A DNA stretch of 64,000 nucleotides from a virus (IMGVR_UViG_3300043444_000196:3499-67498); one strand, 5' to 3'; positions 1 to 64,000 are shown, counted from the stretch's first letter. The notes: generated by a model not told the origin, from the letters alone. Program-made: numbers and translations.

Positions 1-76
1 TGAATTTGAATAAGTCGAATTACATGTTGTTCACTGACCTTGAACAACTGAAACAAACCAACCCCAAGAGAACGAT

Positions 77-298
77 ATGAACAACGAGCTGTGGGGTATC
101 GCAGGTAAGGGGAAATGGCGATATACCCGCCACGAACCTAACACCTACCGATGGGACGAAGCACTCATTACATGCACCGCCGCGCAAGAATGGCACCTAT
201 TCATTAACCGCCACCACGTAGGCACGTTCAACTCATGGGAAGAAGCACGAGACGCCACGCCCATGATGATCTCACTTCACGGATACCAAGGACTCTAA
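77..298 (+). CDS. Small early hypothetical protein
   Basis: 73-aa ATG ORF, closely followed by the next gene. Confidence 0.6.
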   Translation: MNNELWGIAGKGKWRYTRHEPNTYRWDEALITCTAAQEWHLFINRHHVGTFNSWEEARDATPMMISLHGYQGL

Positions 299-300
299 TC

Positions 301-999
301 ATGACACCGTACACCAAACTCAAATTCCACCTCGAACGTCACGCCTACAAGAAAGGCCAGTTCATGGGTGACGCCCCTGCCGATCAAACCAAGCGCGGCA
401 AGAATCATTTCCGTGTGCACAAGCGCGGCGACAACATGTGCGTGAGGATGTATAACACCGACCTAATCACAGTCACCCCAGACAATCGCGTCACCATCAG
501 CATGGGCGGGTGGTGGACGAGCACAACGAAAGCCAACCTCAACGAAGCCATGACGCACTTCCTCGGGTGGGGTGGTGTGGCCAGCCGCAAGCTGTTCAAT
601 ATGTCGCAGCATGTTATGCGTGCCAAGGGTAAGAGCTACCTGTTCTATGACGGCATGGAGTTCGACGCAGAGGGAACACTACTATCACCTGCGCGGTTCT
701 TTGAGCGCAAGCAAACCGACCGAGACCAAACCGCAGAGTTTCGCAAAGACATGGAAGACTGCGGGTTCAAAGAAGTGTGGCCTGTGCTGTTCGGCGTGGC
801 CGAGCCAAAGCGAAGCGTGTGGTTCCACGCTTCGCTGCGCAAAATCGTGACCGAAGAGCACAACGCCAACCAATGGGCTGAGCTTGCATCACGCATGAAA
901 GCCTACCACGACGACCACAAAGCAGCCTACCAAGCCATCGTGCGCCAATGCACACGAGAGATGACCGAGGTCATCAAGACCAACGTAACCGTGCTGTAA
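301..999 (+). CDS. Early hypothetical protein
   Basis: Long ORF; ATG at 301 (MTPYTK) follows the stop at 298. Confidence 0.8.
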   Translation: MTPYTKLKFHLERHAYKKGQFMGDAPADQTKRGKNHFRVHKRGDNMCVRMYNTDLITVTPDNRVTISMGGWWTSTTKANLNEAMTHFLGWGGVASRKLFNMSQHVMRAKGKSYLFYDGMEFDAEGTLLSPARFFERKQTDRDQTAEFRKDMEDCGFKEVWPVLFGVAEPKRSVWFHASLRKIVTEEHNANQWAELASRMKAYHDDHKAAYQAIVRQCTREMTEVIKTNVTVL

Positions 1000-1034
1000 G
1001 CGTGGGTATCTAAGATTAGACAAGGAGTAAACAA

Positions 1035-1274
1035 ATGAGCAAACTCGAAATGGTCAAGCTGACCTATGAAGAAAAGCAAGCCCTGCCTGTGATACGCAAG
1101 CTGTTGAAACGCAACCCCGACGCAGCCTACCTACTCATGGATGGCATGGCCAAAGAAATCGCAGTCAATGTGCTGCTGCAAGTCAAAGCCGAACTCAACG
1201 GAATGATGGCCGTGAGCCGTGCGATGAGCACAGCCGCTGGGGAACTGGCGAAGCTGGACAAAGCCGAAGTCTAA
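1035..1274 (+). CDS. Hypothetical protein
   Basis: AAGGAG RBS; its TAA stop lies inside the palindrome at 1270. Confidence 0.8.
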   Translation: MSKLEMVKLTYEEKQALPVIRKLLKRNPDAAYLLMDGMAKEIAVNVLLQVKAELNGMMAVSRAMSTAAGELAKLDKAEV

Positions 1275-1283
1275 GCTTAGACC

Positions 1284-1320
1284 GTAGCGTGTAGGGTAGC
1301 GAGTCTGCCCTATGCGGTGC
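1284..1320 (+). promoter_or_regulatory. G-U-rich RNA hairpin upstream of the AAA gene
   Basis: CGTGTAGGGTAG (1288-1299) pairs with CTGCCCTATGCG (1305-1316) using three G-U pairs. Confidence 0.5.
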
Positions 1321-1358
1321 GATGCACCAATTCAATCAATCCAAACTAAGGAAACACC

Positions 1359-2420
1359 ATGAAAGTAACTCTCGCCCAAGCCTCTACCCTGATTCGCAAC
1401 GTCGGTACATCCAATACCCTCTTGTTGCGCGGTCAACCCGGTATTGGCAAGTCATCCATCCTCGGCGATCTGCAACGTGAGCTGCCCGATTATCAAGTGT
1501 GCTACATCGACGTGGCCAACCTTGATCTGGGCGACCTCGGCATGCCTGTGATCGACAAGGAAAGCATGACGACCAGCTACGCACCCAACACTCGATTCGG
1601 TGTTGGCAAGAACTCCAACAAGCCTGTCGTGCTGATGCTCGACGAGCTGGGCAAGGCCAGCCGCCCTGTGCTGAACATGCTGCTGCCTGTGATTCTTGAG
1701 CATCGTATCGGTGACGTGCCGCTGCCTACTGGCTCGATCGTGTTCGGTACGACTAACCTCGACACCGACGGTGTGGGTGACAACATCCCAGCCCATGCGT
1801 TCAACCGTATGACTGTGGTGACCGTGGCCAACCCGACTGCTGACGAGTGGCTGCAATGGGCGAGCAACAACGACGTGGCTCCCGAGATCATGGCGTTCGC
1901 CAAGCAATTCCCCCAAGTGTTTGATTGCTACGCTGACCTCGACAAGAAAGAGAAGAACCCCTACATCTTCAACCCCATGACCGGCAACATTCGTGCGTTC
2001 TGTTCGCCGCGTTCACTGGCCAAGGCCAGCAACCTGATCGCTCAGCGTGATGTGCTCGGCGCTGCGATGCTGCCAGCTCTTGCCGGTACCGTAGGCGAAG
2101 CTGCTGCCCGTGACATGGAAGCCCTTGTCAATCTGGCTGACCAACTGCCGCTGTTCGAGAACATCGTGCAAGCCCCGGGCAAGACCAAGGTTCCTTCGAG
2201 TGTCGGCGCCCTGTTCATCCTTGCCTTCATGCTGGCAAGCCGTGTGGATGCAGACACGCTCGATGCAGTGATGGAATACGCTGAGCGTATGGGCGAGCAA
2301 TCATTCGAGGCGCACGCACTGTTCATCACATCCTTGGCAACCAACAAGTCCAAGGTAGGCATGGCCTGTCGCAATCGTAAGTTCACCAGCGCAGCCGCCA
2401 AGCTGGGCAAGTACTTCTAA
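1359..2420 (+). CDS. MoxR-like AAA+ ATPase
   Basis: Walker A GQPGIGKS, Walker B LMLDE, DLGDLGMP, TTN sensor, FNRM arginine finger, SPRS motif. Confidence 0.9.
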   Translation: MKVTLAQASTLIRNVGTSNTLLLRGQPGIGKSSILGDLQRELPDYQVCYIDVANLDLGDLGMPVIDKESMTTSYAPNTRFGVGKNSNKPVVLMLDELGKASRPVLNMLLPVILEHRIGDVPLPTGSIVFGTTNLDTDGVGDNIPAHAFNRMTVVTVANPTADEWLQWASNNDVAPEIMAFAKQFPQVFDCYADLDKKEKNPYIFNPMTGNIRAFCSPRSLAKASNLIAQRDVLGAAMLPALAGTVGEAAARDMEALVNLADQLPLFENIVQAPGKTKVPSSVGALFILAFMLASRVDADTLDAVMEYAERMGEQSFEAHALFITSLATNKSKVGMACRNRKFTSAAAKLGKYF

Positions 2421-2638
2421 TGCGCTCGGGGTACATGTACATGATGCCCCTTGATAGCGGCCTGTACGCCCTATGCCCGACGCGACTTTGGTATGCGCCG
2501 TGGCTGTGGAATGTATACGCCTATCAAATCAACGGGCTGTACGTAGACGACCGACAACCAATCGCGTCTAAGGTTAGACGCGACGAAGCCTACGGCCTCA
2601 TGAAAATACTTGGGGCTCTCAACTTGGATTGGAGATGA
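2420..2638 (+). CDS. Hypothetical protein
   Basis: TAATG coupling to the AAA gene. Confidence 0.55.
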   Translation: MRSGYMYMMPLDSGLYALCPTRLWYAPWLWNVYAYQINGLYVDDRQPIASKVRRDEAYGLMKILGALNLDWR

Positions 2639-2639
2639 A

Positions 2640-2882
2640 ATGAAAAACGTTGATATAACTGGTTTTGTCCTGTACCTTGCCATCGGCATCGCCGCCACAT
2701 ACATGATGCCCGGCGAGACCACCACGGAGCAGACGATTGCGTATGGTGTGGCGCTTGCCCTGCTGCTTATCATTGACCTTCGCTCGTACCGACAGGGACT
2801 CAAGCGAGGCAGTGAGATCGCCAACGAAGTACTGCGCGACCTGTGCGAGACAAAGAAGATCAAGGTGGTGCGCGATGTCTAA
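2640..2882 (+). CDS. Small membrane protein (2 TM)
   Basis: GGAG RBS; two hydrophobic stretches. Confidence 0.7.
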   Translation: MKNVDITGFVLYLAIGIAATYMMPGETTTEQTIAYGVALALLLIIDLRSYRQGLKRGSEIANEVLRDLCETKKIKVVRDV

Positions 2883-3042
2883 GACCTACACACTCGATGA
2901 GATCAACGGCGCACTGGAAGACCTCGCACTGATGATGGCTGACTGCGACGAAGCGCACCTGATTGTGCTCAGTTCCATGTACGCCAAGGCGTACACCATC
3001 AAGCTGCAACTGATGAAGGAGAAACCCCATGCTAGTCATTGA
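2875..3042 (+). CDS. Hypothetical protein (MSKTYTL)
   Basis: GGTGG RBS; overlaps the previous stop. Confidence 0.6.
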   Translation: MSKTYTLDEINGALEDLALMMADCDEAHLIVLSSMYAKAYTIKLQLMKEKPHASH

Positions 3043-3199
3043 ACACCAATCAAACGGCACGCGTATCGTCAAGATGCGCAAGGACTGGCACCCCGGCATG
3101 ATGAGCAAAGCATACATGCCCCGCCAGAAGAACTATGTGGAGGGCACGAACATGGAGCGCCTGCAACGTGCCCTGCTGGCAACAGGAGGTAGGAAATGA
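3029..3199 (+). CDS. Small hypothetical protein (MLVIEHQ, 56 aa; not in ORF track)
   Basis: AAGGAG RBS, open frame to TGA, ATGA overlap with the next gene. Confidence 0.65.
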   Translation: MLVIEHQSNGTRIVKMRKDWHPGMMSKAYMPRQKNYVEGTNMERLQRALLATGGRK

Positions 3200-3516
3200 G
3201 AGGGTTCGTACCGCAAATAGCTGCGTCTCTGCGTGAAGATGAAACGTGGACGTATGACGCGCACTACGCAAAGAACGAGAAGCTCGGCGTATCAGTGTGG
3301 ATAGCCAATGGGTTTTGGTTTGTCCACCTTTTATGGTGTGCGGAGTGGCGCTCGTATGGAGCGTGGGGTACCGAGGCGAAAGTCGAGCTATCGCTGCGTG
3401 AGAAGTTCACTATCTGGCGAGCATTCAAAGCCCTGCGTAGAAACAAGGTGCAACGGCGTAACGCCAAGTTGTTGGAGTCCATCATCCAACGACGACTGAA
3501 CGGAGCAACAAAATGA
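3196..3516 (+). CDS. Hypothetical protein
   Basis: GGAGG RBS; ATGA overlaps on both sides. Confidence 0.7.
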   Translation: MRGFVPQIAASLREDETWTYDAHYAKNEKLGVSVWIANGFWFVHLLWCAEWRSYGAWGTEAKVELSLREKFTIWRAFKALRRNKVQRRNAKLLESIIQRRLNGATK

Positions 3517-4085
3517 GCGCATTTGAAACGGCTCGGGACATTCGTATGCCGGGGGTTGTGCTTGACCGTGTGTACATCGACCCATCGCTACTCACGCCAC
3601 GCATGAAGAACGCGGTCAAGAAGATGTTGCGTGAAGGTTATGCAAAGGGTGGGTGGTCAAGCAAGGCTCGCCAGTTGGCGGTCAAGATTGCTGCGGCTCG
3701 TGACCTGCATGTGGTCGACTCGAACCTGTGGGGGTTTTGTGTGCCACCGTTCAACACGTACGGCCCCAAGCAAGTCAAGGAGGCCCTCGAACTGATCGAC
3801 GCTGCGCAACTCATCGAGTTGATGGAGGATGCGTCGAGGTTTACAGAGCCCTCGTACGTTACGACCCAACAAAACCGCACTCGTAGTCGGTATGACAACT
3901 ACAAGTTCATCGTTACGCACAACTGTGATCGACGCTGGATAGGGCGTTGTTCCAACAAAGAGCTCACGCAGCAAATAGCAGACGTGTTCATTTCATGCCG
4001 CACCCCTGCGCTGATCGAGAGAGCAGAGAAAGTCTGCGACATGCTCGACAACAACGAGCACATCCAAATCCGCATTTCATACTGA
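3513..4085 (+). CDS. Hypothetical protein
   Basis: 190-aa ORF with GGAG RBS. Confidence 0.75.
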   Translation: MSAFETARDIRMPGVVLDRVYIDPSLLTPRMKNAVKKMLREGYAKGGWSSKARQLAVKIAAARDLHVVDSNLWGFCVPPFNTYGPKQVKEALELIDAAQLIELMEDASRFTEPSYVTTQQNRTRSRYDNYKFIVTHNCDRRWIGRCSNKELTQQIADVFISCRTPALIERAEKVCDMLDNNEHIQIRISY

Positions 4086-4120
4086 CCATCTAATCTTAGA
4101 CAACACCGAAAGGAAACACC

Positions 4121-5299
4121 ATGCAAGTAGCTGACCGTATCAAGAAAGCGCACATCTCGATCATGCAGCACAAGAAGTTCTGTGCGTTCTCAGGCATCCT
4201 AGCCTGTGGCAAGGTCACGGTGAGTGACGTCGTGCCGACCGCTGCAACCGACGGCTGGAACGTCGTGTACAACCCCACGTTCGTCGAAGCGAACATGCCC
4301 ACTGACCCCGAGCTGCGATTCCTCGTACTGCACGAGGCAACACACAAAGCCTATCGTCACATGGTGACGTGGCGCAAGCTGCACGAGGAAAACGCCATGC
4401 TGGCCAACGTAGCAGCCGACCACTTCGTTAACCTGCACCTGCAAGATACGGACGCTGGCGAAGGCTTTATCAAGATGCCCAAGCTCGGCATCCAACCCGA
4501 CCCCAAGTACCGTGGCTGGTCGGTAGCCATGATCTACCAAGACCTCAAGAAACAACTGGAGCAACAACAGCAGCAGCCCCAAAGTGGCGACGGCGAGGGT
4601 ATGGACGAGCATGACTGGAATGGCAACGAAGCCAACGGCGACGCGGCCAAGGAACAAGCGCAAGCCGACGAAATCCAACGTGCTATCCGCCAAGGCGAGA
4701 TCATGCGCAAGAAGATGGCAGGCAAGGGCGCAGGCAATGAGGACGGTGTGTTCGGTGACCTCATGGCCCCCAAGATCGACTGGCGCAAGCTGCTGCGTGA
4801 GTTCGTGACCGAGTACTGCGCAGGCCGTGATGAGTCATCGTGGCGCAAACCCAACCGTAGGTACCTGAGCCAAGACATCTACATGCCCACTATGGTCGGC
4901 ACTACTATCACCCGCTTGGTTGTCGGTATCGACACGTCGGGTTCGGTGTTCAATTCCCCTGAGATGGATCAGTTTGCATCTGAGCTGCGCAAGATTGTGG
5001 AAGACGTGCACCCGCAGCTGATCGACGTTGTGTATTGGGACACGGAAGTGGCCGGGCACCAGACGTTCGAGGACGGCCAGTTTGCAATCCAGAACCTCAA
5101 ACCAAAAGGCGGTGGCGGCACCGACGGCAGCGTACTGTTCAAGTACCTGCGCGAGAAGAATATCAAGCCTGACGCCATCGTGCAGTTGACCGACGGTTAT
5201 GTGGGTGACTGGGGCAGCACGGACATTCCGACGCTGTGGGGTATCACAACCAACGGCATCTCGGCGCCGTTCGGTACATCAGTACACATCGAGGTGTGA
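4121..5299 (+). CDS. Zn-metallopeptidase plus vWA domain protein (DUF2201-like)
   Basis: TAATDG, HEATH (HExxH), IDW, MIDAS DTSGS, GGGGTD, LTDG. Confidence 0.9.
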   Translation: MQVADRIKKAHISIMQHKKFCAFSGILACGKVTVSDVVPTAATDGWNVVYNPTFVEANMPTDPELRFLVLHEATHKAYRHMVTWRKLHEENAMLANVAADHFVNLHLQDTDAGEGFIKMPKLGIQPDPKYRGWSVAMIYQDLKKQLEQQQQQPQSGDGEGMDEHDWNGNEANGDAAKEQAQADEIQRAIRQGEIMRKKMAGKGAGNEDGVFGDLMAPKIDWRKLLREFVTEYCAGRDESSWRKPNRRYLSQDIYMPTMVGTTITRLVVGIDTSGSVFNSPEMDQFASELRKIVEDVHPQLIDVVYWDTEVAGHQTFEDGQFAIQNLKPKGGGGTDGSVLFKYLREKNIKPDAIVQLTDGYVGDWGSTDIPTLWGITTNGISAPFGTSVHIEV

Positions 5300-5300
5300 C

Positions 5301-5600
5301 ATGAAATTTACTTGGAAGAAGTACAGCGAGCACGACGACCAGCCTGAAGATATTGATCTGTATCTAACCTTAGATGACGGACGTTGCGGGCTGGTGGCGT
5401 TTGTTCGCCCGGTTTACGCAGAGCGTTTGAACTTCGCCCCTGAATACCGCGACAAATGGCTTGCACGCAGCATGTTGGGGGACTTCGTCGACGAGAACAA
5501 ACCGCTGAAAAGTAAACGTGCAGCCATGCTCAAGTGCCGCAGGGAATTTCCCGTGCTGTGGATTGGCGCCGACCCGGAGAAACGCGATGAACTCTTCTAA
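5301..5600 (+). CDS. Hypothetical protein
   Basis: GAGGTG RBS; ATG at 5301. Confidence 0.65.
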   Translation: MKFTWKKYSEHDDQPEDIDLYLTLDDGRCGLVAFVRPVYAERLNFAPEYRDKWLARSMLGDFVDENKPLKSKRAAMLKCRREFPVLWIGADPEKRDELF

Positions 5601-5724
5601 ATACAAAGGCCCGGCCAAGCCGGTGCGTACGTGGCACAGGCCACTGATTGACTACATCGAGCCGATCGTAGTGACGCTCGCACTCGTAGTTGTTTTGCTT
5701 GATATGTTTGTCTGGAGACCGTGA
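5587..5724 (+). CDS. Small membrane protein (C-terminal TM ending WRP)
   Basis: GGAG RBS; hydrophobic C-terminus. Confidence 0.55.
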   Translation: MNSSKYKGPAKPVRTWHRPLIDYIEPIVVTLALVVVLLDMFVWRP

Positions 5725-6044
5725 TGCTGAAGAAATTGATTGACCGCCTTGTTGAGGCTTCGCTCCAACGTGCGGCACACCGCGAGAAGATTAAACGCCT
5801 CACGGAAGATGCCCCGCAGCAGCCGTTGCTGCGGAGTACAAATCTGTCGGTGGATGGCCCCCCAACGGGCCGAGTGCGCCAGTTCACTGTGCACGATGCC
5901 ATGAACGGCACGTACATCGAGTTTGCCAAGCGCAAATACAACCCGAACGGCCCCGACGAATACGCACGGGAGATTTACCTCGTGCAGCCGGGCGAAGCCT
6001 TGATTGATGCAATCAGCACTGTGCTGGTACTGATGGAGAAATGA
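5721..6044 (+). CDS. Hypothetical protein
   Basis: GGAG RBS; overlap with the previous stop. Confidence 0.7.
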   Translation: MMLKKLIDRLVEASLQRAAHREKIKRLTEDAPQQPLLRSTNLSVDGPPTGRVRQFTVHDAMNGTYIEFAKRKYNPNGPDEYAREIYLVQPGEALIDAISTVLVLMEK

Positions 6045-6045
6045 C

Positions 6046-6450
6046 ATGGGATACAGAAGCGATGTAGTAGCGCTGATCTACCCGGACATGACACACGACG
6101 GGGACGATAGCGTGGCAAAGTACGAACAACTCAAGACGCTGATGAACACGAGATTCAAGCAGTTGGTGGACGATTTTGGCTCGTGCATGGAGTGGATAGA
6201 CGTGGACCAAGTACTCAAGTTCGACATCAAGGACATCAACTGGTACTCAACCGCCTCGGGCGTCATTCGGTTTGAGGACATGCTCGCTACGCTCAACGGC
6301 GACCCTAACGACGGTGATGACGTCATAGGCGGGTATTGCACAGAGTTCGTTCGGGTTGGCGAAGAATCCACTGACGTAGTTCAAGATCACGTCGGCAATA
6401 ACGTGCAGTTCTACCTGAACGTGAGCCACAGCATAGATTGCAACGTATGA
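6046..6450 (+). CDS. Acidic hypothetical protein (MGYRSDV...FVRVGEE)
   Basis: GGAG RBS; 134-aa ORF. Confidence 0.75.
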   Translation: MGYRSDVVALIYPDMTHDGDDSVAKYEQLKTLMNTRFKQLVDDFGSCMEWIDVDQVLKFDIKDINWYSTASGVIRFEDMLATLNGDPNDGDDVIGGYCTEFVRVGEESTDVVQDHVGNNVQFYLNVSHSIDCNV

Positions 6451-6764
6451 GCCATCTAAGCTTAGACGACTTCGAGTGGGTGGAGGCAGGCTTCGACAAC
6501 TGGAGCCTTATGCACAAGACCCGCAACTTCACGATTGCACTCATCAACAACTTCAACGGGTGGCATGTGCAGGTTCTCTTTGATGCGAGCCAGAAAGCCC
6601 CCCTCCACGTCGATTCACTCGACGCAGCCAAAGCATTGGCGCAAATGACAGCAGCACCAAACATGGAGCAATATCATGAGTACATGCGTTCGCGAGCTTA
6701 CAGCCGCAGAATTAAAAAAGACGGACCGCCGTCGTTTCGATCGCGAGTATTCCAAGTGGACTGA
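6447..6764 (+). CDS. Hypothetical protein
   Basis: ATGA overlap with the previous gene. Confidence 0.6.
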   Translation: MSHLSLDDFEWVEAGFDNWSLMHKTRNFTIALINNFNGWHVQVLFDASQKAPLHVDSLDAAKALAQMTAAPNMEQYHEYMRSRAYSRRIKKDGPPSFRSRVFQVD

Positions 6765-7329
6765 GTGGCAGTGGGAAGACAGCTGGTACATCGAGGACAC
6801 CCACGAGCGGTTCAAAGAAAAGTACCGACCCAAAGGGTTCGAGATTGAGCGACTGCACTACCGTCTCGCGTACAGCCAAGGCGACTACGCATCCTTCAGT
6901 GGACGTGTATTCCTTGCTGAGTGGATGGATGCTACGCTGACCTGCAAGGACGGCCCGACTTATGCCGAGCGTTACCCAGCCCTGTACATAGCGTGCAGTG
7001 AGGACGGTAGCTACATGAACATCACGGGCGAGGACGATCGACGTGGCTGGCGTGTGGACTTCCAAGAGGGTTGGTACCACGTAGGCCCATCGGGCATCTT
7101 TGCGGGGATGGAAGATGAGGACTGGGAGGAGCTCGTTACCGAGCAGGCCCAAGAGGTAGACCTCGAAGCGGAGATCATCGCGTACTGCCAGCGTATCGGC
7201 AGGGAAATCTACGACGAGCTGCGGGATTCGTATGAACATGCAACGAGTGAAGAGTCGTTTATCGAGTCTTGTGAGGCGAATGACGTTACGTTTGAAATTG
7301 AGGAGAGCCAAGATGAAGTTTGTTGTTAA
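6676..7329 (+). CDS. Acidic SQGD-motif protein resembling a family carried by mobile elements
   Basis: YSQGDYASFSG and IYDELRDSYEHATSEE..ANDVTF motifs; very D/E-rich; family resemblance from memory. Confidence 0.65.
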   Translation: MSTCVRELTAAELKKTDRRRFDREYSKWTEWQWEDSWYIEDTHERFKEKYRPKGFEIERLHYRLAYSQGDYASFSGRVFLAEWMDATLTCKDGPTYAERYPALYIACSEDGSYMNITGEDDRRGWRVDFQEGWYHVGPSGIFAGMEDEDWEELVTEQAQEVDLEAEIIAYCQRIGREIYDELRDSYEHATSEESFIESCEANDVTFEIEESQDEVCC

Positions 7330-7570
7330 GGTCAATGACCGCAAGTGCCTGCTGTCTGCCATGCAGATCGAGCAGCTGTGTGAACTCCTGCATGGCACGG
7401 AGTACTACAACGAGAAGTACGTGGGTACCGACAAGGGCACCATAGGCTCCAGCCTGTCGTACGTACCCGTCATCGAGCAAAACAACGTGGACGAGTGGTT
7501 TGATGCCAAGGTCATGCGCAGTGACTACATCGACACCATCAAGCTCACAATGAAATTGGAAAAGACATGA
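7313..7570 (+). CDS. Hypothetical protein
   Basis: GAGGAG RBS. Confidence 0.7.
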   Translation: MKFVVKVNDRKCLLSAMQIEQLCELLHGTEYYNEKYVGTDKGTIGSSLSYVPVIEQNNVDEWFDAKVMRSDYIDTIKLTMKLEKT

Positions 7571-7917
7571 GCGGTCTAACCTTAGCTCGTCTGAAGGCGT
7601 GGCTGGCAGACGAGGGAAATTACGCACGGGAGAAGGTTGTATTCGACTCCCCACTCCCGAACTTGTACAACGATATGGGGTACACCGTCATCCGCAAGCG
7701 GTTCATCACCCGCAACGGCTACGAAATATCCATCCAACAGTCCGGCACTCATTACTGCCGCGACGAGAACGAAGTGGAACTGTGGTACTGCCCGCCCAGC
7801 CCACTGCTCTTGGCCTACGGTGGCGGGGACGATGATCCGTACGCCTACGTCCCGCTTGAAGTTGTAGCGGGCTACATCGACTCACTTGAATCTTTACCCC
7901 CAAAGGAAACACCATGA
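7567..7917 (+). CDS. Hypothetical protein
   Basis: ATGA overlaps on both sides. Confidence 0.65.
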   Translation: MSGLTLARLKAWLADEGNYAREKVVFDSPLPNLYNDMGYTVIRKRFITRNGYEISIQQSGTHYCRDENEVELWYCPPSPLLLAYGGGDDDPYAYVPLEVVAGYIDSLESLPPKETP

Positions 7918-8855
7918 ACTACATGACTGAAACCAAACCCGACACCGTCGCTGGCGTCGCACGAGCTGCCATGCTCGTTGACCTCAACATCGCGATCTAC
8001 TCAGGCCGCAAACAAGACAAGCACACGCAAAGCGAAGTGACCGCAGCCAAGGGCAGCGCGTCCAAGAAAGCCGCGTCCGTGTACAAGAACCTGTTCGCTG
8101 AGTGCAAAGAGCTCGACGCCATCACCAAGTTCCAAGCCCGTGCGCGGGCCGAACACTACCGCCTGACGATGCCTTGGAATGACCAAGGCGCACGACTGCT
8201 GCCCACTGCGGCACTGCTGGACTACCAAAAGACGATGGGCCGATACCAGTCCGAGTTCCAATTGCTGGTCGATGCGTTCCTTGATAAGTACGACACCCTC
8301 GTGGCATCCGCAGCGTTCCAGCTCGGCACGTTGTTTGACCGTGATGAGTATCCGTCCCGTGTGCAGGTGGCCCGACGCTTCCGTATGGACGTGGCCTTCA
8401 CGCCGCTGCCTACCGCAGGGGACTTCCGACTGGACATTGAGAGCGAAGTGCAGCGTGAGCTGGTGCAGCAGTACGAGCGCCGCCTTGAGGCACAAGTGTC
8501 GCAGGCTACGCAAGATGCGTGGGATCGTCTCTACAAGGCACTATCACGCATGTCCGACCGGCTCGTTGTTGAGGAGGACGGCAAGAAACGCGTGTTCCAT
8601 GATTCCCTTGTGACAAATGCACAAGAGCTGTGCGAGTTGCTCACTGTGATGAACATCACCAACGACCCCAAACTGGAGTCAGCACGTCGTCAGCTTGAGG
8701 GCGTATTGTCCGGTGTAACCCCGAAAGAATTGCGAGAAGAAGATGGGACACGAATCCAAACCAAACAAAAGGTCGACGCGATACTGGCAGCGTTTGATTG
8801 GGGCTTCGATGGCGAATGTACCGACAACGGCACCACCAATAACGCTACGGAATGA
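7914..8855 (+). CDS. DUF3150-like protein
   Basis: N-terminal LVDLNIAIYSGRK resembles DUF3150; helical; co-occurs with AAA and vWA genes. Confidence 0.6.
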   Translation: MNYMTETKPDTVAGVARAAMLVDLNIAIYSGRKQDKHTQSEVTAAKGSASKKAASVYKNLFAECKELDAITKFQARARAEHYRLTMPWNDQGARLLPTAALLDYQKTMGRYQSEFQLLVDAFLDKYDTLVASAAFQLGTLFDRDEYPSRVQVARRFRMDVAFTPLPTAGDFRLDIESEVQRELVQQYERRLEAQVSQATQDAWDRLYKALSRMSDRLVVEEDGKKRVFHDSLVTNAQELCELLTVMNITNDPKLESARRQLEGVLSGVTPKELREEDGTRIQTKQKVDAILAAFDWGFDGECTDNGTTNNATE

Positions 8856-9204
8856 CGCGGGCACTGCCTCGTGGAATCGGATTAACGCGTACCTCGCAGA
8901 TCGCAAAGCCATGGGCATCGGGGCCAGCCTTGGAGCCATTCACTACATCGACCAAATGACCGACGACCACGAATTTAGATACGAGCAACGCGGTGACGAG
9001 TACACCCTGCGAAGCTGGCACAACGGCATCGAGAAGTCCCATCGTGGATTCATCGACAACACACCGGGATGGCTACGTGACATTCTGGTTACGGCTAAGG
9101 TAGCCGGAGCAATCCGGCCTATCCTAACGCCCCCGCCAGAGGTCATCCTCTGGTTCCGAACCGACGACTCCCACAACCTCACTGAATTTATCGAGATGCA
9201 ATGA
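8809..9204 (+). CDS. Hypothetical protein
   Basis: Open frame filling the gap between neighbours. Confidence 0.6.
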   Translation: MANVPTTAPPITLRNDAGTASWNRINAYLADRKAMGIGASLGAIHYIDQMTDDHEFRYEQRGDEYTLRSWHNGIEKSHRGFIDNTPGWLRDILVTAKVAGAIRPILTPPPEVILWFRTDDSHNLTEFIEMQ

Positions 9205-9380
9205 ACTACGACAACCTCACTGACCAAGAACTACTGCGTGTGGCCGATGGCCAAGCAGGCTTAATCAAGGCTCTGGCTGAACGGCTGGAGATGCGCCGCA
9301 GGGACTTGGAAGACTTGGGTGCGTACAAGGTGCGCCCCCACACACCTCCCGAAAACCCAGACCAACTCAAACTCTTCTAA
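9201..9380 (+). CDS. Small hypothetical protein (MNYDNLTDQELLR, 59 aa)
   Basis: ATGA overlap; its TAA lies inside the palindrome at 9376. Confidence 0.65.
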   Translation: MNYDNLTDQELLRVADGQAGLIKALAERLEMRRRDLEDLGAYKVRPHTPPENPDQLKLF

Positions 9381-9389
9381 GCTTAGATC

Positions 9390-9527
9390 ATGAAAGTTTT
9401 AGCTGGAATCACCGCACTGATGTCGGCGTTTAGCATGGGGTTCGCTTTGTGGGACCACAACTCCGTGTTGGCGCTATCGGACTTCAACGCAATGGTGTGG
9501 GCTGTGCTGTACATGACACACGACTAA
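9390..9527 (+). CDS. Small hydrophobic protein (45 aa)
   Basis: ATG right after the palindrome; no clear RBS. Confidence 0.4.
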   Translation: MKVLAGITALMSAFSMGFALWDHNSVLALSDFNAMVWAVLYMTHD

Positions 9528-9552
9528 CAACCGAAGTAACTGGAGAAACAAA

Positions 9553-10023
9553 ATGAAGCTGACCAAGCTACACAAAGAAGCAATCGTTCGCGCCATCATG
9601 AACGATGTGCCAAAGCCAGACAAAGCCAAGCGGCGCATGGAGGTCGTTAAGGCAATCATCAAGGCCATGAGCCCAGAGTGCCGCAAGGTGTATCTCAAGA
9701 CGCCGAGTGCACTCGCTACGCAATACGTCGGAGACCTTACCTACGACGGCGTCTATGAACACCGGCAAGTACCGAAGGGAGATGTGCCCGCAACCAAGAT
9801 CGACGAGATTCTCAAGCCCTACCAAGAGGAAGACACCGCACGCGAGCACGCCAGCAGGCGGCTGCGCCTCGCCATCGACGGGTGCAGTACGCTCAAGCAA
9901 CTGCAGACCGCACTGCCCGAGTTCAAGAAGTACTACCCCACTGAGATGGAACCGACCAAGAACCTGCCAGCACTGGCAAACGTCGTAGCCGATCTGAGCA
10001 AGCTCGGCTGGCCCAAGAAGTAA
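9553..10023 (+). CDS. Nmad5-like protein
   Basis: MKLTK..AIV N-terminus and TLKQLQTALPEF..P..NLPA C-terminus resemble Nmad5; GGAG RBS. Confidence 0.55.
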   Translation: MKLTKLHKEAIVRAIMNDVPKPDKAKRRMEVVKAIIKAMSPECRKVYLKTPSALATQYVGDLTYDGVYEHRQVPKGDVPATKIDEILKPYQEEDTAREHASRRLRLAIDGCSTLKQLQTALPEFKKYYPTEMEPTKNLPALANVVADLSKLGWPKK

Positions 10024-10033
10024 GGAGAACAAA

Positions 10034-10555
10034 ATGCCTGATATTCAATCTGAACTGAGCAAAGTCATCAGCGCATGGGAAACCCCCGCTGCACCGGCGC
10101 CCACTGGCCGCAAGTTTTTCACGGCGACGAACAACGTGACTCGCGCCACGTTTGATTACGTCAAAGCACACCCCGGCCTTACACGAATTGATGTGGCCAA
10201 TGCGTTGGACTCGCAAGGGTACAAGAAGTCTTCCACGACTTCGATCTTGGGCCAGATGCTCAAGCAAGGGCTGATGCGAACCGAAGGTGGTGGCCTGTTC
10301 ACTACGCAATCGCAATACACGCCGCTCAAGACAAGCAAGCTCGCTGCAGTGCGTAAAGCCACTGCGCACCCCAAGCGCAAGTACGTGAGAAAAAATGCAG
10401 CTGCTAAAGCCGCTGCCTACGAAGCCCATGAGAACTACAACCCTACGGCGCTCGGCAACCAACCGACCGAGTTCAACGCCGAAGAGTTTGTGAACTCACT
10501 CACACTCAAGCAGGCCAAGGCGGTGTTTGAAGAACTCAAGAAAGTGTTTGGGTAA
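10034..10555 (+). CDS. Putative winged-helix DNA-binding protein
   Basis: FDYVKAHPGLTRIDVANAL...SILGQMLKQGLM pattern; AAGGAG RBS. Confidence 0.6.
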   Translation: MPDIQSELSKVISAWETPAAPAPTGRKFFTATNNVTRATFDYVKAHPGLTRIDVANALDSQGYKKSSTTSILGQMLKQGLMRTEGGGLFTTQSQYTPLKTSKLAAVRKATAHPKRKYVRKNAAAKAAAYEAHENYNPTALGNQPTEFNAEEFVNSLTLKQAKAVFEELKKVFG

Positions 10556-10559
10556 ACCT

Positions 10560-10736
10560 ATGGACTACGGTCTCTGGCAGATTTTTATCACCTTGATTGG
10601 CATGGTCTTCATGATTGCGCTGATCGTAGGAATTGTCGGCGGCATCATCACGTACTTGCTGACGTTCGTACCAAAGAGCAATTGCAACGGTGACTGCGAA
10701 CAAGGCAGGCGCTGTACGTGCGAGGAAAAGAAATGA
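10560..10736 (+). CDS. Small membrane protein with Cys-rich tail
   Basis: Long TM then CNGDCEQGRRCTC. Confidence 0.65.
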   Translation: MDYGLWQIFITLIGMVFMIALIVGIVGGIITYLLTFVPKSNCNGDCEQGRRCTCEEKK

Positions 10737-10909
10737 ACCTCTCTAATAACTACGTCGCCGTTGGCACGGCAAGCGACGAAGACAATGCACCGTGCGTCGT
10801 TATTGTCAGCAAGGGCAACTATGTGATGAGCCTGCCCGAGCACGCCGCACGTAAGCTGGCCGACGACATCCTGCGCAACGCAAACTACCTGTGGCCCGTG
10901 GAGAAATGA
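10733..10909 (+). CDS. Hypothetical protein
   Basis: GAGG RBS; ATGA overlap. Confidence 0.6.
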   Translation: MNLSNNYVAVGTASDEDNAPCVVIVSKGNYVMSLPEHAARKLADDILRNANYLWPVEK

Positions 10910-10910
10910 A

Positions 10911-11291
10911 ATGAAGAAACTGATTTTGATAAGCGCAGTGGCAGCCGCCCTTGCAGGGTGCGGTCGTGATGCTGATATTGCATCGCGCAACCTATCCCAA
11001 GCTGCGGACATGTTCGAGATCACGCGTCGTGTGGTGTTCTACAACGGCATCACTGGCGAGTACATGCTGACCATCGAGGGCCTGTGTGCACTGGGCAATC
11101 ACGACAAGAGCCGGGAGTTAACGCTCACGTGTAAGACTGGCCCTAGCTCATACAAGAAGCACTTCCTTGGCCTGTCGGATAACGTGACGTACTTTGTGGA
11201 ACAGCTCGAACCTGCGAAGGCTAGCGTGTATCACTACCGTGTGATCTTCAAACCCGCGAGCATCATCCCCGACATCGACGCACGACTGTAA
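10911..11291 (+). CDS. Phage lipoprotein
   Basis: MKK plus hydrophobic signal and LAGC lipobox. Confidence 0.85.
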   Translation: MKKLILISAVAAALAGCGRDADIASRNLSQAADMFEITRRVVFYNGITGEYMLTIEGLCALGNHDKSRELTLTCKTGPSSYKKHFLGLSDNVTYFVEQLEPAKASVYHYRVIFKPASIIPDIDARL

Positions 11292-11302
11292 GGAGAAAGA
11301 CA

Positions 11303-11599
11303 ATGGGCGTTAAACCAAAATTCAGTAAAGACCCGCTCGTAGCAACGTACCGCGATGAGCACACAACACAAGACGTGTATCGCTTCGGGGACAGTGCTGT
11401 CGTCTACCGCAAGGAAGGCTACACCAAGCCCGACACGGCGTCTGTCATCGTTGAGAACACCGGCAACGGGTACATCGCAAGGTTCCCAGCAAGTAACTGC
11501 ACAGAGCAGGACTACTACGTGTGCATGGACTACTCGCAGATGTACGACTTGATTATCGCCATGTCTGCGTTCAAAAAAGACCTTGGGTTTAGGGAGTGA
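11303..11599 (+). CDS. Hypothetical protein
   Basis: AAGGAG RBS. Confidence 0.7.
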   Translation: MGVKPKFSKDPLVATYRDEHTTQDVYRFGDSAVVYRKEGYTKPDTASVIVENTGNGYIARFPASNCTEQDYYVCMDYSQMYDLIIAMSAFKKDLGFRE

Positions 11600-11601
11600 A
11601 C

Positions 11602-12357
11602 ATGAGCATTGAAGCAATGAAGCAGGCGCTGGAGGCGTTGGAACGAGCAGAGCGAGACGGGGCGTGGAGCATCGACACAACTAAAGCCATCACCGCCCTC
11701 CGCACCGCCATTGAGCAAGCAGAGAAGCAGGAGCCTGTGTCAAATGGAAAGTTAAACGTGACCTTGCAAGATACCCCAACCGAGATTGAATTGGCGCGTT
11801 ACAAGCGGATGTTTGAGGCTGCGTGTTCTGCACTTGGCGATGTTAGTGAGGCACTTGGCTGCGACCCCAATGAAGGCGGTTCAGAGCCATTGATTGCGGC
11901 AATTGAAAGACTTAACTCGAGTTCTCGCGAGCCAATTGCTTGGATGGTTTATACGCTTGATGGCAAGTCGGTATTTGTAACAGACAACCCAACAGACTTT
12001 ACTAACGAACATCGTGCATTGCCCCTCTACACCACCCCACCCGCAGCACAGCCAGCACCTGTGCAGGAGCCTGATGAATGGCTTACCGGATGCCCTGAGT
12101 GCGGAATGGACAGCGGTTGTGATTGCGACAGCGGCACATGGAACCCACCCGCAGCACCTGTGCAAGAACACGAACCAGAGAACGAGCCTTTTGTGTCTTT
12201 GGCAAGTGTGCAAAGCGCGGAGCGCGTGGAGCCGGTGGCGCAATCACTGAAAGATGCCGTGTTCACAGTTTTGGAAGGGTTCACACTTCCTCACGATGTG
12301 CGAAAGATTCTTGAAACTGCCTACTACACCACCCCGCCCGCAGGAGAAAAGAAATGA
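11602..12357 (+). CDS. Mosaic early protein with EPV/YTTPPA modules
   Basis: EAMKQALEAL start; repeated EPV, PVQE and YTTPPA. Confidence 0.7.
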   Translation: MSIEAMKQALEALERAERDGAWSIDTTKAITALRTAIEQAEKQEPVSNGKLNVTLQDTPTEIELARYKRMFEAACSALGDVSEALGCDPNEGGSEPLIAAIERLNSSSREPIAWMVYTLDGKSVFVTDNPTDFTNEHRALPLYTTPPAAQPAPVQEPDEWLTGCPECGMDSGCDCDSGTWNPPAAPVQEHEPENEPFVSLASVQSAERVEPVAQSLKDAVFTVLEGFTLPHDVRKILETAYYTTPPAGEKK

Positions 12358-12611
12358 GCAACATCATCGGACTACCGGGGGTAGTAGCCCCAACACATGG
12401 ACCCAAGGAGGTAGTCATTGACATCCTGCGCAAGATGCTGGAAGACGCAGAGAGTGGGATGCTGCAATCCTTTTACGCCGTCGGCTTTCTCGCAGATGGC
12501 ACACGCATGACCGGCATTGCGAACACACACCCGAGCGTGTATGAAGTCGTCGGAGGCATCGAGATGCTGAAGATGGAATACATCCACAACCACACAAACT
12601 TTGATTCATGA
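12354..12611 (+). CDS. Hypothetical protein
   Basis: AGGAG RBS; ATGA overlap. Confidence 0.7.
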   Translation: MSNIIGLPGVVAPTHGPKEVVIDILRKMLEDAESGMLQSFYAVGFLADGTRMTGIANTHPSVYEVVGGIEMLKMEYIHNHTNFDS

Positions 12612-13003
12612 AGAACCCAAAACGACTAGACCCAACAGGGCGGCGCAGCATCGTCACGAAAGCACCGGGGAAGGTTAACGCTATGGCGTATGCACACCTG
12701 ATGCAGTTGCTGATGCAAGGTACCCGTACCTGCGCCGAACTCGCCGCCGATACTGGTCTGCACGTCATGACCATCTACGACTACACTTACCACCTGCACA
12801 AAGCCAACGTCATCCACATCTGTATGTGGGATGGGACTGGCAGACAGCAGACACGCATCTACATGCTGGGCGACAAGGCAGACGTACCCCGTCCGTCCAA
12901 GACCCGTCAGCAGATTGCCGAAGAATACCGCGCACGTAAGTCGGCGAAACAACTTTTACAACGTATGGCTGGAGCTACACATGACCTGCAAGTGTCACCC
13001 TGA
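12608..13003 (+). CDS. Winged-helix HTH protein
   Basis: TCAELAADTGLHVMTIYDY. Confidence 0.7.
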   Translation: MKNPKRLDPTGRRSIVTKAPGKVNAMAYAHLMQLLMQGTRTCAELAADTGLHVMTIYDYTYHLHKANVIHICMWDGTGRQQTRIYMLGDKADVPRPSKTRQQIAEEYRARKSAKQLLQRMAGATHDLQVSP

Positions 13004-13268
13004 TTCACCGTTCCTTTGGGCTGAGCATCCACGCCCAAGCATCTTTGCGAGCGACCACACATTCAGGCCTAAGTCATCCGACGGCAAGACCATTGGGCAG
13101 CTCGTAACGAGCAGACTGGATGAACGCCGCGCCAAGGGCGAGCTCGTCGGTACCGTCCCCGGCATGTCCAAGAAACGCGAGGAAGAAGTGCTGGCGTATC
13201 GTCTGTTCGGCGTGTACTCCAGAGCCAAGTCGTCTACCAAACCCCAACAGAACAAGCACGAGAAATGA
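12981..13268 (+). CDS. Hypothetical protein
   Basis: GGAG RBS before MTCKCHP. Confidence 0.6.
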   Translation: MTCKCHPDSPFLWAEHPRPSIFASDHTFRPKSSDGKTIGQLVTSRLDERRAKGELVGTVPGMSKKREEEVLAYRLFGVYSRAKSSTKPQQNKHEK

Positions 13269-13582
13269 GAACAGGACTTGTGCGGGACCTGCGTGCAATA
13301 CTACGCAGCCACCCCGACGGACTAACGGTTAGGGAACTAGCCGACATGACAGGAAGAGAAAATGGCAACGTCGCAAAGTATCTTGGCTTCATGCCAGACA
13401 CCTACATCGACAGGTGGGAAGGCCCGTCGAAGAAGTACCACGGACAATACGCCGCAGTCTGGTGCATTGTCACCCCGCCAGATAACTGCCCGCATCCAAC
13501 AAAAGATGTGGTGGCCGTTCGACCGCGTAGACGGAAAGATTTTGGTGCAGATGCACCGGTCAATAGAGAAACAAACGATTAA
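13265..13582 (+). CDS. HTH protein
   Basis: LRSHPDGLTVRELADMTG. Confidence 0.7.
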   Translation: MRTGLVRDLRAILRSHPDGLTVRELADMTGRENGNVAKYLGFMPDTYIDRWEGPSKKYHGQYAAVWCIVTPPDNCPHPTKDVVAVRPRRRKDFGADAPVNRETND

Positions 13583-13603
13583 CCAAACAGAGGAAGCATT
13601 GCT

Positions 13604-13852
13604 ATGAAAGAAGGACTCAACGGAACCACTGCCGACGACCTGCAAGTTGGCGGTCAGCACTACAAAGAGATGGGCATCCAGCCTTGGGCTGTGATGGAGG
13701 CCGTGCTCACGCCCGAGGAGTGGGTAGGTTATCTCAAAGGAAACGTAATCAAGTACGGTATGCGCCAAGGCAAAAAGGACAGTGACGACGCTAACAAGGC
13801 ACGCCACTACGCACTGAAGCTGGCGGAGGTGCAACGTGGCAGCAACGCCTGA
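13604..13852 (+). CDS. DUF3310 / T7 gp1.7-like nucleotide kinase
   Basis: QVGGQHYK, GNVIKY..R, D..KARHY. Confidence 0.85.
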   Translation: MKEGLNGTTADDLQVGGQHYKEMGIQPWAVMEAVLTPEEWVGYLKGNVIKYGMRQGKKDSDDANKARHYALKLAEVQRGSNA

Positions 13853-14225
13853 AGCCAAGGTCAAAGCTAAGATCAAGCTGACCCTGCTGAACCATGGGGC
13901 GTATCATGTGCTGCCTGTATCAAACGGTATGGGCGCGCATGGCATCCCGGACTTTCTGGTGTGTCACTGCGGACGCTTCATTGGCATTGAAGCCAAGGCC
14001 GGCACCAACCGGCCCACTGACCTGCAGATTTCTAACCTTAGACGGATTGATGAGGCCGGTGGCGTGGCGCTGGTCATCAACGAAGACAACGTGCATGAAC
14101 TTGATGGGTGGTTACATGTCCTCAAAATCAACGGAGCAGTCCAATCCAATTACCGACTTTTTGAACGCACACAAGAAGCCGATGGACCCGGAAGCGGCCC
14201 GACGCTTAAAAAACGTAGAGCGTAA
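13836..14225 (+). CDS. VRR-NUC nuclease
   Basis: TPEAKVK, GIPD, FIGIEAK, PTDLQ, GGVALVIN. Confidence 0.9.
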   Translation: MAATPEAKVKAKIKLTLLNHGAYHVLPVSNGMGAHGIPDFLVCHCGRFIGIEAKAGTNRPTDLQISNLRRIDEAGGVALVINEDNVHELDGWLHVLKINGAVQSNYRLFERTQEADGPGSGPTLKKRRA

Positions 14226-14272
14226 GCGCAAAGCGTACGCCAAGAAAACAAACATCAACTGGAGAGAAACCA

Positions 14273-14722
14273 ATGAGCAACCTACGACCCGGAGTGCAGA
14301 TACTGATCGACCAGATGGCGAACAACCCGGATGATTTTTTTGGGCCTGTTGGGGAATCCAAGGGCCTCAGCATCCGCCGCAATAAGTTTGCGACATGGGC
14401 GTCCGTCATCGAAAACGAGTTGATTCCCGGTGCTCGACTTGAACGCGAGAAAGAGGGGCGCTCGTATATCTGGTTCCTGTCCGACGAAGAAAAAGCTGCG
14501 CTGGCTGAGGCGTACACCGAGGCCCGAAAGGTGCGGTTTGATGCGGAGATCGTCTTTGCGATGGCGGATAAGCCTGTGGCGGACCCGTATGCAGACATTG
14601 GCTCGGTGTATGCGACAAATTTGGGCGCCAACATAGCCGCGGTCAACGCACAGTACACCAACAACCTGATGGCGGAAAATACGATTGGCGTGGTTGCCAG
14701 CAGCTCTAGGAACTACAAATGA
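14273..14722 (+). CDS. Hypothetical protein
   Basis: GGAG RBS; 149 aa. Confidence 0.7.
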   Translation: MSNLRPGVQILIDQMANNPDDFFGPVGESKGLSIRRNKFATWASVIENELIPGARLEREKEGRSYIWFLSDEEKAALAEAYTEARKVRFDAEIVFAMADKPVADPYADIGSVYATNLGANIAAVNAQYTNNLMAENTIGVVASSSRNYK

Positions 14723-14760
14723 AAGTTGTGTATACTACGTAAAAATCTACGGAGTAATAC

Positions 14761-15372
14761 ATGCGCCGCATTGACTTGACGGGCCAAATTTTTGGCCGGT
14801 GGACTGCCCACGAGTATCTTGGGGGGAAGCCTCAAGGTAAGTGGCGTTGTGTATGCAGTTGTGGGGAAACCCGTGCAGTAACCGGGGCGAACTTACGGTC
14901 GGGGCACTCTACGTCTTGCGGGAAGTGCACCCGGTCTGAGCATGCCAGAGCTAACGCTGGGCGTCGGAACTTTCGGGGCGAGAATAACCCACGAGCCCTG
15001 CTTGCAAAACGCAAAGTGGGCGCCGCATACATACCTTCCGATGACGTTTGGTACCGGCGTGCCGCAGGGGTATTCCACTCGGCTCGGCGCAGAGGAATCC
15101 GCGTGGGGTTCTCGACCGCTATGGAGTTTGCGTCCTATGTAAAGTCGATCGCTCCCGCCAAGTGCCCTGTATTCAACCGTCGATTTGTGGACCGTGGCGT
15201 AGGGTTTTCGCCGTGGTCCCCAAGCATAGACAAAATCGACCCCGCCAAAGGGTATGTGCGCGGCAACGTGCAGGTCATCAGCATGCTGGCAAACGCCATG
15301 AAACGGAACGCAACACCCGCGCAACTTCGGCAATTCGCCGAGTGGGTGTTATCAACAGGAGATACTAAATGA
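14761..15372 (+). CDS. Free-standing HNH-type homing endonuclease
   Basis: DLTGQIFGRWT..WRCVCSCG N-domain; CPV..SPSIDKIDPAKGYVRGNVQVIS..AN nuclease motif. Confidence 0.85.
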   Translation: MRRIDLTGQIFGRWTAHEYLGGKPQGKWRCVCSCGETRAVTGANLRSGHSTSCGKCTRSEHARANAGRRNFRGENNPRALLAKRKVGAAYIPSDDVWYRRAAGVFHSARRRGIRVGFSTAMEFASYVKSIAPAKCPVFNRRFVDRGVGFSPWSPSIDKIDPAKGYVRGNVQVISMLANAMKRNATPAQLRQFAEWVLSTGDTK

Positions 15373-17261
15373 AGGTAGTTACGTTCGACCTAGAGTGCTA
15401 TTACGATAGGGAGTACTCTTTATCGCGCCTTACTACGGAGGAATTTTGCCGATCCCCGATGTTTGAAATGATCGGCTTTGCCATCAAGGTAGACGACGGC
15501 CCCACCCAGTGGGTGCCAAAGCCCGAGTGCCGGCAGTTCCTCGAAGAGTTCGATTGGTCCGACGCCATGGTGGTGTGTCAGAACACAGCCTTCGACGGCG
15601 CTATCTTGAGCTGGCGCTACGGCGTCCAGCCTGCGGTGTGGATGGACATCATGGGCATGTCCCGCGCACTGTTCCCGCATGAGAAGTCCCACAGCCTCAA
15701 GGCGCAGGCCGAACGTCTGAAGATCGGCATCAAGGGCGACGAGGTTAACAACGCAATCGGCAAGCACTACGATGACTTCACACCAGAAGAGCTGCGGCGG
15801 TACGCAGAGTACTGCGAGCTGGACGTGTTCTTGACCTACCAGTTGTTCTTGGCCTACATGGGCCGGGAGTTCCCCAAGGTTGAGATGAAGCTCATCGACC
15901 TGACGCTGCGCATGTTCATCGAACCCGTGCTGGAGCTGGACAAGCCCATGCTGGAGCTGCACTACCAAGAGGTGGTAGACGCTAAGGAAGCGTTGCTGCA
16001 CACAGTGCGCGACAAGATGCTTGAGGGGGCCAACCCTGAGGTTGTGCATGCGGTGTACACCGACGGCATGGAGGGTATCAAGAAGCTCCTGATGTCGAAT
16101 CAAAAGTTCGCCGACGTCTTGCAGTCGCTGGGTGTAGAACCCCCGACGAAGATCAGCCCCACAACCGGCAAGCTGGCCTATGCGTTCGCCAAGACCGATG
16201 AAGCCTTTAAGGCACTGGAAGAGCACCCGGATGCGCGGGTGCAGACTATGGTTAGCGCGCGCCTCGGGACAAAATCTACCATCGAAGAGACTCGTACGCA
16301 ACGCTTTATTGGTATGGCTGGCCGAGGCAAGTTTCCTGTACCTCTGCGTTACTACGGGGCCCACTCTGGTCGCTGGTCTGGGCAAGACTCTGTAAACCTG
16401 CAGAACCTGCCGTCACGCGGTGCGAACGCAGGCAAGATCAAGAAGTCCATCAAGGCCCCCAAGGGCTACGTGGTGATCGACTGTGACTCCGCGCAGATTG
16501 AGGCCCGTACGCTGGCGTGGCTGGCCGGGCAGGACGATCTGGTGCAAGCCTTCAAGGACAAGCAAGATGTTTACAAACTCATGGCGTCGAAGATTTACGG
16601 TATCCCGGTTGAGTCAGTCGACAAGACACAGCGACAGGTTGGCAAAACTGTTGTTCTTGGAGCTGGTTACGGCGTCGGCCACAAGAAACTGCAGGCCTTC
16701 CTCAAAACTCAGGCAGGGGTTGAAGTTACGCTTGAGGAAGCCAAGCGCATTATTGACACCTACCGCAGTGCCTCCTTCAAAATCGCAGACCTCTGGGCGA
16801 AAGCGGGGCGCGCGCTCGAAGCGATGCTGACGGGCCAGTCCATGGAGATCGACGCTGTGGGGCTCATCCAAGCGGTTCCCGGCACGGTGCCTATGCTGAC
16901 GCTGCCCAGTGGGCTGCACATCCAGTACCCGGACCTCAAGGTCGTTGTCAACGACGAAGGCAAACGTGAGCTGGTCTATAAGTCCAAGGGGCTGCCGGTT
17001 AGAATTTACGGCGGGAAAGCAACCGAAAATATTTGCCAAGCGGTGGCCCGTCAGATCGTGGCGGAGCAGATGCTTCGTATTGCGAAGCGCTACAAGGTGG
17101 TGCTGACGGTGCATGACGCCATTGCGGTGATCGCCCCCGAGGATGAAGCCGAGCAGGCCCAAGCCTACGTGGAAGAGTGCATGAGCTGGAACCCCAAGTG
17201 GGCCGCTGGCCTACCCCTGTCCTGCGAATCCGGTATGGGCGCAAGCTATGGAGATTGCTGA
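15369..17261 (+). CDS. DNA polymerase family A with 3'-5' exonuclease
   Basis: DLE exo I, SGRWS, NLQNLP, motif A DSAQIEAR, motif B KTVVLGAGYG, motif C VHDA. Confidence 0.95.
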   Translation: MKVVTFDLECYYDREYSLSRLTTEEFCRSPMFEMIGFAIKVDDGPTQWVPKPECRQFLEEFDWSDAMVVCQNTAFDGAILSWRYGVQPAVWMDIMGMSRALFPHEKSHSLKAQAERLKIGIKGDEVNNAIGKHYDDFTPEELRRYAEYCELDVFLTYQLFLAYMGREFPKVEMKLIDLTLRMFIEPVLELDKPMLELHYQEVVDAKEALLHTVRDKMLEGANPEVVHAVYTDGMEGIKKLLMSNQKFADVLQSLGVEPPTKISPTTGKLAYAFAKTDEAFKALEEHPDARVQTMVSARLGTKSTIEETRTQRFIGMAGRGKFPVPLRYYGAHSGRWSGQDSVNLQNLPSRGANAGKIKKSIKAPKGYVVIDCDSAQIEARTLAWLAGQDDLVQAFKDKQDVYKLMASKIYGIPVESVDKTQRQVGKTVVLGAGYGVGHKKLQAFLKTQAGVEVTLEEAKRIIDTYRSASFKIADLWAKAGRALEAMLTGQSMEIDAVGLIQAVPGTVPMLTLPSGLHIQYPDLKVVVNDEGKRELVYKSKGLPVRIYGGKATENICQAVARQIVAEQMLRIAKRYKVVLTVHDAIAVIAPEDEAEQAQAYVEECMSWNPKWAAGLPLSCESGMGASYGDC

Positions 17262-17454
17262 GGAAGCTCTGCGGGACGATCTTGGGATGACCCTCGACGA
17301 GTTCGAGGGTGCCTACGCTATGTTCCGTGTTGGCGCCGACGTTGGGGAGCTGGCAAAGACCTTCAAGTGCAACACCATGTCGCTGAGTTGGTTCTTCATT
17401 ATGCGCGGCGCCGGGGACGACGAACGCCCCCCGCACTGGCCGGGGGTGGAGTAA
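17248..17454 (+). CDS. Small hypothetical protein
   Basis: 68-aa ORF overlapping the polymerase stop. Confidence 0.5.
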   Translation: MEIAEEALRDDLGMTLDEFEGAYAMFRVGADVGELAKTFKCNTMSLSWFFIMRGAGDDERPPHWPGVE

Positions 17455-17489
17455 ACTCGGGGTTGGCAAATCAACTCACGGTTCTTTCT

Positions 17490-18155
17490 ATGGCACTCGC
17501 ACATTCCTACTCCGCAATCAAAGACTTTGAGGGCTGCCCCCGGCGCTACAACGAAGTCCGTATTCTCAAAAAATTCAAGCAAAAAGACACAGAAGCAACC
17601 CTCTATGGAACAGCAGTACACAAAGCCTTTGAGGACTTTATCCAATCCAACACCCCACTGCCAGCAAGTTTTGAGGCGTACCGCAAATTCGTGGAACCTC
17701 TTGCTGCCCTCGACGCCGACATCCGGTGCGAGGAAAAAATGGGTATCCGAGCAGACTTTACGCCGTGTGGCTTTTTTGACAAAGACGTATGGTTCCGAGG
17801 AATCCCGGACTATCTTGCCATCTCTCGTAACGGGAAAGTGGCGCGGGTAGCAGACTACAAAACCGGCAAGTCCAGCCGCTATGCAGACACCGCACAGCTC
17901 GAACTGATGGCCGCCATGGTGTTCATCCACCACCCGGAGGTTGAGAAAGTCAAGGGTGCCCTGCTGTTCGTAGTGGTTGGCGACATCATCAAGTCTGAGT
18001 ACACTCGGGATCAACTGCCCGAAATCCTGTCGAAATGGGCCGGCAGGGCCTCAGCTATCGAGAGTGCATTGGAAGTGGGCGTCTGGAATGCCCGCAGTTC
18101 TGCCCTCTGCAAGTTCTGCCCAGTCTCTTCATGTGAGCACCATCATGGCAACTAA
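17490..18155 (+). CDS. PD-(D/E)XK Cas4/RecB-like exonuclease
   Basis: SYS..CPRRY, GTAVH, GIPD, DYKTG, QL, C-terminal CKFCPVSSC. Confidence 0.9.
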   Translation: MALAHSYSAIKDFEGCPRRYNEVRILKKFKQKDTEATLYGTAVHKAFEDFIQSNTPLPASFEAYRKFVEPLAALDADIRCEEKMGIRADFTPCGFFDKDVWFRGIPDYLAISRNGKVARVADYKTGKSSRYADTAQLELMAAMVFIHHPEVEKVKGALLFVVVGDIIKSEYTRDQLPEILSKWAGRASAIESALEVGVWNARSSALCKFCPVSSCEHHHGN

Positions 18156-18429
18156 ACGCAACTACGCCGCCGAGTACGCCAAGTACCAAGGCACCCCAGA
18201 GCAAATCGCTAAACGCTCTGAGCGCAACAAGGCCCGCCGGGCCTACGAGAAAGCCAACGGCGATCTGCCGTCTACGGTAGACGTCGACCACAAGAAAGCC
18301 CTATCCAAGGGTGGCACATCCAAGGCATCTAATCTTAGAGCCGCACCGCAGTCCGAGAACACCAGCTTCGCCCGCACCAAGACCGGTGCAATGAAGTCTC
18401 AAATTTCCAAGCGCGAGCGCAAAAAGTAA
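18145..18429 (+). CDS. Small HNH endonuclease (T7 gp7.7-like)
   Basis: RNY..EY, RNKARR, DVDHKKALSKGG..SNLR. Confidence 0.8.
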   Translation: MATKRNYAAEYAKYQGTPEQIAKRSERNKARRAYEKANGDLPSTVDVDHKKALSKGGTSKASNLRAAPQSENTSFARTKTGAMKSQISKRERKK

Positions 18430-18482
18430 TGTAGGATGGAGTGGCTGGGTGACCAGCGCTTCATTGTGTTTCTCCTTGATTT

Positions 18483-18513
18483 AGCCCGGTAGTTCTGCTA
18501 CCGGGCTTCTTTT
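18483..18513 (+). terminator. Intrinsic terminator
   Basis: AGCCCGGTAG-TTCTG-CTACCGGGCT then TCTTTT. Confidence 0.75.
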
Positions 18514-18544
18514 GCCGTCAATCTTTCTATTTCGTGAGGTCCGC

Positions 18545-20098
18545 ATGGAAATCGTGCAAGACAGGGCGTTGATTTTCAACACCCGCAAGGGCGCGCAGAT
18601 CACTGCGCTTATCCCCAAGAGCAAGGTCGTGGAAACCCACGGCGACGTGGACCGAGTGCTGGTCCACTGGGACTTTGACGAAGTGCAATTGCTTCGCAAC
18701 CTAGGTATCAAGAACGTGCCTAGCCCCATCCTCAGCCGGTACCAGTGGCCCGGGATGTTCACTCCGTTTGCGCACCAGCGAACCACTGCAGAATTTCTCA
18801 CCCTCAACCCCCGATGCTTCGTGTTCAACGAGGCCGGCACAGGCAAGACCTCTGCTGCGGCGTGGGCTGCCGACTACCTGATGATGCAGGGTAAGGTCAA
18901 GCGCGTCCTGATCGTATGCCCTGTGTCCATCATGGAGACTGCATGGCGTTCTGACTTGTTCAAGACCGTGATGCACCGCACAGTGGCCATCGCGCAAGGC
19001 ACGCGCACACAGCGGCAAGCTGTGGTCAGGGGCAACTACGAGTTCGTCGTCATCAACTTTGACGGCGTGAAGGTTGTGCGCGAAGAGCTGGAGAACGGCG
19101 GGTTCGATCTCATCATCGTTGACGAAGCCAACGCCATCAAGAGCGTGACGACCGAGCGGTGGAAGGCACTGGCCTCGCTGATTAAACCTACTACGCGTCT
19201 GTGGCTCATGACGGGTACGCCTGCGTCGCAGTCACCGCTGGATGCCTACGGCTTGGCCAAGATGGTCAACCCTGCCAACGTACCTAGGTTCTTCGGCGCG
19301 TTTCGCGATCGCGTGATGATTAAGCTGACCCAGTACAAGTGGGTACCCCGTCAAGAGGCGCAGCAAATCGTGCATAACATCCTGCAGCCCGCGATTCGAT
19401 TCACCAAAGAAGAGTGCCTCGACTTGCCAGAGATGCTGTACAACACACGCGACGTCCCGCTCACCGCGCAGCAGACCAAGTACTACGAGGCGCTGCGCAA
19501 GCAAATGATGACGATCGCTGCAGGCTCCGAGATCACTGCGGTCAACGCGGCCTCCATGCTCAACAAGCTGCTGCAGGTCTCGCAGGGGGCGGTCTATACG
19601 GACGATAAGGACGTGGTGGAGTTCGACGTATCCAACCGGGTTAGTGAACTCATGGATGTGATCGAGTCAACCGATCGCAAGATTCTGGTGTTCGTGCCCT
19701 ACCGGCACACGCTGGACATGCTGCGCGATGAGATGGCCAAGGCCGGGCATACGGCAGAGGTGATTCATGGGGGCGTAGCTGCCACGCAGCGCGCCGAGAT
19801 CATCAAGCGGTTCCAGACCGAAGACGACCCACGGGTTCTTCTCATGATTCCGCAAGCTACGGCACACGGGATTACCCTTACCCGGGCAGACCAAGTTGTC
19901 TGGTGGGGTCCAGTGTCATCTACGGAAATCTACCTACAAGCCAATGCCCGTGCACACCGCGCAGGGCAGACAAACAAGGTTACAGTTACCCACCTGCAGG
20001 GTAGCCCAGTCGAGCGGCGCATGTACACCATGCTCCAGAGCAAGATTGATCTACACCAAAATTTGGTGGAACTGTACAAACAAGAGCTTGACGGCTAA
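18545..20098 (+). CDS. SNF2-family helicase
   Basis: GTGKT, DEAN, MTGTP, HGITLT, QANARAHRAGQ. Confidence 0.92.
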   Translation: MEIVQDRALIFNTRKGAQITALIPKSKVVETHGDVDRVLVHWDFDEVQLLRNLGIKNVPSPILSRYQWPGMFTPFAHQRTTAEFLTLNPRCFVFNEAGTGKTSAAAWAADYLMMQGKVKRVLIVCPVSIMETAWRSDLFKTVMHRTVAIAQGTRTQRQAVVRGNYEFVVINFDGVKVVREELENGGFDLIIVDEANAIKSVTTERWKALASLIKPTTRLWLMTGTPASQSPLDAYGLAKMVNPANVPRFFGAFRDRVMIKLTQYKWVPRQEAQQIVHNILQPAIRFTKEECLDLPEMLYNTRDVPLTAQQTKYYEALRKQMMTIAAGSEITAVNAASMLNKLLQVSQGAVYTDDKDVVEFDVSNRVSELMDVIESTDRKILVFVPYRHTLDMLRDEMAKAGHTAEVIHGGVAATQRAEIIKRFQTEDDPRVLLMIPQATAHGITLTRADQVVWWGPVSSTEIYLQANARAHRAGQTNKVTVTHLQGSPVERRMYTMLQSKIDLHQNLVELYKQELDG

Positions 20099-20115
20099 AT
20101 TAGACAATGTACAAT
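20088..20115 (+). promoter_or_regulatory. Sigma70-like promoter
   Basis: TTGACG-N16-TACAAT. Confidence 0.6.
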
Positions 20116-20138
20116 CTTCCACACAACAGGAGAAAACA

Positions 20139-20381
20139 ATGAGCACAGAACAAGAAGACGCAGCCATGCTGCTGGAGCTGCAGGAGAAGATCACGTACCG
20201 CATCCGGGAGCAGCTGATCGCGATGATTGACGGGGCTGACCCGCTCTACGGTACTACAAGCCCAGCCGACATGAGGGCGTCGTCACTCCACACACGTCTG
20301 AAGTGGAGCCTACTCAACGACCCCACGTTCATCTCCGAGATGGCCAAGCGCATTGGCCAGAAAATGCAAACCGTTTACTAA
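20139..20381 (+). CDS. Hypothetical protein
   Basis: AGGAG RBS before MSTEQED. Confidence 0.7.
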   Translation: MSTEQEDAAMLLELQEKITYRIREQLIAMIDGADPLYGTTSPADMRASSLHTRLKWSLLNDPTFISEMAKRIGQKMQTVY

Positions 20382-20391
20382 GGAGAACACC

Positions 20392-20784
20392 ATGAGCGAC
20401 GCGAGTAAACTCGTTCAGGTCTACGTCAAAATCCGTGACGCCCGGGATAAGAAGCAACGGCAGATGGAGCAGGAAGTCAACGAACTCAACGAACAGTTGG
20501 GCATCATCGAACAAGAGCTGCTGGAAATCTGCAAGACCACCGGCCAAGACGGCGGTAAGACACCATTCGGGTCGTTCACACGATCTGTCAAGACACGATA
20601 CTGGACCAGCGACTGGGACAGTATGTACAAGTTCATCCGCGACCATGACGCCCCGGAACTTCTCGAACGCCGGATTGCCCAAGGCAATTTTTCGGAGTTC
20701 ATCAAGGAGAACCCAGATGCCATGCCAGCAGGTGTAAACGTCGAGTCCAAGTACTCGGTAACGGTCCGTAGGGCCACAAAGTAA
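20392..20784 (+). CDS. Coiled-coil protein of the replication/recombination module
   Basis: AAGGAG RBS; N-terminal coiled coil; DWDSMYKFI..LLERRI. Confidence 0.75.
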   Translation: MSDASKLVQVYVKIRDARDKKQRQMEQEVNELNEQLGIIEQELLEICKTTGQDGGKTPFGSFTRSVKTRYWTSDWDSMYKFIRDHDAPELLERRIAQGNFSEFIKENPDAMPAGVNVESKYSVTVRRATK

Positions 20785-20807
20785 CCTCCCATCCAAAGGA
20801 AATTTTT

Positions 20808-21704
20808 ATGAGCAACATCGCACTCTTCCAATCCGGTTCCATGGTTCCCGACTATCTGCGCGAAGCGTCAGATGAAACCACCAAAGACATTGCCGGCTCG
20901 TCCGGCGGCAAACAGATTTCCATCAAAGGTGGCGTCTGGCGTATGGTGGTTGGCGGGGAAGAGGTCGCCAAGAACGAAGACCGCGCCATGAACCTTGTGG
21001 TGATTGCATCCAGCAAGGGCGTCTCCCGCACGTTCTACGCTGAGAAGTACGAAGAAGGCAAGGACATCAAGCCTGCCTGCTGGTCTGCCGAAGGCGACAA
21101 GCCCAACGAGGAAGTCCCCAACCCGCAAAGCTCCAGCTGCGCTACCTGCAAGCAGAACATCGAAGGCTCCGGCGACGGTAAGTCTCGCGCCTGCCGTTAC
21201 AGCAAGCGTCTGGCTGTGGCTCTGGAAAACGACATCGGTGGCAACATCTACCGCCTGTCTATTCCTGCCAAGTCCTACTTCGGTAAAGCCGATGGCGACA
21301 AGATGCCTCTGCAAGCGTTCGGCAAGTTCCTTGCTGGCCACGGTATCCCAATCACCGGCATCGTGACCGAAGCTCGTTTCGACACCAGCGAAGCTGTGCC
21401 TGTCCTGAAGTTCCGCGCAGTGCGCCCCCTGACCCGCGAAGAGTGGGAACTGGGCAAGCAGCAGAGCCAGACTGAGGACGCCAAGCAAGCCGTCGAGTTC
21501 AAGATGAACGTGGGCAAGGCCAAGGGGGAGCAGCAGGTTGCCCTGCCGCAAGCCTTCCAAGAAGCTGCCCCTGCAGCTAAGGTCGAAGCTGAGGAAGTGG
21601 CTGAGCCAACCAAGCGCGCTACCAAACCCAAGGCTGAGGCTGCCGCCCCTGCTGCGAAGAACGTTGCCGCGATTCTGGATGACTGGGCTACGGACGAGGA
21701 GTGA
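20808..21704 (+). CDS. Putative ssDNA-binding protein
   Basis: Cys cluster, Ala/Pro linker, acidic tail LDDWATDEE; replication context. Confidence 0.65.
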   Translation: MSNIALFQSGSMVPDYLREASDETTKDIAGSSGGKQISIKGGVWRMVVGGEEVAKNEDRAMNLVVIASSKGVSRTFYAEKYEEGKDIKPACWSAEGDKPNEEVPNPQSSSCATCKQNIEGSGDGKSRACRYSKRLAVALENDIGGNIYRLSIPAKSYFGKADGDKMPLQAFGKFLAGHGIPITGIVTEARFDTSEAVPVLKFRAVRPLTREEWELGKQQSQTEDAKQAVEFKMNVGKAKGEQQVALPQAFQEAAPAAKVEAEEVAEPTKRATKPKAEAAAPAAKNVAAILDDWATDEE

Positions 21705-21973
21705 AGGTAATGCGCGGGTACGATTCCTTTTTTGTTCAGCGCGTTAAGAGCGTGAAGCACGAGCCTCTTGCACTGCGGGTACTTGTCAAGGCCTGCATGC
21801 GCAACCACCAGCCGATCTCGGATTTGGCTGCATGGTTTGGGGTCTCGCGCAGCACGGTCTACAACTGGATGACTGGGCAAACGGTACCGCACCCGCGTTA
21901 CCTTGCTGAGATGACTCGCGCAGCAGAACTGATCTCTTCAGGGATGCTGGCTGCCAAAGCCAAGCGCAAGTAA
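21701..21973 (+). CDS. Cro/XRE-like HTH regulator
   Basis: ISDLAAWFGVSRSTVYNWMTGQTVP. Confidence 0.85.
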   Translation: MKVMRGYDSFFVQRVKSVKHEPLALRVLVKACMRNHQPISDLAAWFGVSRSTVYNWMTGQTVPHPRYLAEMTRAAELISSGMLAAKAKRK

Positions 21974-21983
21974 TCTCTCAGTC

Positions 21984-22012
21984 GGGCGACGGGGAAACTC
22001 GTCGCCCTTTTT
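21984..22012 (+). terminator. Intrinsic terminator
   Basis: GGGCGAC...GTCGCCC then TTTTT. Confidence 0.8.
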
Positions 22013-22039
22013 GTCTCATCCAGTTGTCCGTGAGGTTTT

Positions 22040-24883
22040 GTGGCTGACTTTCTCAACTCCGTTCTACCCACACAGGGCGTCTATTGCGCCGTGGGTATCC
22101 GGTCAGGCACCGTCAGGCAATCGTTCCACCCTACGATTGCAGATGTGGAGGCTGCCGCTGACGGCATGGCCTCTCAAGGGGTAGATGCGTATTTCGCTTT
22201 GGCGTCTTTCAAAGACGCTGCCGATGGCCGTACTGCCGACAACGCCGCTTTCTTGCGGGCGTTCTTCCTTGATCTTGACTGCGGCTTAGGCAAACCCTAT
22301 GCCGACCAAAACGAGGCCTCTGTGGCCTTGAGCGAATTTGTTCGCTCTGTCGGTTTTCCGACACCCTACGTCGTCAATTCTGGTGGTGGCCTGCATGTGT
22401 ACTGGCCCCTGACGGAAGACGTCCCCGCCGAGGTATGGTTCCCCCATGCCCGGGCTTTGAAGAAGATGTGTGCAGACCACAACCTGCATGCAGACCCTGC
22501 GGTGACTGCGGACCGTGCGCGTATATTGCGCGTGCCCGGCACCTACAACTTTAAGAACAACCAGCAGCGCCCCGTGCAAGTGGGAGTTGCTGGTACTGCG
22601 GTGTCTTTGGCGGACTTCGTCAAGCTACTCCCCACCCCGGCATTTGATCTGTCCGCAGCCAAACAGTTTGGCATGGACGACACGTCGCGTGACGTGGGCG
22701 GCGGTGAGTTCCCCTCCTGCTCATTTAACCGCATCGTGCGCCGCAGTCTCAAAGACGACGGCTGCAACCAAATCAAGATTGCGATCGTCGACGCCGCTAC
22801 GCTGGAAGAACCCCTGTGGCGTGCGGCCCTATCGGTGGCTACGCGCTGTGAGGACGGAGCCAAGGCCATCCACCAGCTCTCCAAGGCGCACCCCGGTTAC
22901 ACACCGGCCAACACCGAGGCTAAAGCTGCAGAGACCAAGGGCCCCTATACCTGCGAGTGGTACCGCGCCAACAACCCGACTGGGTGCGAAGGCTGCAAGC
23001 AGAAAGTCGGCAGCCCCATCATGCTGGGCAAGATCGTGCAGGAGTCCCCGGTCGAGAACGATCAGTACATGATCGAGAAGCCGCAGGACGAAGAGTCTCC
23101 AGCAGTGACCATGGCCATCCCGGCCTACCCGTATCCATACTTCCGTGGCACCAACGGCGGCGTGTTCAAGAAAGAGACATCTGCAGACGGCGAGGTTAAG
23201 GAAGTTGAAATCTACCCGCATGACCTCTACCTGACAGAACGCTTTTACGACATCGACGAAGGTGGCGATGGCGACGGTGAGATGGTGGGTATCAACCTGC
23301 ACATGAAGCGCGACGGCGTGCGCCGCTTCTACGCTCCGGTCACCACGCTGTTCACCAAAGACAAGATGCGGGACCTGCTGATTAAGCACGGGGTCATCGC
23401 ATACGGGAAACATCTGGACGCCCTTATGGCTTACTTTGCATCAACGATTCGCAAGCTGCAGCAGCAGTACTCCGCCAGCAAGACCCGCAACCAAATGGGC
23501 TGGACCCACGACATGCAGGGCTTCGTTGTTGGTGAAGTGGAATACACCGCAGGGGGCGTTAAGCTCGCACCCCCGGCCAGCGGAACACGGCAGCTGGCAG
23601 CGTCATTCCGACCCACAGGCACCCTCGAAGAGTGGCGTGACATTGTGAACTTCTACGACCGCCCCGGTCTGGAGCCGCATGCGCTGACACTGTTCTTTGG
23701 CTTTGGTTCGCCGTTGCTCAAACTCATTGGCGGCAACCACGTCAAGGGCGCTCAGGTGCACCTCAAGCACAACGGTTCAGGCTCCGGCAAGTCCACGGCC
23801 CAGATGGTTGTCAACTCCATTTTTGGCTCACCAGATGAGCTACTGATGAAAAAGGAAGACACCTACGCGTCCAAGATGCACATGCTGGGCATGATGAACA
23901 GCATTGCGTTCACAGTCGATGAGATCACCAACGAGAAGGCCGAGGTCTTGTCTGACTATGCGTATGGCTTTACATCCGGCAGGGGCAAGCACCGCATGGA
24001 AGCGCAGACCAACAAGCTGCGCGCCAACTCCACGAACTGGTGCAACATTACTATCACGTCTGGTAACGCATCCGTGGTCGATGCACTGCAGCAGTTGAAA
24101 AACACAGCCGACGGCGAACTGCGCCGCATCTTGGAAATCTCCGTGCCGAAGTACACCGGCTCCACCAAGTCCGAGATCGACTCAGTGTTTGGCAAGCTCA
24201 ACGACAACTACGGCGTGGCTGGCCCTCTGTTCATCCAGTTTGTGGTCAGCAACATCGACACAGTGCGGGATTCCTGCCTGAAGATGCAGGCGCAGATCGA
24301 CCAAGCAATGAATCTGGACCAGTCAGACCGTTTCTATTCGTGCATATTGGCATGCGCCTTCACGGGCGCCATGATCGCTAGGAAGCTCGGTCTGCACAAC
24401 ATCGACGTCAAGCGCATCTACAACTACTCTCTGGGTGTTGTGGCTCAGGCCAAGCTGACTGCAAAGGGTGAGACTGGCGACATGCTGACCGTGTCCAAGG
24501 AAACACTGGCTGCATTCATCAACGAAAACGTCAACAACGCACTGGTCATCAACCACCCGACAAAGGGCGGGGCACTCGTGGCGCCAATCACGATGCCAAA
24601 GGGCTCCCTCAAGCTTCGGTACGAGCCAGACACGAAAGAACTGTACATCACCGTGGCCGAGTACCGCAAGTACTTCGCTGGGCGGCAGGTGGACGTGAAG
24701 GACAGTCTGGCCAAACTGGCCGCTGCAGGCATCGTCAAGTACGACGGCAAGTCAGCTACCACCCGCATCGGTGCCGGTGCAGTGGGCGGCCTCAGCGGTC
24801 TGGCGGTGCGGTGCTACGTGTTCGACGGTGCGGCGATCGGTCTTGATGAAAGCGCGTTCGCAGATGGGCCGACCGAAACGTGA
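22040..24883 (+). CDS. Primase-helicase (AEP/RepB-like primase, DUF927-like region, P-loop ATPase)
   Basis: FLDLD, SGGGLHVYW, RILRVPGT, Cys cluster, QMGW, Walker A GSGSGKST, Walker B FTVDE. Confidence 0.9.
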   Translation: MADFLNSVLPTQGVYCAVGIRSGTVRQSFHPTIADVEAAADGMASQGVDAYFALASFKDAADGRTADNAAFLRAFFLDLDCGLGKPYADQNEASVALSEFVRSVGFPTPYVVNSGGGLHVYWPLTEDVPAEVWFPHARALKKMCADHNLHADPAVTADRARILRVPGTYNFKNNQQRPVQVGVAGTAVSLADFVKLLPTPAFDLSAAKQFGMDDTSRDVGGGEFPSCSFNRIVRRSLKDDGCNQIKIAIVDAATLEEPLWRAALSVATRCEDGAKAIHQLSKAHPGYTPANTEAKAAETKGPYTCEWYRANNPTGCEGCKQKVGSPIMLGKIVQESPVENDQYMIEKPQDEESPAVTMAIPAYPYPYFRGTNGGVFKKETSADGEVKEVEIYPHDLYLTERFYDIDEGGDGDGEMVGINLHMKRDGVRRFYAPVTTLFTKDKMRDLLIKHGVIAYGKHLDALMAYFASTIRKLQQQYSASKTRNQMGWTHDMQGFVVGEVEYTAGGVKLAPPASGTRQLAASFRPTGTLEEWRDIVNFYDRPGLEPHALTLFFGFGSPLLKLIGGNHVKGAQVHLKHNGSGSGKSTAQMVVNSIFGSPDELLMKKEDTYASKMHMLGMMNSIAFTVDEITNEKAEVLSDYAYGFTSGRGKHRMEAQTNKLRANSTNWCNITITSGNASVVDALQQLKNTADGELRRILEISVPKYTGSTKSEIDSVFGKLNDNYGVAGPLFIQFVVSNIDTVRDSCLKMQAQIDQAMNLDQSDRFYSCILACAFTGAMIARKLGLHNIDVKRIYNYSLGVVAQAKLTAKGETGDMLTVSKETLAAFINENVNNALVINHPTKGGALVAPITMPKGSLKLRYEPDTKELYITVAEYRKYFAGRQVDVKDSLAKLAAAGIVKYDGKSATTRIGAGAVGGLSGLAVRCYVFDGAAIGLDESAFADGPTET

Positions 24884-25106
24884 GTTTGAAGGCGACCCTC
24901 GGGTCGTCCAGATCAAAAACGTCGAGTACTACATCGACTGGAGCCGGGTGACCCTCGGCTCCTCGTTCTTCCTACCTACCGTAGCCACCGCCATACAGGT
25001 GCGGGACATCCTGCACCTTATCGAGCGGCACTTGGGAATCAAACTCACCGTACGCACCCGCGTGGAATACGGGCGGTACGGGGTTCGGGTCTGGCGCGTC
25101 GGTTAG
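24864..25106 (+). CDS. Small putative DNA-binding protein
   Basis: IDW..LGSSFFLP..GVRVWR pattern. Confidence 0.65.
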   Translation: MGRPKREFEGDPRVVQIKNVEYYIDWSRVTLGSSFFLPTVATAIQVRDILHLIERHLGIKLTVRTRVEYGRYGVRVWRVG

Positions 25107-28100
25107 CGCAGTGAGGCTTTGGCTTCTCGCAGCCAGCCGGTCAGTTCCACCTCGATCTTACGCAGCTCCTGCAGCTCAGCTTCGCGTGCGTCCTTGGGCA
25201 TGCCTTCGGCGCCCAGCGGGCTGTTGAGGTACTTGCGGTAGGCCCGGGTACGCTCCAGCTGTTCCAGCGTCGAGTTGACTGCACTCTCCAGCATCAGGAT
25301 GTCTGCGTTCTTCTCAGCGTAGTCGGCGGCTTTGTCCATATCGGTCTTGGCCAGCTCGTTGAGCGTGGCGTTGGCACGGCCAACCTTTTCGCGCTCCTCG
25401 TAGAACTCGGTCATGCGGCGGGTGCCCACCGGGTCGTACATGTAGTTCGACACCAGTGCCCACTTATGCAGGGGGCGATCAACTCGCGTTGGGTTCAGCA
25501 AGGAATCCGTTGCAGCCACCAGCAGACCAGCGGTCGAACCGAAGTAGCCGTTCAGGGCGTTGTCCACGAGGATGGGGGATACCTTGTCCACACCCACCAC
25601 GTCACGGGCAAAGTTGGCGATGGCAATGGCCAGCTCAGACGTGTTGGATGCGCGGCGCTGGCTGGGGTCCTGCTGCTTTTGGTAGATACCTTCCAGCTCG
25701 CGCCCCGTGAAGAACGAGTAGTTGGTCCATGCCTCCAGCAGAGGTTTCACAGCCTGCGGCACAGGAGTCACACGGCCCACGTACTGCTCGAAGATGTAGC
25801 TCAGGCCCGTGCGGGTTGCTTCCCATGCGGTCTGCTCTTCGGGGGTGCCTTGGCGGCGCATGTATTCCACCACGCGCTCGGGGATGACTTTGAACAGCGC
25901 GCCCAGTTCGCCCGGTACCGGCAGCTTAAAGCCGCCCGGCAAAATCCAGTTGCTGTCCCGAGTCCGCAGGTCCATCTCTTGGTAGTCCTCGTCGTCTCCA
26001 GCACCCAAAGCGTAGAGCGAGCTGAGCATCATCACAGTGGCTGCGCGGCTCCAGAACATGCGGCGTGCTTGCGCCCGACCCACGGAGGAGCTGGAGTCTT
26101 TGCCGGAGGCTGCACGGTACAGCACATCCATACCTTGGATGTAGGCGTTGAAGAACGGGATGGTCGTGACCATGGCACCCACGAAGTCGCTGGCACCACG
26201 GCGGCGGAAGTTGATGAACTCACGGGCACGAGTCTGGGCCAGCAGCTGGTCGTTGGTTTCCTTGAGCGTCTGGTCGTAGATGGCCTTGCGGACTGCCAGA
26301 TCGGAAGCGCGTGTGATGCCATCCAGTCGGTGCATCAGGGTTTCAAACTTGCCGCGCTTTTTGTAGCCCAAGTCCTTCAGGAGAGACGTGGCGGGCTTGC
26401 CAGCCTCGAAGTCGTATTCACCAGTCAGACCCATGCGACCAAACTGCTTGACGGACGGATGCTGGATACCACGCAGTTCAGCAAAGGCCAGCCCACCAAA
26501 GTTCGACAGGGACATGCGCAGCAGGGCGCCGGGGTTCTTCACACCCGAAGTCATGATGGCACGCTGCACGTCGTCTGTTACCTGCTTGAGCGCGAAGGGC
26601 GGCAGAGCCGTAACCGACTTACGCAGCACGTTGGAGAACTTGCCGAGGTTGCGCAGCCAGCCTGTCTTGGGTGGGTTCAGGTCTTTGAACGCCAGCACGT
26701 CGTACTTGCTGGGCAGCTCCCAATACATCCTCTCGCCGTTGACGTAGCCGTCGACGGTGTTGGGCTTTTGCTGGCTGCTGCGGCCAAGGAAGTTGGCAAA
26801 GCCAAGCTTCTCCAAGCTGCGCAGGGTCTGCACAGTGCCGTCGGTCTTCATGGTCTGGCCGACCATCCAGCCGAGGGTGTTCAGGTAGTTGTCGAACACG
26901 TTGCCCACCGGGCGGTTCAGAGAGCCGACGAGCTCCGGCAGTTTGCCGACCTGAGCAATGCCCTTGTTGCTGACCTTCTTGACCTTGCTGAAGTTGGTGA
27001 TGAACTTTTCGTCCTCTAAGCGGTCGAACGGCACGTAGCCGACAGTTTCTTTCCAGACCTCGCCGGTCTCAGGCGTCAGGCGACCGACAGCCACCATGTT
27101 GTCCACCATAGCCAGACGAGACTCATCCATGGCCTTGCTCATGGCCTGCAGGTCCGGGTCTGCCTTGTACTCAGCGACAAGCTGGTCGATCTCGTTATCT
27201 TTGAGGTGCAGCAGGAATCCGGTGCCTTGGGTCTTGTTGGCGGTACGCATGGCGTCCAAACGCACGCCTTCCATGATACGGCTGGCGATCTGGGTGGCGC
27301 GCTCGCGGCTGTACCCGTTCTTGGCACCCCATGCGTCGATCAGTGCATACACCTCAGAGGGTGGGCGCACGCCCGCTTTGTTCTCCACAACCCACAGGCC
27401 TGTGGCGTCATCTTTGGTCAAGCCGCCTGTCTGGAAGAACTCCAGCAGAGTCTTGGTGTAGTCCTGCGCCTGACGGTACAGGCCCATGGGGTTGAGCTTG
27501 CCCATGCTGTCGCGCACGGCGCCGTCAAACTGCTCGCGCAAACGATGCTCGATTGTGGCAGCGGCATCAGCGGTCTGGGTACGGAACTTGACTGCATAGC
27601 CCAGCTCGTCCTGCTGCTTGAACCCAGTGATGAGGTCTTTGAGGCTGCGTTTGGTTTGCGGGTCAAGCTCGCCCATGCTGTCCACGAGGGATTCGGTGGA
27701 GGCGGAAACGGAGAACTCAGCGCGGCCAGATGGTTGCACCGCCATGTCGGTTCCAGTCATCCACAGCGCGGCACTGCCGGGGCCCATGGCGTCGAGGAAC
27801 TCAGCGACCAGCTTGTTGGGCGGGTACTTGCGGCCAGTGACCGTAGCAACTAGATCGCGCAACATCTGTGCTACGCGGGCAAAGAACTTCTCGGTGATGG
27901 ATACGGGCTTTTCTGAAGTCGAAGCCCAGCGCGAAGTGTTGTCCGCAAACCACTCTTTGAACGACCTCCAGTAGTCATCACCCATTTGCTCGGCGGTTTT
28001 GCTTTCCGGCACAGACAACATCTGGGTATCTGCAGTCTCGCGGTTGCGCAGCATCTGCACAAGCTCACGACCGCTCTTACCCTTAGTGGATTGCAGCCAT

Positions 28101-31100
28101 GCGTCGTGCTCTTTGCGAATGGCGTTCTGTACATCAGCCGGGGCGTTATTGAACGCAATCGCCTGAATCATGTGCCCCAGCTCGTGGGTGATTACTTCGA
28201 TCGACTTGCCCTCCGACATACCGGCCTTGAACGAGATGTAAAAGTCCCGCTTCTCTGGGCCCATCGTCTGCGTGGAGCCGTCCTCCGTCTCGCTAGAACC
28301 AGCGCTTTGAGTGGTAGCAAAGGACTTGTACAGCTTGTACTTGTCGATGGCGCCCGGGGCGCGCACGTCTTCAGGGTGCACCAAGAACACGCGAACATCG
28401 CCTAAGCCCATAGACCGCATGAGATTTTGTAGGAAGTCTGCGTACCGTTGGTCAACCGACTCCGACTTGGCGACGTTGGTAGTCGCACCCGTGAAGGGCC
28501 CATTAGGGCTCTTGGCAGCGCGCTGGCTTTCGGCGAATACCGCTTTGGCGCGAGCGTCCAGTAGGCGACCCTTCTGCGCTTCCGTGAACAAGTTTCCCGA
28601 ATAGCGCTCAATATCCCACCGGGTATAAGTCCCATTGCGGTTCATGGCAACGTACACTTGATCACCAACGCTGTTTAGCCCGCGCACGAGGGAGACTTCC
28701 TCATCTGCGTAGACTGCAACAAACCCGACCTCGTCGTACTCTTTGGCCCACGGCTCAAGCACCAGCCCATCCGGGCTCATAGGGGTACTGAAGTCCAGCT
28801 CAGGCTGTGCAGCTTCTGCCTCGATCTCAGCGTCAATGTCTGCGAACAGGTCGCGGATGTCTTCGCCAGTGCCAGTGTCGGCAGCGGATTCTTCTAGGTA
28901 GCGTCGGGCGCGCGCGTCGTCGATCGGTTGGATCAGCAGCTGCGGGCCACGGATGACTTTGCCAGTCTTGGGGTCGATGCCAACCGGCTCATAGAACGCG
29001 TCGTTCTTGCGGGGCACGAACGGCTTCTTGGCCTTGGGCTCTTCCGCACGCACAGCGGGTGCGGCAGGGGCTTGTTGTTTCGGACGGTTGCGCAACTCAG
29101 CAGCCTGCAGGGCACGCTCGAACTCGGGGTACTTGGCGACGTTGGACCCAATGAACTCACCCACTGCGTCTTTGTCTGGATGCTCCGCAGAACGCTGGAT
29201 GGCCACCAGCTCATCCATGGCGGCATTGAACTCGGCTTGCGTGCGGGCACGCTCCAACCGCTGCACAGCAGCAGGCTTGGGTGCCTCGGGCAGCGGGGCT
29301 TCTTTTACTGCAGCTGGCTGTGCTCTTTCAGTTGCATCTCGTTGTCCAACAGGTTCTCCAGCAGGTACCAATCCGCTGCTGACAGGTCCTTCAGTTCCAA
29401 TGGGGGTTCCGGTATCTGCGACGGGGACAGCAGTGGGTTGTACTCCGGCAGGCTCGCTAGGTACTGCCACGCTAGGCTCACTTGCTCTGGGCTCAGGTCG
29501 CTGTTCAGCTTTAGGAATAGGGGCCTTCGGGACACGTGGTTTCTCCTCAGTAAATGGCGCGGCTTGCGGAGCCAGCAGCTCGCGCAGAATCTTGGCGCGC
29601 TTGCCCTTGCCTTCCAACAGGCTCGGGTTTTTGGTCACCAGCTGCTGCACTTCATCCTGCGTTTTGCCGGCTACGTTCTGCTCGAACCAGCCACGGGTTG
29701 TGCTCGGGGCGATGCCGGTGTTCTCCACGTCCTGCATGGTGAACGTAGTGGGCGTCGGCTGCGCGCGCAGCGGCAGCTTGTATTGATACGGGCCTGTTCG
29801 GGCATAGGGCGGCACCGGGGTGGGTGCGCTCGGCTCCATAGGTTCAGCGGCTGCAGGGGTAATTGCAGCAGGCTCGCCACCAAACAAGTCGCCTTGAGTG
29901 CGGGCTTTGACCTCATCAGATTGGGCCATGAGCTCGGGGGCATTGGCCAGAGCCGGGAACGTCTCACGTCCACGGGCGTCTTTTGCAGCCTGCTCAGCTT
30001 CCGTGGCGGCCTGCGCACGGCGCTCGGCCACGCTCATTTCTTCGTAGCTGCTGATCTGGTCTGACAGGTCGGCCACGCGCTGCTTGACTTCAGGGGTCTG
30101 CTCGGCCTGCTTGAGACGCTCGCGCTCCAGATACAGTTGCTCAATCTCACGCTGGAAGTCGAGGCCAAGGTCCATCTGACCTTCGGTAGTAGCGGCTGCC
30201 GGTTCGGTAATAGCTTGCTCAGCTGCGGTAGTAGCAGGAGCTCGGCCCACGCCCATCTCAGCAGGGGTGAACATCTCGCCTTGGGCGCCCGGCTCTGCTC
30301 CGGGTTTTTCCTGTGCGGGTAGTCGCGACCCATAACTGCGCCCGGGAATTGCCATATCCAGCAGAACACTGGCGATCGCGCCCACACCAGCGCCGTAGGC
30401 ACCTTCTTCACCGGCACTCTCCAAAAGTGCTTGGTCAGGCTTGTATACGCCTTTGGCGATCAAGTTTTGTGCGATGGCCTGTGCAGCTTCCGTGGCACCT
30501 TCCACACCGCCCGACACCAAAGCGCGGCGAACCACGCTCAGCGACTTGCCCACCCCACCGGGGAGCGCAGCCAACGCCATGTCGATGGCCGTATCAAATG
30601 CGCCCGGGATGGTACCTGCGGCAGTGGCAGTGCCACGCTCTTCAGCGGTAGCGCCAGCTTGTTCAGCACGGACACGGGCTTCGCCAGCACCAGAGGCCAG
30701 ACCCACACCGACGCCAGCGGCGACGCCGGGCAAACCCAAAAAGCCAAGGGGGGCTACGGGTAGGATAGAGCCAAGGCCTTCACCGATACGCCGGCCAACC
30801 GAGTCCTCGTAGCCTTCAGCAGCTGCAAATGGTTTCTTGGCGGCGCCAGCGATCGACGCGATCTTCTCGCGTACGGCGGGTTCCATTTCATCGGGGAGGA
30901 GCGCAGAAGCGCCAGTGGCCGCAGACTCCAGCAGCCCGACAGCCCCGGGCAGAACGCCCTTGACTGCTTCTTTGATGTTGCCACCGACAGTTGTTTCGGG
31001 GGCGGCGCGACCCGCTTCAGGGTGCTGCGCCATGACCGCTTGCGCGACCTCCGCATCACTTGCCCCCGGGGGGCCTTCAATCTCGTAGGTTTGTCCGTTG

Positions 31101-31126
31101 GGGGCTGTGATGCGGTAGAGTGGCAT
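25103..31126 (-). CDS. Large internal virion/ejection protein (polyvalent-type, HExxH domain, LPD38-like C-terminus)
   Basis: 2007 aa, last late gene; ITHELGH..EWFAD zincin-like; IPFFNAYIQG and PGELGALFKVIPER motifs. Confidence 0.75.
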   Translation of the reverse strand: MPLYRITAPNGQTYEIEGPPGASDAEVAQAVMAQHPEAGRAAPETTVGGNIKEAVKGVLPGAVGLLESAATGASALLPDEMEPAVREKIASIAGAAKKPFAAAEGYEDSVGRRIGEGLGSILPVAPLGFLGLPGVAAGVGVGLASGAGEARVRAEQAGATAEERGTATAAGTIPGAFDTAIDMALAALPGGVGKSLSVVRRALVSGGVEGATEAAQAIAQNLIAKGVYKPDQALLESAGEEGAYGAGVGAIASVLLDMAIPGRSYGSRLPAQEKPGAEPGAQGEMFTPAEMGVGRAPATTAAEQAITEPAAATTEGQMDLGLDFQREIEQLYLERERLKQAEQTPEVKQRVADLSDQISSYEEMSVAERRAQAATEAEQAAKDARGRETFPALANAPELMAQSDEVKARTQGDLFGGEPAAITPAAAEPMEPSAPTPVPPYARTGPYQYKLPLRAQPTPTTFTMQDVENTGIAPSTTRGWFEQNVAGKTQDEVQQLVTKNPSLLEGKGKRAKILRELLAPQAAPFTEEKPRVPKAPIPKAEQRPEPRASEPSVAVPSEPAGVQPTAVPVADTGTPIGTEGPVSSGLVPAGEPVGQRDATERAQPAAVKEAPLPEAPKPAAVQRLERARTQAEFNAAMDELVAIQRSAEHPDKDAVGEFIGSNVAKYPEFERALQAAELRNRPKQQAPAAPAVRAEEPKAKKPFVPRKNDAFYEPVGIDPKTGKVIRGPQLLIQPIDDARARRYLEESAADTGTGEDIRDLFADIDAEIEAEAAQPELDFSTPMSPDGLVLEPWAKEYDEVGFVAVYADEEVSLVRGLNSVGDQVYVAMNRNGTYTRWDIERYSGNLFTEAQKGRLLDARAKAVFAESQRAAKSPNGPFTGATTNVAKSESVDQRYADFLQNLMRSMGLGDVRVFLVHPEDVRAPGAIDKYKLYKSFATTQSAGSSETEDGSTQTMGPEKRDFYISFKAGMSEGKSIEVITHELGHMIQAIAFNNAPADVQNAIRKEHDAWLQSTKGKSGRELVQMLRNRETADTQMLSVPESKTAEQMGDDYWRSFKEWFADNTSRWASTSEKPVSITEKFFARVAQMLRDLVATVTGRKYPPNKLVAEFLDAMGPGSAALWMTGTDMAVQPSGRAEFSVSASTESLVDSMGELDPQTKRSLKDLITGFKQQDELGYAVKFRTQTADAAATIEHRLREQFDGAVRDSMGKLNPMGLYRQAQDYTKTLLEFFQTGGLTKDDATGLWVVENKAGVRPPSEVYALIDAWGAKNGYSRERATQIASRIMEGVRLDAMRTANKTQGTGFLLHLKDNEIDQLVAEYKADPDLQAMSKAMDESRLAMVDNMVAVGRLTPETGEVWKETVGYVPFDRLEDEKFITNFSKVKKVSNKGIAQVGKLPELVGSLNRPVGNVFDNYLNTLGWMVGQTMKTDGTVQTLRSLEKLGFANFLGRSSQQKPNTVDGYVNGERMYWELPSKYDVLAFKDLNPPKTGWLRNLGKFSNVLRKSVTALPPFALKQVTDDVQRAIMTSGVKNPGALLRMSLSNFGGLAFAELRGIQHPSVKQFGRMGLTGEYDFEAGKPATSLLKDLGYKKRGKFETLMHRLDGITRASDLAVRKAIYDQTLKETNDQLLAQTRAREFINFRRRGASDFVGAMVTTIPFFNAYIQGMDVLYRAASGKDSSSSVGRAQARRMFWSRAATVMMLSSLYALGAGDDEDYQEMDLRTRDSNWILPGGFKLPVPGELGALFKVIPERVVEYMRRQGTPEEQTAWEATRTGLSYIFEQYVGRVTPVPQAVKPLLEAWTNYSFFTGRELEGIYQKQQDPSQRRASNTSELAIAIANFARDVVGVDKVSPILVDNALNGYFGSTAGLLVAATDSLLNPTRVDRPLHKWALVSNYMYDPVGTRRMTEFYEEREKVGRANATLNELAKTDMDKAADYAEKNADILMLESAVNSTLEQLERTRAYRKYLNSPLGAEGMPKDAREAELQELRKIEVELTGWLREAKASLR
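29305..29535 (-). CDS. Overprinted 76-aa gene nested in the ejection protein gene
   Basis: GAGGAG 7 nt before GTG; codons mostly G/C-ending in this frame. Confidence 0.6.
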   Translation of the reverse strand: MSRRPLFLKLNSDLSPEQVSLAWQYLASLPEYNPLLSPSQIPEPPLELKDLSAADWYLLENLLDNEMQLKEHSQLQ

Positions 31127-31131
31127 GGTCG

Positions 31132-32643
31132 TTACGGGTTAACTACTGAGGCTTTGCCCCAGCCAGACATGGTTCCGCCGGGGCTTGGCGCGCCGGGGGC
31201 TCCCCCCATTGTACCGAGACCTGCCATTTGCGCAATCCGTGCGTTGACTTGGGCCAGCTGCGCGTTGATGGATGCGCGCATCTCTTTGTTGAACTCCGTC
31301 TTGAGCTGGTTCTGCAAGTTGGTCTGCAGGGCTTTGAGTTCGTTGAGAGTCTGCTTGTCGCCACCCCCATCGCGGGCACCCGCCAGCATGGCGGTACGCT
31401 GCATGCTGCCAGCTTCGGTGACTTGGGTCTTGTAGATACCAGACGCAATCTCGGCACTCTTGCCGGTGATGTCCATAATACCCTTGACGCCAACCTCGCG
31501 GGCCTTGGCCAGTCTGGCGTCGGCTTTGTCCTCGAAGTCACGGGCAGTCTTCCAATCGTCGCGCTCTTCTGCGCGGCGGGCGTTCTCGATGTCGGCAAAC
31601 GCTTTCTGGCGCTCCTTGGCGGCTTTCTTCAGGTCCTTCATGGCGCCGGTGTACTCGCCCAGACCTTCCATGGCACCCTTGCCGATGTTTGCGAATGCGT
31701 TGGGGGAAGTTCCAGACATCATGGCCAGTCCGGCCTTGAGGACGGCTACGCCCGTGGCTTCGTCACGCTCTTTGGCTGCGCCAGCTTCCTCTTGCTGCAG
31801 CATTTCCTCGAACTTGGAATACGCCTTGCCTTCGGGCTTGCCCTCCAGACGGCGCTTACGAGCGGCCTCGACTGCGGCTTTCTCTTCCTGCTGATACTTC
31901 TCAAGGTCGTCGCGCATGCTCTTGGTGTCGTAGAACTGCTCAGCGGTTTGCTGGGCGCCTTTGACAGACGGAGCACCGATACCAGCGCCTTTGAGCGCGG
32001 CAGCTTCGGGAGTAGCACCAAGTCCGCCTGCGGCAGCTGGCGTACCCTGCGAACCCGGTGCACCTTGGGTTTCATACGCACTGCGACGAGTGGCCGTAGC
32101 GGGGTCATAAGGAACGTCTGATGCCGGGGCCGGAGAGTCTTTGCTCAGCCCGTAGCCGGGAGCGCTAACCAATGTCTTGCCCAAATCGCTCAGGCCGCCA
32201 ACTACAGCACTGCCCAGTCGACTCATCTGCTCGCTGTACGGCATGGTGCTGTTACCAGCGGCTTCAATTGCGGCGAGGCGTTCCGCCTCTTCGCGCGCCG
32301 CGCGCTCACGGTTCTCACGATTCATGCGATCGTACGGAGTTTCGTACGTCTTGCCGCCTTCTGCGAACGCCACAATGCCGCCACCGGCAAAGTCCATGTC
32401 CTGCACGGGGAGCTGGTCCACACCGCCACCCATCTCCATCAGAGCTTGGTCGGCTACTTTAGGCTGGGGCTGGGCAGCGGGGTTCTGCATGGCGCCAGCG
32501 GCGCGCATCTGCTTACGGCGACGGGATTCCGACACTGCCAGAGCCATGATGTAAGGGTCATCCTTGTGCATCATGGCGTACTTCTGCAGCGAAGCATCTG
32601 GCATCATGGCCAGTTGCGAGGTGATCTGTTCGACGTTCATCAT
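31132..32643 (-). CDS. Internal virion/ejection protein
   Basis: Helical, Ala/Gly-rich; position in the ejection cluster. Confidence 0.7.
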   Translation of the reverse strand: MMNVEQITSQLAMMPDASLQKYAMMHKDDPYIMALAVSESRRRKQMRAAGAMQNPAAQPQPKVADQALMEMGGGVDQLPVQDMDFAGGGIVAFAEGGKTYETPYDRMNRENRERAAREEAERLAAIEAAGNSTMPYSEQMSRLGSAVVGGLSDLGKTLVSAPGYGLSKDSPAPASDVPYDPATATRRSAYETQGAPGSQGTPAAAGGLGATPEAAALKGAGIGAPSVKGAQQTAEQFYDTKSMRDDLEKYQQEEKAAVEAARKRRLEGKPEGKAYSKFEEMLQQEEAGAAKERDEATGVAVLKAGLAMMSGTSPNAFANIGKGAMEGLGEYTGAMKDLKKAAKERQKAFADIENARRAEERDDWKTARDFEDKADARLAKAREVGVKGIMDITGKSAEIASGIYKTQVTEAGSMQRTAMLAGARDGGGDKQTLNELKALQTNLQNQLKTEFNKEMRASINAQLAQVNARIAQMAGLGTMGGAPGAPSPGGTMSGWGKASVVNP

Positions 32644-33956
32644 GCTACATCGCCCCCCATCATTTCGGCAATCGCCAAATCCATCAGGCCGTTGGACGGC
32701 GTGTCCACACTACCGCCTTCAGCCATCAATTTGCTCGCACCATACGCAGCGGTGCCCAGACCGGCCAGCTGAGAAATGGGGGACGCCTCCGCGCCGTACA
32801 GCGTTTGAACGGTACCCATCGGGGTGCCGCGCAGGATGTTCGACATGAACTCCAGCTGCTGGTACGGATACTTCTGCTGGTTGAGGAAGTCCTGATACTG
32901 TTGCGACAAGACATTCTGCTGCTGGGCCTGCTGTTGCTGACCCATCTGATTCTGCAGGTTGATGATGTCTTGATTCTGAGCGAACTGCTGCTGGCCGATG
33001 TTGGCCAACTGACCGGCACCGGTAAGGGCCGTCTGCAGACCTTGCAAGCCGAGACCTGCGCCGTACTGGCGCGACTGCTCCGCCAACTGCTGAGCGTTTT
33101 GGAAGGCTTGTTGGTTGGCCTGCTGCGCAGCCAGACCTTGAGTAGCGCCCAGATTCTGCACGCCCAAGAGTGCCTGCAGGTTGGCTTGGCCGGTCGTGAG
33201 ACCTGCCTGTTGGTTGGCCTGCTGCGCAGCCAGACGCGCTTGCTGCTCGGCGTTGAACTGCTGTTGGGCTGCGTTGAACGCGGCTTGCGAACCTTGCGCT
33301 TGGATGTCCCCGAGCTGCTGGCCCAGATTGCGCTGGCGCTCAGCTTCTACGATGGCCTGACGGGAGCCACCAAAAGCCCCAGCGCCCACAGCCTGCGCCT
33401 GCTGCTGATTACGCAAGATGTCGGACTGACGCGAGGCTTCGCGCTTTTGGATGTCCACTACATTCTGCATGTAGGGGTTCATATAGGACTCGGCAGCGCC
33501 GGGTTGGACGAACGACTGCGTGCGCACCTGCTGGGCCGGACCCATCTGGAAGTTCTGCAAGCCCGGGGCCTGCACGCTCATCATCGACGCTTGGTAGGGG
33601 TTGAAGTTGCTGCCAGCACCCAGCGCTTGGCCTGCGGCCTGCCCGGCGATGCCAGTGGCGGCAGCCATCTGGGGGGCGTTTGTCAGGTTACCCGCAGCCG
33701 TTTGTGCTTGGGTCTGCAGCCCAGAGAAGTCTGCAATACGCTGCCCACCATACGTCTGGTATGGGTTTTGGTTAACGTCAGTCAACGCAGCGGCTTGGCC
33801 GAGCGTGTCCTTGGCATAGGGTTTAGCCCAGTCCGGCAGATCGGAGACCTGCGTTTGGGTAGGACTGCCGCCACCGCCGCCAGAGTCAAAAACTCGACGA
33901 ACAGACGTAACACGACCGCCTTCGCCATAGCCGCTAAATTTGTTCGGGATAATCAT
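32640..33956 (-). CDS. DNA pilot/ejection protein
   Basis: Gln/Ala-rich, GAFGGSR motif, hydrophobic Gly-rich C-terminus. Confidence 0.75.
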   Translation of the reverse strand: MIIPNKFSGYGEGGRVTSVRRVFDSGGGGGSPTQTQVSDLPDWAKPYAKDTLGQAAALTDVNQNPYQTYGGQRIADFSGLQTQAQTAAGNLTNAPQMAAATGIAGQAAGQALGAGSNFNPYQASMMSVQAPGLQNFQMGPAQQVRTQSFVQPGAAESYMNPYMQNVVDIQKREASRQSDILRNQQQAQAVGAGAFGGSRQAIVEAERQRNLGQQLGDIQAQGSQAAFNAAQQQFNAEQQARLAAQQANQQAGLTTGQANLQALLGVQNLGATQGLAAQQANQQAFQNAQQLAEQSRQYGAGLGLQGLQTALTGAGQLANIGQQQFAQNQDIINLQNQMGQQQQAQQQNVLSQQYQDFLNQQKYPYQQLEFMSNILRGTPMGTVQTLYGAEASPISQLAGLGTAAYGASKLMAEGGSVDTPSNGLMDLAIAEMMGGDVA

Positions 33957-34381
33957 TTGGCCACCTCAAAAAACTTTTGGTACATCACACTCTGCACCTC
34001 ATACCCGTACTTTTTGGCGGTATCGCGCCAACCCGGACGGCCCACAAATTCAATACCAGCGCAACCAGCATCGGCTGCAAACTGGGCAGCGACGCGCTGC
34101 ATCTCATCTTCAATCTGTTCCAGCGACCCCGGCGCCATGGCGCAATACTGAATGGTCAGCATTTTGCACTGCGGGTACTGCTTGATCTCGGTCATCACGT
34201 GCCCGTGAACGACACCCTCTTCATGCACCGCCCAGAGCTGCATGGCACCTGTAAGGGCAAACCGCAGCAGGTCATCGGCAGTTACACGCCCCCGGGCCCA
34301 CTGTTCAGACTCTCGAATAAACGGGAGTACGTGCGGCACTACGTCCGCCAGCTTGCCAACAGGGATCAGCGTGATGTTCAT
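33953..34381 (-). CDS. GNAT-like protein of the ejection cluster
   Basis: QLW..., AGCAGIEFVGRPGW; position analogous to T7 gp13. Confidence 0.65.
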   Translation of the reverse strand: MNITLIPVGKLADVVPHVLPFIRESEQWARGRVTADDLLRFALTGAMQLWAVHEEGVVHGHVMTEIKQYPQCKMLTIQYCAMAPGSLEQIEDEMQRVAAQFAADAGCAGIEFVGRPGWRDTAKKYGYEVQSVMYQKFFEVAK

Positions 34382-36162
34382 GCAGGTAGCATTTTCTCAG
34401 CTTTTGAGTCTTTCGCAACCTTATCTTTTCCGACGGTATTGGCTCGGGCTTTCTGGATACGGTCCATCATGGCGTACAGCTTACGTGCGCCAGCTTCCGA
34501 GGAGCCATTGCCCAGCTCAGAAACGATGCGAGCTGGCACCACAAACTCACCATCAGCCAGACGTGCAGGCTGCTTGCCGTTGATCGTAGCGGGGATGGAA
34601 TCAGATACGCCATCACCCGGGCCGCGCAGGAAGGTGCCTTTGGCGTAGCCGATAGGACCGCCAGCAGCGTTGCCCTCACCGCCGGAATCACCGCCACTGT
34701 AGCTATCTGCACTATACGCAGCGTCGGCATCCGCAGCCGTCATGGCAGCGCCCGTACCATCAATACCCCCGTAACCACCGAACCCGGTATCCGAACCCAT
34801 GTTCACGACTGGTACACCGCCGTACGGCTGTGCTTGATTACCAACCAGAGCGCCAATACCCTGAGCGGCGGCGTTAATCATGGAGCCGGGAGCCAGCATG
34901 CCAATGATGTTCGAGACGTTTTGCATACGCGCATCGCGCGCAGCAGGGGTTTCTGCGTCCAAGAAGGCAGCCGTACGGGGGTCAAGCCCCGCGCTAATAC
35001 CACCAGACGTGGTGGTAGCCATGATCGGTGCTACAGCACCGATGGGTGCCGCGGCTTCTTTTTTCTTGTATTGACGTGTGACGGGATCAAATTCGTAGTC
35101 AACGGTTCCGCCGTCAGCAAACTGCTGGCCACCATTGGCCAAGAGCGTGAGCTGCTCGTTACGATCCGACATAGCCCCGACAGGACCACCGTCAGCCAAA
35201 CGGGTATACGCAGGACGGAAATACGTACGTTCGCCGGTAGCGTGGCCAGTGTAGCCTTCTTCGGGGTTCTGTACACGACCGGGGCTGTAAGTGAACTTGG
35301 ACTGTTCGGTGTCCGGGGTGTACCCTGCCTGCTGAGGCGTTGCCATCAGCGCGGGTGCGGCAGCAGCCAGACCGTAGCGCAAGTTCTCGCCAGTCATGAG
35401 TTGGGATGGGTTTTGCATGATCCCACTGATGCCCTTACCAATACGGTCAGGCGCGCTTGCCAACTTATCGGCGAACGATGCGTCATTAATCCCCATCTGC
35501 TGCTTGGCAGCATCCGCCATAGCTTGATTACGCGCAGCGTAGTCAACAGGCATCTGCGTTACCGGTGCTGGAGATGGTGTGGGCACTGCGGCCACAGGGG
35601 GTGTGAACGATGGCGGAGGTGTTAGCCCAACGGAGCTACCGCCAAACCCGGGAATGCCAGTCACCTGTGCGGGGGTAGCCGCAGCAGCGCCTTGCCCAGC
35701 TACAGACCCGAGCTGTTCAGCCCCAGCCCCAAAACCACCTTGCATAGCAGCCGTTGTGCCGTCGATACCGCCCGCTAGGGGGGCGGCTTCCATAGCTGCG
35801 CCAGCACCAGCGCCCAACACACTACCCATCATGCCTGCGCCGCCATAGGCACCGAGACCGGCCATCAAACCTTTCTTCAGGTCACCCGAAATGAGGGTAC
35901 CCGCTGCACCGGTCATCAAACCAATCGCCAAAGGAGAGCCAACACCCGAGGCCATCAAGCCCGCGCCAATCACGGTTGGCAGGATGTTCGACAAGAAGCC
36001 TGCTTCAGCCAGACCCGTTTCCGGGTTGATCGTCAGAGAGCCGCCATGAGCTTTTGCAAGTGCTTGCAGACCCGCCACTTCATTGGGGGCCATGTGGACA
36101 AGCTGTGTATCCGGGCCACGGCCCTTGGAAGCTAGATGGTTTGCGGCGATTTGCAGGCTCAT
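34378..36162 (-). CDS. Internal virion protein
   Basis: GRGPDTQLVH..TINPETGLAE; GPGDGVSDSIPA..RLADGEFV; GGAGG RBS. Confidence 0.75.
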   Translation of the reverse strand: MSLQIAANHLASKGRGPDTQLVHMAPNEVAGLQALAKAHGGSLTINPETGLAEAGFLSNILPTVIGAGLMASGVGSPLAIGLMTGAAGTLISGDLKKGLMAGLGAYGGAGMMGSVLGAGAGAAMEAAPLAGGIDGTTAAMQGGFGAGAEQLGSVAGQGAAAATPAQVTGIPGFGGSSVGLTPPPSFTPPVAAVPTPSPAPVTQMPVDYAARNQAMADAAKQQMGINDASFADKLASAPDRIGKGISGIMQNPSQLMTGENLRYGLAAAAPALMATPQQAGYTPDTEQSKFTYSPGRVQNPEEGYTGHATGERTYFRPAYTRLADGGPVGAMSDRNEQLTLLANGGQQFADGGTVDYEFDPVTRQYKKKEAAAPIGAVAPIMATTTSGGISAGLDPRTAAFLDAETPAARDARMQNVSNIIGMLAPGSMINAAAQGIGALVGNQAQPYGGVPVVNMGSDTGFGGYGGIDGTGAAMTAADADAAYSADSYSGGDSGGEGNAAGGPIGYAKGTFLRGPGDGVSDSIPATINGKQPARLADGEFVVPARIVSELGNGSSEAGARKLYAMMDRIQKARANTVGKDKVAKDSKAEKMLPA

Positions 36163-36178
36163 AATACCTCCAAGTTTA

Positions 36179-36838
36179 TCAGGGGGACGGCGGTGTCGGC
36201 AAGACAGCTGGCAGTGGTGCGACAAAGTTAACCGTCATCACAGACGATGGGATTCCCGGGTGGGGGCTTGAGGCGGTAGATGCGCCTAGGTTCAACGAGG
36301 TGTCGGACGCTGAGGACATCAGCTCAATATACTGCCCCGCCTGCAGGTCAATATCGAACGAGAACGATATAGGCGCATAGGTACCGCTTCCAGAAATACT
36401 GTACGCCCGGGTCGAGTACCCGATGTCTGTACCGTCGCGGCTAATCCACAAGAAGAAGTTTTTTGCGCTGCTGTTTGTGCTCTCAAGCTGCCCGCTGTAC
36501 TGGAAGTTGTAGATTCCGCTAACTGTGACTTCGATTTTGCTGGTACTGCCGGACTGCAATACCACGGCATTATTCAGATATGTCTGGTTGTATACGATCG
36601 CGTACGCTGTATTAGCCACCGCAAAAGTCTGGTCAGCCGTATTGAAAAACAGCCCGTTAGGGCAGTCGACGTGTTGACCGCCGTTTGTACCGATAACCGC
36701 CCGAAGTGCGTTGTCCAGCTGGTTGAAGTACAGACGCAGAATGTCCTCGAACTGATTTTGGAAGCGCTCGTCGTACTCACGCCCCGGGGTTGGCATCCGG
36801 GGAGGGGGAGACAGCTGCAGCTGATTACGCGTTGTCAT
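36179..36838 (-). CDS. Virion structural protein
   Basis: Coupled to the nozzle gene; beta-rich C-domain. Confidence 0.65.
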   Translation of the reverse strand: MTTRNQLQLSPPPRMPTPGREYDERFQNQFEDILRLYFNQLDNALRAVIGTNGGQHVDCPNGLFFNTADQTFAVANTAYAIVYNQTYLNNAVVLQSGSTSKIEVTVSGIYNFQYSGQLESTNSSAKNFFLWISRDGTDIGYSTRAYSISGSGTYAPISFSFDIDLQAGQYIELMSSASDTSLNLGASTASSPHPGIPSSVMTVNFVAPLPAVLPTPPSP

Positions 36839-38793
36839 CAGCGGCGCCCATCAGGTCGAATATCAATACGCGGCACGCCCAGCTGCCACTGCACGCCAAG
36901 GCCAGTCGAGCTCACTTTGAACGCCATCTGGCGCCCACGGATGCGTGTGTACACAATCTCCGTGAACTCTTGCACGGTGTAGTTGCGCTGTGCAGAATAG
37001 TTTTGGGTGCTGGTCACAGCAGGCGAGTCGCTTGTACCGTAGGCCGAACCGGGGTTCTGGCGTGGGCGCAGAGTAAACGTAGCCTCGGGCTGGTTCACGT
37101 AGGAGCCGTCAAACGTAATGTCCGGAATCATGCGCCAGACAAAACCGTAGTTGTGGCCGTCACCAATGTCGAAGTCGGCAGACTGGATGTACGCTGTAAT
37201 AGCAGATGGTGGGTTTGTTGTACCGTCATCCACACCGTCTTCATGGTAGATCAGCTGGCCGTCATAGCCAGCAGCTGTCGGGTAGCCGCGCAGGGGTGTA
37301 TCCAGCCAAGCCGTACGTGCCATGTTGCCGTAAGCCCACGTTTTCTCAAGGTGATTGTAGATCACGTAGCGGTCAACCGTATCCGAGTTGGCCGAGCAGT
37401 AGAACCACCAAATCTCGTTGAACCCTTCGTTTGTACCCGCAACTACTTGGAACTGCTGCAACAAGTTGATGTCGCCGAAGATGTACTGGCGCAGGGGGCA
37501 GTACAACGTCTCAACACGACCGGTATACATGTAGAACTTGTCCACACCCATCCAGTACGTGACGTTCGCCGCCGTAGCCATGGCGCTGGGGCTGGCAATA
37601 GAGATGTTGTCCGAAATGATCTGCACGCCCCAAACGTATGGCGGGCCAAGGTACTGCATCGAGTAGATCGCTGCATCCGTCCAAACCAAAATTTCCTGAC
37701 GAGACTGGTACGCGCCGATGATGCTGGAGCCGGAACTCAGGCGGAAGCTACCTGCTTGGTTGGTAGCGGATGGGGCCCACACAGCATAGTTTTCCTGATC
37801 CGACCAGCGAATCAGCATCGGGTCTTGCGTGGCTACGCCGTAGTCATTACAACCAAACGCGATCACAAAACGTGAGTTATCCGACACCATGACGAGGTTG
37901 GCCACGCTCGGGCAGCTAGTGTCCGTGGTCCAGTAGGCGGTGCCGTCTTGCGTGTCTGTGTTGGTTGAGGACAAAACTTGCGCACGGTAGTACGTGCTGC
38001 TAGACGCAGCAGGTACCCACAGGTAGAGCGGGCCACCACGATAGTTCATCAGCAAATAGTCGCCGTAGTTGTCTTGGCTCCACAAGCGCATCTGCACGCC
38101 AACACCAGAAGCAGCGGATTCACCCCAACCGGTCGTAGCTGCGCCAGTCACACCGCCAAAACCACCAGCACCCCAACCCGTAGCTACGGTGTAGATCGCC
38201 TCGCCAACAGGTATCAGATAAGCGAATGTGCCTGAACCAGTGGTTCCAGAGGATGTAGCCGGAGAGTCAACAACGATTGTGTACGTGTTAGCGTCTACAT
38301 ACGTGACTTGAAACTCGGTGTTGAGCGATGCTGACGGGATGCCGTTCACTGCGCCGGGTACGTCAGAGATGATGACAAAGTCCCCCGTACTGCACCCGTG
38401 CGCTGTGTCGTTCACGGTCACTGTAGTGCTGCCGTTAGTGGTTGTGAACGCATTGGATGCGATTGTTACGGTATCCCGGAGTGGTGTGATGTCGTTGAAG
38501 TTGCCGCCAGCGGAGTTTTGCAGGTAGAACTTCAGGTTGGTGCCGAGCCCCATCAAGTTGTTGCCGGTGGTGGTCACCCAGTTCCACAAGCTACGGCACA
38601 CTCCCCAGAACGAACCGGTGGCCGGAGGGACGACGTCGGCGGACTGCCCAGTATCTTTTTCCCAGCCGCCAACTTTCTCCGGAAAGCCCGAGCGAAAACG
38701 CACCTTGTCCATCTCGAACCAAGTGCCTTCGTTTGCAAGCGTTGTCGACTCCCGGTTGACGCCGGGGCGGAGTTTTAGCTGTTGGAGTGGCAT
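36838..38793 (-). CDS. Tail nozzle / P22 gp10-like stabilization protein
   Basis: IRWSDQE..W.P..TNQAG, RTAW, RGRQ, RIDIRPDGRR. Confidence 0.8.
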   Translation of the reverse strand: MPLQQLKLRPGVNRESTTLANEGTWFEMDKVRFRSGFPEKVGGWEKDTGQSADVVPPATGSFWGVCRSLWNWVTTTGNNLMGLGTNLKFYLQNSAGGNFNDITPLRDTVTIASNAFTTTNGSTTVTVNDTAHGCSTGDFVIISDVPGAVNGIPSASLNTEFQVTYVDANTYTIVVDSPATSSGTTGSGTFAYLIPVGEAIYTVATGWGAGGFGGVTGAATTGWGESAASGVGVQMRLWSQDNYGDYLLMNYRGGPLYLWVPAASSSTYYRAQVLSSTNTDTQDGTAYWTTDTSCPSVANLVMVSDNSRFVIAFGCNDYGVATQDPMLIRWSDQENYAVWAPSATNQAGSFRLSSGSSIIGAYQSRQEILVWTDAAIYSMQYLGPPYVWGVQIISDNISIASPSAMATAANVTYWMGVDKFYMYTGRVETLYCPLRQYIFGDINLLQQFQVVAGTNEGFNEIWWFYCSANSDTVDRYVIYNHLEKTWAYGNMARTAWLDTPLRGYPTAAGYDGQLIYHEDGVDDGTTNPPSAITAYIQSADFDIGDGHNYGFVWRMIPDITFDGSYVNQPEATFTLRPRQNPGSAYGTSDSPAVTSTQNYSAQRNYTVQEFTEIVYTRIRGRQMAFKVSSTGLGVQWQLGVPRIDIRPDGRR

Positions 38794-38818
38794 ACGTACC
38801 TCGTTAGCGGGTATTTTC

Positions 38819-39331
38819 TCACGCGGTCTTGAACAAGTCCACCTCGGCCTGACGGCGGCGAACCAGTCCTTTTAGCACCTTACCCCCGGCCTTCGTCCAC
38901 TGCATGAACGCTTCGGCTGCGCCATCCCAGTCTTCCCGCAGGATTTTCTGGCGGATGGTCGAGCGTTGGAAGTTGCCCAACCCTACATTGAAGCTGAACG
39001 CAACACAGGCATCAAATTTATGTTGATGCTCAGGACTATCGAGATTGGGAGCAAGTCGTAGAACACCACGTTCAAAAGATACGAGGTCATTCTTGAAAAT
39101 TTCGACCAGTTCATCTTTCGACCAGACACGGTTGTCCTCCGGGTGAAGTTGGTACTCAGCACGCAGGGGGCCAGTGTAGCCCTCTTTGCGTACCAGTGGG
39201 AGCTTGATCTGGTGTTGGTAGATCACATGCCCCCAGCCGATCGTCCACATCGAGGCGCTGCAGAGGTACGGTTTGTCCCTATAACCCTCGAACAGGTGCA
39301 TCAGGTGGATGCCTTTGTCGGACGTTCTCAT
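38819..39331 (-). CDS. Endolysin, GH24 lysozyme
   Basis: FEG-x-C-x5-TIGWGH catalytic pattern, FNVG, GLVRRR. Confidence 0.92.
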   Translation of the reverse strand: MRTSDKGIHLMHLFEGYRDKPYLCSASMWTIGWGHVIYQHQIKLPLVRKEGYTGPLRAEYQLHPEDNRVWSKDELVEIFKNDLVSFERGVLRLAPNLDSPEHQHKFDACVAFSFNVGLGNFQRSTIRQKILREDWDGAAEAFMQWTKAGGKVLKGLVRRRQAEVDLFKTA

Positions 39332-39852
39332 TTTTTCTGCCAGTTGCGAGAACCAAACCAGAAGCCGATGATGCCGCCCAGCATGCTCATCTCGTCGGGG
39401 GAGAACACAATGTCAGTGAACTTGATGAAGTCGTCGATGTTGGACATGATCTCAGGATGCGACCAGCCGTACATGGCGATCCAGACGTTGATACCAATCA
39501 ACTCAAAGATAAACAGGTAGGTCACAGTCGGACGCACGGTACCGATGTAGTTGGCCACCCATGGGGATGCCTTTTCCAGCACGGCTTTGTCGTGGTCTTG
39601 AGCGCCTTTGACCATGCCAGCTTCAGCTTCGGCCATTTGCGCTTGAGTCTGCATGGCGACCTGCTCTGTGCGGAACTCTTCAATCTTCTGTTGAGCAAGG
39701 AAACCTTCCTTGGCCATGGCCAGATCGCGCTCATTGGCCAGACGTGCCAGCTCCTGCTCGTGCTTTTGGTCTTGCTTGGCTTGGAAAAAGTCCAGCAGTT
39801 TGGGCAAGCCGGAGATCAGCAAGCCGCCAAGAGTGGAAATGAGAGATAGCAT
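39328..39852 (-). CDS. Holin-like membrane protein
   Basis: VRPTVTY and GFWFGSR; TM segments; overlaps the endolysin start. Confidence 0.7.
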   Translation of the reverse strand: MLSLISTLGGLLISGLPKLLDFFQAKQDQKHEQELARLANERDLAMAKEGFLAQQKIEEFRTEQVAMQTQAQMAEAEAGMVKGAQDHDKAVLEKASPWVANYIGTVRPTVTYLFIFELIGINVWIAMYGWSHPEIMSNIDDFIKFTDIVFSPDEMSMLGGIIGFWFGSRNWQKK

Positions 39853-39861
39853 GACAGCTCC

Positions 39862-40344
39862 TTACTTAGACAAAGGGTTGGTGGATGCACGCTTGAGGGC
39901 GTTCATTTCGGTACGCAGGTTGGTCACTGCGTTGTTGATCTCGTTTTGCAGCTGGGTCAGCTTGGCGTTGATCTCGCGGCCTTGGGCGTCCAAGATAGCT
40001 TTGGTCTCGGCGCTGCTGCCCTTGGCGATGGCGCTGGTCTCACGGGACAAAGCGATGGCGTCCGATGCCTTCTCAGCGATGCGCACAGCCTGCTCAGCCG
40101 TAGCCAGCTGGCGCTCTTTGACCGACTTCATTTCGATCGAGAAAGTCTGCACCTGCTCGCGCAGCTCAGTGTCGTCATAAGGCTTGGAAGACTCCACCGC
40201 TTCGATGGTGTCCTGCATCTTATTGAAAAACGTTATCCCCGCATAGGCTGATCCCGCTATCACAGGCAGTACGGTCAGGATCAATCCAAGAATCATCTGA
40301 GGTGATAAGGTCAAGGAGAAAGTTTTGCTGTCTTCGGATGTCAT
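39862..40344 (-). CDS. Membrane-anchored coiled-coil protein
   Basis: N-terminal TM then long heptad helix ending NPLSK. Confidence 0.7.
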   Translation of the reverse strand: MTSEDSKTFSLTLSPQMILGLILTVLPVIAGSAYAGITFFNKMQDTIEAVESSKPYDDTELREQVQTFSIEMKSVKERQLATAEQAVRIAEKASDAIALSRETSAIAKGSSAETKAILDAQGREINAKLTQLQNEINNAVTNLRTEMNALKRASTNPLSK

Positions 40345-41371
40345 CAGGAAGCTCCTGTTTCAGAGTCAATGTTTCGATAATACTGGGCTGCTTTGGCATA
40401 GCGCCGATCAACTCCAATTTCTGTACCAGTGCCGCTGCCTTCGCACCACTCCCTGCAGACGGAGCTGGAGCAGAGCTGACCGGTGATGGGGCAGCGGAAG
40501 TTTCCGAGCTGGTTTGGCTCTGGGGCGCGGAGGCGGGGGCCTCTGTACTCACTCCCTCCGTTGTCATCGTCGGCGCAGGTGCCGCTGGCACAGTTGCAGT
40601 TACGCTCAAGGTGGCGCTCGCACTTGTGGGGCTGGTCGGCGACGCCGGATTCAGAGGACTGATTGGCGATGTTGGGTTGGTCGGGTTTGTGATCGACTTT
40701 ACGCACGAATCCGAAGTAGTCATCCAAGATGTGAACGACAAAGTCCCATACGGGTCTGGACACGTGCCGACCCTTGTCTGCGTAATTGACCCCGTGTACC
40801 CCGCCGGGCAACTCAGGATTTGTGTTTCGCTGGTCGGTAGACATGTCGCTGGGTCAGGTTTGCAGGTGTTCTGGCTCAGCGTCCATGCTCCCCAGACGGC
40901 TTGGCCGTACGGGTCTTGGCAGGTGCTTTGGCGGATGTAGCTTTTGAGGCCGCTTTGGTGGGCGCCGCAGGCTTCGGTTTTGCTTTCACTGCTGGCTTGG
41001 CAGGTTGGAGGGTCTTGGACGCAGGTGTCTTGGTAGAGCTGCCACGGGCCTTGGGTGACTTTGCCGTCGCTGCAGGTTTGGGTTTCTTGCTTGTACTTTT
41101 TGACGCCGCTGAAGTGCGCGGGGCAGCTTTCGGTTTTCTCGGTGAAGCTGGTTTGACAGGTGACAACCGGGGCTGGGGCGACGCCGTTGCAGAAGTAGCT
41201 TTGCCAAGTACGGTCATAGGCTCCGGGAGCGCAGGCCCAGCAGCTGGTGTTGACGATGCAGTACTGGTAGGCCGTCGTACTAAACCACTGAGACGTGCAA
41301 TAACAGCCTTGAGCCAGCGCATCACCAGCCCCCAGCAGGCTTAGGATCAGCAGCAGAAACCGCTTTGCCAT
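40220..41371 (-). CDS. Secreted Cys-rich repeat protein
   Basis: Signal peptide; three ~53-aa 4-Cys/Trp repeats; Pro/Ser/Thr linker. Confidence 0.75.
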   Translation of the reverse strand: MAKRFLLLILSLLGAGDALAQGCYCTSQWFSTTAYQYCIVNTSCWACAPGAYDRTWQSYFCNGVAPAPVVTCQTSFTEKTESCPAHFSGVKKYKQETQTCSDGKVTQGPWQLYQDTCVQDPPTCQASSESKTEACGAHQSGLKSYIRQSTCQDPYGQAVWGAWTLSQNTCKPDPATCLPTSETQILSCPAGYTGSITQTRVGTCPDPYGTLSFTSWMTTSDSCVKSITNPTNPTSPISPLNPASPTSPTSASATLSVTATVPAAPAPTMTTEGVSTEAPASAPQSQTSSETSAAPSPVSSAPAPSAGSGAKAAALVQKLELIGAMPKQPSIIETLTLKQELPDDIRRQQNFLLDLITSDDSWIDPDRTACDSGISLCGDNVFQ

Positions 41372-41777
41372 ACAGCGCCTCGAATCGTTCAGGGTTCAGC
41401 TTCTTCCATGCGTCACGAGCAGCGTCGCCGATGGAGCCACCAATAGGGCACGGGGAGCCAGACATCTCCATCGCGTTCCACACACGCTCGTCTTGGCACA
41501 GGACAGCAACAGCCGCTACCTTCAGGCCCAGATCGTTGAGCACTTTTGATAGTTTGATGCGCTCGCAGTTCTTGTCGTTGATGACGGTACCGCCTGCAAC
41601 ACCGATGACGGTAGAAGAAACAGCGCCGCTAATAGGCACAGCGCAAATATCCTGACCCATAGCAGACAGACTCGGAGCCATCGCAGTCGGCGGTGGCTGG
41701 CCCTTGTAGTTAATGGTCGTGTCTTGCGCATAAACAACCGGCGCCATGAAAAGCATCAGTAGGAGTAGTTTGCGCAT
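41322..41777 (-). CDS. Secreted protein with four Cys
   Basis: Signal peptide VYA/Q; TAMAPS..DIC..NCERIKLS..LC..CP. Confidence 0.75.
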   Translation of the reverse strand: MRKLLLLMLFMAPVVYAQDTTINYKGQPPPTAMAPSLSAMGQDICAVPISGAVSSTVIGVAGGTVINDKNCERIKLSKVLNDLGLKVAAVAVLCQDERVWNAMEMSGSPCPIGGSIGDAARDAWKKLNPERFEALYGKAVSAADPKPAGGW

Positions 41778-41786
41778 TTTGTGCTT

Positions 41787-42068
41787 TCAGTATTTACCTT
41801 CAGCAAACACGTTTATGAACACAGTTCCGTCCTCCAGCGCCTCAATCTCATGCCACTCGTTTGCCTTGAGGTTTACTGGGCGGCTGTCTTTGGTCATGAC
41901 GTGCTCGATGCCTTCCTTACGAACAACAATTGATCCGGCAGCGCAGATGGTCAAATGAGAGTAAACGTGCTCATGCTTTGGCAGGCCTTCGCCTATGTTG
42001 GCGTGGTGCACGTTTATTGCTGCTCCGTCCTGCGTAACAGCAAAACGTGGCGCTATTGCATTTGTCAT
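41787..42068 (-). CDS. Cupin-fold protein
   Basis: HEH..H and WHEIEALEDGT. Confidence 0.8.
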   Translation of the reverse strand: MTNAIAPRFAVTQDGAAINVHHANIGEGLPKHEHVYSHLTICAAGSIVVRKEGIEHVMTKDSRPVNLKANEWHEIEALEDGTVFINVFAEGKY

Positions 42069-42322
42069 AGCGTTTGTGCGCCTTCAACCATGGGCTGATT
42101 TTGTGCGGAGTCAGACGGTGCAATATACTCCCCGATAGCGCCGTATTTGCCTGAAACAATATCAGCAAAAATAGCCCGCCCGTGCGCTTCCACATCGTTT
42201 TGGTCAGCAGTGAAAGGTAGTTGCTCATTGCCAAACTGAGATGTCGTAATAACGCAGTCGATGCGTGTATGTGCTTCATCCGCCCAAATCGGGGATGTAA
42301 CGGATGTCAAAATTGCGCTCAT
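42065..42322 (-). CDS. Tail fibre assembly chaperone
   Basis: P.W..IDC..LPFTA..D.E.HGR..GKYG.I; follows a fibre gene; AGGA RBS. Confidence 0.75.
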   Translation of the reverse strand: MSAILTSVTSPIWADEAHTRIDCVITTSQFGNEQLPFTADQNDVEAHGRAIFADIVSGKYGAIGEYIAPSDSAQNQPMVEGAQTL

Positions 42323-42332
42323 ACAGTTCCTT

Positions 42333-43712
42333 TCAAGAAATTCTAAGCCACAGAGTAAGCCCGTATGTACCTGCACAGAAGTTACTCCAACTATAGCCCA
42401 TACAGCGCCAAGTACCACTTGGCGTGCCGGAGCCTCCTGTGCCCGGAGTCGATGACGAAGTTACGTTCCACGTATTTCCATCTCGCCGCTGAATGCCCGC
42501 ATATCGCAAACTAGAGCCTGCTAGCGTACTTCCTTCCGAAACAATTGATGAACTAACACTGCCGAGCATTGCGTAAGTACCTACTGCACCAGTAGAGGCC
42601 GCCGCAGTAGCGGAAAGGACCTCGCTCGTGGAGGGGGTAACTGTAACCGCGCCTGTGCTACCGTTTACACTTGTAACACCGCCATTTCCTGCCGTTGTTG
42701 CATACGTTGCATTAGTTACGTATGTAGAGCCGATTGCAGACACGACGTCGGATGCCGATGCCGCGCTCAAAGCTGACGTGCCGTTACCCTTGATGAGTGC
42801 GCCGGACGAGAAACTTGACGCTCCAGTACCGCCATCAGCAACCGCCAAATCCGTGATACCGGTGATCGAACCCCCTGTGATTGCGACGTTGTTGGCGTTT
42901 TGGGTGGACATCGTGCCCAGCGAGCCCGTCGCGTTTGTAACAGCGGTGGTCACAAACGCTGTACTAGCCGCTTGCGTTGTGTTCGTACCGGCTGATGCGG
43001 TTGGTACCGTAGGAGTACCTGTAAACGCAGGGGATGCAACTGGGGCTACATCCGTACCAATAACCAGTCCAAGGTTTGTCCGTGCGTTTGCAGCGGTAGA
43101 CGCGCCAGTACCCCCATCGGCCACAGCCAAGTCGGTGATACCTGTGATCGAGCCACCAGTAATAGAAACGCTAGACGCTGCCTGCGTGGCCATCGTACCC
43201 AAACCCAAGTTTGTGCGAGCGTCTGCAGCGGTGGAAGCCCCCGTACCGCCATCAGCAACTGCCAAGTCCGTAACCAAAGTCAGGCTGGACAGGTGGTTGT
43301 TCTGGAACGCAAAGTTGGTGCCATCAGACCAGACGGTTACTGTCTTACCCGCAGGGACTGCTACACCTGCACCAGCAGCAGTGGTGTTACCCAAAACCGT
43401 GGAGTTGTAGATCGTGGCTGCGTAGCTGCTGGCGTTGTAGATCGTGTAAGTCTTTTCCGCCGGAGGTGCGTACACAGCAAACGCTGCCGTGGTCGTCGTG
43501 GTCAGTGCAATCGAAGCGTTACGCGACTGGTCAGCGGTACCGTTGTTGGCCGTCAGCGCTTGGTTGGCGCTTGTGACCGAAACAGACGTATAGCCAGAAA
43601 TGGCGTCTTCCAGCAAAGTGCCTAGATTCGTGTTCGTTGTCGAACCCCACGTACCGACTTGATCGCCGGTCGTGATAAGCTCGATTCGCAGGTTTGGTGA
43701 GTAGCTACTCAT
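42333..43712 (-). CDS. Tail fibre 2
   Basis: Three DLAVADGGTGAS repeats; SPAFTGTPTVPT; tip domain GTWRCMG. Confidence 0.85.
   Translation of the reverse strand: MSSYSPNLRIELITTGDQVGTWGSTTNTNLGTLLEDAISGYTSVSVTSANQALTANNGTADQSRNASIALTTTTTAAFAVYAPPAEKTYTIYNASSYAATIYNSTVLGNTTAAGAGVAVPAGKTVTVWSDGTNFAFQNNHLSSLTLVTDLAVADGGTGASTAADARTNLGLGTMATQAASSVSITGGSITGITDLAVADGGTGASTAANARTNLGLVIGTDVAPVASPAFTGTPTVPTASAGTNTTQAASTAFVTTAVTNATGSLGTMSTQNANNVAITGGSITGITDLAVADGGTGASSFSSGALIKGNGTSALSAASASDVVSAIGSTYVTNATYATTAGNGGVTSVNGSTGAVTVTPSTSEVLSATAAASTGAVGTYAMLGSVSSSIVSEGSTLAGSSLRYAGIQRRDGNTWNVTSSSTPGTGGSGTPSGTWRCMGYSWSNFCAGTYGLTLWLRIS
42335..42590. repeat. 256-bp direct repeat, copy A (fibre 2 tip)
   Basis: Matches 45290-45545 with 9 mismatches by manual count. 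Confidence 0.95.
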
Positions 43713-43721
43713 GGTTTACCC

Positions 43722-44723
43722 TCAGTTCGGGATTTGTGCCCAACCGGGCGATTGTGTGGTTGAAACAGCGGCCCAAGCCGGAGTTTGAGAGGTGTTGATG
43801 TTGCCCCAAACATTGACGTATCCTACACGACCTGTGCCATAAACGCCAGTGGGGTAGACGTTTGCTTTGGCAACTACTGAGACCGTACCAACGTAGCCAG
43901 TACCGTAAACCCCCGAAGGGTACGCATTTGCTGCAGCACGAACAGTGGCCGTACCCAGCGCCGTCGTGCCATAGACCCCGGTGACATCAATGTAGTTGTT
44001 GGAGACGATTGAAACGGTACCGACTTGCCCAGTTGCTTCTACGCCTGTCGGGTATACGTTACCTTTGGCAATTACCGTGGCTTCGCCAAGAGCGGTGGTA
44101 CCGTAAACGCCCGTCAGATCGACAATCGCGTTTGCCCCAACAGTCACATCGCCAAGATACGCAGTGGCCGCAACACCGTCAGGGTAGGTCTGTGCATCTG
44201 CAGTTACAGTGACGTAACCGACTGTACCGTTCATGGCGAACAGCGATACAGAAATACTGTTGTTGGTAACCAGCGTGACGTCGCCCAGCGCGGTAGTTCC
44301 GTAGACTCCAGTGGCGTCAATGTAGTTGTTGGTAACCAGCGTGACGTCGCCCAGCGCAGTTGTGGCTTCTTCGCCAGCAACATAAACCTGCGCATCCGCA
44401 GTTACCGTTACGTTGCCGAGTGCAGTTGTACCTACCTCGCCTGTTACGGAGATATTGTTGTTGGTGTTGAGCGTGACGTCGCCCAGCGCCGTAGTGCCGA
44501 CTTCACCCGTTACGTAAACTTCGGCGGTAGCTACTACAGAAACAGTACCAAGTGCGGTTGTTCCAACTTCGCCCGTAGGGTAGACGTTGGCGGTAGCAAT
44601 AGTAGTTACACTACCCAGTGAAGCTGTTGCGGAAACGCCGTCGACAGCAACCGTGGCGTTAACTGCGCCTTCGGCTATAGCTGCAAACGGGGCTGCGCTA
44701 AACGCGCTATCTCCGAACATCAC
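43722..44723 (-). CDS. Structural protein with ~21-aa tandem repeats
   Basis: Repeated V.TG..GTTALG.VT units. Confidence 0.75.
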   Translation of the reverse strand: MMFGDSAFSAAPFAAIAEGAVNATVAVDGVSATASLGSVTTIATANVYPTGEVGTTALGTVSVVATAEVYVTGEVGTTALGDVTLNTNNNISVTGEVGTTALGNVTVTADAQVYVAGEEATTALGDVTLVTNNYIDATGVYGTTALGDVTLVTNNSISVSLFAMNGTVGYVTVTADAQTYPDGVAATAYLGDVTVGANAIVDLTGVYGTTALGEATVIAKGNVYPTGVEATGQVGTVSIVSNNYIDVTGVYGTTALGTATVRAAANAYPSGVYGTGYVGTVSVVAKANVYPTGVYGTGRVGYVNVWGNINTSQTPAWAAVSTTQSPGWAQIPN

Positions 44724-44733
44724 TCACCTTTCA

Positions 44734-45279
44734 TTAGCGAAAACGTGGGCCGTATGCCCAAATAACCGCCGACTTGCGCAGTCCTTTTGTAACAGGCAGC
44801 ACTTGGTGCTCAAGGATAGACGGAAACGCCATGAGCGTGCCCTTCTTCAACTCAGGCTTGTACTCGTTGTACAGGCGCATCAAGAACTCGCCACCTTCAA
44901 ATTCATCGGGGTCACTAAGCATACACACAACCGAAAGTTTGCGGTCCGACGGGTTGCCTGAAAGCGTAAAGGTGTCTGTATGCCAACCGTAGTGCTGGTT
45001 CGGCCCATACTGCCCGTACTGGACATTCTCATGCCCCGTTATATCGTAGTCCCATTTGCAAACAGTGTTCGCCTCAAGTGCGTGCATGTACATTCGCTCG
45101 CCAAACCAATGCCCCTCCGGCGCAAAACGCACCGTAGTATTGCGGTGTTTATGCTCTGTGGTTTCGCCGTTTTGACCCATTGCTGCGTCTTTTGCTGGTA
45201 TGGCATCAAACTCCGCCATAGCCTTATCACACAGCGCAGGGTCAATTTGGCTTATGTACCATATTGGCAAGTGTTGCAT
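44734..45279 (-). CDS. 2OG-Fe(II) oxygenase (prolyl hydroxylase-like)
   Basis: YGWHTD, RKLS, FEGGEF, FPS..H.V.PVTKG.R. Confidence 0.9.
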   Translation of the reverse strand: MQHLPIWYISQIDPALCDKAMAEFDAIPAKDAAMGQNGETTEHKHRNTTVRFAPEGHWFGERMYMHALEANTVCKWDYDITGHENVQYGQYGPNQHYGWHTDTFTLSGNPSDRKLSVVCMLSDPDEFEGGEFLMRLYNEYKPELKKGTLMAFPSILEHQVLPVTKGLRKSAVIWAYGPRFR

Positions 45280-45287
45280 TTTTACCT

Positions 45288-48200
45288 TTAAGAAATTCGC
45301 AGCCACATGGTAAGCCCGTATGTACCTGCACAGAAGTTACTCCAACTATAGCCCATACAGCGCCAAGTACCACTTGGCGTGCCGGAGCCTCCTGTGCCCG
45401 GAGTCGATGCCGAAGTTACGTTCCACCCATTTCCATCTCGCCGCTGAATGCCCGCATATCGCAAACTAGAGCCTGCTAGCGTACTTCCTATCGAAACAAT
45501 TGATGAACTAACACTGCCGAGCATTGCGTAAGTACCTACTGCACCTGCCGCCGCTGCAGCGATCGTATTCAAAACATCAGCGGCGCTACCCGGAGGGCCT
45601 ACGGGGCCGGTAGGGCCAGTAGGCCCAGTTGGACCTGTGGGGCCGGGGGAGCCCGTAGGGCCAGTAGACCCCGGAGGGCCGCTAGGCCCTGTTGGGCCGG
45701 TAGCGCCTGTCGGACCCGTAGCGCCGGTATTCCCACGCGGAATTGTGAAGTTGAACGTGGCCGCAGAGGAGCTACCACTGTTCGTTACGGATGCGTTTGT
45801 ACCAGCAGCACCGGTTGTCGTTGTGCCAACCGTAATTGTTGCAGCTGTTCCTGTCGGACCTGTTGAACCTGTAGGACCCGTAGGCCCGGGAGAGCCTGTA
45901 GCACCAGTAGGACCCGTAGGACCCGTAGGACCTGCGACACCTTGAATACCTTGAGGGCCAGTAGGCCCAGTCGGGCCAGTAGGCCCAGTAGGACCAACCA
46001 ATGCAGCGTTTGCGATCGTGGCTTTCTTCAGCGCTGTGCCGGATGTGTCGTACACCAGCAAGTAGTCATCGCTTGCCACCTGACCGGAGGTCAGCTCAGT
46101 CTTGCCCGTGATCGCTGCGTTCTGCAGAGTGATCGACGGAGTAGCGTCGGCGGAGCCGTTGAACGACGTGCTGCCAGAGGCATCACCAGTCACACCGATG
46201 CTGCGCGAGGTAGTCAGCGTAGCGGCGCTACCACTGATGTTGCCAGAGATAGCCGAGCCGGGGATAGTCGTCGACGCAGTTGCTGCGCTTGTGCCGTTGC
46301 CGTACACGTAGCCAGTCAAGCTGGTGGCGCCAGTACCTCCGTTGGCCACGGCCAAGGTGCCCGAGATGTGGGTGGTCAGGCCGATCTTGCCGTAGCTAGG
46401 AGCCACACCCACGCCGCCAGAGATCAGGGCGTTACCGGTGGCCACGTCAGCCAAGCTAGCCAGCGTGCCGGAAGCCGACGCGTAGACGATGTCGCCAGTC
46501 GTGTAGCTGGTCAGGCCCGTGCCGCCGTAGCCAACACCCACCGTGGAGGCTGTCCAAGTACCTGCTGTCAAAGTTCCGACACCCGTGATACCGGTGTAAG
46601 AGCCAGTCAGTCGGCCAGACGGCAGGGTGCCAGAGCTGATGTTGGACGCGTTTGTGGTGTCCGTGGTGGCAGACGCCGCCAGACCCGAGATGTCTGCAGC
46701 GGCAACTTGTTGCCACGAAGGTGCAGCGGAGTTAGTGCCGTCACCCTGCTGCTGCAGATACTTCTTGGTCGTGGTGGTGTTGCCCGACAGTTTGCTCAGC
46801 GTGTTTGCTGCAGACGAGTACAGCGTATCGCCCAGCGTGTAGGTCGACTGGCCGGTACCCCCGTTTGTTGCAGGCAAAGAGCCGGACACAGCGCCAGACT
46901 GGTTCAGCGCCACAGCATTCCACTCGACGTTTGTACCGCCAGCGTTCATCACCAGCGACTTGTACGCAGAGCCAGCAGCCAGCTTAGACCATGTGTTCGT
47001 AGCAGACCCGTACAGCAGGTCGCCAGTCGTCACGGTCGAGGTGCCAGTACCACCGTTGGTGGCAGCTACGGTGCCCGTCAAAGACAGTGTGTTGCCTGTC
47101 AAGTTCAGCGGGGCGTTCACTACATACGAAGGAACTTGGCTGAACTCAGTAAACGTGATGTTCGTAGTACCGAATGTGATCGTATCGGTGTTTGTACAAA
47201 CAAACGAGAAGAAGCCAAGCGTAGCGCCACTGCTTACGAAGAAGTAGTCACCGCCACCAAGGTCGTTTGAAGAGCCTTCGCCAGCCTCGTCAGTATCAGT
47301 CGAGCGGGTCAGAACCCAGTTTGTAGAGCCCGAACCAACGGTCGTGACAACGTAAACACCGTTTTGGGTGCCAGTTGTTTGCTGCCACACGAGCACGCGG
47401 TCATTGGTCGATAGGCTCACCCCGTCAACAGACAGCGCTGCTTGAGCGCCAGAGTTGGTCAGCGTAGCGCCAACGCCAGAAGTGCCGTTGTTGTACGTAG
47501 CCGTCAGGTTGCCGGTCGTAGCCACGAGCACTGGAGTGTGAACGTGGAAGCCGTTTGATGTGGCGTTGTCAACGTATTGTTTGGTTGCTGCCTGCAAAGC
47601 CAGCGTTGGGTCTGCGTTCAGGGTAACCGTGCTGCCGAAGGTGGCTGCGCCAGTCACATCCAGATCACCGCCGACGTTCAGGTCGCCAACCAGCGTAACG
47701 CTCAGATCGGTTCCAGAAACGCGGATGGACTCGTTGGTCGTATCAACACCGCCAGCAAAGATAACCACGTCCTTGGCAGACGTTGCTGTACCGATGTATA
47801 GAGCGTCGCCGTCATGGAACAAGTAGCCAGAGCCGGGGGTGAAGATCGGGTAGTCAACGCTCGTGTAAGTCGAGCTGTTGATACCCATGTCGATGAAGTT
47901 CGTGTAGCCATCAGTCGTCAGATCGTTGTAAGCAACGAAGTCGGCAGAGGCGCTGGAGCCATCATTCTGGTTGATGTTGTAAATCTGCGCAAACAGATCC
48001 ACGTTACCGACGAACTTACCCAACTCAGCGGGCAGTGCGGGTACAGACGTAACGCCGCTACCGATAACGGTAATAGGACCGCCGTCAATCAGCGTTTCGC
48101 CGTTGGTCTCTTCGTAGATCGCCTTCTCTGCAGGGTAGGTGATGAACACCTCTTTGGTACCCGCTGAGAAATTAACTGCCGAACCTGCGTTCGACGACGC

Positions 48201-48434
48201 CATCACGGACGTACGGCTCAGCGTAGTCCCAGACAGCGTGAACGTGCCATAGCCCACCTCCCACTCGTCTTCAAAGCCGGTGGCAGTGTTGTGGATACAG
48301 TAGTACACGACAGAGCCAGTAGGTACGCACGAAGCAAACGTGCGATACCCATCGTAGGCTCCACCCAGCGTGACGGTGCCAGTACCTGTTGTGGTACTGG
48401 ATTCACGCACCCGGTCCTTCAGTACGAGGGCCAT
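45288..48434 (-). CDS. Tail fibre 1 with collagen-like GPT repeats
   Basis: LVLKDRV N-terminus, [12 protein letters not shown] repeats, two (GXY)n blocks, GTWRCMG tip. Confidence 0.88.
45290..45545. repeat. 256-bp direct repeat, copy B (fibre 1 tip)
   Basis: Matches 42335-42590. Confidence 0.95.
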
Positions 48435-48446
48435 GGCGACCCCCTA

Positions 48447-48881
48447 TTAAGCGATACGGATGATGGCGCTGGAAGAGTCAGCAGTCGGGAAGTTGATCGT
48501 GAAATCACCCGCTGTAGAAGTCTTGTCACCACCAAAGTCCAGAACTGCGACGGACGGGTTGGTTGTACCGTTGGCCAAGTAGATCAAAGCGCCGCGAGCC
48601 GTGATTGTCGCAGTGCTCCAAGTCGTGTTGGAGAAGCTCAAGTACGCAGTGGTGCCAGAAGAAGTCGGGTTGGTGCTGATGGTCAGCGTGTTCCCGCCAG
48701 CCGTGTAGCCCGTACCAGAAGTTTCGTTGGAAGACGAGTACGCCGTGGTAGAAGCGCCCAGCGTAGCCGAAGACGTGAACAGAGCGATTTTGAAAACTTG
48801 AGACGTGCCGCTAGAAAAGTCAAAAGTACCGTCGAGGATACCGACCTTGAAGCTGGTGCACATTGCCTGAGAAATTGCCAT
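48447..48881 (-). CDS. Virion structural protein
   Basis: SFK..FKIALFTS..GYTAGG..TARGALIY..LDFG. Confidence 0.75.
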   Translation of the reverse strand: MAISQAMCTSFKVGILDGTFDFSSGTSQVFKIALFTSSATLGASTTAYSSSNETSGTGYTAGGNTLTISTNPTSSGTTAYLSFSNTTWSTATITARGALIYLANGTTNPSVAVLDFGGDKTSTAGDFTINFPTADSSSAIIRIA

Positions 48882-48897
48882 GATGGGCTCCTAAAAT

Positions 48898-49554
48898 TTA
48901 AGTTACAGCGACACGGGCCTGACCAGATCGGTAGGCGTCCTGCCGTTCCAACCCGTCGCCAAGGCGTTTGGCCAATGCGACAGCTTCTTTGTACTTTGCG
49001 TCGTACAACTGGATCATGTCTTGCTCACCCTTCATGAAGGTGTACGCCTCGACAAGCGACCCGTACAACAGCACGGTGTCGAAATTATCCCCCAACCATG
49101 ACGTACCTGCATCAACAATCGACTGGGGGTAGAAGAAATAGTGCAACTCAACGTCGTAGTTGGCATCCGGAGTTGGGCCAAGAATGAACGTCAATTCATC
49201 AGCATTTGTGGACTGTGGACCAAACAACGCGTAGTACTTGGGGATGCCCGTAGACGTTGGCGTTGGGTACGCTTGACGGATAAAGTTCACATCCTTGTTC
49301 AGCAGGTACTCGTACGCGCCGTCCTCGTCAATCACAGCCAACGAGTAAGACGACAGAAAGTCGTTCGGGCAAGCCAGATACTTGTTGTTGATCGTGGCCG
49401 TACCGGTCACGTTCTTGCGCAGAGATGGGAACTGAACTGAGTTGTAGATGCGCTGCTCGGCCTGCTGCACAAACAGCGGGATGTTGTCCACGAACTCGGT
49501 TTCGTAGTTCTGGGTGTAAGACTGGATCGCAGCCGACAGCTCAGTGTAGTTCAT
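48898..49554 (-). CDS. Head-tail adaptor-like protein
   Basis: MNY.EL, AEQRI, PTPD..Y, LLYGSL. Confidence 0.7.
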   Translation of the reverse strand: MNYTELSAAIQSYTQNYETEFVDNIPLFVQQAEQRIYNSVQFPSLRKNVTGTATINNKYLACPNDFLSSYSLAVIDEDGAYEYLLNKDVNFIRQAYPTPTSTGIPKYYALFGPQSTNADELTFILGPTPDANYDVELHYFFYPQSIVDAGTSWLGDNFDTVLLYGSLVEAYTFMKGEQDMIQLYDAKYKEAVALAKRLGDGLERQDAYRSGQARVAVT

Positions 49555-49766
49555 TACATTACTCCGCCGCTAGCCCAAGGCACAGAAGTCGCCCAAATCT
49601 GGACGTGCTGCTTGGGTTGCCAAGGACTGCCGCACGCTGTGCACACACCGGTCTCAGCTTCTTCGCTGCTCACGGGGTCTTCACAAACGGCACAAAGCAC
49701 TTCGACGACGTGTCGAGGCTCGACAACGCCGTCACCTAGGTCTCGTGCAGCAAACTCTTGCTTCAT
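49554..49766 (-). CDS. Small Zn-finger protein
   Basis: CAVC...CTAC. Confidence 0.7.
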   Translation of the reverse strand: MKQEFAARDLGDGVVEPRHVVEVLCAVCEDPVSSEEAETGVCTACGSPWQPKQHVQIWATSVPWASGGVM

Positions 49767-49963
49767 GCCATTGGGCCTCGGGCCATTACACCCTTGGTCG
49801 CAGCGCCAGTACCACGGATTTTGATGCCAGTCTTCTTGACTGGGTACTCACCCTTGGACTTGTCGATGTTGCCCACCGATGCGTCATAGGTCGACAGATC
49901 GCCTTCGAGCTTTCGGCTGTTGGTGGCGTTGGCCACTTTTTTGGGTTGCTTGTACGTTGCCAT
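49763..49963 (-). CDS. Small basic protein
   Basis: GAGG RBS; RGTGAATKG. Confidence 0.7.
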   Translation of the reverse strand: MATYKQPKKVANATNSRKLEGDLSTYDASVGNIDKSKGEYPVKKTGIKIRGTGAATKGVMARGPMA

Positions 49964-49964
49964 A

Positions 49965-50156
49965 TCAGCCTCGCTTGCTTGCTGCGGCTTTAGCCAAACC
50001 ACGGCCCATTTTCAGCATGTCGGCATCGGTCTTGCCACCACCAACTTTGTGAGCGGGGCCGGACTGAATGCCCTTGCTAGGGCCGGTGTCGCCGAGATTT
50101 TTGCCTTTGGTTTTGCCCTTTTTGGCAACGCCGTCTGCGGATTTAGTGAATGCCAT
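49965..50156 (-). CDS. Small basic protein
   Basis: AGGAG RBS; ADGVAKKGKTKG. Confidence 0.75.
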   Translation of the reverse strand: MAFTKSADGVAKKGKTKGKNLGDTGPSKGIQSGPAHKVGGGKTDADMLKMGRGLAKAAASKRG

Positions 50157-50166
50157 ATTGGCTCCT

Positions 50167-50556
50167 TTAGTTCGTCACTACCGTTACTGTACCAACATTT
50201 CCCGTTGCAACCAAGTCATTTGGTGTCAATGGGTCATCAAATAGCCGAGAACCCCCGACAGGGTTCCAGCCCCACTGGAAAACACGACTGCCACCGCCCA
50301 ACGATCCATCCGACAAAACACCCGAGGTGTAGTACGTCGTGTCCCGGCGCGGGTTACGCACAGCCTGCGGATCATCCACAGGAAACGTTCCAAGCATCAG
50401 CTGCGGCTGATCGGGGTCCCAGCAGTCGTGGCACACCAGCAAGTTGTACTTACGCTGTTTGATGACCTCGGTTTTGAGCTGCTTGAGCTTGAACTGCTGG
50501 CCGCAGCGATCGCACTCCGCGATGCTGTTCTTGCCAGACGCGAAGCGGTTAGACAT
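50167..50556 (-). CDS. Zn-ribbon protein of the head cluster
   Basis: CDRCG...CHDCWD..PQL. Confidence 0.75.
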   Translation of the reverse strand: MSNRFASGKNSIAECDRCGQQFKLKQLKTEVIKQRKYNLLVCHDCWDPDQPQLMLGTFPVDDPQAVRNPRRDTTYYTSGVLSDGSLGGGSRVFQWGWNPVGGSRLFDDPLTPNDLVATGNVGTVTVVTN

Positions 50557-51254
50557 TAAAACCCGCCCCCAATGAACATCTGCCGGGGGACGAACCGCAC
50601 TGCGGCTTTCTCGCGGTCTTCATCAGCGGCCAGCTGCCAAGCCTCGTCGTACTGCGCTTTGAGCACGCCCAAACGGTCAAGGGCGCCCGGCACCTTCATG
50701 GCCATGTAGTACGACAGCCCAGCAACCATAGCGTTGTAGAAGCGGAAGGGCATATCCATCGTGTTCACGCCGCCCCCAGCGTCTTGGATGCGGCGCAGGC
50801 GCCAGTACACAAGCGTGTAGGTAGTGGAGTTGTCTGGCACCGGCCAGACCGTGAACCGAGGCGTGTTCAGCCGCTCAATCCAAATCTGAATTGGTCGGGC
50901 CTGCTGCAGCTTGTTCGGGATTGTGGCGTAGGTTGGCTCGCTGATCCGGGTAATAGTCAAGTCTGCCTGTGTCGACGCCGAACCGGCGCCCGTGCGAATC
51001 ACGTGATCCAACAGGTCAACCGTATCCGCCGGCAAGTTGTACGTAGCCGTGCCGGGCGTCAGCACCTGCTGGCCCTGCTCCATCGTCCACATGTTGATAC
51101 CGCGGTTGGCCCAATCAGTGAACATCAGGTTCAGCGAACGGCGCGCCGTGCGCAGGTCATAGCCCGTCCGGAGCTCGCCACCGCAGCGCTCAAACGCCTC
51201 CTCAACGATCTCGGTGAGGTCGGGATTAAATGTGGTGACGCCGGAAGTTGTCAT
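50556..51254 (-). CDS. Head-tail connector protein
   Basis: EEAFERCG, ARRSLN..WANRG, WPVPD. Confidence 0.75.
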   Translation of the reverse strand: MTTSGVTTFNPDLTEIVEEAFERCGGELRTGYDLRTARRSLNLMFTDWANRGINMWTMEQGQQVLTPGTATYNLPADTVDLLDHVIRTGAGSASTQADLTITRISEPTYATIPNKLQQARPIQIWIERLNTPRFTVWPVPDNSTTYTLVYWRLRRIQDAGGGVNTMDMPFRFYNAMVAGLSYYMAMKVPGALDRLGVLKAQYDEAWQLAADEDREKAAVRFVPRQMFIGGGF

Positions 51255-51424
51255 TTTTTACCCTTGGGTGCCGGTTGCCCAGCAAAGCTCAGGAAGTCCG
51301 TATTGTCGCGTCGCGGGTGTCGCACACCGTTCTCAAGGAAGTCGGTGTTATCCCGGCGTGCTTTACGCACGCCTTTGGGCATTTTAGAGGGGGCGATGGC
51401 CCCCATACCGCGGCTGGCGCGCAT
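51251..51424 (-). CDS. Small basic protein (57 aa, MRASRGMGAI; not in ORF track)
   Basis: TAATG and ATGA overlaps on both sides; RRDNTDFL occurs twice. Confidence 0.7.
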   Translation of the reverse strand: MRASRGMGAIAPSKMPKGVRKARRDNTDFLENGVRHPRRDNTDFLSFAGQPAPKGKK

Positions 51425-51630
51425 TACATCATCATCCCGCGGGTCTTGCCGCGAACGGCGCAGCCGTCAGCACGCTTGGAAGCGGAGCCGACTTTGCCAC
51501 CTTTGGCGTAACGCTCAGGACTGGGCATAGCCTTGTCGTATGCACGACCAGCGGCCTCCGCGTCTTTCATGTCCTGTGCCTCTTGCATTGCAGCTTCTTG
51601 AGCTGCGGAACGTTTTTTAGCTGTTGCCAT
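51424..51630 (-). CDS. Small basic protein
   Basis: GAGG RBS; YAKGG..ADGCAVRGKTRG. Confidence 0.75.
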   Translation of the reverse strand: MATAKKRSAAQEAAMQEAQDMKDAEAAGRAYDKAMPSPERYAKGGKVGSASKRADGCAVRGKTRGMMM

Positions 51631-51638
51631 GTTGGGCC

Positions 51639-51989
51639 TCACTTCTTTTTGGTCATGCCGCCGCCACACATGGCGACTTGGGTGCCTTTGGTCTTGCCGC
51701 GCTTGGCGACACCATCAGCGGACTTTGTGAAGCCGCCCTTGGCCAGCTTCGTCATTGGTTGCCCTTTATGCAGGCGAGACTCGTGTTTGTTTACGGCCTT
51801 CTGCATCATGGCCTTGTCCATTTTCACATCTTCATGCTTCATGTCGCCACCTTTTGCGAATTTGCGGCCCTTGTCCGCTTGGTTGAAGTCTTTGCCCACA
51901 GAGGTGGGCACGCCTACTTTCTTTGCGAACTCCGGGGAGTGCGCGACAGCCGCCATAAAGCGGGCCTGCTTTTTACTTGTCGACGGCAT
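51639..51989 (-). CDS. Small basic protein
   Basis: MPSTSKKQARFMAA; FAKGG, LAKGG, ADGVAKRGKTKG. Confidence 0.75.
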   Translation of the reverse strand: MPSTSKKQARFMAAVAHSPEFAKKVGVPTSVGKDFNQADKGRKFAKGGDMKHEDVKMDKAMMQKAVNKHESRLHKGQPMTKLAKGGFTKSADGVAKRGKTKGTQVAMCGGGMTKKK

Positions 51990-52170
51990 CATCGCCCCCA
52001 CGCCCAGTCCACCCACGGACCGTGTCGGTTTCCCAGATACGAATGCCGGTCCAGACAATCGTAAATACTGCGGCGATTGACGGTAGCATTTCTACAAGCG
52101 TTCCGAGAACTGTGAACACAGAAACTGCATCCACTACATGTTTGGTTGATTCCGACAATTCGTGTTTCAT
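51973..52170 (-). CDS. Small 2-TM membrane protein
   Basis: Hydrophobic core; IRIWET. Confidence 0.7.
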   Translation of the reverse strand: MKHELSESTKHVVDAVSVFTVLGTLVEMLPSIAAVFTIVWTGIRIWETDTVRGWTGRGGDDAVDK

Positions 52171-52171
52171 A

Positions 52172-52426
52172 TCAGCACTTCCAAGCCCGCAGGCTCTTGT
52201 TGATACGGCTGTCTGGGTCTTTGGCGGTCTTCGCACTGGTCAGCTTTTTCTTCATGCCCTCCATACGAGCGCAAAAAGAGTCGCGGCGTGGGCCGCCCTC
52301 TGGTTGAGGGGCCTTGAGTCCGGGCTTGCCGGGGTTCGCCTTGTTGTAGGAGGCACGGCCCTTGGCGTTCAATCCGCCTTTGGGATTCTTGCCTTCCTTG
52401 CGCTGCCATGCGGGTGACTTAGCCAT
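52172..52426 (-). CDS. Basic phage protein (DUF6321-like)
   Basis: AWQRKEGKNPKGGLN..RRDSFCARM..RAWKC. Confidence 0.75.
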   Translation of the reverse strand: MAKSPAWQRKEGKNPKGGLNAKGRASYNKANPGKPGLKAPQPEGGPRRDSFCARMEGMKKKLTSAKTAKDPDSRINKSLRAWKC

Positions 52427-52697
52427 AGAACACCGTGACTTTTGCGTTTGTCAGGGTAGCGTACACAGACGTCTCGAACAGCACGCCATTAGCGGGAATA
52501 ACCACGCTGAACGGCTCGCCATTAGCCATCGTGTTGACGGTAAACAGCGTGGTGCCGCCGGAACCGCCATCCTTGAAGACTACGCTACCGGCGCTTGCAC
52601 CGGGCTCGACCAACGCGCCACGCACGCGAGTGCGGGCGCTAAAAGCGGACCCCGATTCGGCCAGTGATACGGCCATTACATCGGTTTGCATACCCAT
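52419..52697 (-). CDS. Hypothetical structural protein
   Basis: AGGAG RBS; beta-rich. Confidence 0.7.
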   Translation of the reverse strand: MGMQTDVMAVSLAESGSAFSARTRVRGALVEPGASAGSVVFKDGGSGGTTLFTVNTMANGEPFSVVIPANGVLFETSVYATLTNAKVTVFYG

Positions 52698-52710
52698 GTC
52701 GGGCTCCTAC

Positions 52711-52965
52711 TTAGGAAGAAGAAATAGCAGCCAGTGTGTCGCACCGCAGCCAGTTGGTGCCATTGCCAAACGCAACCACGGGGTTACCGGCGGCGCCGTC
52801 AGACACATAGATCATCTTGCCAGCAGTTTCAGTGGTGGGGGCGGTGGCCACGGTGTAAGCGGTCAGGGTGATGGTGCCAGCGACATCGCCAGTCACGTTG
52901 CCAGTGATAGCGCCAACAAAGCCATTGTCAGACGTGACGGGGCCGGAGAAGGTGGTATTTGCCAT
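52711..52965 (-). CDS. Putative capsid-associated protein (MANTTFSGPV)
   Basis: TGAGG RBS; position downstream of the capsid gene. Confidence 0.7.
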   Translation of the reverse strand: MANTTFSGPVTSDNGFVGAITGNVTGDVAGTITLTAYTVATAPTTETAGKMIYVSDGAAGNPVVAFGNGTNWLRCDTLAAISSS

Positions 52966-52973
52966 GATGATTT

Positions 52974-53050
52974 CCTCACATGCGAGTTGGGCGTATCTGT
53001 CTGCATGTCGTCAGTCGGGCCTGTCAGATACGCGGGGGAGTCCCGAGTTG
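52974..53050 (-). ncRNA. Structured pseudoknotted leader RNA, candidate Mu-gpT-DE motif
   Basis: 9-bp stem GCGUAUCUG/CAGAUACGC plus crossing pairs ACAUGC/GCAUGU and UCGGG/CCCGA; family name inferred from context only. Confidence 0.6.
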
Positions 53051-53055
53051 ACTGC

Positions 53056-53084
53056 AATATATCACTGCGGGTCGGTGGGGTCAA
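53056..53084 (-). promoter_or_regulatory. Sigma70 promoter inside the 3' end of the HNH gene
   Basis: TTGACC-N17-TATATT with extended TG. Confidence 0.7.
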
Positions 53085-53664
53085 TGAGCTTGTTGGACTT
53101 TTTCAAATTTTCATCCTGCGTGATGACCCGCAGGTTCCATGGCACATGTAGGCCGCAAACGCCGTCGCCGCGCAGCGGCACGATGTGGTCGACCACGTAT
53201 TGCTCCCCTGTTGTCTGGGTCATGGTGATGGCAATTTGGTACAGCTGTCGAATTTCCGACTTCTGCTTGCGGGTAAGCCACGCCGGCGTGGCCTCCCTGT
53301 GTTTACGGCGCCGTGCTTTAGTGTCGGCGCGTACTTGCGTCTTGTTTGCTGCTTTCCACGCATTGCGGTACTCGCGCAACACATGCGCAGGGCGTGTGGC
53401 GGCGGCTTGCATTACTTGCTCACGGTTCTCGTGGTACCACTCGTGTTTGCGATCCTTGACATCAGCACGCTTGTTGTATTCGCGGAAGTACTGCGCCCGC
53501 GTGTCCGCGGATTTCTGCCACTCCAGTTTTAGGCATTCAACACAGGCCCCTTTTGTTTTGCGGGGGGCAACATGGCCATGTTTGCACGGCTCGCCTGTGA
53601 AGTAGTACGGGGCGCCCGCAGCTTTGGCTTCGGCACGGGTTTTGGGGAGGTTTGTGGTGTCCAT
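53062..53664 (-). CDS. Free-standing HNH homing endonuclease
   Basis: YFTGEPCKHGH..CVEC; VDHIVPL..VCGLHVPWNL..N. Confidence 0.88.
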   Translation of the reverse strand: MDTTNLPKTRAEAKAAGAPYYFTGEPCKHGHVAPRKTKGACVECLKLEWQKSADTRAQYFREYNKRADVKDRKHEWYHENREQVMQAAATRPAHVLREYRNAWKAANKTQVRADTKARRRKHREATPAWLTRKQKSEIRQLYQIAITMTQTTGEQYVVDHIVPLRGDGVCGLHVPWNLRVITQDENLKKSNKLIDPTDPQ

Positions 53665-53718
53665 TGGTGCTCCTGTGACTTAGTAACAGGTAATGTACCA
53701 CAAGTTCGCGGGAAAAGA

Positions 53719-53742
53719 AAAAGGGCCCCGTAGGGCCCTTTT
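53719..53742 (-). terminator. Intrinsic terminator after the capsid gene (possibly bidirectional)
   Basis: AAAAGGGCCC-CGTA-GGGCCCTTTT. Confidence 0.8.
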
Positions 53743-53757
53743 AGTACCACTTGGGTA

Positions 53758-54666
53758 TTAAGCTCCGGGGGAGCCGTACACGCCGAGGGGATCGCTGACG
53801 CCGAACGAATAACGCTCGCGAGCCTTATAGCGCACGTTGCCGGTGTCAAAATCACCATCCATGGAATTTTGCAGCGGGGTACGCACAAAGTGCTTCAGAC
53901 CGTTAGGCACGTCAGTGGTCAGGAACCAAGCGTTGGTGTCGGTCAACCAGTGGTTGATCGCATAGCCGTCAGGAATCGAGCCATTGTTCTTGATGGCGTT
54001 GATGTCGTTGTCGGCAGTGCCCACGCGCAGGCTGGTTTCCAACAGGCGGGTTGCAACGAATTGCAGTGCTGGAGGAATGATCAGCTTCTTGGGCTTGGCA
54101 GCGATCAGCAGGCCGCGTTCGTCGGTCCAAGCAGCGATCTGGATCACGGCGTTTTCCAACGACGTTTCGTTCAGGTCGGCAGCGACAGACGGGCGGTTGC
54201 TGTTGGTACCACCAGAGATCAGGGGGTGCGCGGTGTTGAACAGGGACACGCCGTCGCCGTAAGTGACGCCGGAGTTGAAGCCTTGGTTCAGCACGTAAGC
54301 GGCCTTGACCTGCTTGGTGTATGCCATGGCACGAGCCAGAGCCTTGGTGTAGCGGCTGGACAAGCTGTCGTACAGGTTGTCTTCCACTGCTTCTTCCGTG
54401 ATGGAGAAGCCCATGGCGATGGTTTCGTGGTTGTAACGAGCGGTCCAAGCTTCCTGCGCATTGTCATAAGCAATGGCAGAGCCTTCGTTCTTCACCGGAG
54501 CGGCGGAGAAGCCAGACAGCTTGGTTTCCTCTTCAAAGCTACGCTCCGAAGTTTCGGTTTCGTAGATTTCCTTGTGCTCCTCGCCGTAGCGAGCATATTC
54601 CAGACCGAACAAGGCGTTCAGGCCGGGGAGCAGTTCTTTCAGTAGTTGGGCACGAGAAATAGCCAT
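53758..54666 (-). CDS. Major capsid protein (Mu gpT-like)
   Basis: 302 aa, strongly biased codons, KLIIPPAL, YKARERYSFG; follows scaffold; terminator downstream. Confidence 0.88.
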   Translation of the reverse strand: MAISRAQLLKELLPGLNALFGLEYARYGEEHKEIYETETSERSFEEETKLSGFSAAPVKNEGSAIAYDNAQEAWTARYNHETIAMGFSITEEAVEDNLYDSLSSRYTKALARAMAYTKQVKAAYVLNQGFNSGVTYGDGVSLFNTAHPLISGGTNSNRPSVAADLNETSLENAVIQIAAWTDERGLLIAAKPKKLIIPPALQFVATRLLETSLRVGTADNDINAIKNNGSIPDGYAINHWLTDTNAWFLTTDVPNGLKHFVRTPLQNSMDGDFDTGNVRYKARERYSFGVSDPLGVYGSPGA

Positions 54667-54678
54667 GATTCAGACTCC

Positions 54679-55257
54679 TTAAACACCAGTGGTGTTGTTG
54701 TACGCGTGAGTGTTGATCTTGACGATCATCTCAACGTAGGTGGTGGACGAAGTGGCTGTTTCAGGAACCACGTCAATAATGCGGATGGGCAAAGTTGCAG
54801 TGGTAGCTGTGGTGTCGTCGATAGCCTGAGCGGAATCGCCAGTGGTGGCGCTACCAGAGTTCAGGACAACAGACGTGTTCTGGCCAACAGCGGCGCGGGT
54901 CAGGGTACCCATGGTGGTGCCAGAAGACACAACAGCCACTTTGAACAGGGCAGTTGGATCATCGACAACGTAAGCCACAGCATTGGTCACGCCAGAGGCG
55001 GGAGCGTACTGAGCTTGAACGGTTTGGCCAGACGAGTTGGTGTACTGAACGCCAACGCACACGCCCAAAGCTTGGGGAGCGGCGGAACCGTCAGCAACAA
55101 CTGCGCACTTACCAGATGCCAGCAACTCAACGAGATCGCCGTCATACATTGCGCCCGAATCAATCGGGACGAGACGAGTGGACCCAGCGTACGGATTGCC
55201 GCCAATGCGATTGACAGGCTGGAAACCGTAAGGGGCCGAAACGGTGGGGTATGCCAT
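54679..55257 (-). CDS. Capsid decoration/cement-like protein
   Basis: PYGFQPV, GDLV, VVDDP; adjacent to the capsid gene. Confidence 0.65.
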   Translation of the reverse strand: MAYPTVSAPYGFQPVNRIGGNPYAGSTRLVPIDSGAMYDGDLVELLASGKCAVVADGSAAPQALGVCVGVQYTNSSGQTVQAQYAPASGVTNAVAYVVDDPTALFKVAVVSSGTTMGTLTRAAVGQNTSVVLNSGSATTGDSAQAIDDTTATTATLPIRIIDVVPETATSSTTYVEMIVKINTHAYNNTTGV

Positions 55258-55277
55258 GTTTGGACTCCAAAAAAGTG

Positions 55278-55742
55278 TTAAATACCTTTACCGAAGGTAA
55301 CAGTCGACTTGCGCTCCTTGAACAGAGGCATTCGAGCATCACCCTCGCGCATGAAGCTGTTGTCCACGGACTGCATTTGCGTCTCGGTTTGATTGCCGTA
55401 ATACGAATTGCGTTGGTCCACGAACTCAGCGGGTGTTTTGCAGAGCATCAGGCCGCCCACAATCACCGCGTCAGGGAAACGAGTGTCGTTTTCACCGAAC
55501 AAACGGATTTCGGGGTGGTCAGCTGCCTTGACAGGCTCCCAACCTTCGCGGAGTTTTCCGGAAATGTTACGAGGATCAGCTTGGTTCATCGTGCTAATGC
55601 GAATCCAGCGGTACGCGTAGCCTGCCTCCGGAGTGGGGTCAGGCAGAAGCTGGGGTGGCGCCCAAGACTTGGGGCGCTCGGCAGATTCACGAGTTTTCAG
55701 TGCACGGGGTGCACGGGTGTTTTCCATCTGTTCCATGTTCAT
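55278..55742 (-). CDS. Head-assembly cluster protein
   Basis: YRWIR, REGWEPV, GGLMLC. Confidence 0.7.
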   Translation of the reverse strand: MNMEQMENTRAPRALKTRESAERPKSWAPPQLLPDPTPEAGYAYRWIRISTMNQADPRNISGKLREGWEPVKAADHPEIRLFGENDTRFPDAVIVGGLMLCKTPAEFVDQRNSYYGNQTETQMQSVDNSFMREGDARMPLFKERKSTVTFGKGI

Positions 55743-56728
55743 TTCCTCATTTCTTCCGCTACCTTACGGGCGTAGAGTTCCAAAGGAACCCCAAGCTTTC
55801 GGGCGATTTCGACCTGTGACTTCGTCAGCACGATTTTCTTGGGCGCTGTGCTGCGGGTCGCGGGTGCGACGACGTTCGACTTTTTCGGAGGAGTAGGCGC
55901 GTCCTCTTGTTTCTCGACCTTCCCGGACTCGAACACATCGGGGAAGCGAGTCCGCATTTCCGTGTCGATCGCTTTGTAGTAATCGTCACTTCCAGCGGTA
56001 TGTCCTTGCTCAACCAGTTCGGAATGGAAGCCAAGGGCGTAGGCTGTCATCCGTTTGTTCGATCCCCACCACGGATTGCGGTCTTGCCACGCGCGCAGTT
56101 TAGGATCGACTTGAACCTGTTGAGGTTGTGATGCGGGTTGTACCGCAGTTTCCGGCTCCTGTAAAGAGGTCGGCTTGAAATTATTTACGCGGTCGATTTT
56201 CATCTTGGCCGCAGTAAGTGCCTCTTGCGCTGTCACCAGAGCATCGGAGTCGCCAGCTTCGTACGCTGCTTTGTAGGCAGCACGGGCTTTTTCGACCTCG
56301 TTCTCGGCGACCAGTTTGGCCTGCTCGATGAAGGCAGTTTGACCTTCGGACAGAGTCCCCTTGAGCTTTTTGTTCTCTTCGACCAGCTGCTGGGCCAGAC
56401 GCAGAGCCTCCTCACGCTCGCGCAGCGCAGTTTCCTTGGCGCGTCGCTCGTCGTGGTAGCCTTTCTGGACCTGCTTGATGCGGGACTGCACGCTCACGTC
56501 GTACTTGGTCAGGTCATCATCGGTCAGATCAGCCGGTGGGGGCGTCTTCATCGGCTCACGGCCACGGTCTTTTTCGGGGGTATCGTCGACGATTTCGATC
56601 TCAGGCTTGTCGTCTGCGACGATCTCGACGTTGTCCTCTTCGGGAGTGACCACGGCCCCACCCTTGCGGGCGTTTTCCTTGGCTTCCTTCTCGTCGGGGA
56701 ACTCGAACTCAACTTGTTCCAGTGCCAT
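55739..56728 (-). CDS. Scaffolding protein
   Basis: Acidic coiled coil; C-terminal IARKLGVPLELYA. Confidence 0.75.
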   Translation of the reverse strand: MALEQVEFEFPDEKEAKENARKGGAVVTPEEDNVEIVADDKPEIEIVDDTPEKDRGREPMKTPPPADLTDDDLTKYDVSVQSRIKQVQKGYHDERRAKETALREREEALRLAQQLVEENKKLKGTLSEGQTAFIEQAKLVAENEVEKARAAYKAAYEAGDSDALVTAQEALTAAKMKIDRVNNFKPTSLQEPETAVQPASQPQQVQVDPKLRAWQDRNPWWGSNKRMTAYALGFHSELVEQGHTAGSDDYYKAIDTEMRTRFPDVFESGKVEKQEDAPTPPKKSNVVAPATRSTAPKKIVLTKSQVEIARKLGVPLELYARKVAEEMRK

Positions 56729-56739
56729 GATGCGCCTCC

Positions 56740-57144
56740 TTATGATGCGCGCGTGATGCCACGCGGGTCTTGTACAACAGCTTCCACGGAGTCGTCATTG
56801 ATGATGCGGAACTCTTTGCCGTGGATTTTGATGCGCGTACCGGTGTTCGGTCGCACCAAGACGAAGTCACCTACCTTACAGCTAGGGCCGTTGGGGAAGC
56901 GCTTTTCGTCCTTGTAAGCGTCCGGCCCGACTTTCACGACGAACAATACAGGCGACAGCAGCTCTTCAAAGTGCATGGTTTGGCCGGCTTTCACCAGACC
57001 AGAATCGCCGTAGGCTTCGTCAATCTCCGGGAGAACGCACAGGAGGTGGTAGGTCACAGGATCGGGAATCTGCTTGGCCTTCTCCTCAACGGGTTTGTTG
57101 AGGATGCCAGACAGGTCCACTGCCTGCGTATCAAAGGGAGTCAT
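56740..57144 (-). CDS. groES: Co-chaperonin GroES-like protein
   Basis: VVKVGP, KVGDFVL, GTRIKIHGKEFRIINDD. Confidence 0.8.
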   Translation of the reverse strand: MTPFDTQAVDLSGILNKPVEEKAKQIPDPVTYHLLCVLPEIDEAYGDSGLVKAGQTMHFEELLSPVLFVVKVGPDAYKDEKRFPNGPSCKVGDFVLVRPNTGTRIKIHGKEFRIINDDSVEAVVQDPRGITRAS

Positions 57145-57331
57145 CGTAGTCCTTTACTTTTCGCAAGAGGTCGTTTATTTCGCGCTGTGCGGTCAACAGA
57201 CCCCGGATAACGCCGCACAGGTTCTGGTACTCGGCGTAGTCTTTCGCTGCGCCGGCTCCCAAACTCTCTTGAATTACTTTGATCTCGTCGCCGTACTTGG
57301 TGTTCAAGTACTCAAGAATTTGTGTGTCCAT
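57131..57331 (-). CDS. Small protein downstream of the portal
   Basis: YAEYQNLCGVIRGL. Confidence 0.7.
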   Translation of the reverse strand: MDTQILEYLNTKYGDEIKVIQESLGAGAAKDYAEYQNLCGVIRGLLTAQREINDLLRKVKDYDDSL

Positions 57332-59787
57332 CACTCACCCTTTTTCGGTTGGGGTTTGTTCTGCGACTGCAGGCGGGCCTTGGCGAGGTCGGCGCCGATG
57401 CGCACACCTTCGCGTTCTTGCTCCGCAGCCAGTCGCGCACGGTCCAGACGGTCGGTCTGCCCGGCCTTGAACCCTTCGAGCTGGTATTTGGCCTGCAGCT
57501 CCTCTTCCTTGAGACGAATCTCGTCGGCTTTGGCAGCGGCGTCCATGGACACCTTCTTGTCCTTGATTGCCACCTCTTGGGCTTTGATCTCTAGCTCTTT
57601 CTGCTGCATCTGCAGGACCGGGTCTTGTGCCATCTGCTGGGCCTGCTCCTGAGCGGCCTTGGCTTGGTTCTGCGCGAGCACTTGCTGCGCGGCTTGGGCC
57701 ATCATGGTCGACAGTGCCAGCTCCACCTGCGGCGGCAGCTCGTCTTTCTCCGGGGGCAGCGTGATACCGAGCTGCTGCTCAATGCGCTGGCGGTACGCGT
57801 AGCCAGTGTGCTGCGCGATGTGGGCCATCATGGCCGCCTGCATGGCTTGCGCCTGCGGGTTCTGGCCAATCAGCTTCATGATCTCTGGGTCCTGCATGGC
57901 AGCCATGTGCACTTGGATGTGCGCGGCGTGGTCCTGATACACGAACGCCTTGACCGGGCTCATGTTCAGGATGTCCATGTTCTCAGACACCGGGTCCTTG
58001 GGTTTGAGGTCATCTTCAACCGGCACGAGCTTGTCGGCGTTCTTGACGCCCAGCACTTCAATCATCTGGCGGTGCAACTGTGGCAGGTCGTAAATCTGGG
58101 GCGCAGACTGGGACAGCTGGATCACAGCTTGGTACTGCATGATCCGCTGGGCCATGGTCGAGCTGTTGGGGTCGGACACGGGGATCACGTCCACCATGTC
58201 GTAGTCCTGCTTGAGGGCCATGCGGCTGCCAGCCACCGGCTGGAACGGGTACTTCTCGGGAGCGTGGTCGCGGATGATCCCCTTGAGCAGCTTGAACTCC
58301 TGCTTCATCGAGTAGTGCACCCGGGCCTGAACGGCGCTCATGGTCTTGAGCTGTCGCTCCAACAGAGCCAGCGTGGTACCTACCGGAGCATTCGCACCCA
58401 TGTCGCTGACCTGCATGTCGGCGATCGAGCCCAGACGGCGCGCTTCGTTCGTGATCCGGTCGAGCAGCGCGGCCAACACTTGGCTTGGCTCTTTGTAGGG
58501 CAGCGGCATGATGTTGTCGCGCACAGTGCCACTGGCCACGTCCACATCACGGAACTCACCGGGGGCGATCGGGGTGTCGTCACCCTTGATGCGCAGGCCG
58601 CGGGCCTTCAAGCCACCGGGCAAGTTGCTCAGCGTACCAGCGTCCACCAGCTGGCGGATCAGGGCGGTACCCGCACGGGCGTAGCCCCCGATCAGGTGGA
58701 TGTAGCCGATGCCGTAGGCGCCAAAGCCAGTGATGTAGTCATACTGTACGAAGTGATCGCGTTTGATGTGCGTGGGGTCCGGCTCTTCCCAGTTGCGGTA
58801 GATGGCCAACACCTTGTTCGTGCCACGGTCGATCGTCATTACATAGGGCAGCGCCAGACCGTCTGGGTCCTCAAACCCGGGCAGGTCGTACTCGACGTGC
58901 GTCTCAAACAGCTGGAAGCGGTTGTCCTCAGTCAGGGTGTAGCCTTGGTCTTCGGCTTTTTTCTTCTCGATGTCGCTGTGGAACGACACTGGCTCGCCGA
59001 GGTCCACGTCGCGGTAGAACCCAGCCACCTGCAGACGCTTGAGGTCATTCTCGCTCTTGCGCAAGATGTGGGTGGCACGCTCTGCGTCGCGTACACCACT
59101 GCAGCCCCACGGCAGGATGATGTCTTCTACCGGGATGAACATGGAGACCTGACGGTCTTTGGCGGTGTCGAAGTACACCTTCTTGAACGCGCAGCCGGCC
59201 AAGCCCAAGTTGAACAGCATGCGCTCATGTTCCGTGCGGTACTCGGGCATCTGCTCAGTCAGGCGCCAGTTCATGTCATCACGGACACGCTCCGCCGCTT
59301 CTTCTTTGAGGCGATCAATAGCGCCAACGATTTCGGTTTTGACCGGGCCAGCAGCCGGGAAAGTCTCAATAATCGTTTCGCTCTGAAACCGGACAGCGGC
59401 TTCGGTGAGGAGGGTACTAAACACTCCGCAAGCTCCATCCCAAGGTTCAGTGCGCTCTTCGTAGCGCATCCCGAGGACTTCCAGACCTTTGACATACGTT
59501 TCTACCCACTCTTTGCGTGACGCGATGTCGGACTCGATGAGCTCGACCAGATCACCGGCGATCTTCTGCAGCTCGCCTTCGTCCATGAAATCTGCCAAGT
59601 TGGCATCGAACGGGATGTCCCCGGGGCCGGGCGCAGCCGGAGTCAGTTCAATCTCCAAGCCGTCCATGCCGATCTTGACGCCCTCGGGGTCTTCGATTTC
59701 GATCTCAAGCGCAGGGGAGGCGCCTTCCTCCAGCTCTGCTACATCCAACCCTGCGGGGGCGCCGCCAATACCGGGAACCATGTTCAT
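57331..59787 (-). CDS. Portal protein (P22-like)
   Basis: 818 aa after terminase; FKKVYFD, QLVDAGTL.N, Gln-rich C-terminal barrel. Confidence 0.88.
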   Translation of the reverse strand: MNMVPGIGGAPAGLDVAELEEGASPALEIEIEDPEGVKIGMDGLEIELTPAAPGPGDIPFDANLADFMDEGELQKIAGDLVELIESDIASRKEWVETYVKGLEVLGMRYEERTEPWDGACGVFSTLLTEAAVRFQSETIIETFPAAGPVKTEIVGAIDRLKEEAAERVRDDMNWRLTEQMPEYRTEHERMLFNLGLAGCAFKKVYFDTAKDRQVSMFIPVEDIILPWGCSGVRDAERATHILRKSENDLKRLQVAGFYRDVDLGEPVSFHSDIEKKKAEDQGYTLTEDNRFQLFETHVEYDLPGFEDPDGLALPYVMTIDRGTNKVLAIYRNWEEPDPTHIKRDHFVQYDYITGFGAYGIGYIHLIGGYARAGTALIRQLVDAGTLSNLPGGLKARGLRIKGDDTPIAPGEFRDVDVASGTVRDNIMPLPYKEPSQVLAALLDRITNEARRLGSIADMQVSDMGANAPVGTTLALLERQLKTMSAVQARVHYSMKQEFKLLKGIIRDHAPEKYPFQPVAGSRMALKQDYDMVDVIPVSDPNSSTMAQRIMQYQAVIQLSQSAPQIYDLPQLHRQMIEVLGVKNADKLVPVEDDLKPKDPVSENMDILNMSPVKAFVYQDHAAHIQVHMAAMQDPEIMKLIGQNPQAQAMQAAMMAHIAQHTGYAYRQRIEQQLGITLPPEKDELPPQVELALSTMMAQAAQQVLAQNQAKAAQEQAQQMAQDPVLQMQQKELEIKAQEVAIKDKKVSMDAAAKADEIRLKEEELQAKYQLEGFKAGQTDRLDRARLAAEQEREGVRIGADLAKARLQSQNKPQPKKGE

Positions 59788-59801
59788 ATCGAGTCCTTAG
59801 A

Positions 59802-61340
59802 TCAGTAATATGCCCCGCGACGGGACTTCACGAAGACCTCATTATCTTCCTTGTCCGTGTGTAGGCGCAACAAGCCGCCTTTGCGCACACGCGCCAGTGC
59901 CAATGTCATGGCGTCAACCTCGTCGTCGTGCTCGCCCGCCGGGAAGGCCAAAATCTCCTCCACCGTCTGGGACGCCCATGCCGTTTCCGGGAACCAAACC
60001 TGCCCCGAGGCGAACATATCGGCCACGGCGTTCAGACGCGCAATCTTGTCTTGGCCCTTGCCCGGGCTGAAGTCCTGCACAAATATGCCGCTGCGGCGCA
60101 TCTCGTCAATCAGCGGCTGGCCAGACGCCTTGGCTTCCACCACAACGCTGTCGGGTTCCCAGTCTTCGTACTGTTCGTGGGCCATCTTCTTGAGCTCCGG
60201 GAACTCGTACTTGCCCTTGACCTTGTTGAGCAGGATCACGTTGGTGGAGTTGTTGTCCTCCTCGTTGACCCACACACCCCACGTATGGCACACAGAAAAG
60301 TCCGAGCGCTCCTTGGTCGTGAGCGCCGTATCGTAGGCCTGCACAATAAAGTCGCACTGCGGGGGCGTCTCGTGCGGCCACCACCTGATCCAGTCACGCT
60401 TGATGATGGCGGCTTCGGCAGCCGTGGGGTTCTGCTGGTACTGGGCATACCACTGCCACATGATGTGGTGCATCGACGCCCGAGTTTTCTGCAGGGCCTC
60501 CAGCGTCCACTGCTCGGGCCAGATCGACTTCTCGTTTTCCGTGCCCTCGTTCAAGATGGCCGGGAACTCAAACGCCTCGTACTTGTCGCCGCCCTCGTTT
60601 TGCGCAGAATCCTTGAGCAGCCGGCCAATCAAGTCCCGCTGGTGCCACCGGGTGTGTAATACGCATATCTTGCCTTGCGGCATCAGACGAGTGCGCAGAC
60701 CGGCACTGAACCATTCGTATGTAGTATCCAGTGAGCTGGTGTTGCCCGCCTTGATGTCCTGTTCGGACAGCGGATCGTCTGCAATGATGAGGTGTGCACC
60801 CCGTCCGGCCAGCGCGCCGCCCACACCGATCGCGAAATACTCACCGCCTTGGGTCGTGTTCCACTGGGCAGCCGCCTTGGCATCGCTTGCAATCTTGGTC
60901 TGGGGGAAAATCCGGGCGTACTCGGCACTGGCAATCAGGTTTCGCACCTTACGGGCCATGACAACGGCCAAGTCTGCCGTGTGGGAGGCCACAATCACCT
61001 TGTGATCCGGGTGCCGGCCAAGATACCACGCCGGGTAGTATATGGAAATCATCTGGGATTTGCCCATACGAGGCGCCATGGAGACAGCAATCCGGTCTTT
61101 GGTGCCGTCTTCCACGTCCATCAGCAGATTTCCCAGCCTGCGCAGGTGCAACCCGAACTTGTAGTTGCGATCCACGGCCGCAATGAACGCCAAGAAGTCG
61201 TCTTGAGCTGCTTTTACGATTTTTCGCTCTTCGAGCTCGTCCATCATGGCCAAAAGCTCCGCCGCCTCGTTGTGCGGGAGGCTTTTTATGACCTTTTCCA
61301 TCAACTCGGGGGTCAGACTGGTCTCACTTAGCAGGGCCAT
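59802..61340 (-). CDS. terL: Terminase large subunit
   Basis: PRMGKS, IIADDP, TRWH..DL, YQQNP, YDTA, VEAKASG, HDDEVDA. Confidence 0.93.
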   Translation of the reverse strand: MALLSETSLTPELMEKVIKSLPHNEAAELLAMMDELEERKIVKAAQDDFLAFIAAVDRNYKFGLHLRRLGNLLMDVEDGTKDRIAVSMAPRMGKSQMISIYYPAWYLGRHPDHKVIVASHTADLAVVMARKVRNLIASAEYARIFPQTKIASDAKAAAQWNTTQGGEYFAIGVGGALAGRGAHLIIADDPLSEQDIKAGNTSSLDTTYEWFSAGLRTRLMPQGKICVLHTRWHQRDLIGRLLKDSAQNEGGDKYEAFEFPAILNEGTENEKSIWPEQWTLEALQKTRASMHHIMWQWYAQYQQNPTAAEAAIIKRDWIRWWPHETPPQCDFIVQAYDTALTTKERSDFSVCHTWGVWVNEEDNNSTNVILLNKVKGKYEFPELKKMAHEQYEDWEPDSVVVEAKASGQPLIDEMRRSGIFVQDFSPGKGQDKIARLNAVADMFASGQVWFPETAWASQTVEEILAFPAGEHDDEVDAMTLALARVRKGGLLRLHTDKEDNEVFVKSRRGAYY

Positions 61341-61893
61341 CGTCCGTTTCCAGCTCTGTGAAGTCGATTGGCGCAGCTTTTTGGGTCTCTGCAGGGGCTG
61401 GCGTGGTGACTTCAGCCTCAATAACTCGTGTCAGACGCTCGCGCAGCAACTGTTCGAGCTCTTCCGTCGGCCTGTGGCGCATCGTGATCTCGGTTTTGTC
61501 CGTGAACAGCCCCACATCAGAGACTTTACCCAGCATTTCCAGTGCTTTGAGGCGCACCCGGGGGTCCGGACTGTCGGTTTCGAGGATCAACCGGTTGGTA
61601 ATGTAGGTCCGCAGCTGTGCAGCAGACTTCACCACGGTCCTGTCGTACTCTGTGAGCAGGGCGCCAATGTGCGCAATCACCCCGGGGCGAGATAGGTCTT
61701 CATCTGAAGCCAGCCGATCACCTGAAAACACTGAACGTGACAGCGCCTGATCCATCTGGTCGATGGCATCGGGGAAGGAATCTGTGTCCGTGAGTGTGGC
61801 AAGTGCAGCAGCCACCCGATCCTCAAGGGACTCGAAGGTAGGGCTGTAGTCCGCAAGCGGGACGTCGTAATCAACAGTGATCTGGTATGCCAT
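61324..61893 (-). CDS. Putative terminase small subunit
   Basis: Directly upstream of terL; RLKALEMLGK. Confidence 0.6.
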   Translation of the reverse strand: MAYQITVDYDVPLADYSPTFESLEDRVAAALATLTDTDSFPDAIDQMDQALSRSVFSGDRLASDEDLSRPGVIAHIGALLTEYDRTVVKSAAQLRTYITNRLILETDSPDPRVRLKALEMLGKVSDVGLFTDKTEITMRHRPTEELEQLLRERLTRVIEAEVTTPAPAETQKAAPIDFTELETDDGPAK

Positions 61894-62015
61894 GGAGGGA
61901 AGCGCACTCCTGAATTTGGTGTTGGGGCTGCGGGTTCCGCACCTCGGGATTTAATTACGCGCTACCCGGGATGGGTAGCGGCCCAAGCAGCTATCTGCAT
62001 TCCCAACGTGACTGC

Positions 62016-62045
62016 ATTGTATATGTAATTTTTTCGCAGGGGCAA
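62016..62045 (-). promoter_or_regulatory. Candidate promoter for the packaging/late arm
   Basis: TTGCCC-N18-TACAAT. Confidence 0.45.
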
Positions 62046-62339
62046 ATTTTTTGCACCGGGGGGTGTTCCTATATCGAGGGGGTGGGGGTCGGGTATAGGG
62101 AAATTTGGGAGTTTATGTTGGCGCGATAACTTTGCACGTGTACGTTTTCGGGGGTTTTTTGGACATGTTGTGATTTTTTGGTTTGTATTGAATTTTTCAG
62201 TATGTGTATTATTTTTGAGGTGGGGTGGTGTTGGAGGATTCAACACTCAGAGTAAAGCGGGCGCGGAGGGACCCGTTCAGAAAAGGCTGGGTGGGGGTAC
62301 GGTGGGGTCGCGGGGTCTACGATTAGACCTAATCAGGGG

Positions 62340-62368
62340 TTGACAATCGCGCCGGTTTATGATGTAAT
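62340..62368 (+). promoter_or_regulatory. Strong sigma70 early promoter
   Basis: TTGACA-N17-TGTAAT. Confidence 0.8.
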
Positions 62369-62417
62369 ACAAATACCCGATCAATTCCGGTCGGGCTTAA
62401 CCTTCAAGGAAAACATC

Positions 62418-62945
62418 ATGAAAGCAAACATTACCCCCGTGTCTTTTGATTCCCATGCTCGCGCCATTATCGGCGGATACAAGGCCTTCGATGCTGCCAG
62501 CGGCAAACTGACGGCCACGGTTAACCGTGAGATGCAAGGCCACATCGACGCGTGGTTTATTGCAAACGGCAAGGACGAGGCCAGCGTCAAGGCGTTGGGC
62601 GCGTCAATCCGTGATTCTCAGGTCGTGCTGGATATCGTCGCCACTGGCGCCATGGAAAAGAAAACGTTCACCGAATACGCGCAAAGCGCCATGCGTGCCT
62701 TGCATTATGGCGTGCCGTTCACTGCCGATCTTAAGAATGACCCAGAGATGGGCCTCCCATGGGGCAAGGCCGGCAAGGGCGGCGCGGCCAAGTCTGGCAA
62801 GGTTTCCAGTACATCCCGGGATGACCTGGACAAAACCATAACCAAAGCGATCGAGCAGGCGCGCATGCTGGGCCTGCTGGAATTTGCTGCCGATCTGGTT
62901 GACCTTGCCACGGATTCGCTGGACGGTTTCACCGAAACCAAATAA
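62418..62945 (+). CDS. Stand-alone early protein, function unknown (175 aa)
   Basis: AAGGA RBS; own promoter and terminator. Confidence 0.85.
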   Translation: MKANITPVSFDSHARAIIGGYKAFDAASGKLTATVNREMQGHIDAWFIANGKDEASVKALGASIRDSQVVLDIVATGAMEKKTFTEYAQSAMRALHYGVPFTADLKNDPEMGLPWGKAGKGGAAKSGKVSSTSRDDLDKTITKAIEQARMLGLLEFAADLVDLATDSLDGFTETK

Positions 62946-62993
62946 ACCGGGGGGCCTTGGCCCCCTTCTACGCTTAGACGTTTGTCAATCCCC

Positions 62994-63020
62994 AGCCCGG
63001 CCAGCGTGCCGGGCTTTTTT
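62994..63020 (+). terminator. Intrinsic terminator
   Basis: AGCCCGGC-CAGCGT-GCCGGGCT then TTTTT. Confidence 0.8.
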
Positions 63021-63161
63021 ACGCCCATGCTTTTCTACCCTGCGTCATCACGGCGCGGGGGCCGTGATAGTAGCTCGACCGTACGGGAGAGTGAGTTGGT
63101 GAGCGCGCCCGTACGCGAGGGAGGGGCGGCAGCGTCTAAGCTTAGATGCCACGCGCGCGGA

Positions 63162-63585
63162 GGTTGTAACGCATGTAACGCAAATCAGGGGGTTGTAACG
63201 GAAATTGCAGGCGCGAGCGTTACATCAACTCGTAATACAACTAACTCGAAAAAACCGTTACGAATCAACAACTTACATAAATAAATAAAAAAAAAAAAAA
63301 AAAAAATATATATATATAGAGGGTTGTAACGCATGTAACGCAGAAAATTAAGCGAGCGTCAAAATTCTCCATCTAAGCTTAGACCCCTCCTCCCCCCTAT
63401 GTGTTCTGAGTGGGGGGAGGGAGGAGGGGGGTCATACTTTACCTTGTGTTTTTCCGTACGAGCCCTTCCGCGGCTGTTACACCGTTACATCACCCAAAAA
63501 TCCCTCCACAACCCGCATGGTTAAGCCATTCCTCATGTAACACTGTCCAGTGTTACAACCTACCCCCTTTTCGTTACATGTTACA
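63162..63585. other. Origin-like locus: TGTAAC/GTTACA iterons around an A20-(TA)6 tract
   Basis: 12 hexamer copies; 21-bp repeat at 63162 and 63322; AT core 63278-63318. Confidence 0.65.
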
Positions 63586-63679
63586 TCAAACCTCGGGTAA
63601 ACCCCTAGAATCTAAGCTTAGACGACCCTTTTGTGTTGTGGTAGCATACGTACTCCTACAACCTTTACTCACCCTCACC

Positions 63680-64000
63680 ATGGAAATCACCCTAGACCTC
63701 CCCCCCTCCCTCACTGCCCGCTTTGCAGCCCTCGGCTACCCCGACCCCCTTGATGGTTTGCAAGACGCGGCCAAGCTTTTGCTGGGTTTAGGCCCTGATG
63801 CGTGGGCTACTATCACTGCGTCGGCTGAGGCCTTGGGAACCACCCCGGCCAAATACATCTTAGCCAAACTCAGCGAAACCCCTGCCGCACAGCCCGAAGC
63901 CCCAGCCAAGGCCCCCAAAAAGCGCCAATCCAACGAGGCTCGCGACGCCCAGATCGCGGGCGAATACTTTGCAGGGACGGTCACCTACCCCGTTCTGGCA
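63680..64000 (+). CDS. Putative DNA-binding protein, truncated by the window end
   Basis: 107 open codons: MEITLDLPPSL...RDAQIAGEYFAGTVTYPVLA, which reads like the start of an HTH. Confidence 0.55.
   Translation, partial: MEITLDLPPSLTARFAALGYPDPLDGLQDAAKLLLGLGPDAWATITASAEALGTTPAKYILAKLSETPAAQPEAPAKAPKKRQSNEARDAQIAGEYFAGTVTYPVLA

Follow-up and report, generated by a model that had tools for sequence, protein, structure and literature searches.

A palindrome array along the early arm of a freshwater podovirus-like phage: possible operator sites whose sequence changes between close relatives

Introduction

What might a 12-bp palindrome, TCTAAnnTTAGA, be doing in copy after copy along the early arm of a phage genome? 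The question was raised by a first-pass annotation of the window, the whole 64,000-base stretch analysed here (positions 3499-67498 in a virus record 67,498 bases long), in which the copies were taken to be sites for a dimeric protein loaded along early, possibly first-injected, DNA. Stoperator-like silencing, parS-like loading and a decoy for a host protein were among the functions suggested.

We propose that the copies are operator-like duplex sites for a phage-specified symmetric factor, which would exert a stoperator- or KorA-like control over transcription by the host polymerase. This proposal is made by analogy and we hold it with moderate confidence; that the sites are bound, what binds them and the direction of the effect are matters that we infer from the arrangement described below.

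Results

The array is real, and it is larger than was first noted. Scanning the window returned all 12 exact copies and all three one-mismatch copies listed in the first-pass annotation (Table 1). Dinucleotide shuffling (100 shuffles) gives an expectation of 0.04 exact copies, with a maximum of 1, in keeping with the earlier estimate of far less than one by chance, and when up to one mismatch is allowed there are 15 matches in the window against 0.47 expected. The confinement to the early arm, first judged by eye, also holds, as there are no copies between window positions 18340 and 62315, one-mismatch copies included. Five further exact copies lie in the first 3.5 kb of the record (genome 213, 848, 1296, 1757 and 3477), giving 17 in the whole 67.5-kb genome, every one on the + strand early/replication arm; the late arm has no site, also at one mismatch, and a reversed-pattern control has no match in the whole genome. 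The first and last 130 bases of the record are the same but for one mismatch. The map is therefore circular, and the array is a single series that starts at window 62316, passes over the record join and continues unbroken as far as window 18328. Moving outward from the first early gene, one meets gaps of 237, 239, 602, 635, 448, 461, 1720, 1030, 261, 1297, 1522, 1274, 1092, 2921, 4655 and 4297 bases, a widening series that bears out the density gradient described previously, and density declines with distance in six of six complete genomes.

The idea that the array lies on first-injected DNA finds no support. The record ends are an assembly overlap within a gene, and the contigs of relatives break at differing locations. 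A terminal repeat is found in one relative only (G002; 552 bases), where it lies at the distant end at which the two arms converge; the dense end of that relative's array is thus ~31-37 kb away from either end.

Most sites lie at gene junctions, just ahead of ribosome-binding sites. Ten of the 14 arm sites are not fully within called genes, where 85.5% would be expected inside by chance (P=2.3e-6). In the six genomes a site typically lies 2-5 bases past a stop codon, or provides it, with the next ATG 3-25 bases on, and measured from the site centre the ATG mostly follows within ~10-25 bases; in the extended types of site the repeat continues into the ribosome-binding site itself. Orthologous junctions in relatives carry differing palindromes (here called words) between conserved flanks, and at the junction at 9376, just before the winged-helix gene, relatives hold the site in their own word. 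At the codons of the endonuclease VII-like gene that hold the copy at 14031, relatives of the TTTAA class have near-cognate sites of their own word, and the copy at 18328 arises by synonymous codon choice, the peptide SNLR being encoded as TCT AAT CTT AGA here and as AGC AAC CTG CGG in relatives using other words.

Promoter-like hexamers are found near control-region copies only. The sequence TTGAC[AT] starts within 20 nt downstream of 15 of 340 relatives' sites (13 of 32 loci; 1.3% in random windows). Among 714 sites from 69 loci there is no enrichment of a -10-like hexamer at any fixed distance, and the frequency of TAnnnT is 0-2% at each position from +15 to +60.

Table 1. Palindrome sites and early genes, listed outward from the first early promoter (window coordinates unless marked as genome)
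Feature	Position	Strand	Remarks
One-mismatch site TCTACGATTAGA	62316..62327	.	12 bases 5' of TTGACA (62340-62345) preceding E1
E1, first early gene, 175 aa	62418..62945	+	Hypervariable, all-alpha
One-mismatch site TCTACGCTTAGA	62967..62978	.	Between E1 stop and terminator-like hairpin
Terminator-like hairpin, then T run	62994-63015		After E1
Exact site, control region	63135..63146	.	
Exact site, control region	63372..63383	.	237 bases past preceding site
Exact site	63611..63622	.	E2 start codon 57 bases downstream
E2, second early gene, N-terminal 107 codons	63680..64000	+	135 aa overall; crosses record join to genome 217
Exact site	genome 213		Contains E2 TAA stop
Exact site	1009..1020	.	9 bases past a stop, 14 bases ahead of next ATG
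Exact site	1270..1281	.	TAA of site is stop codon of gene upstream
Exact site	2567..2578	.	3' of AAA ATPase gene
Exact site	4089..4100	.	Stop 3 bases before; ATG of DUF2201/VWA gene 20 bases after
Exact site	5363..5374	.	Within called ORF
Exact site	6455..6466	.	Stop 4 bases before
One-mismatch site TCTAACCTTAGC	7575..7586	.	Gene boundary
Exact site	9376..9387	.	TAA of site is stop of upstream gene; winged-helix gene just after
Exact site	14031..14042	.	Within endonuclease VII-like gene
Exact site	18328..18339	.	Within HNH-like gene

The array is a property of the clade. At least six copies of a locus's own palindrome are present in 69 of 90 related loci (716 sites altogether), and copies per genome number 13-19, strictly on the early arm. 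A scan of relatives, which the first-pass annotation had recommended, thus finds array and gradient kept and the word changed: the arms include TTTAA, CTTAA, TATAA and CGTAA with spacers of 0-3, and at least 10 words and four spacings share one common geometry. Words differ even between phages whose ATPases are 96% identical, and the loci L152 and L157, whose E2 proteins are 92% identical over 172 residues, carry 13 TCTAA and 13 TATAA sites, respectively. Two words occur in L131, a mosaic locus, each in its own block, and another locus (L127) has hybrid half-sites. These features point to a clade-wide, fast-evolving protein-DNA control code. Of the 29 conserved families of proteins encoded up to 10 kb from the ATPase, none has an alignment column that cleanly splits the four extended classes of site; the best column reaches an accuracy of 0.85-0.92, needing six to eight residue types.

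Does the palindrome act as DNA or as RNA? The extended logo is symmetric (C-R-TCTAA-K-M-TTAGA-Y-G), and complement symmetry extends to flanks and centre in 72 short-type and 97 extended-type sites. The arms had been described as fixed and the central two bases as varying. The centre does vary, but not freely: across five short-type genomes (72 sites), A is never seen at position 6, which is G or T, and T never at position 7, which is C or A. The one-mismatch copies (50) divide into 31 non-wobble, 12 of G.U type and seven of A.C type, and many are hybrids of two words. RNA stems in this phage would have 4-5 A/U-rich pairs, mostly at -0.8 to -1.5 kcal/mol, while some relatives have stable stems, e.g. 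GCCTAACAnTGTTAGGC at -9.3 kcal/mol. In the extended types the flanking S positions are non-complementary, and so do not form a stem; the ACT...ACT flanks are likewise non-complementary. The symmetry, the hybrid half-sites, the lack of a wobble preference and the instability of the hairpins together make it more likely that a symmetric protein reads the site in duplex DNA than that the site is a signal in RNA, as the earlier prediction of a dimeric protein site had it.

The best candidate for a reader of the sites, judged from sequence and a structure model, is E2. The protein has an N-terminal domain different from that of KorA and a C-terminal sigma-4/Mor/C/KorA-like helix-turn-helix (HTH), modelled at a pLDDT of 94-96, although all of its family and fold matches are under curated cut-offs or tied with many HTH proteins. 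The C-terminus scores 17.2 bits against Pfam Mor (PF08765; cut-off 24.9), or 16.4 bits in a six-frame search. At E 6e-4, and thus under the cut-off, it is also the only part of the genome that resembles Mor. Within the E2 family, Mor is the commonest match (12 of 22 members at E<=0.01; best E 2.3e-4, 21.6 bits), and 11 of 22 match Sigma70_r4, the scores shown all being sub-threshold, and one relative matches Pfam KORA at E 0.003. The top structural match is the Mu activator C (Z 8.0, rmsd 2.0 over 56 residues); KorA aligns with Z 7.1 and rmsd 1.9 over 53 residues at 23% identity, tied with many sigma-4-type HTHs. Co-variation with one HTH gene, which the first-pass annotation had suggested checking, is found in part. 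In the helix motif R-(V/I)-X-Q-I, six of the seven TTTAA loci have G as residue X and all five TCTAATATTAGA loci have N, but the outer bases are not tracked by E2, since the helix SEIR(V/I)HQI is common to loci with CTTAA (5), TCTAA (5), TATAA (6) and TATAT (1) arms; three other TCTAA loci have SLIR(V/I)HQI, so that X is H in 8 of 8. E2 alone does not account for a genome's outer bases, so there must be either a second determinant or some process that homogenises the sites.

E1 has no known family or informative fold match in family and structure searches (model pLDDT 93.8); it forms 101 representative clusters, and its phylogeny is discordant with that of the ATPase. The earlier statement that no integrase is present agrees with profile searches for tyrosine and serine recombinases (PF00589 and PF00239), which gave no matches in the genome with controls working.

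Discussion

On the reading preferred here, the sites adjoin the first early promoter, surround an origin-like control region and occupy most early-arm junctions, thinning outward. Host RNA polymerase would initiate at the control region, after which an early-made dimeric or tetrameric factor would fill the sites and govern transcription of the arm. Much as in stoperator systems or the KorA regulon, the bound factor would most likely occlude promoters and act as a roadblock at junctions, and early expression would be shut off or graded. The roadblock model leaves the need for promoter-distal sites and the outward fall in density unaccounted for.

One alternative is that the sites serve activation, with a Mor/C-like E2 recruiting host RNA polymerase and thereby creating middle promoters along the arm. 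Mu C and Mor are the closest structural and family matches of E2, and Mor is described as binding two 5-bp inverted repeats in a 16-bp element that replaces the -35 and is centred at -43.5 of a promoter having a -10 (PMC4390567). By eye, a control-region site in L119 and L124 lies 17-18 bases 5' of TACAAT, and the terminator after E1 implies that the rest of the arm requires its own start. Yet -10-like hexamers are missing at any fixed distance from the 714 sites of 69 loci, a start 35-45 bases downstream would fall within the gene because the ATG is so near the site centre, and symmetric sites give no direction; we think this account improbable. Very improbable, in our view, is that the palindrome works as an RNA or single-strand hairpin, whether as a processing site, a stabiliser, a translational operator, a boxB-like element or an N4-type promoter for an injected polymerase. 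A hairpin would suit intergenic sites just ahead of ribosome-binding sites, the stable stems of some relatives and arm changes between genomes, which are compensatory. The 2007-aa virion protein also has a weak match to the N-terminal part of a virion RNA polymerase family (E 6e-6, with no significant stretch), although it has no PDB sequence match; a search with PF00940 for a T7-like polymerase gave no match, its control also being silent everywhere. However, the stems of this phage are weak, mismatched copies show no wobble bias, hybrid half-sites would disrupt a stem, complement-symmetric centres and flanks would have no reason in a loop, the ACT...ACT flanks cannot pair, and one copy sits 5' of the first promoter.

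An architectural or replicative role, with loading or condensation sites round an origin like parS/KorB or origin iterons, strikes us as decidedly unlikely. In its favour, an origin-like region, in which repeated GGTTGTAACGCATGTAACGCA borders an A/T tract at 63276-63320, has the densest copies on its flanks, density falls away from this region in the six genomes, spacings of ~231-240 bases recur across several genomes, and in style the palindromes are similar to parS/OB (OB sequence: PMC2680271). Against it, and against the parS-like loading suggested earlier, the genome has no match to the ParB_N domain (PF02195; control positive in 11 of 14 genomes). Moreover, the array is one-sided, on the + arm only, although the late arm begins equally near the control region, and it is the GTTACA repeats, not the palindromes, that are conserved across every word class, a pattern in keeping with the helices of the winged-helix and Cro-like proteins, which are invariant. 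Short repeats have been proposed as the junctions for shuffling of cassettes in T4-type PeSL arrangements, and the palindromes could likewise be self-homogenising repeats or recombination linkers for early gene cassettes, with no dedicated reader. The outer bases tracked by no conserved protein, the L131 mosaic, the L127 hybrids, gene content that diverges from that of L126 exactly at site 9376, and the run of the extended repeat into the ribosome-binding site would all agree with this. We nevertheless find it quite improbable: homology-driven conversion would have very short units (12-16 bases) to work with, orthologous sites switch word between perfectly conserved coding flanks, the strict symmetry, K-M centre included, points to recognition, and no REP-associated Y1 (IS200/IS605-type) transposase was found (PF01797; 0 matches, control positive in 10 of 14 genomes). 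In the analogous repeats of Cluster O mycobacteriophages, few if any lie at indels by their authors' account (PMC4351075). Lastly, the sites may belong to a host protein, as a decoy or for a hijacked regulator, with words differing because hosts differ. Word class is indeed incongruent with phage phylogeny and with all conserved phage proteins tested, and GC content is 48% versus 57% between groups of relatives. The decoy function proposed earlier is nonetheless hard to reconcile with the data, because words differ between phages with 96% identical ATPases; at least 10 words and four spacings at one geometry are unlike a conserved host regulator, and uniformity within genomes, with its mosaic exception L131, follows phage modules. 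This explanation we rate as very unlikely.

Returning to operators read by a phage factor, a bolder version, possible but unlikely as we see it, is that these are strictly lytic freshwater phages with an immunity-like code. The operators would gate host-polymerase transcription of the early arm, and the word would be switched repeatedly, at all 13-19 sites together, between near-identical relatives, such that co-infecting kin could not cross-regulate. The determinant would be a two-part reader (e.g. hypervariable E1 plus E2) or templated homogenising, and not a conserved orthologous HTH.

If the sites are read as proposed, they form a natural series of at least 10 operator words at constant geometry, including in-situ changes of word that separate phages with 96% identity in the ATPase. 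Protein-DNA co-evolution would then be directly testable and orthogonal operator/regulator pairs would be at hand. Stoperator-like, arm-wide control would also extend beyond temperate actinobacteriophages to abundant uncultured freshwater phages.

Comparison with known systems

KorA operators sit in promoters, whereas most sites here lie at junctions without promoter elements, and the HTH of E2 is C-terminal. In geometry the two are identical: the operator OA of IncP plasmids is described as a 12-bp palindrome, GTTTAGCTAAAC (PMC2680271), with the same 5+2+5 arrangement, A/T-rich arms and a GC centre, and KorA is a dimeric HTH global repressor (PMC2680271, PMC2665229). With Mor and C of Mu, as they are described, E2 shares the character of a small early protein of ~130-140 aa with a C-terminal HTH (PMC4390567; bioRxiv 10.1101/2025.05.02.651988). 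Unlike theirs, the sites here have no -10, and the Mor scores shown (16.4-21.6 bits) are under the 24.9-bit cut-off; Mu has a handful of sites and this phage an array.

Cluster O mycobacteriophages carry more than 30 copies of 17-bp dyad repeats, TGTTCGGNNNCCGAACA, throughout the genome; in the published account their function is unknown and a dimeric protein that binds DNA is predicted (PMC4351075). As in the Cluster O account, the inverted repeats here are numerous and invariant but for a variable centre, mostly intergenic or near gene starts, with no link to promoters, denser towards one genome end, and in a phage that is not obviously temperate and has no integrase. The arrangement differs in being 5+2+5 and not 7+3+7, and in having 13-19 copies on the early arm. 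The five Cluster O genomes as described share one 17-bp motif, whereas at least 10 words occur here among close relatives; those phages are actinobacterial siphoviruses and these are freshwater and podovirus-like.

Stoperators and their reader diversify together between relatives. The stoperators of Cluster A phages (L5/Bxb1), which are temperate, are described as asymmetric, oriented and read by a monomer, the immunity repressor, which stops elongation (PMC9283540, PMC6550527). The array studied here differs in that its sites are palindromic and not oriented, occupy one arm only where stoperators span the genome, and belong to a phage without an integrase. The two share many copies of one short site placed across gene junctions, and the comparison made in the first-pass annotation still supplies the best functional analogy for the array.

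The array in its genomic setting

The genome is that of a tailed phage with two divergent arms, of which the + strand arm carries an AAA ATPase, a DUF2201/VWA protein, a DNA polymerase, a helicase and a 947-aa primase/helicase, and the - strand arm carries the large terminase, portal, SU10-type adaptors, fibre proteins and a 2007-aa LPD38 protein. Searches of the genome for an integrase, a resolvase or a ParB domain, each with working controls, were negative. The first-pass annotation had reported 12 exact copies of the palindrome TCTAANNTTAGA in the window, and a pattern search recovered all 12 in place; the complete 67,498-base record, of which the window covers bases 3499-67498, holds 17, and none of the reversed pattern. 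A shuffle comparison bears out the enrichment, as 0.04 copies are expected from 100 dinucleotide shuffles and none of these reached 12. Allowing up to one mismatch gives 15 matches against 0.47 expected, all within 1009-18339 or 62316-63622.

The sites are restricted to the + arm and the 1.7-kb control region that separates the arms. The last 130 bases of the record recur as its first 130 with one mismatch, so that the map is circular and the array a single uninterrupted run; this repeat is an assembly overlap, although the record is classed as 'linear'. The control region is origin-like, and further GTTAC(A)/TGTAAC copies lie near its GGTTGTAACGCATGTAACGCA pair. GTTACA repeats adjoin the palindromes in the control regions of relatives of every word class, 'word' being the arm sequence of the palindrome in a given genome. 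Spacings of 231-240 bases between sites, like those in the control region here, also occur in two complete relatives (G002 and G005) and in the related locus L126, and their recurrence suggests phased binding or looping around this region.

Among the remaining genes, the MoxR-like ATPase and the DUF2201/VWA protein form a conserved pair (66-93% identity across relatives) amid otherwise orphan early genes. The Nmad5 and DUF3310/nucleotide-kinase-like proteins indicate that the phage DNA may contain modified bases. The 2007-aa protein is probably an ejected polyvalent protein; its residues 150-383 weakly match a 'virion RNA polymerase' PHROG, in the N-terminal part of that family, and it has no sequence match in the PDB.

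Features of the phage genome discussed in the text (window coordinates)
Feature	Position	Strand	Remarks
MoxR-like AAA ATPase	1359-2420	+	
DUF2201 metallopeptidase/VWA protein	4121-5299	+	
Nmad5 (nucleotide-modification associated) domain protein	9553-10023		
Winged-helix protein	10034-10555		
DUF3310/nucleotide-kinase-like protein	13604-13852		
Cro/XRE-like HTH protein	21797-21973	+	small; directly upstream of primase/helicase gene; Pfam HTH_28/HTH_31
2007-aa protein	25103-31126	-	end of late arm; LPD38 domain at residues 1712-1877
E1, first early gene	62418-62945	+	
Control-region sites	63135, 63372, 63611		gaps 237 and 239 bases
Origin-like control region	63150-63350 and 63470-63590		
Run of ~25 A, then (TA)n	63276-63320		between two exact GGTTGTAACGCATGTAACGCA copies, 63162-63182 and 63322-63342
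E2, second early gene	from 63680	+	crosses record join
Record-end overlap	63871-64000		genome 1-130 (L005); mismatch at genome base 4

Words change in relatives while geometry is kept

A de novo palindrome scan of the complete relatives showed that each has its own over-represented word, built like that of this phage from two 5-base arms and a 2-base spacer (5+2+5): TCTAATATTAGA in G001 (15 copies), TTTAAnnTTAAA in G002 (13) and G005 (14), and TATAAnnTTATA in G003 and G004 (13 each). IMG/VR searches anchored on the primase and the ATPase gave 80, 42 and 48 further loci. A top palindrome was present in at least six copies in 69 of 90 ATPase-anchored loci (716 sites in total), which adds words with a 2-base gap (CTTAA, CGTAA, TTAAC, TATAT), with a 3-base gap (TCTAA, TATAA, TTTAA, TAGAT) and with gaps of 1-3 (CTAAC). 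All six genomes share one distribution: sites are densest over the 8 kb that follow the first early gene, the outermost is found at 10-23 kb, and the rest of the genome has none. The array and its density gradient, which the first-pass annotation had proposed to check in related phages, recur there, with the word changing at constant geometry. At orthologous junctions the words differ and the flanks are conserved, as at the ATPase stop, which reads tac tTC TAA or tac tTT TAA.

Some loci combine words. The related locus L131 is a mosaic (321-11756) with TCTAA-n3 sites in its first 6 kb, CGTAA-n2 further on and two paralogues of E2; L130 carries these same two paralogues, yet only CGTAA sites. 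In L127, 4 sites are pure TATAA and about 8 are hybrids of TATAA and TCTAA half-sites, in part arranged as overlapping double sites. Pelagiphage HTVC027P, the closest cultured phage by terminase (44% identity), shows no array of palindromes over its first 50 kb, and a near-identity DNA search of a phage collection with window bases 1-20000 gave just one 42-base match.

Few of the arm sites are wholly contained in genes: 4 of 14, against a chance share of 85.5% (P=2.3e-6; coding fraction of the arm 88% by our gene calls). Typically a site stands 2-5 bases past a stop codon, or itself provides the TAA stop, with the next ATG 3-25 bases on. The site in the HNH-like gene arises purely from codon choice, SNLR being encoded as TCT AAT CTT AGA in this phage and as AGC AAC CTG CGG in relatives with other words. 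In the endonuclease VII-like gene, the corresponding codons of TTTAA-class relatives contain near-cognate copies of the relatives' own word, altering the encoded residues.

What kind of signal the sites are

Sites at gene junctions could be RNA or hairpin signals, promoters, or duplex DNA read by a protein, and stable stems are indeed predicted in some relatives. However, the RNA folds of most sites of this phage reach only -0.8 to -1.5 kcal/mol. Across 72 short-type sites the logo reads C-R-TCTAA-K-M-TTAGA-Y-G, in which flanks and centre are complement-symmetric; across 97 extended-type sites it reads aAA-S-T-TnTAA-S-S-TTAnA-A-S-Ttt, where the S positions in the flanks often fail to pair (ACT...ACT) and thus make no stem. 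The 50 one-mismatch copies comprise 31 non-wobble, 12 G.U-type and 7 A.C-type cases, and many are two-word hybrids. Also, a copy, often imperfect, stands directly upstream of the TTGACA that precedes the first early gene. Taken together, the logo symmetry, the mismatch and hybrid pattern, the weak RNA folds and this upstream copy favour duplex DNA read by a symmetric protein over RNA or hairpin signals in this phage. The first-pass annotation had proposed a protein site, a view that the symmetric flanks and centre, the hybrid half-sites and the lack of wobble bias support.

As to promoters, TTGAC[AT] lies within 20 bases of 15 of 340 sites, against 1.3% of random windows (13 of 32 loci). Over 714 sites there was no -10-like hexamer at a fixed distance on the downstream side; what peaks there, counted from the site centre, is a ribosome-binding motif (+11 to +12) and ATG (+21 to +23), and the symmetry of the site gives no direction. 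The sites are not promoters in general, and a place within a promoter is possible only for some of the control-region copies. A sigma-70 promoter scan did not list the candidate TTGACA-17-TGTAAT at 62340, because its second hexamer lacks an A at position 2.

The suggestion that the array marks first-injected DNA is not supported: the contig ends are arbitrary, and the only relative with a terminal repeat has it where the arms end opposite to the array. This repeat, exact over 552 bases in G002 (L090-L093), is at the convergent end, between the primase and giant-protein sides; should it be genuine, these genomes have their physical ends far from the control region.

Candidate readers

E2, a 135-aa protein, is a plausible reader, that is, a protein binding the sites. 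One site lies 57 bases before its start codon and its stop codon falls within the next; the record-end overlap splits the gene in two. Its C-terminal part, alone in the genome, resembles Mor, at 16-17 bits and so short of the 24.9-bit cut-off. By HMM search the family turns up at the matching position in 46 of 90 loci, and members matched Mor (12/22), Sigma70_r4 (11/22) and KORA (1/22), all with weak E-values. The model of the intact L126 homologue contains a confident three-helix HTH (pLDDT 94-96), with Mu activator C as best structural match (Z 8.0, rmsd 2.0 over 56 residues), followed by KorA (Z 7.1) and sigma region 4, tied. A two-copy E2 complex prediction scored 0.40 against a mark of 0.42, which speaks neither for nor against a dimer. 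In the helix motif R-(V/I)-X-Q-I, X is G in 6 of 7 TTTAA loci, N in 5 of 5 loci with TCTAATATTAGA sites, and V, T or S in three TCTAA-KM genomes. H, however, accompanies CTTAA (5/5), extended TCTAA (8/8), TATAA (6/6) and TATAT (1/1) arms alike; the E2 proteins of L152 and L157 are 92% identical over 172 residues, yet these loci have 13 TCTAA and 13 TATAA sites respectively; and a column-by-column specificity scan of 29 conserved protein families found no column that separates the four extended classes cleanly. For these reasons we limit the proposal to E2 reading the conserved core and centre.

E1 is the sole protein whose similarity is discordant with that of the ATPase. Its clades have no one-to-one match to words, and identity is 63-65% between different-word genomes against 47-50% between some same-word genomes, so we set it aside. 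Its N-terminal half is hypervariable and its C-terminal helical hairpin conserved; the all-alpha model is very confident (pLDDT 93.8), with no informative PDB match or known fold. The protein atlas gave hypothetical viral clusters alone, and the 101 representative clusters are all unnamed. A terminator-like hairpin lies 3' of it.

Three further proteins were rejected. The winged-helix protein has a recognition helix that fails to track word classes, the overall identity of the zinc-finger protein tracks background phylogeny and not words, and the Cro-like HTH, found in 78 of 80 primase-anchored loci, has a helix that hardly changes from one word class to another. All three fit the GTTACA repeats better than the palindromes, and the Cro-like HTH likely binds a conserved site such as these.

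Proposed function and comparison with known systems

We propose that the array would regulate host-polymerase transcription of the early arm, most likely via occlusion and roadblocks, a mode of action that we infer; against its listed rivals, we hold this reading to be about evenly balanced. New here are the early-arm confinement of the array with a conserved gradient, the clade-wide exchange of words under constant geometry, some of it in situ between near-identical phages, and the lack of an obvious co-varying reader among the proteins compared. In the papers searched, the five commonest words appear only in work on unrelated subjects, judged by titles and abstracts.

The nearest published parallel is a 17-bp dyad repeat in Cluster O mycobacteriophages, with over 30 invariant copies that are for the most part intergenic and crowd towards one end; these phages are not obviously temperate, and the authors predicted a dimeric binder and gave the function of the repeat as unknown (PMC4351075). 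Mor binds a pair of inverted 5-bp repeats inside a 16-bp element that replaces a -35 (PMC4390567), and the KorA operator is a 12-bp palindrome with the 5+2+5 build found here (PMC2680271). Stoperators offer the best functional analogy, although they differ in being asymmetric and in belonging to temperate phages (PMC9283540, PMC6550527).
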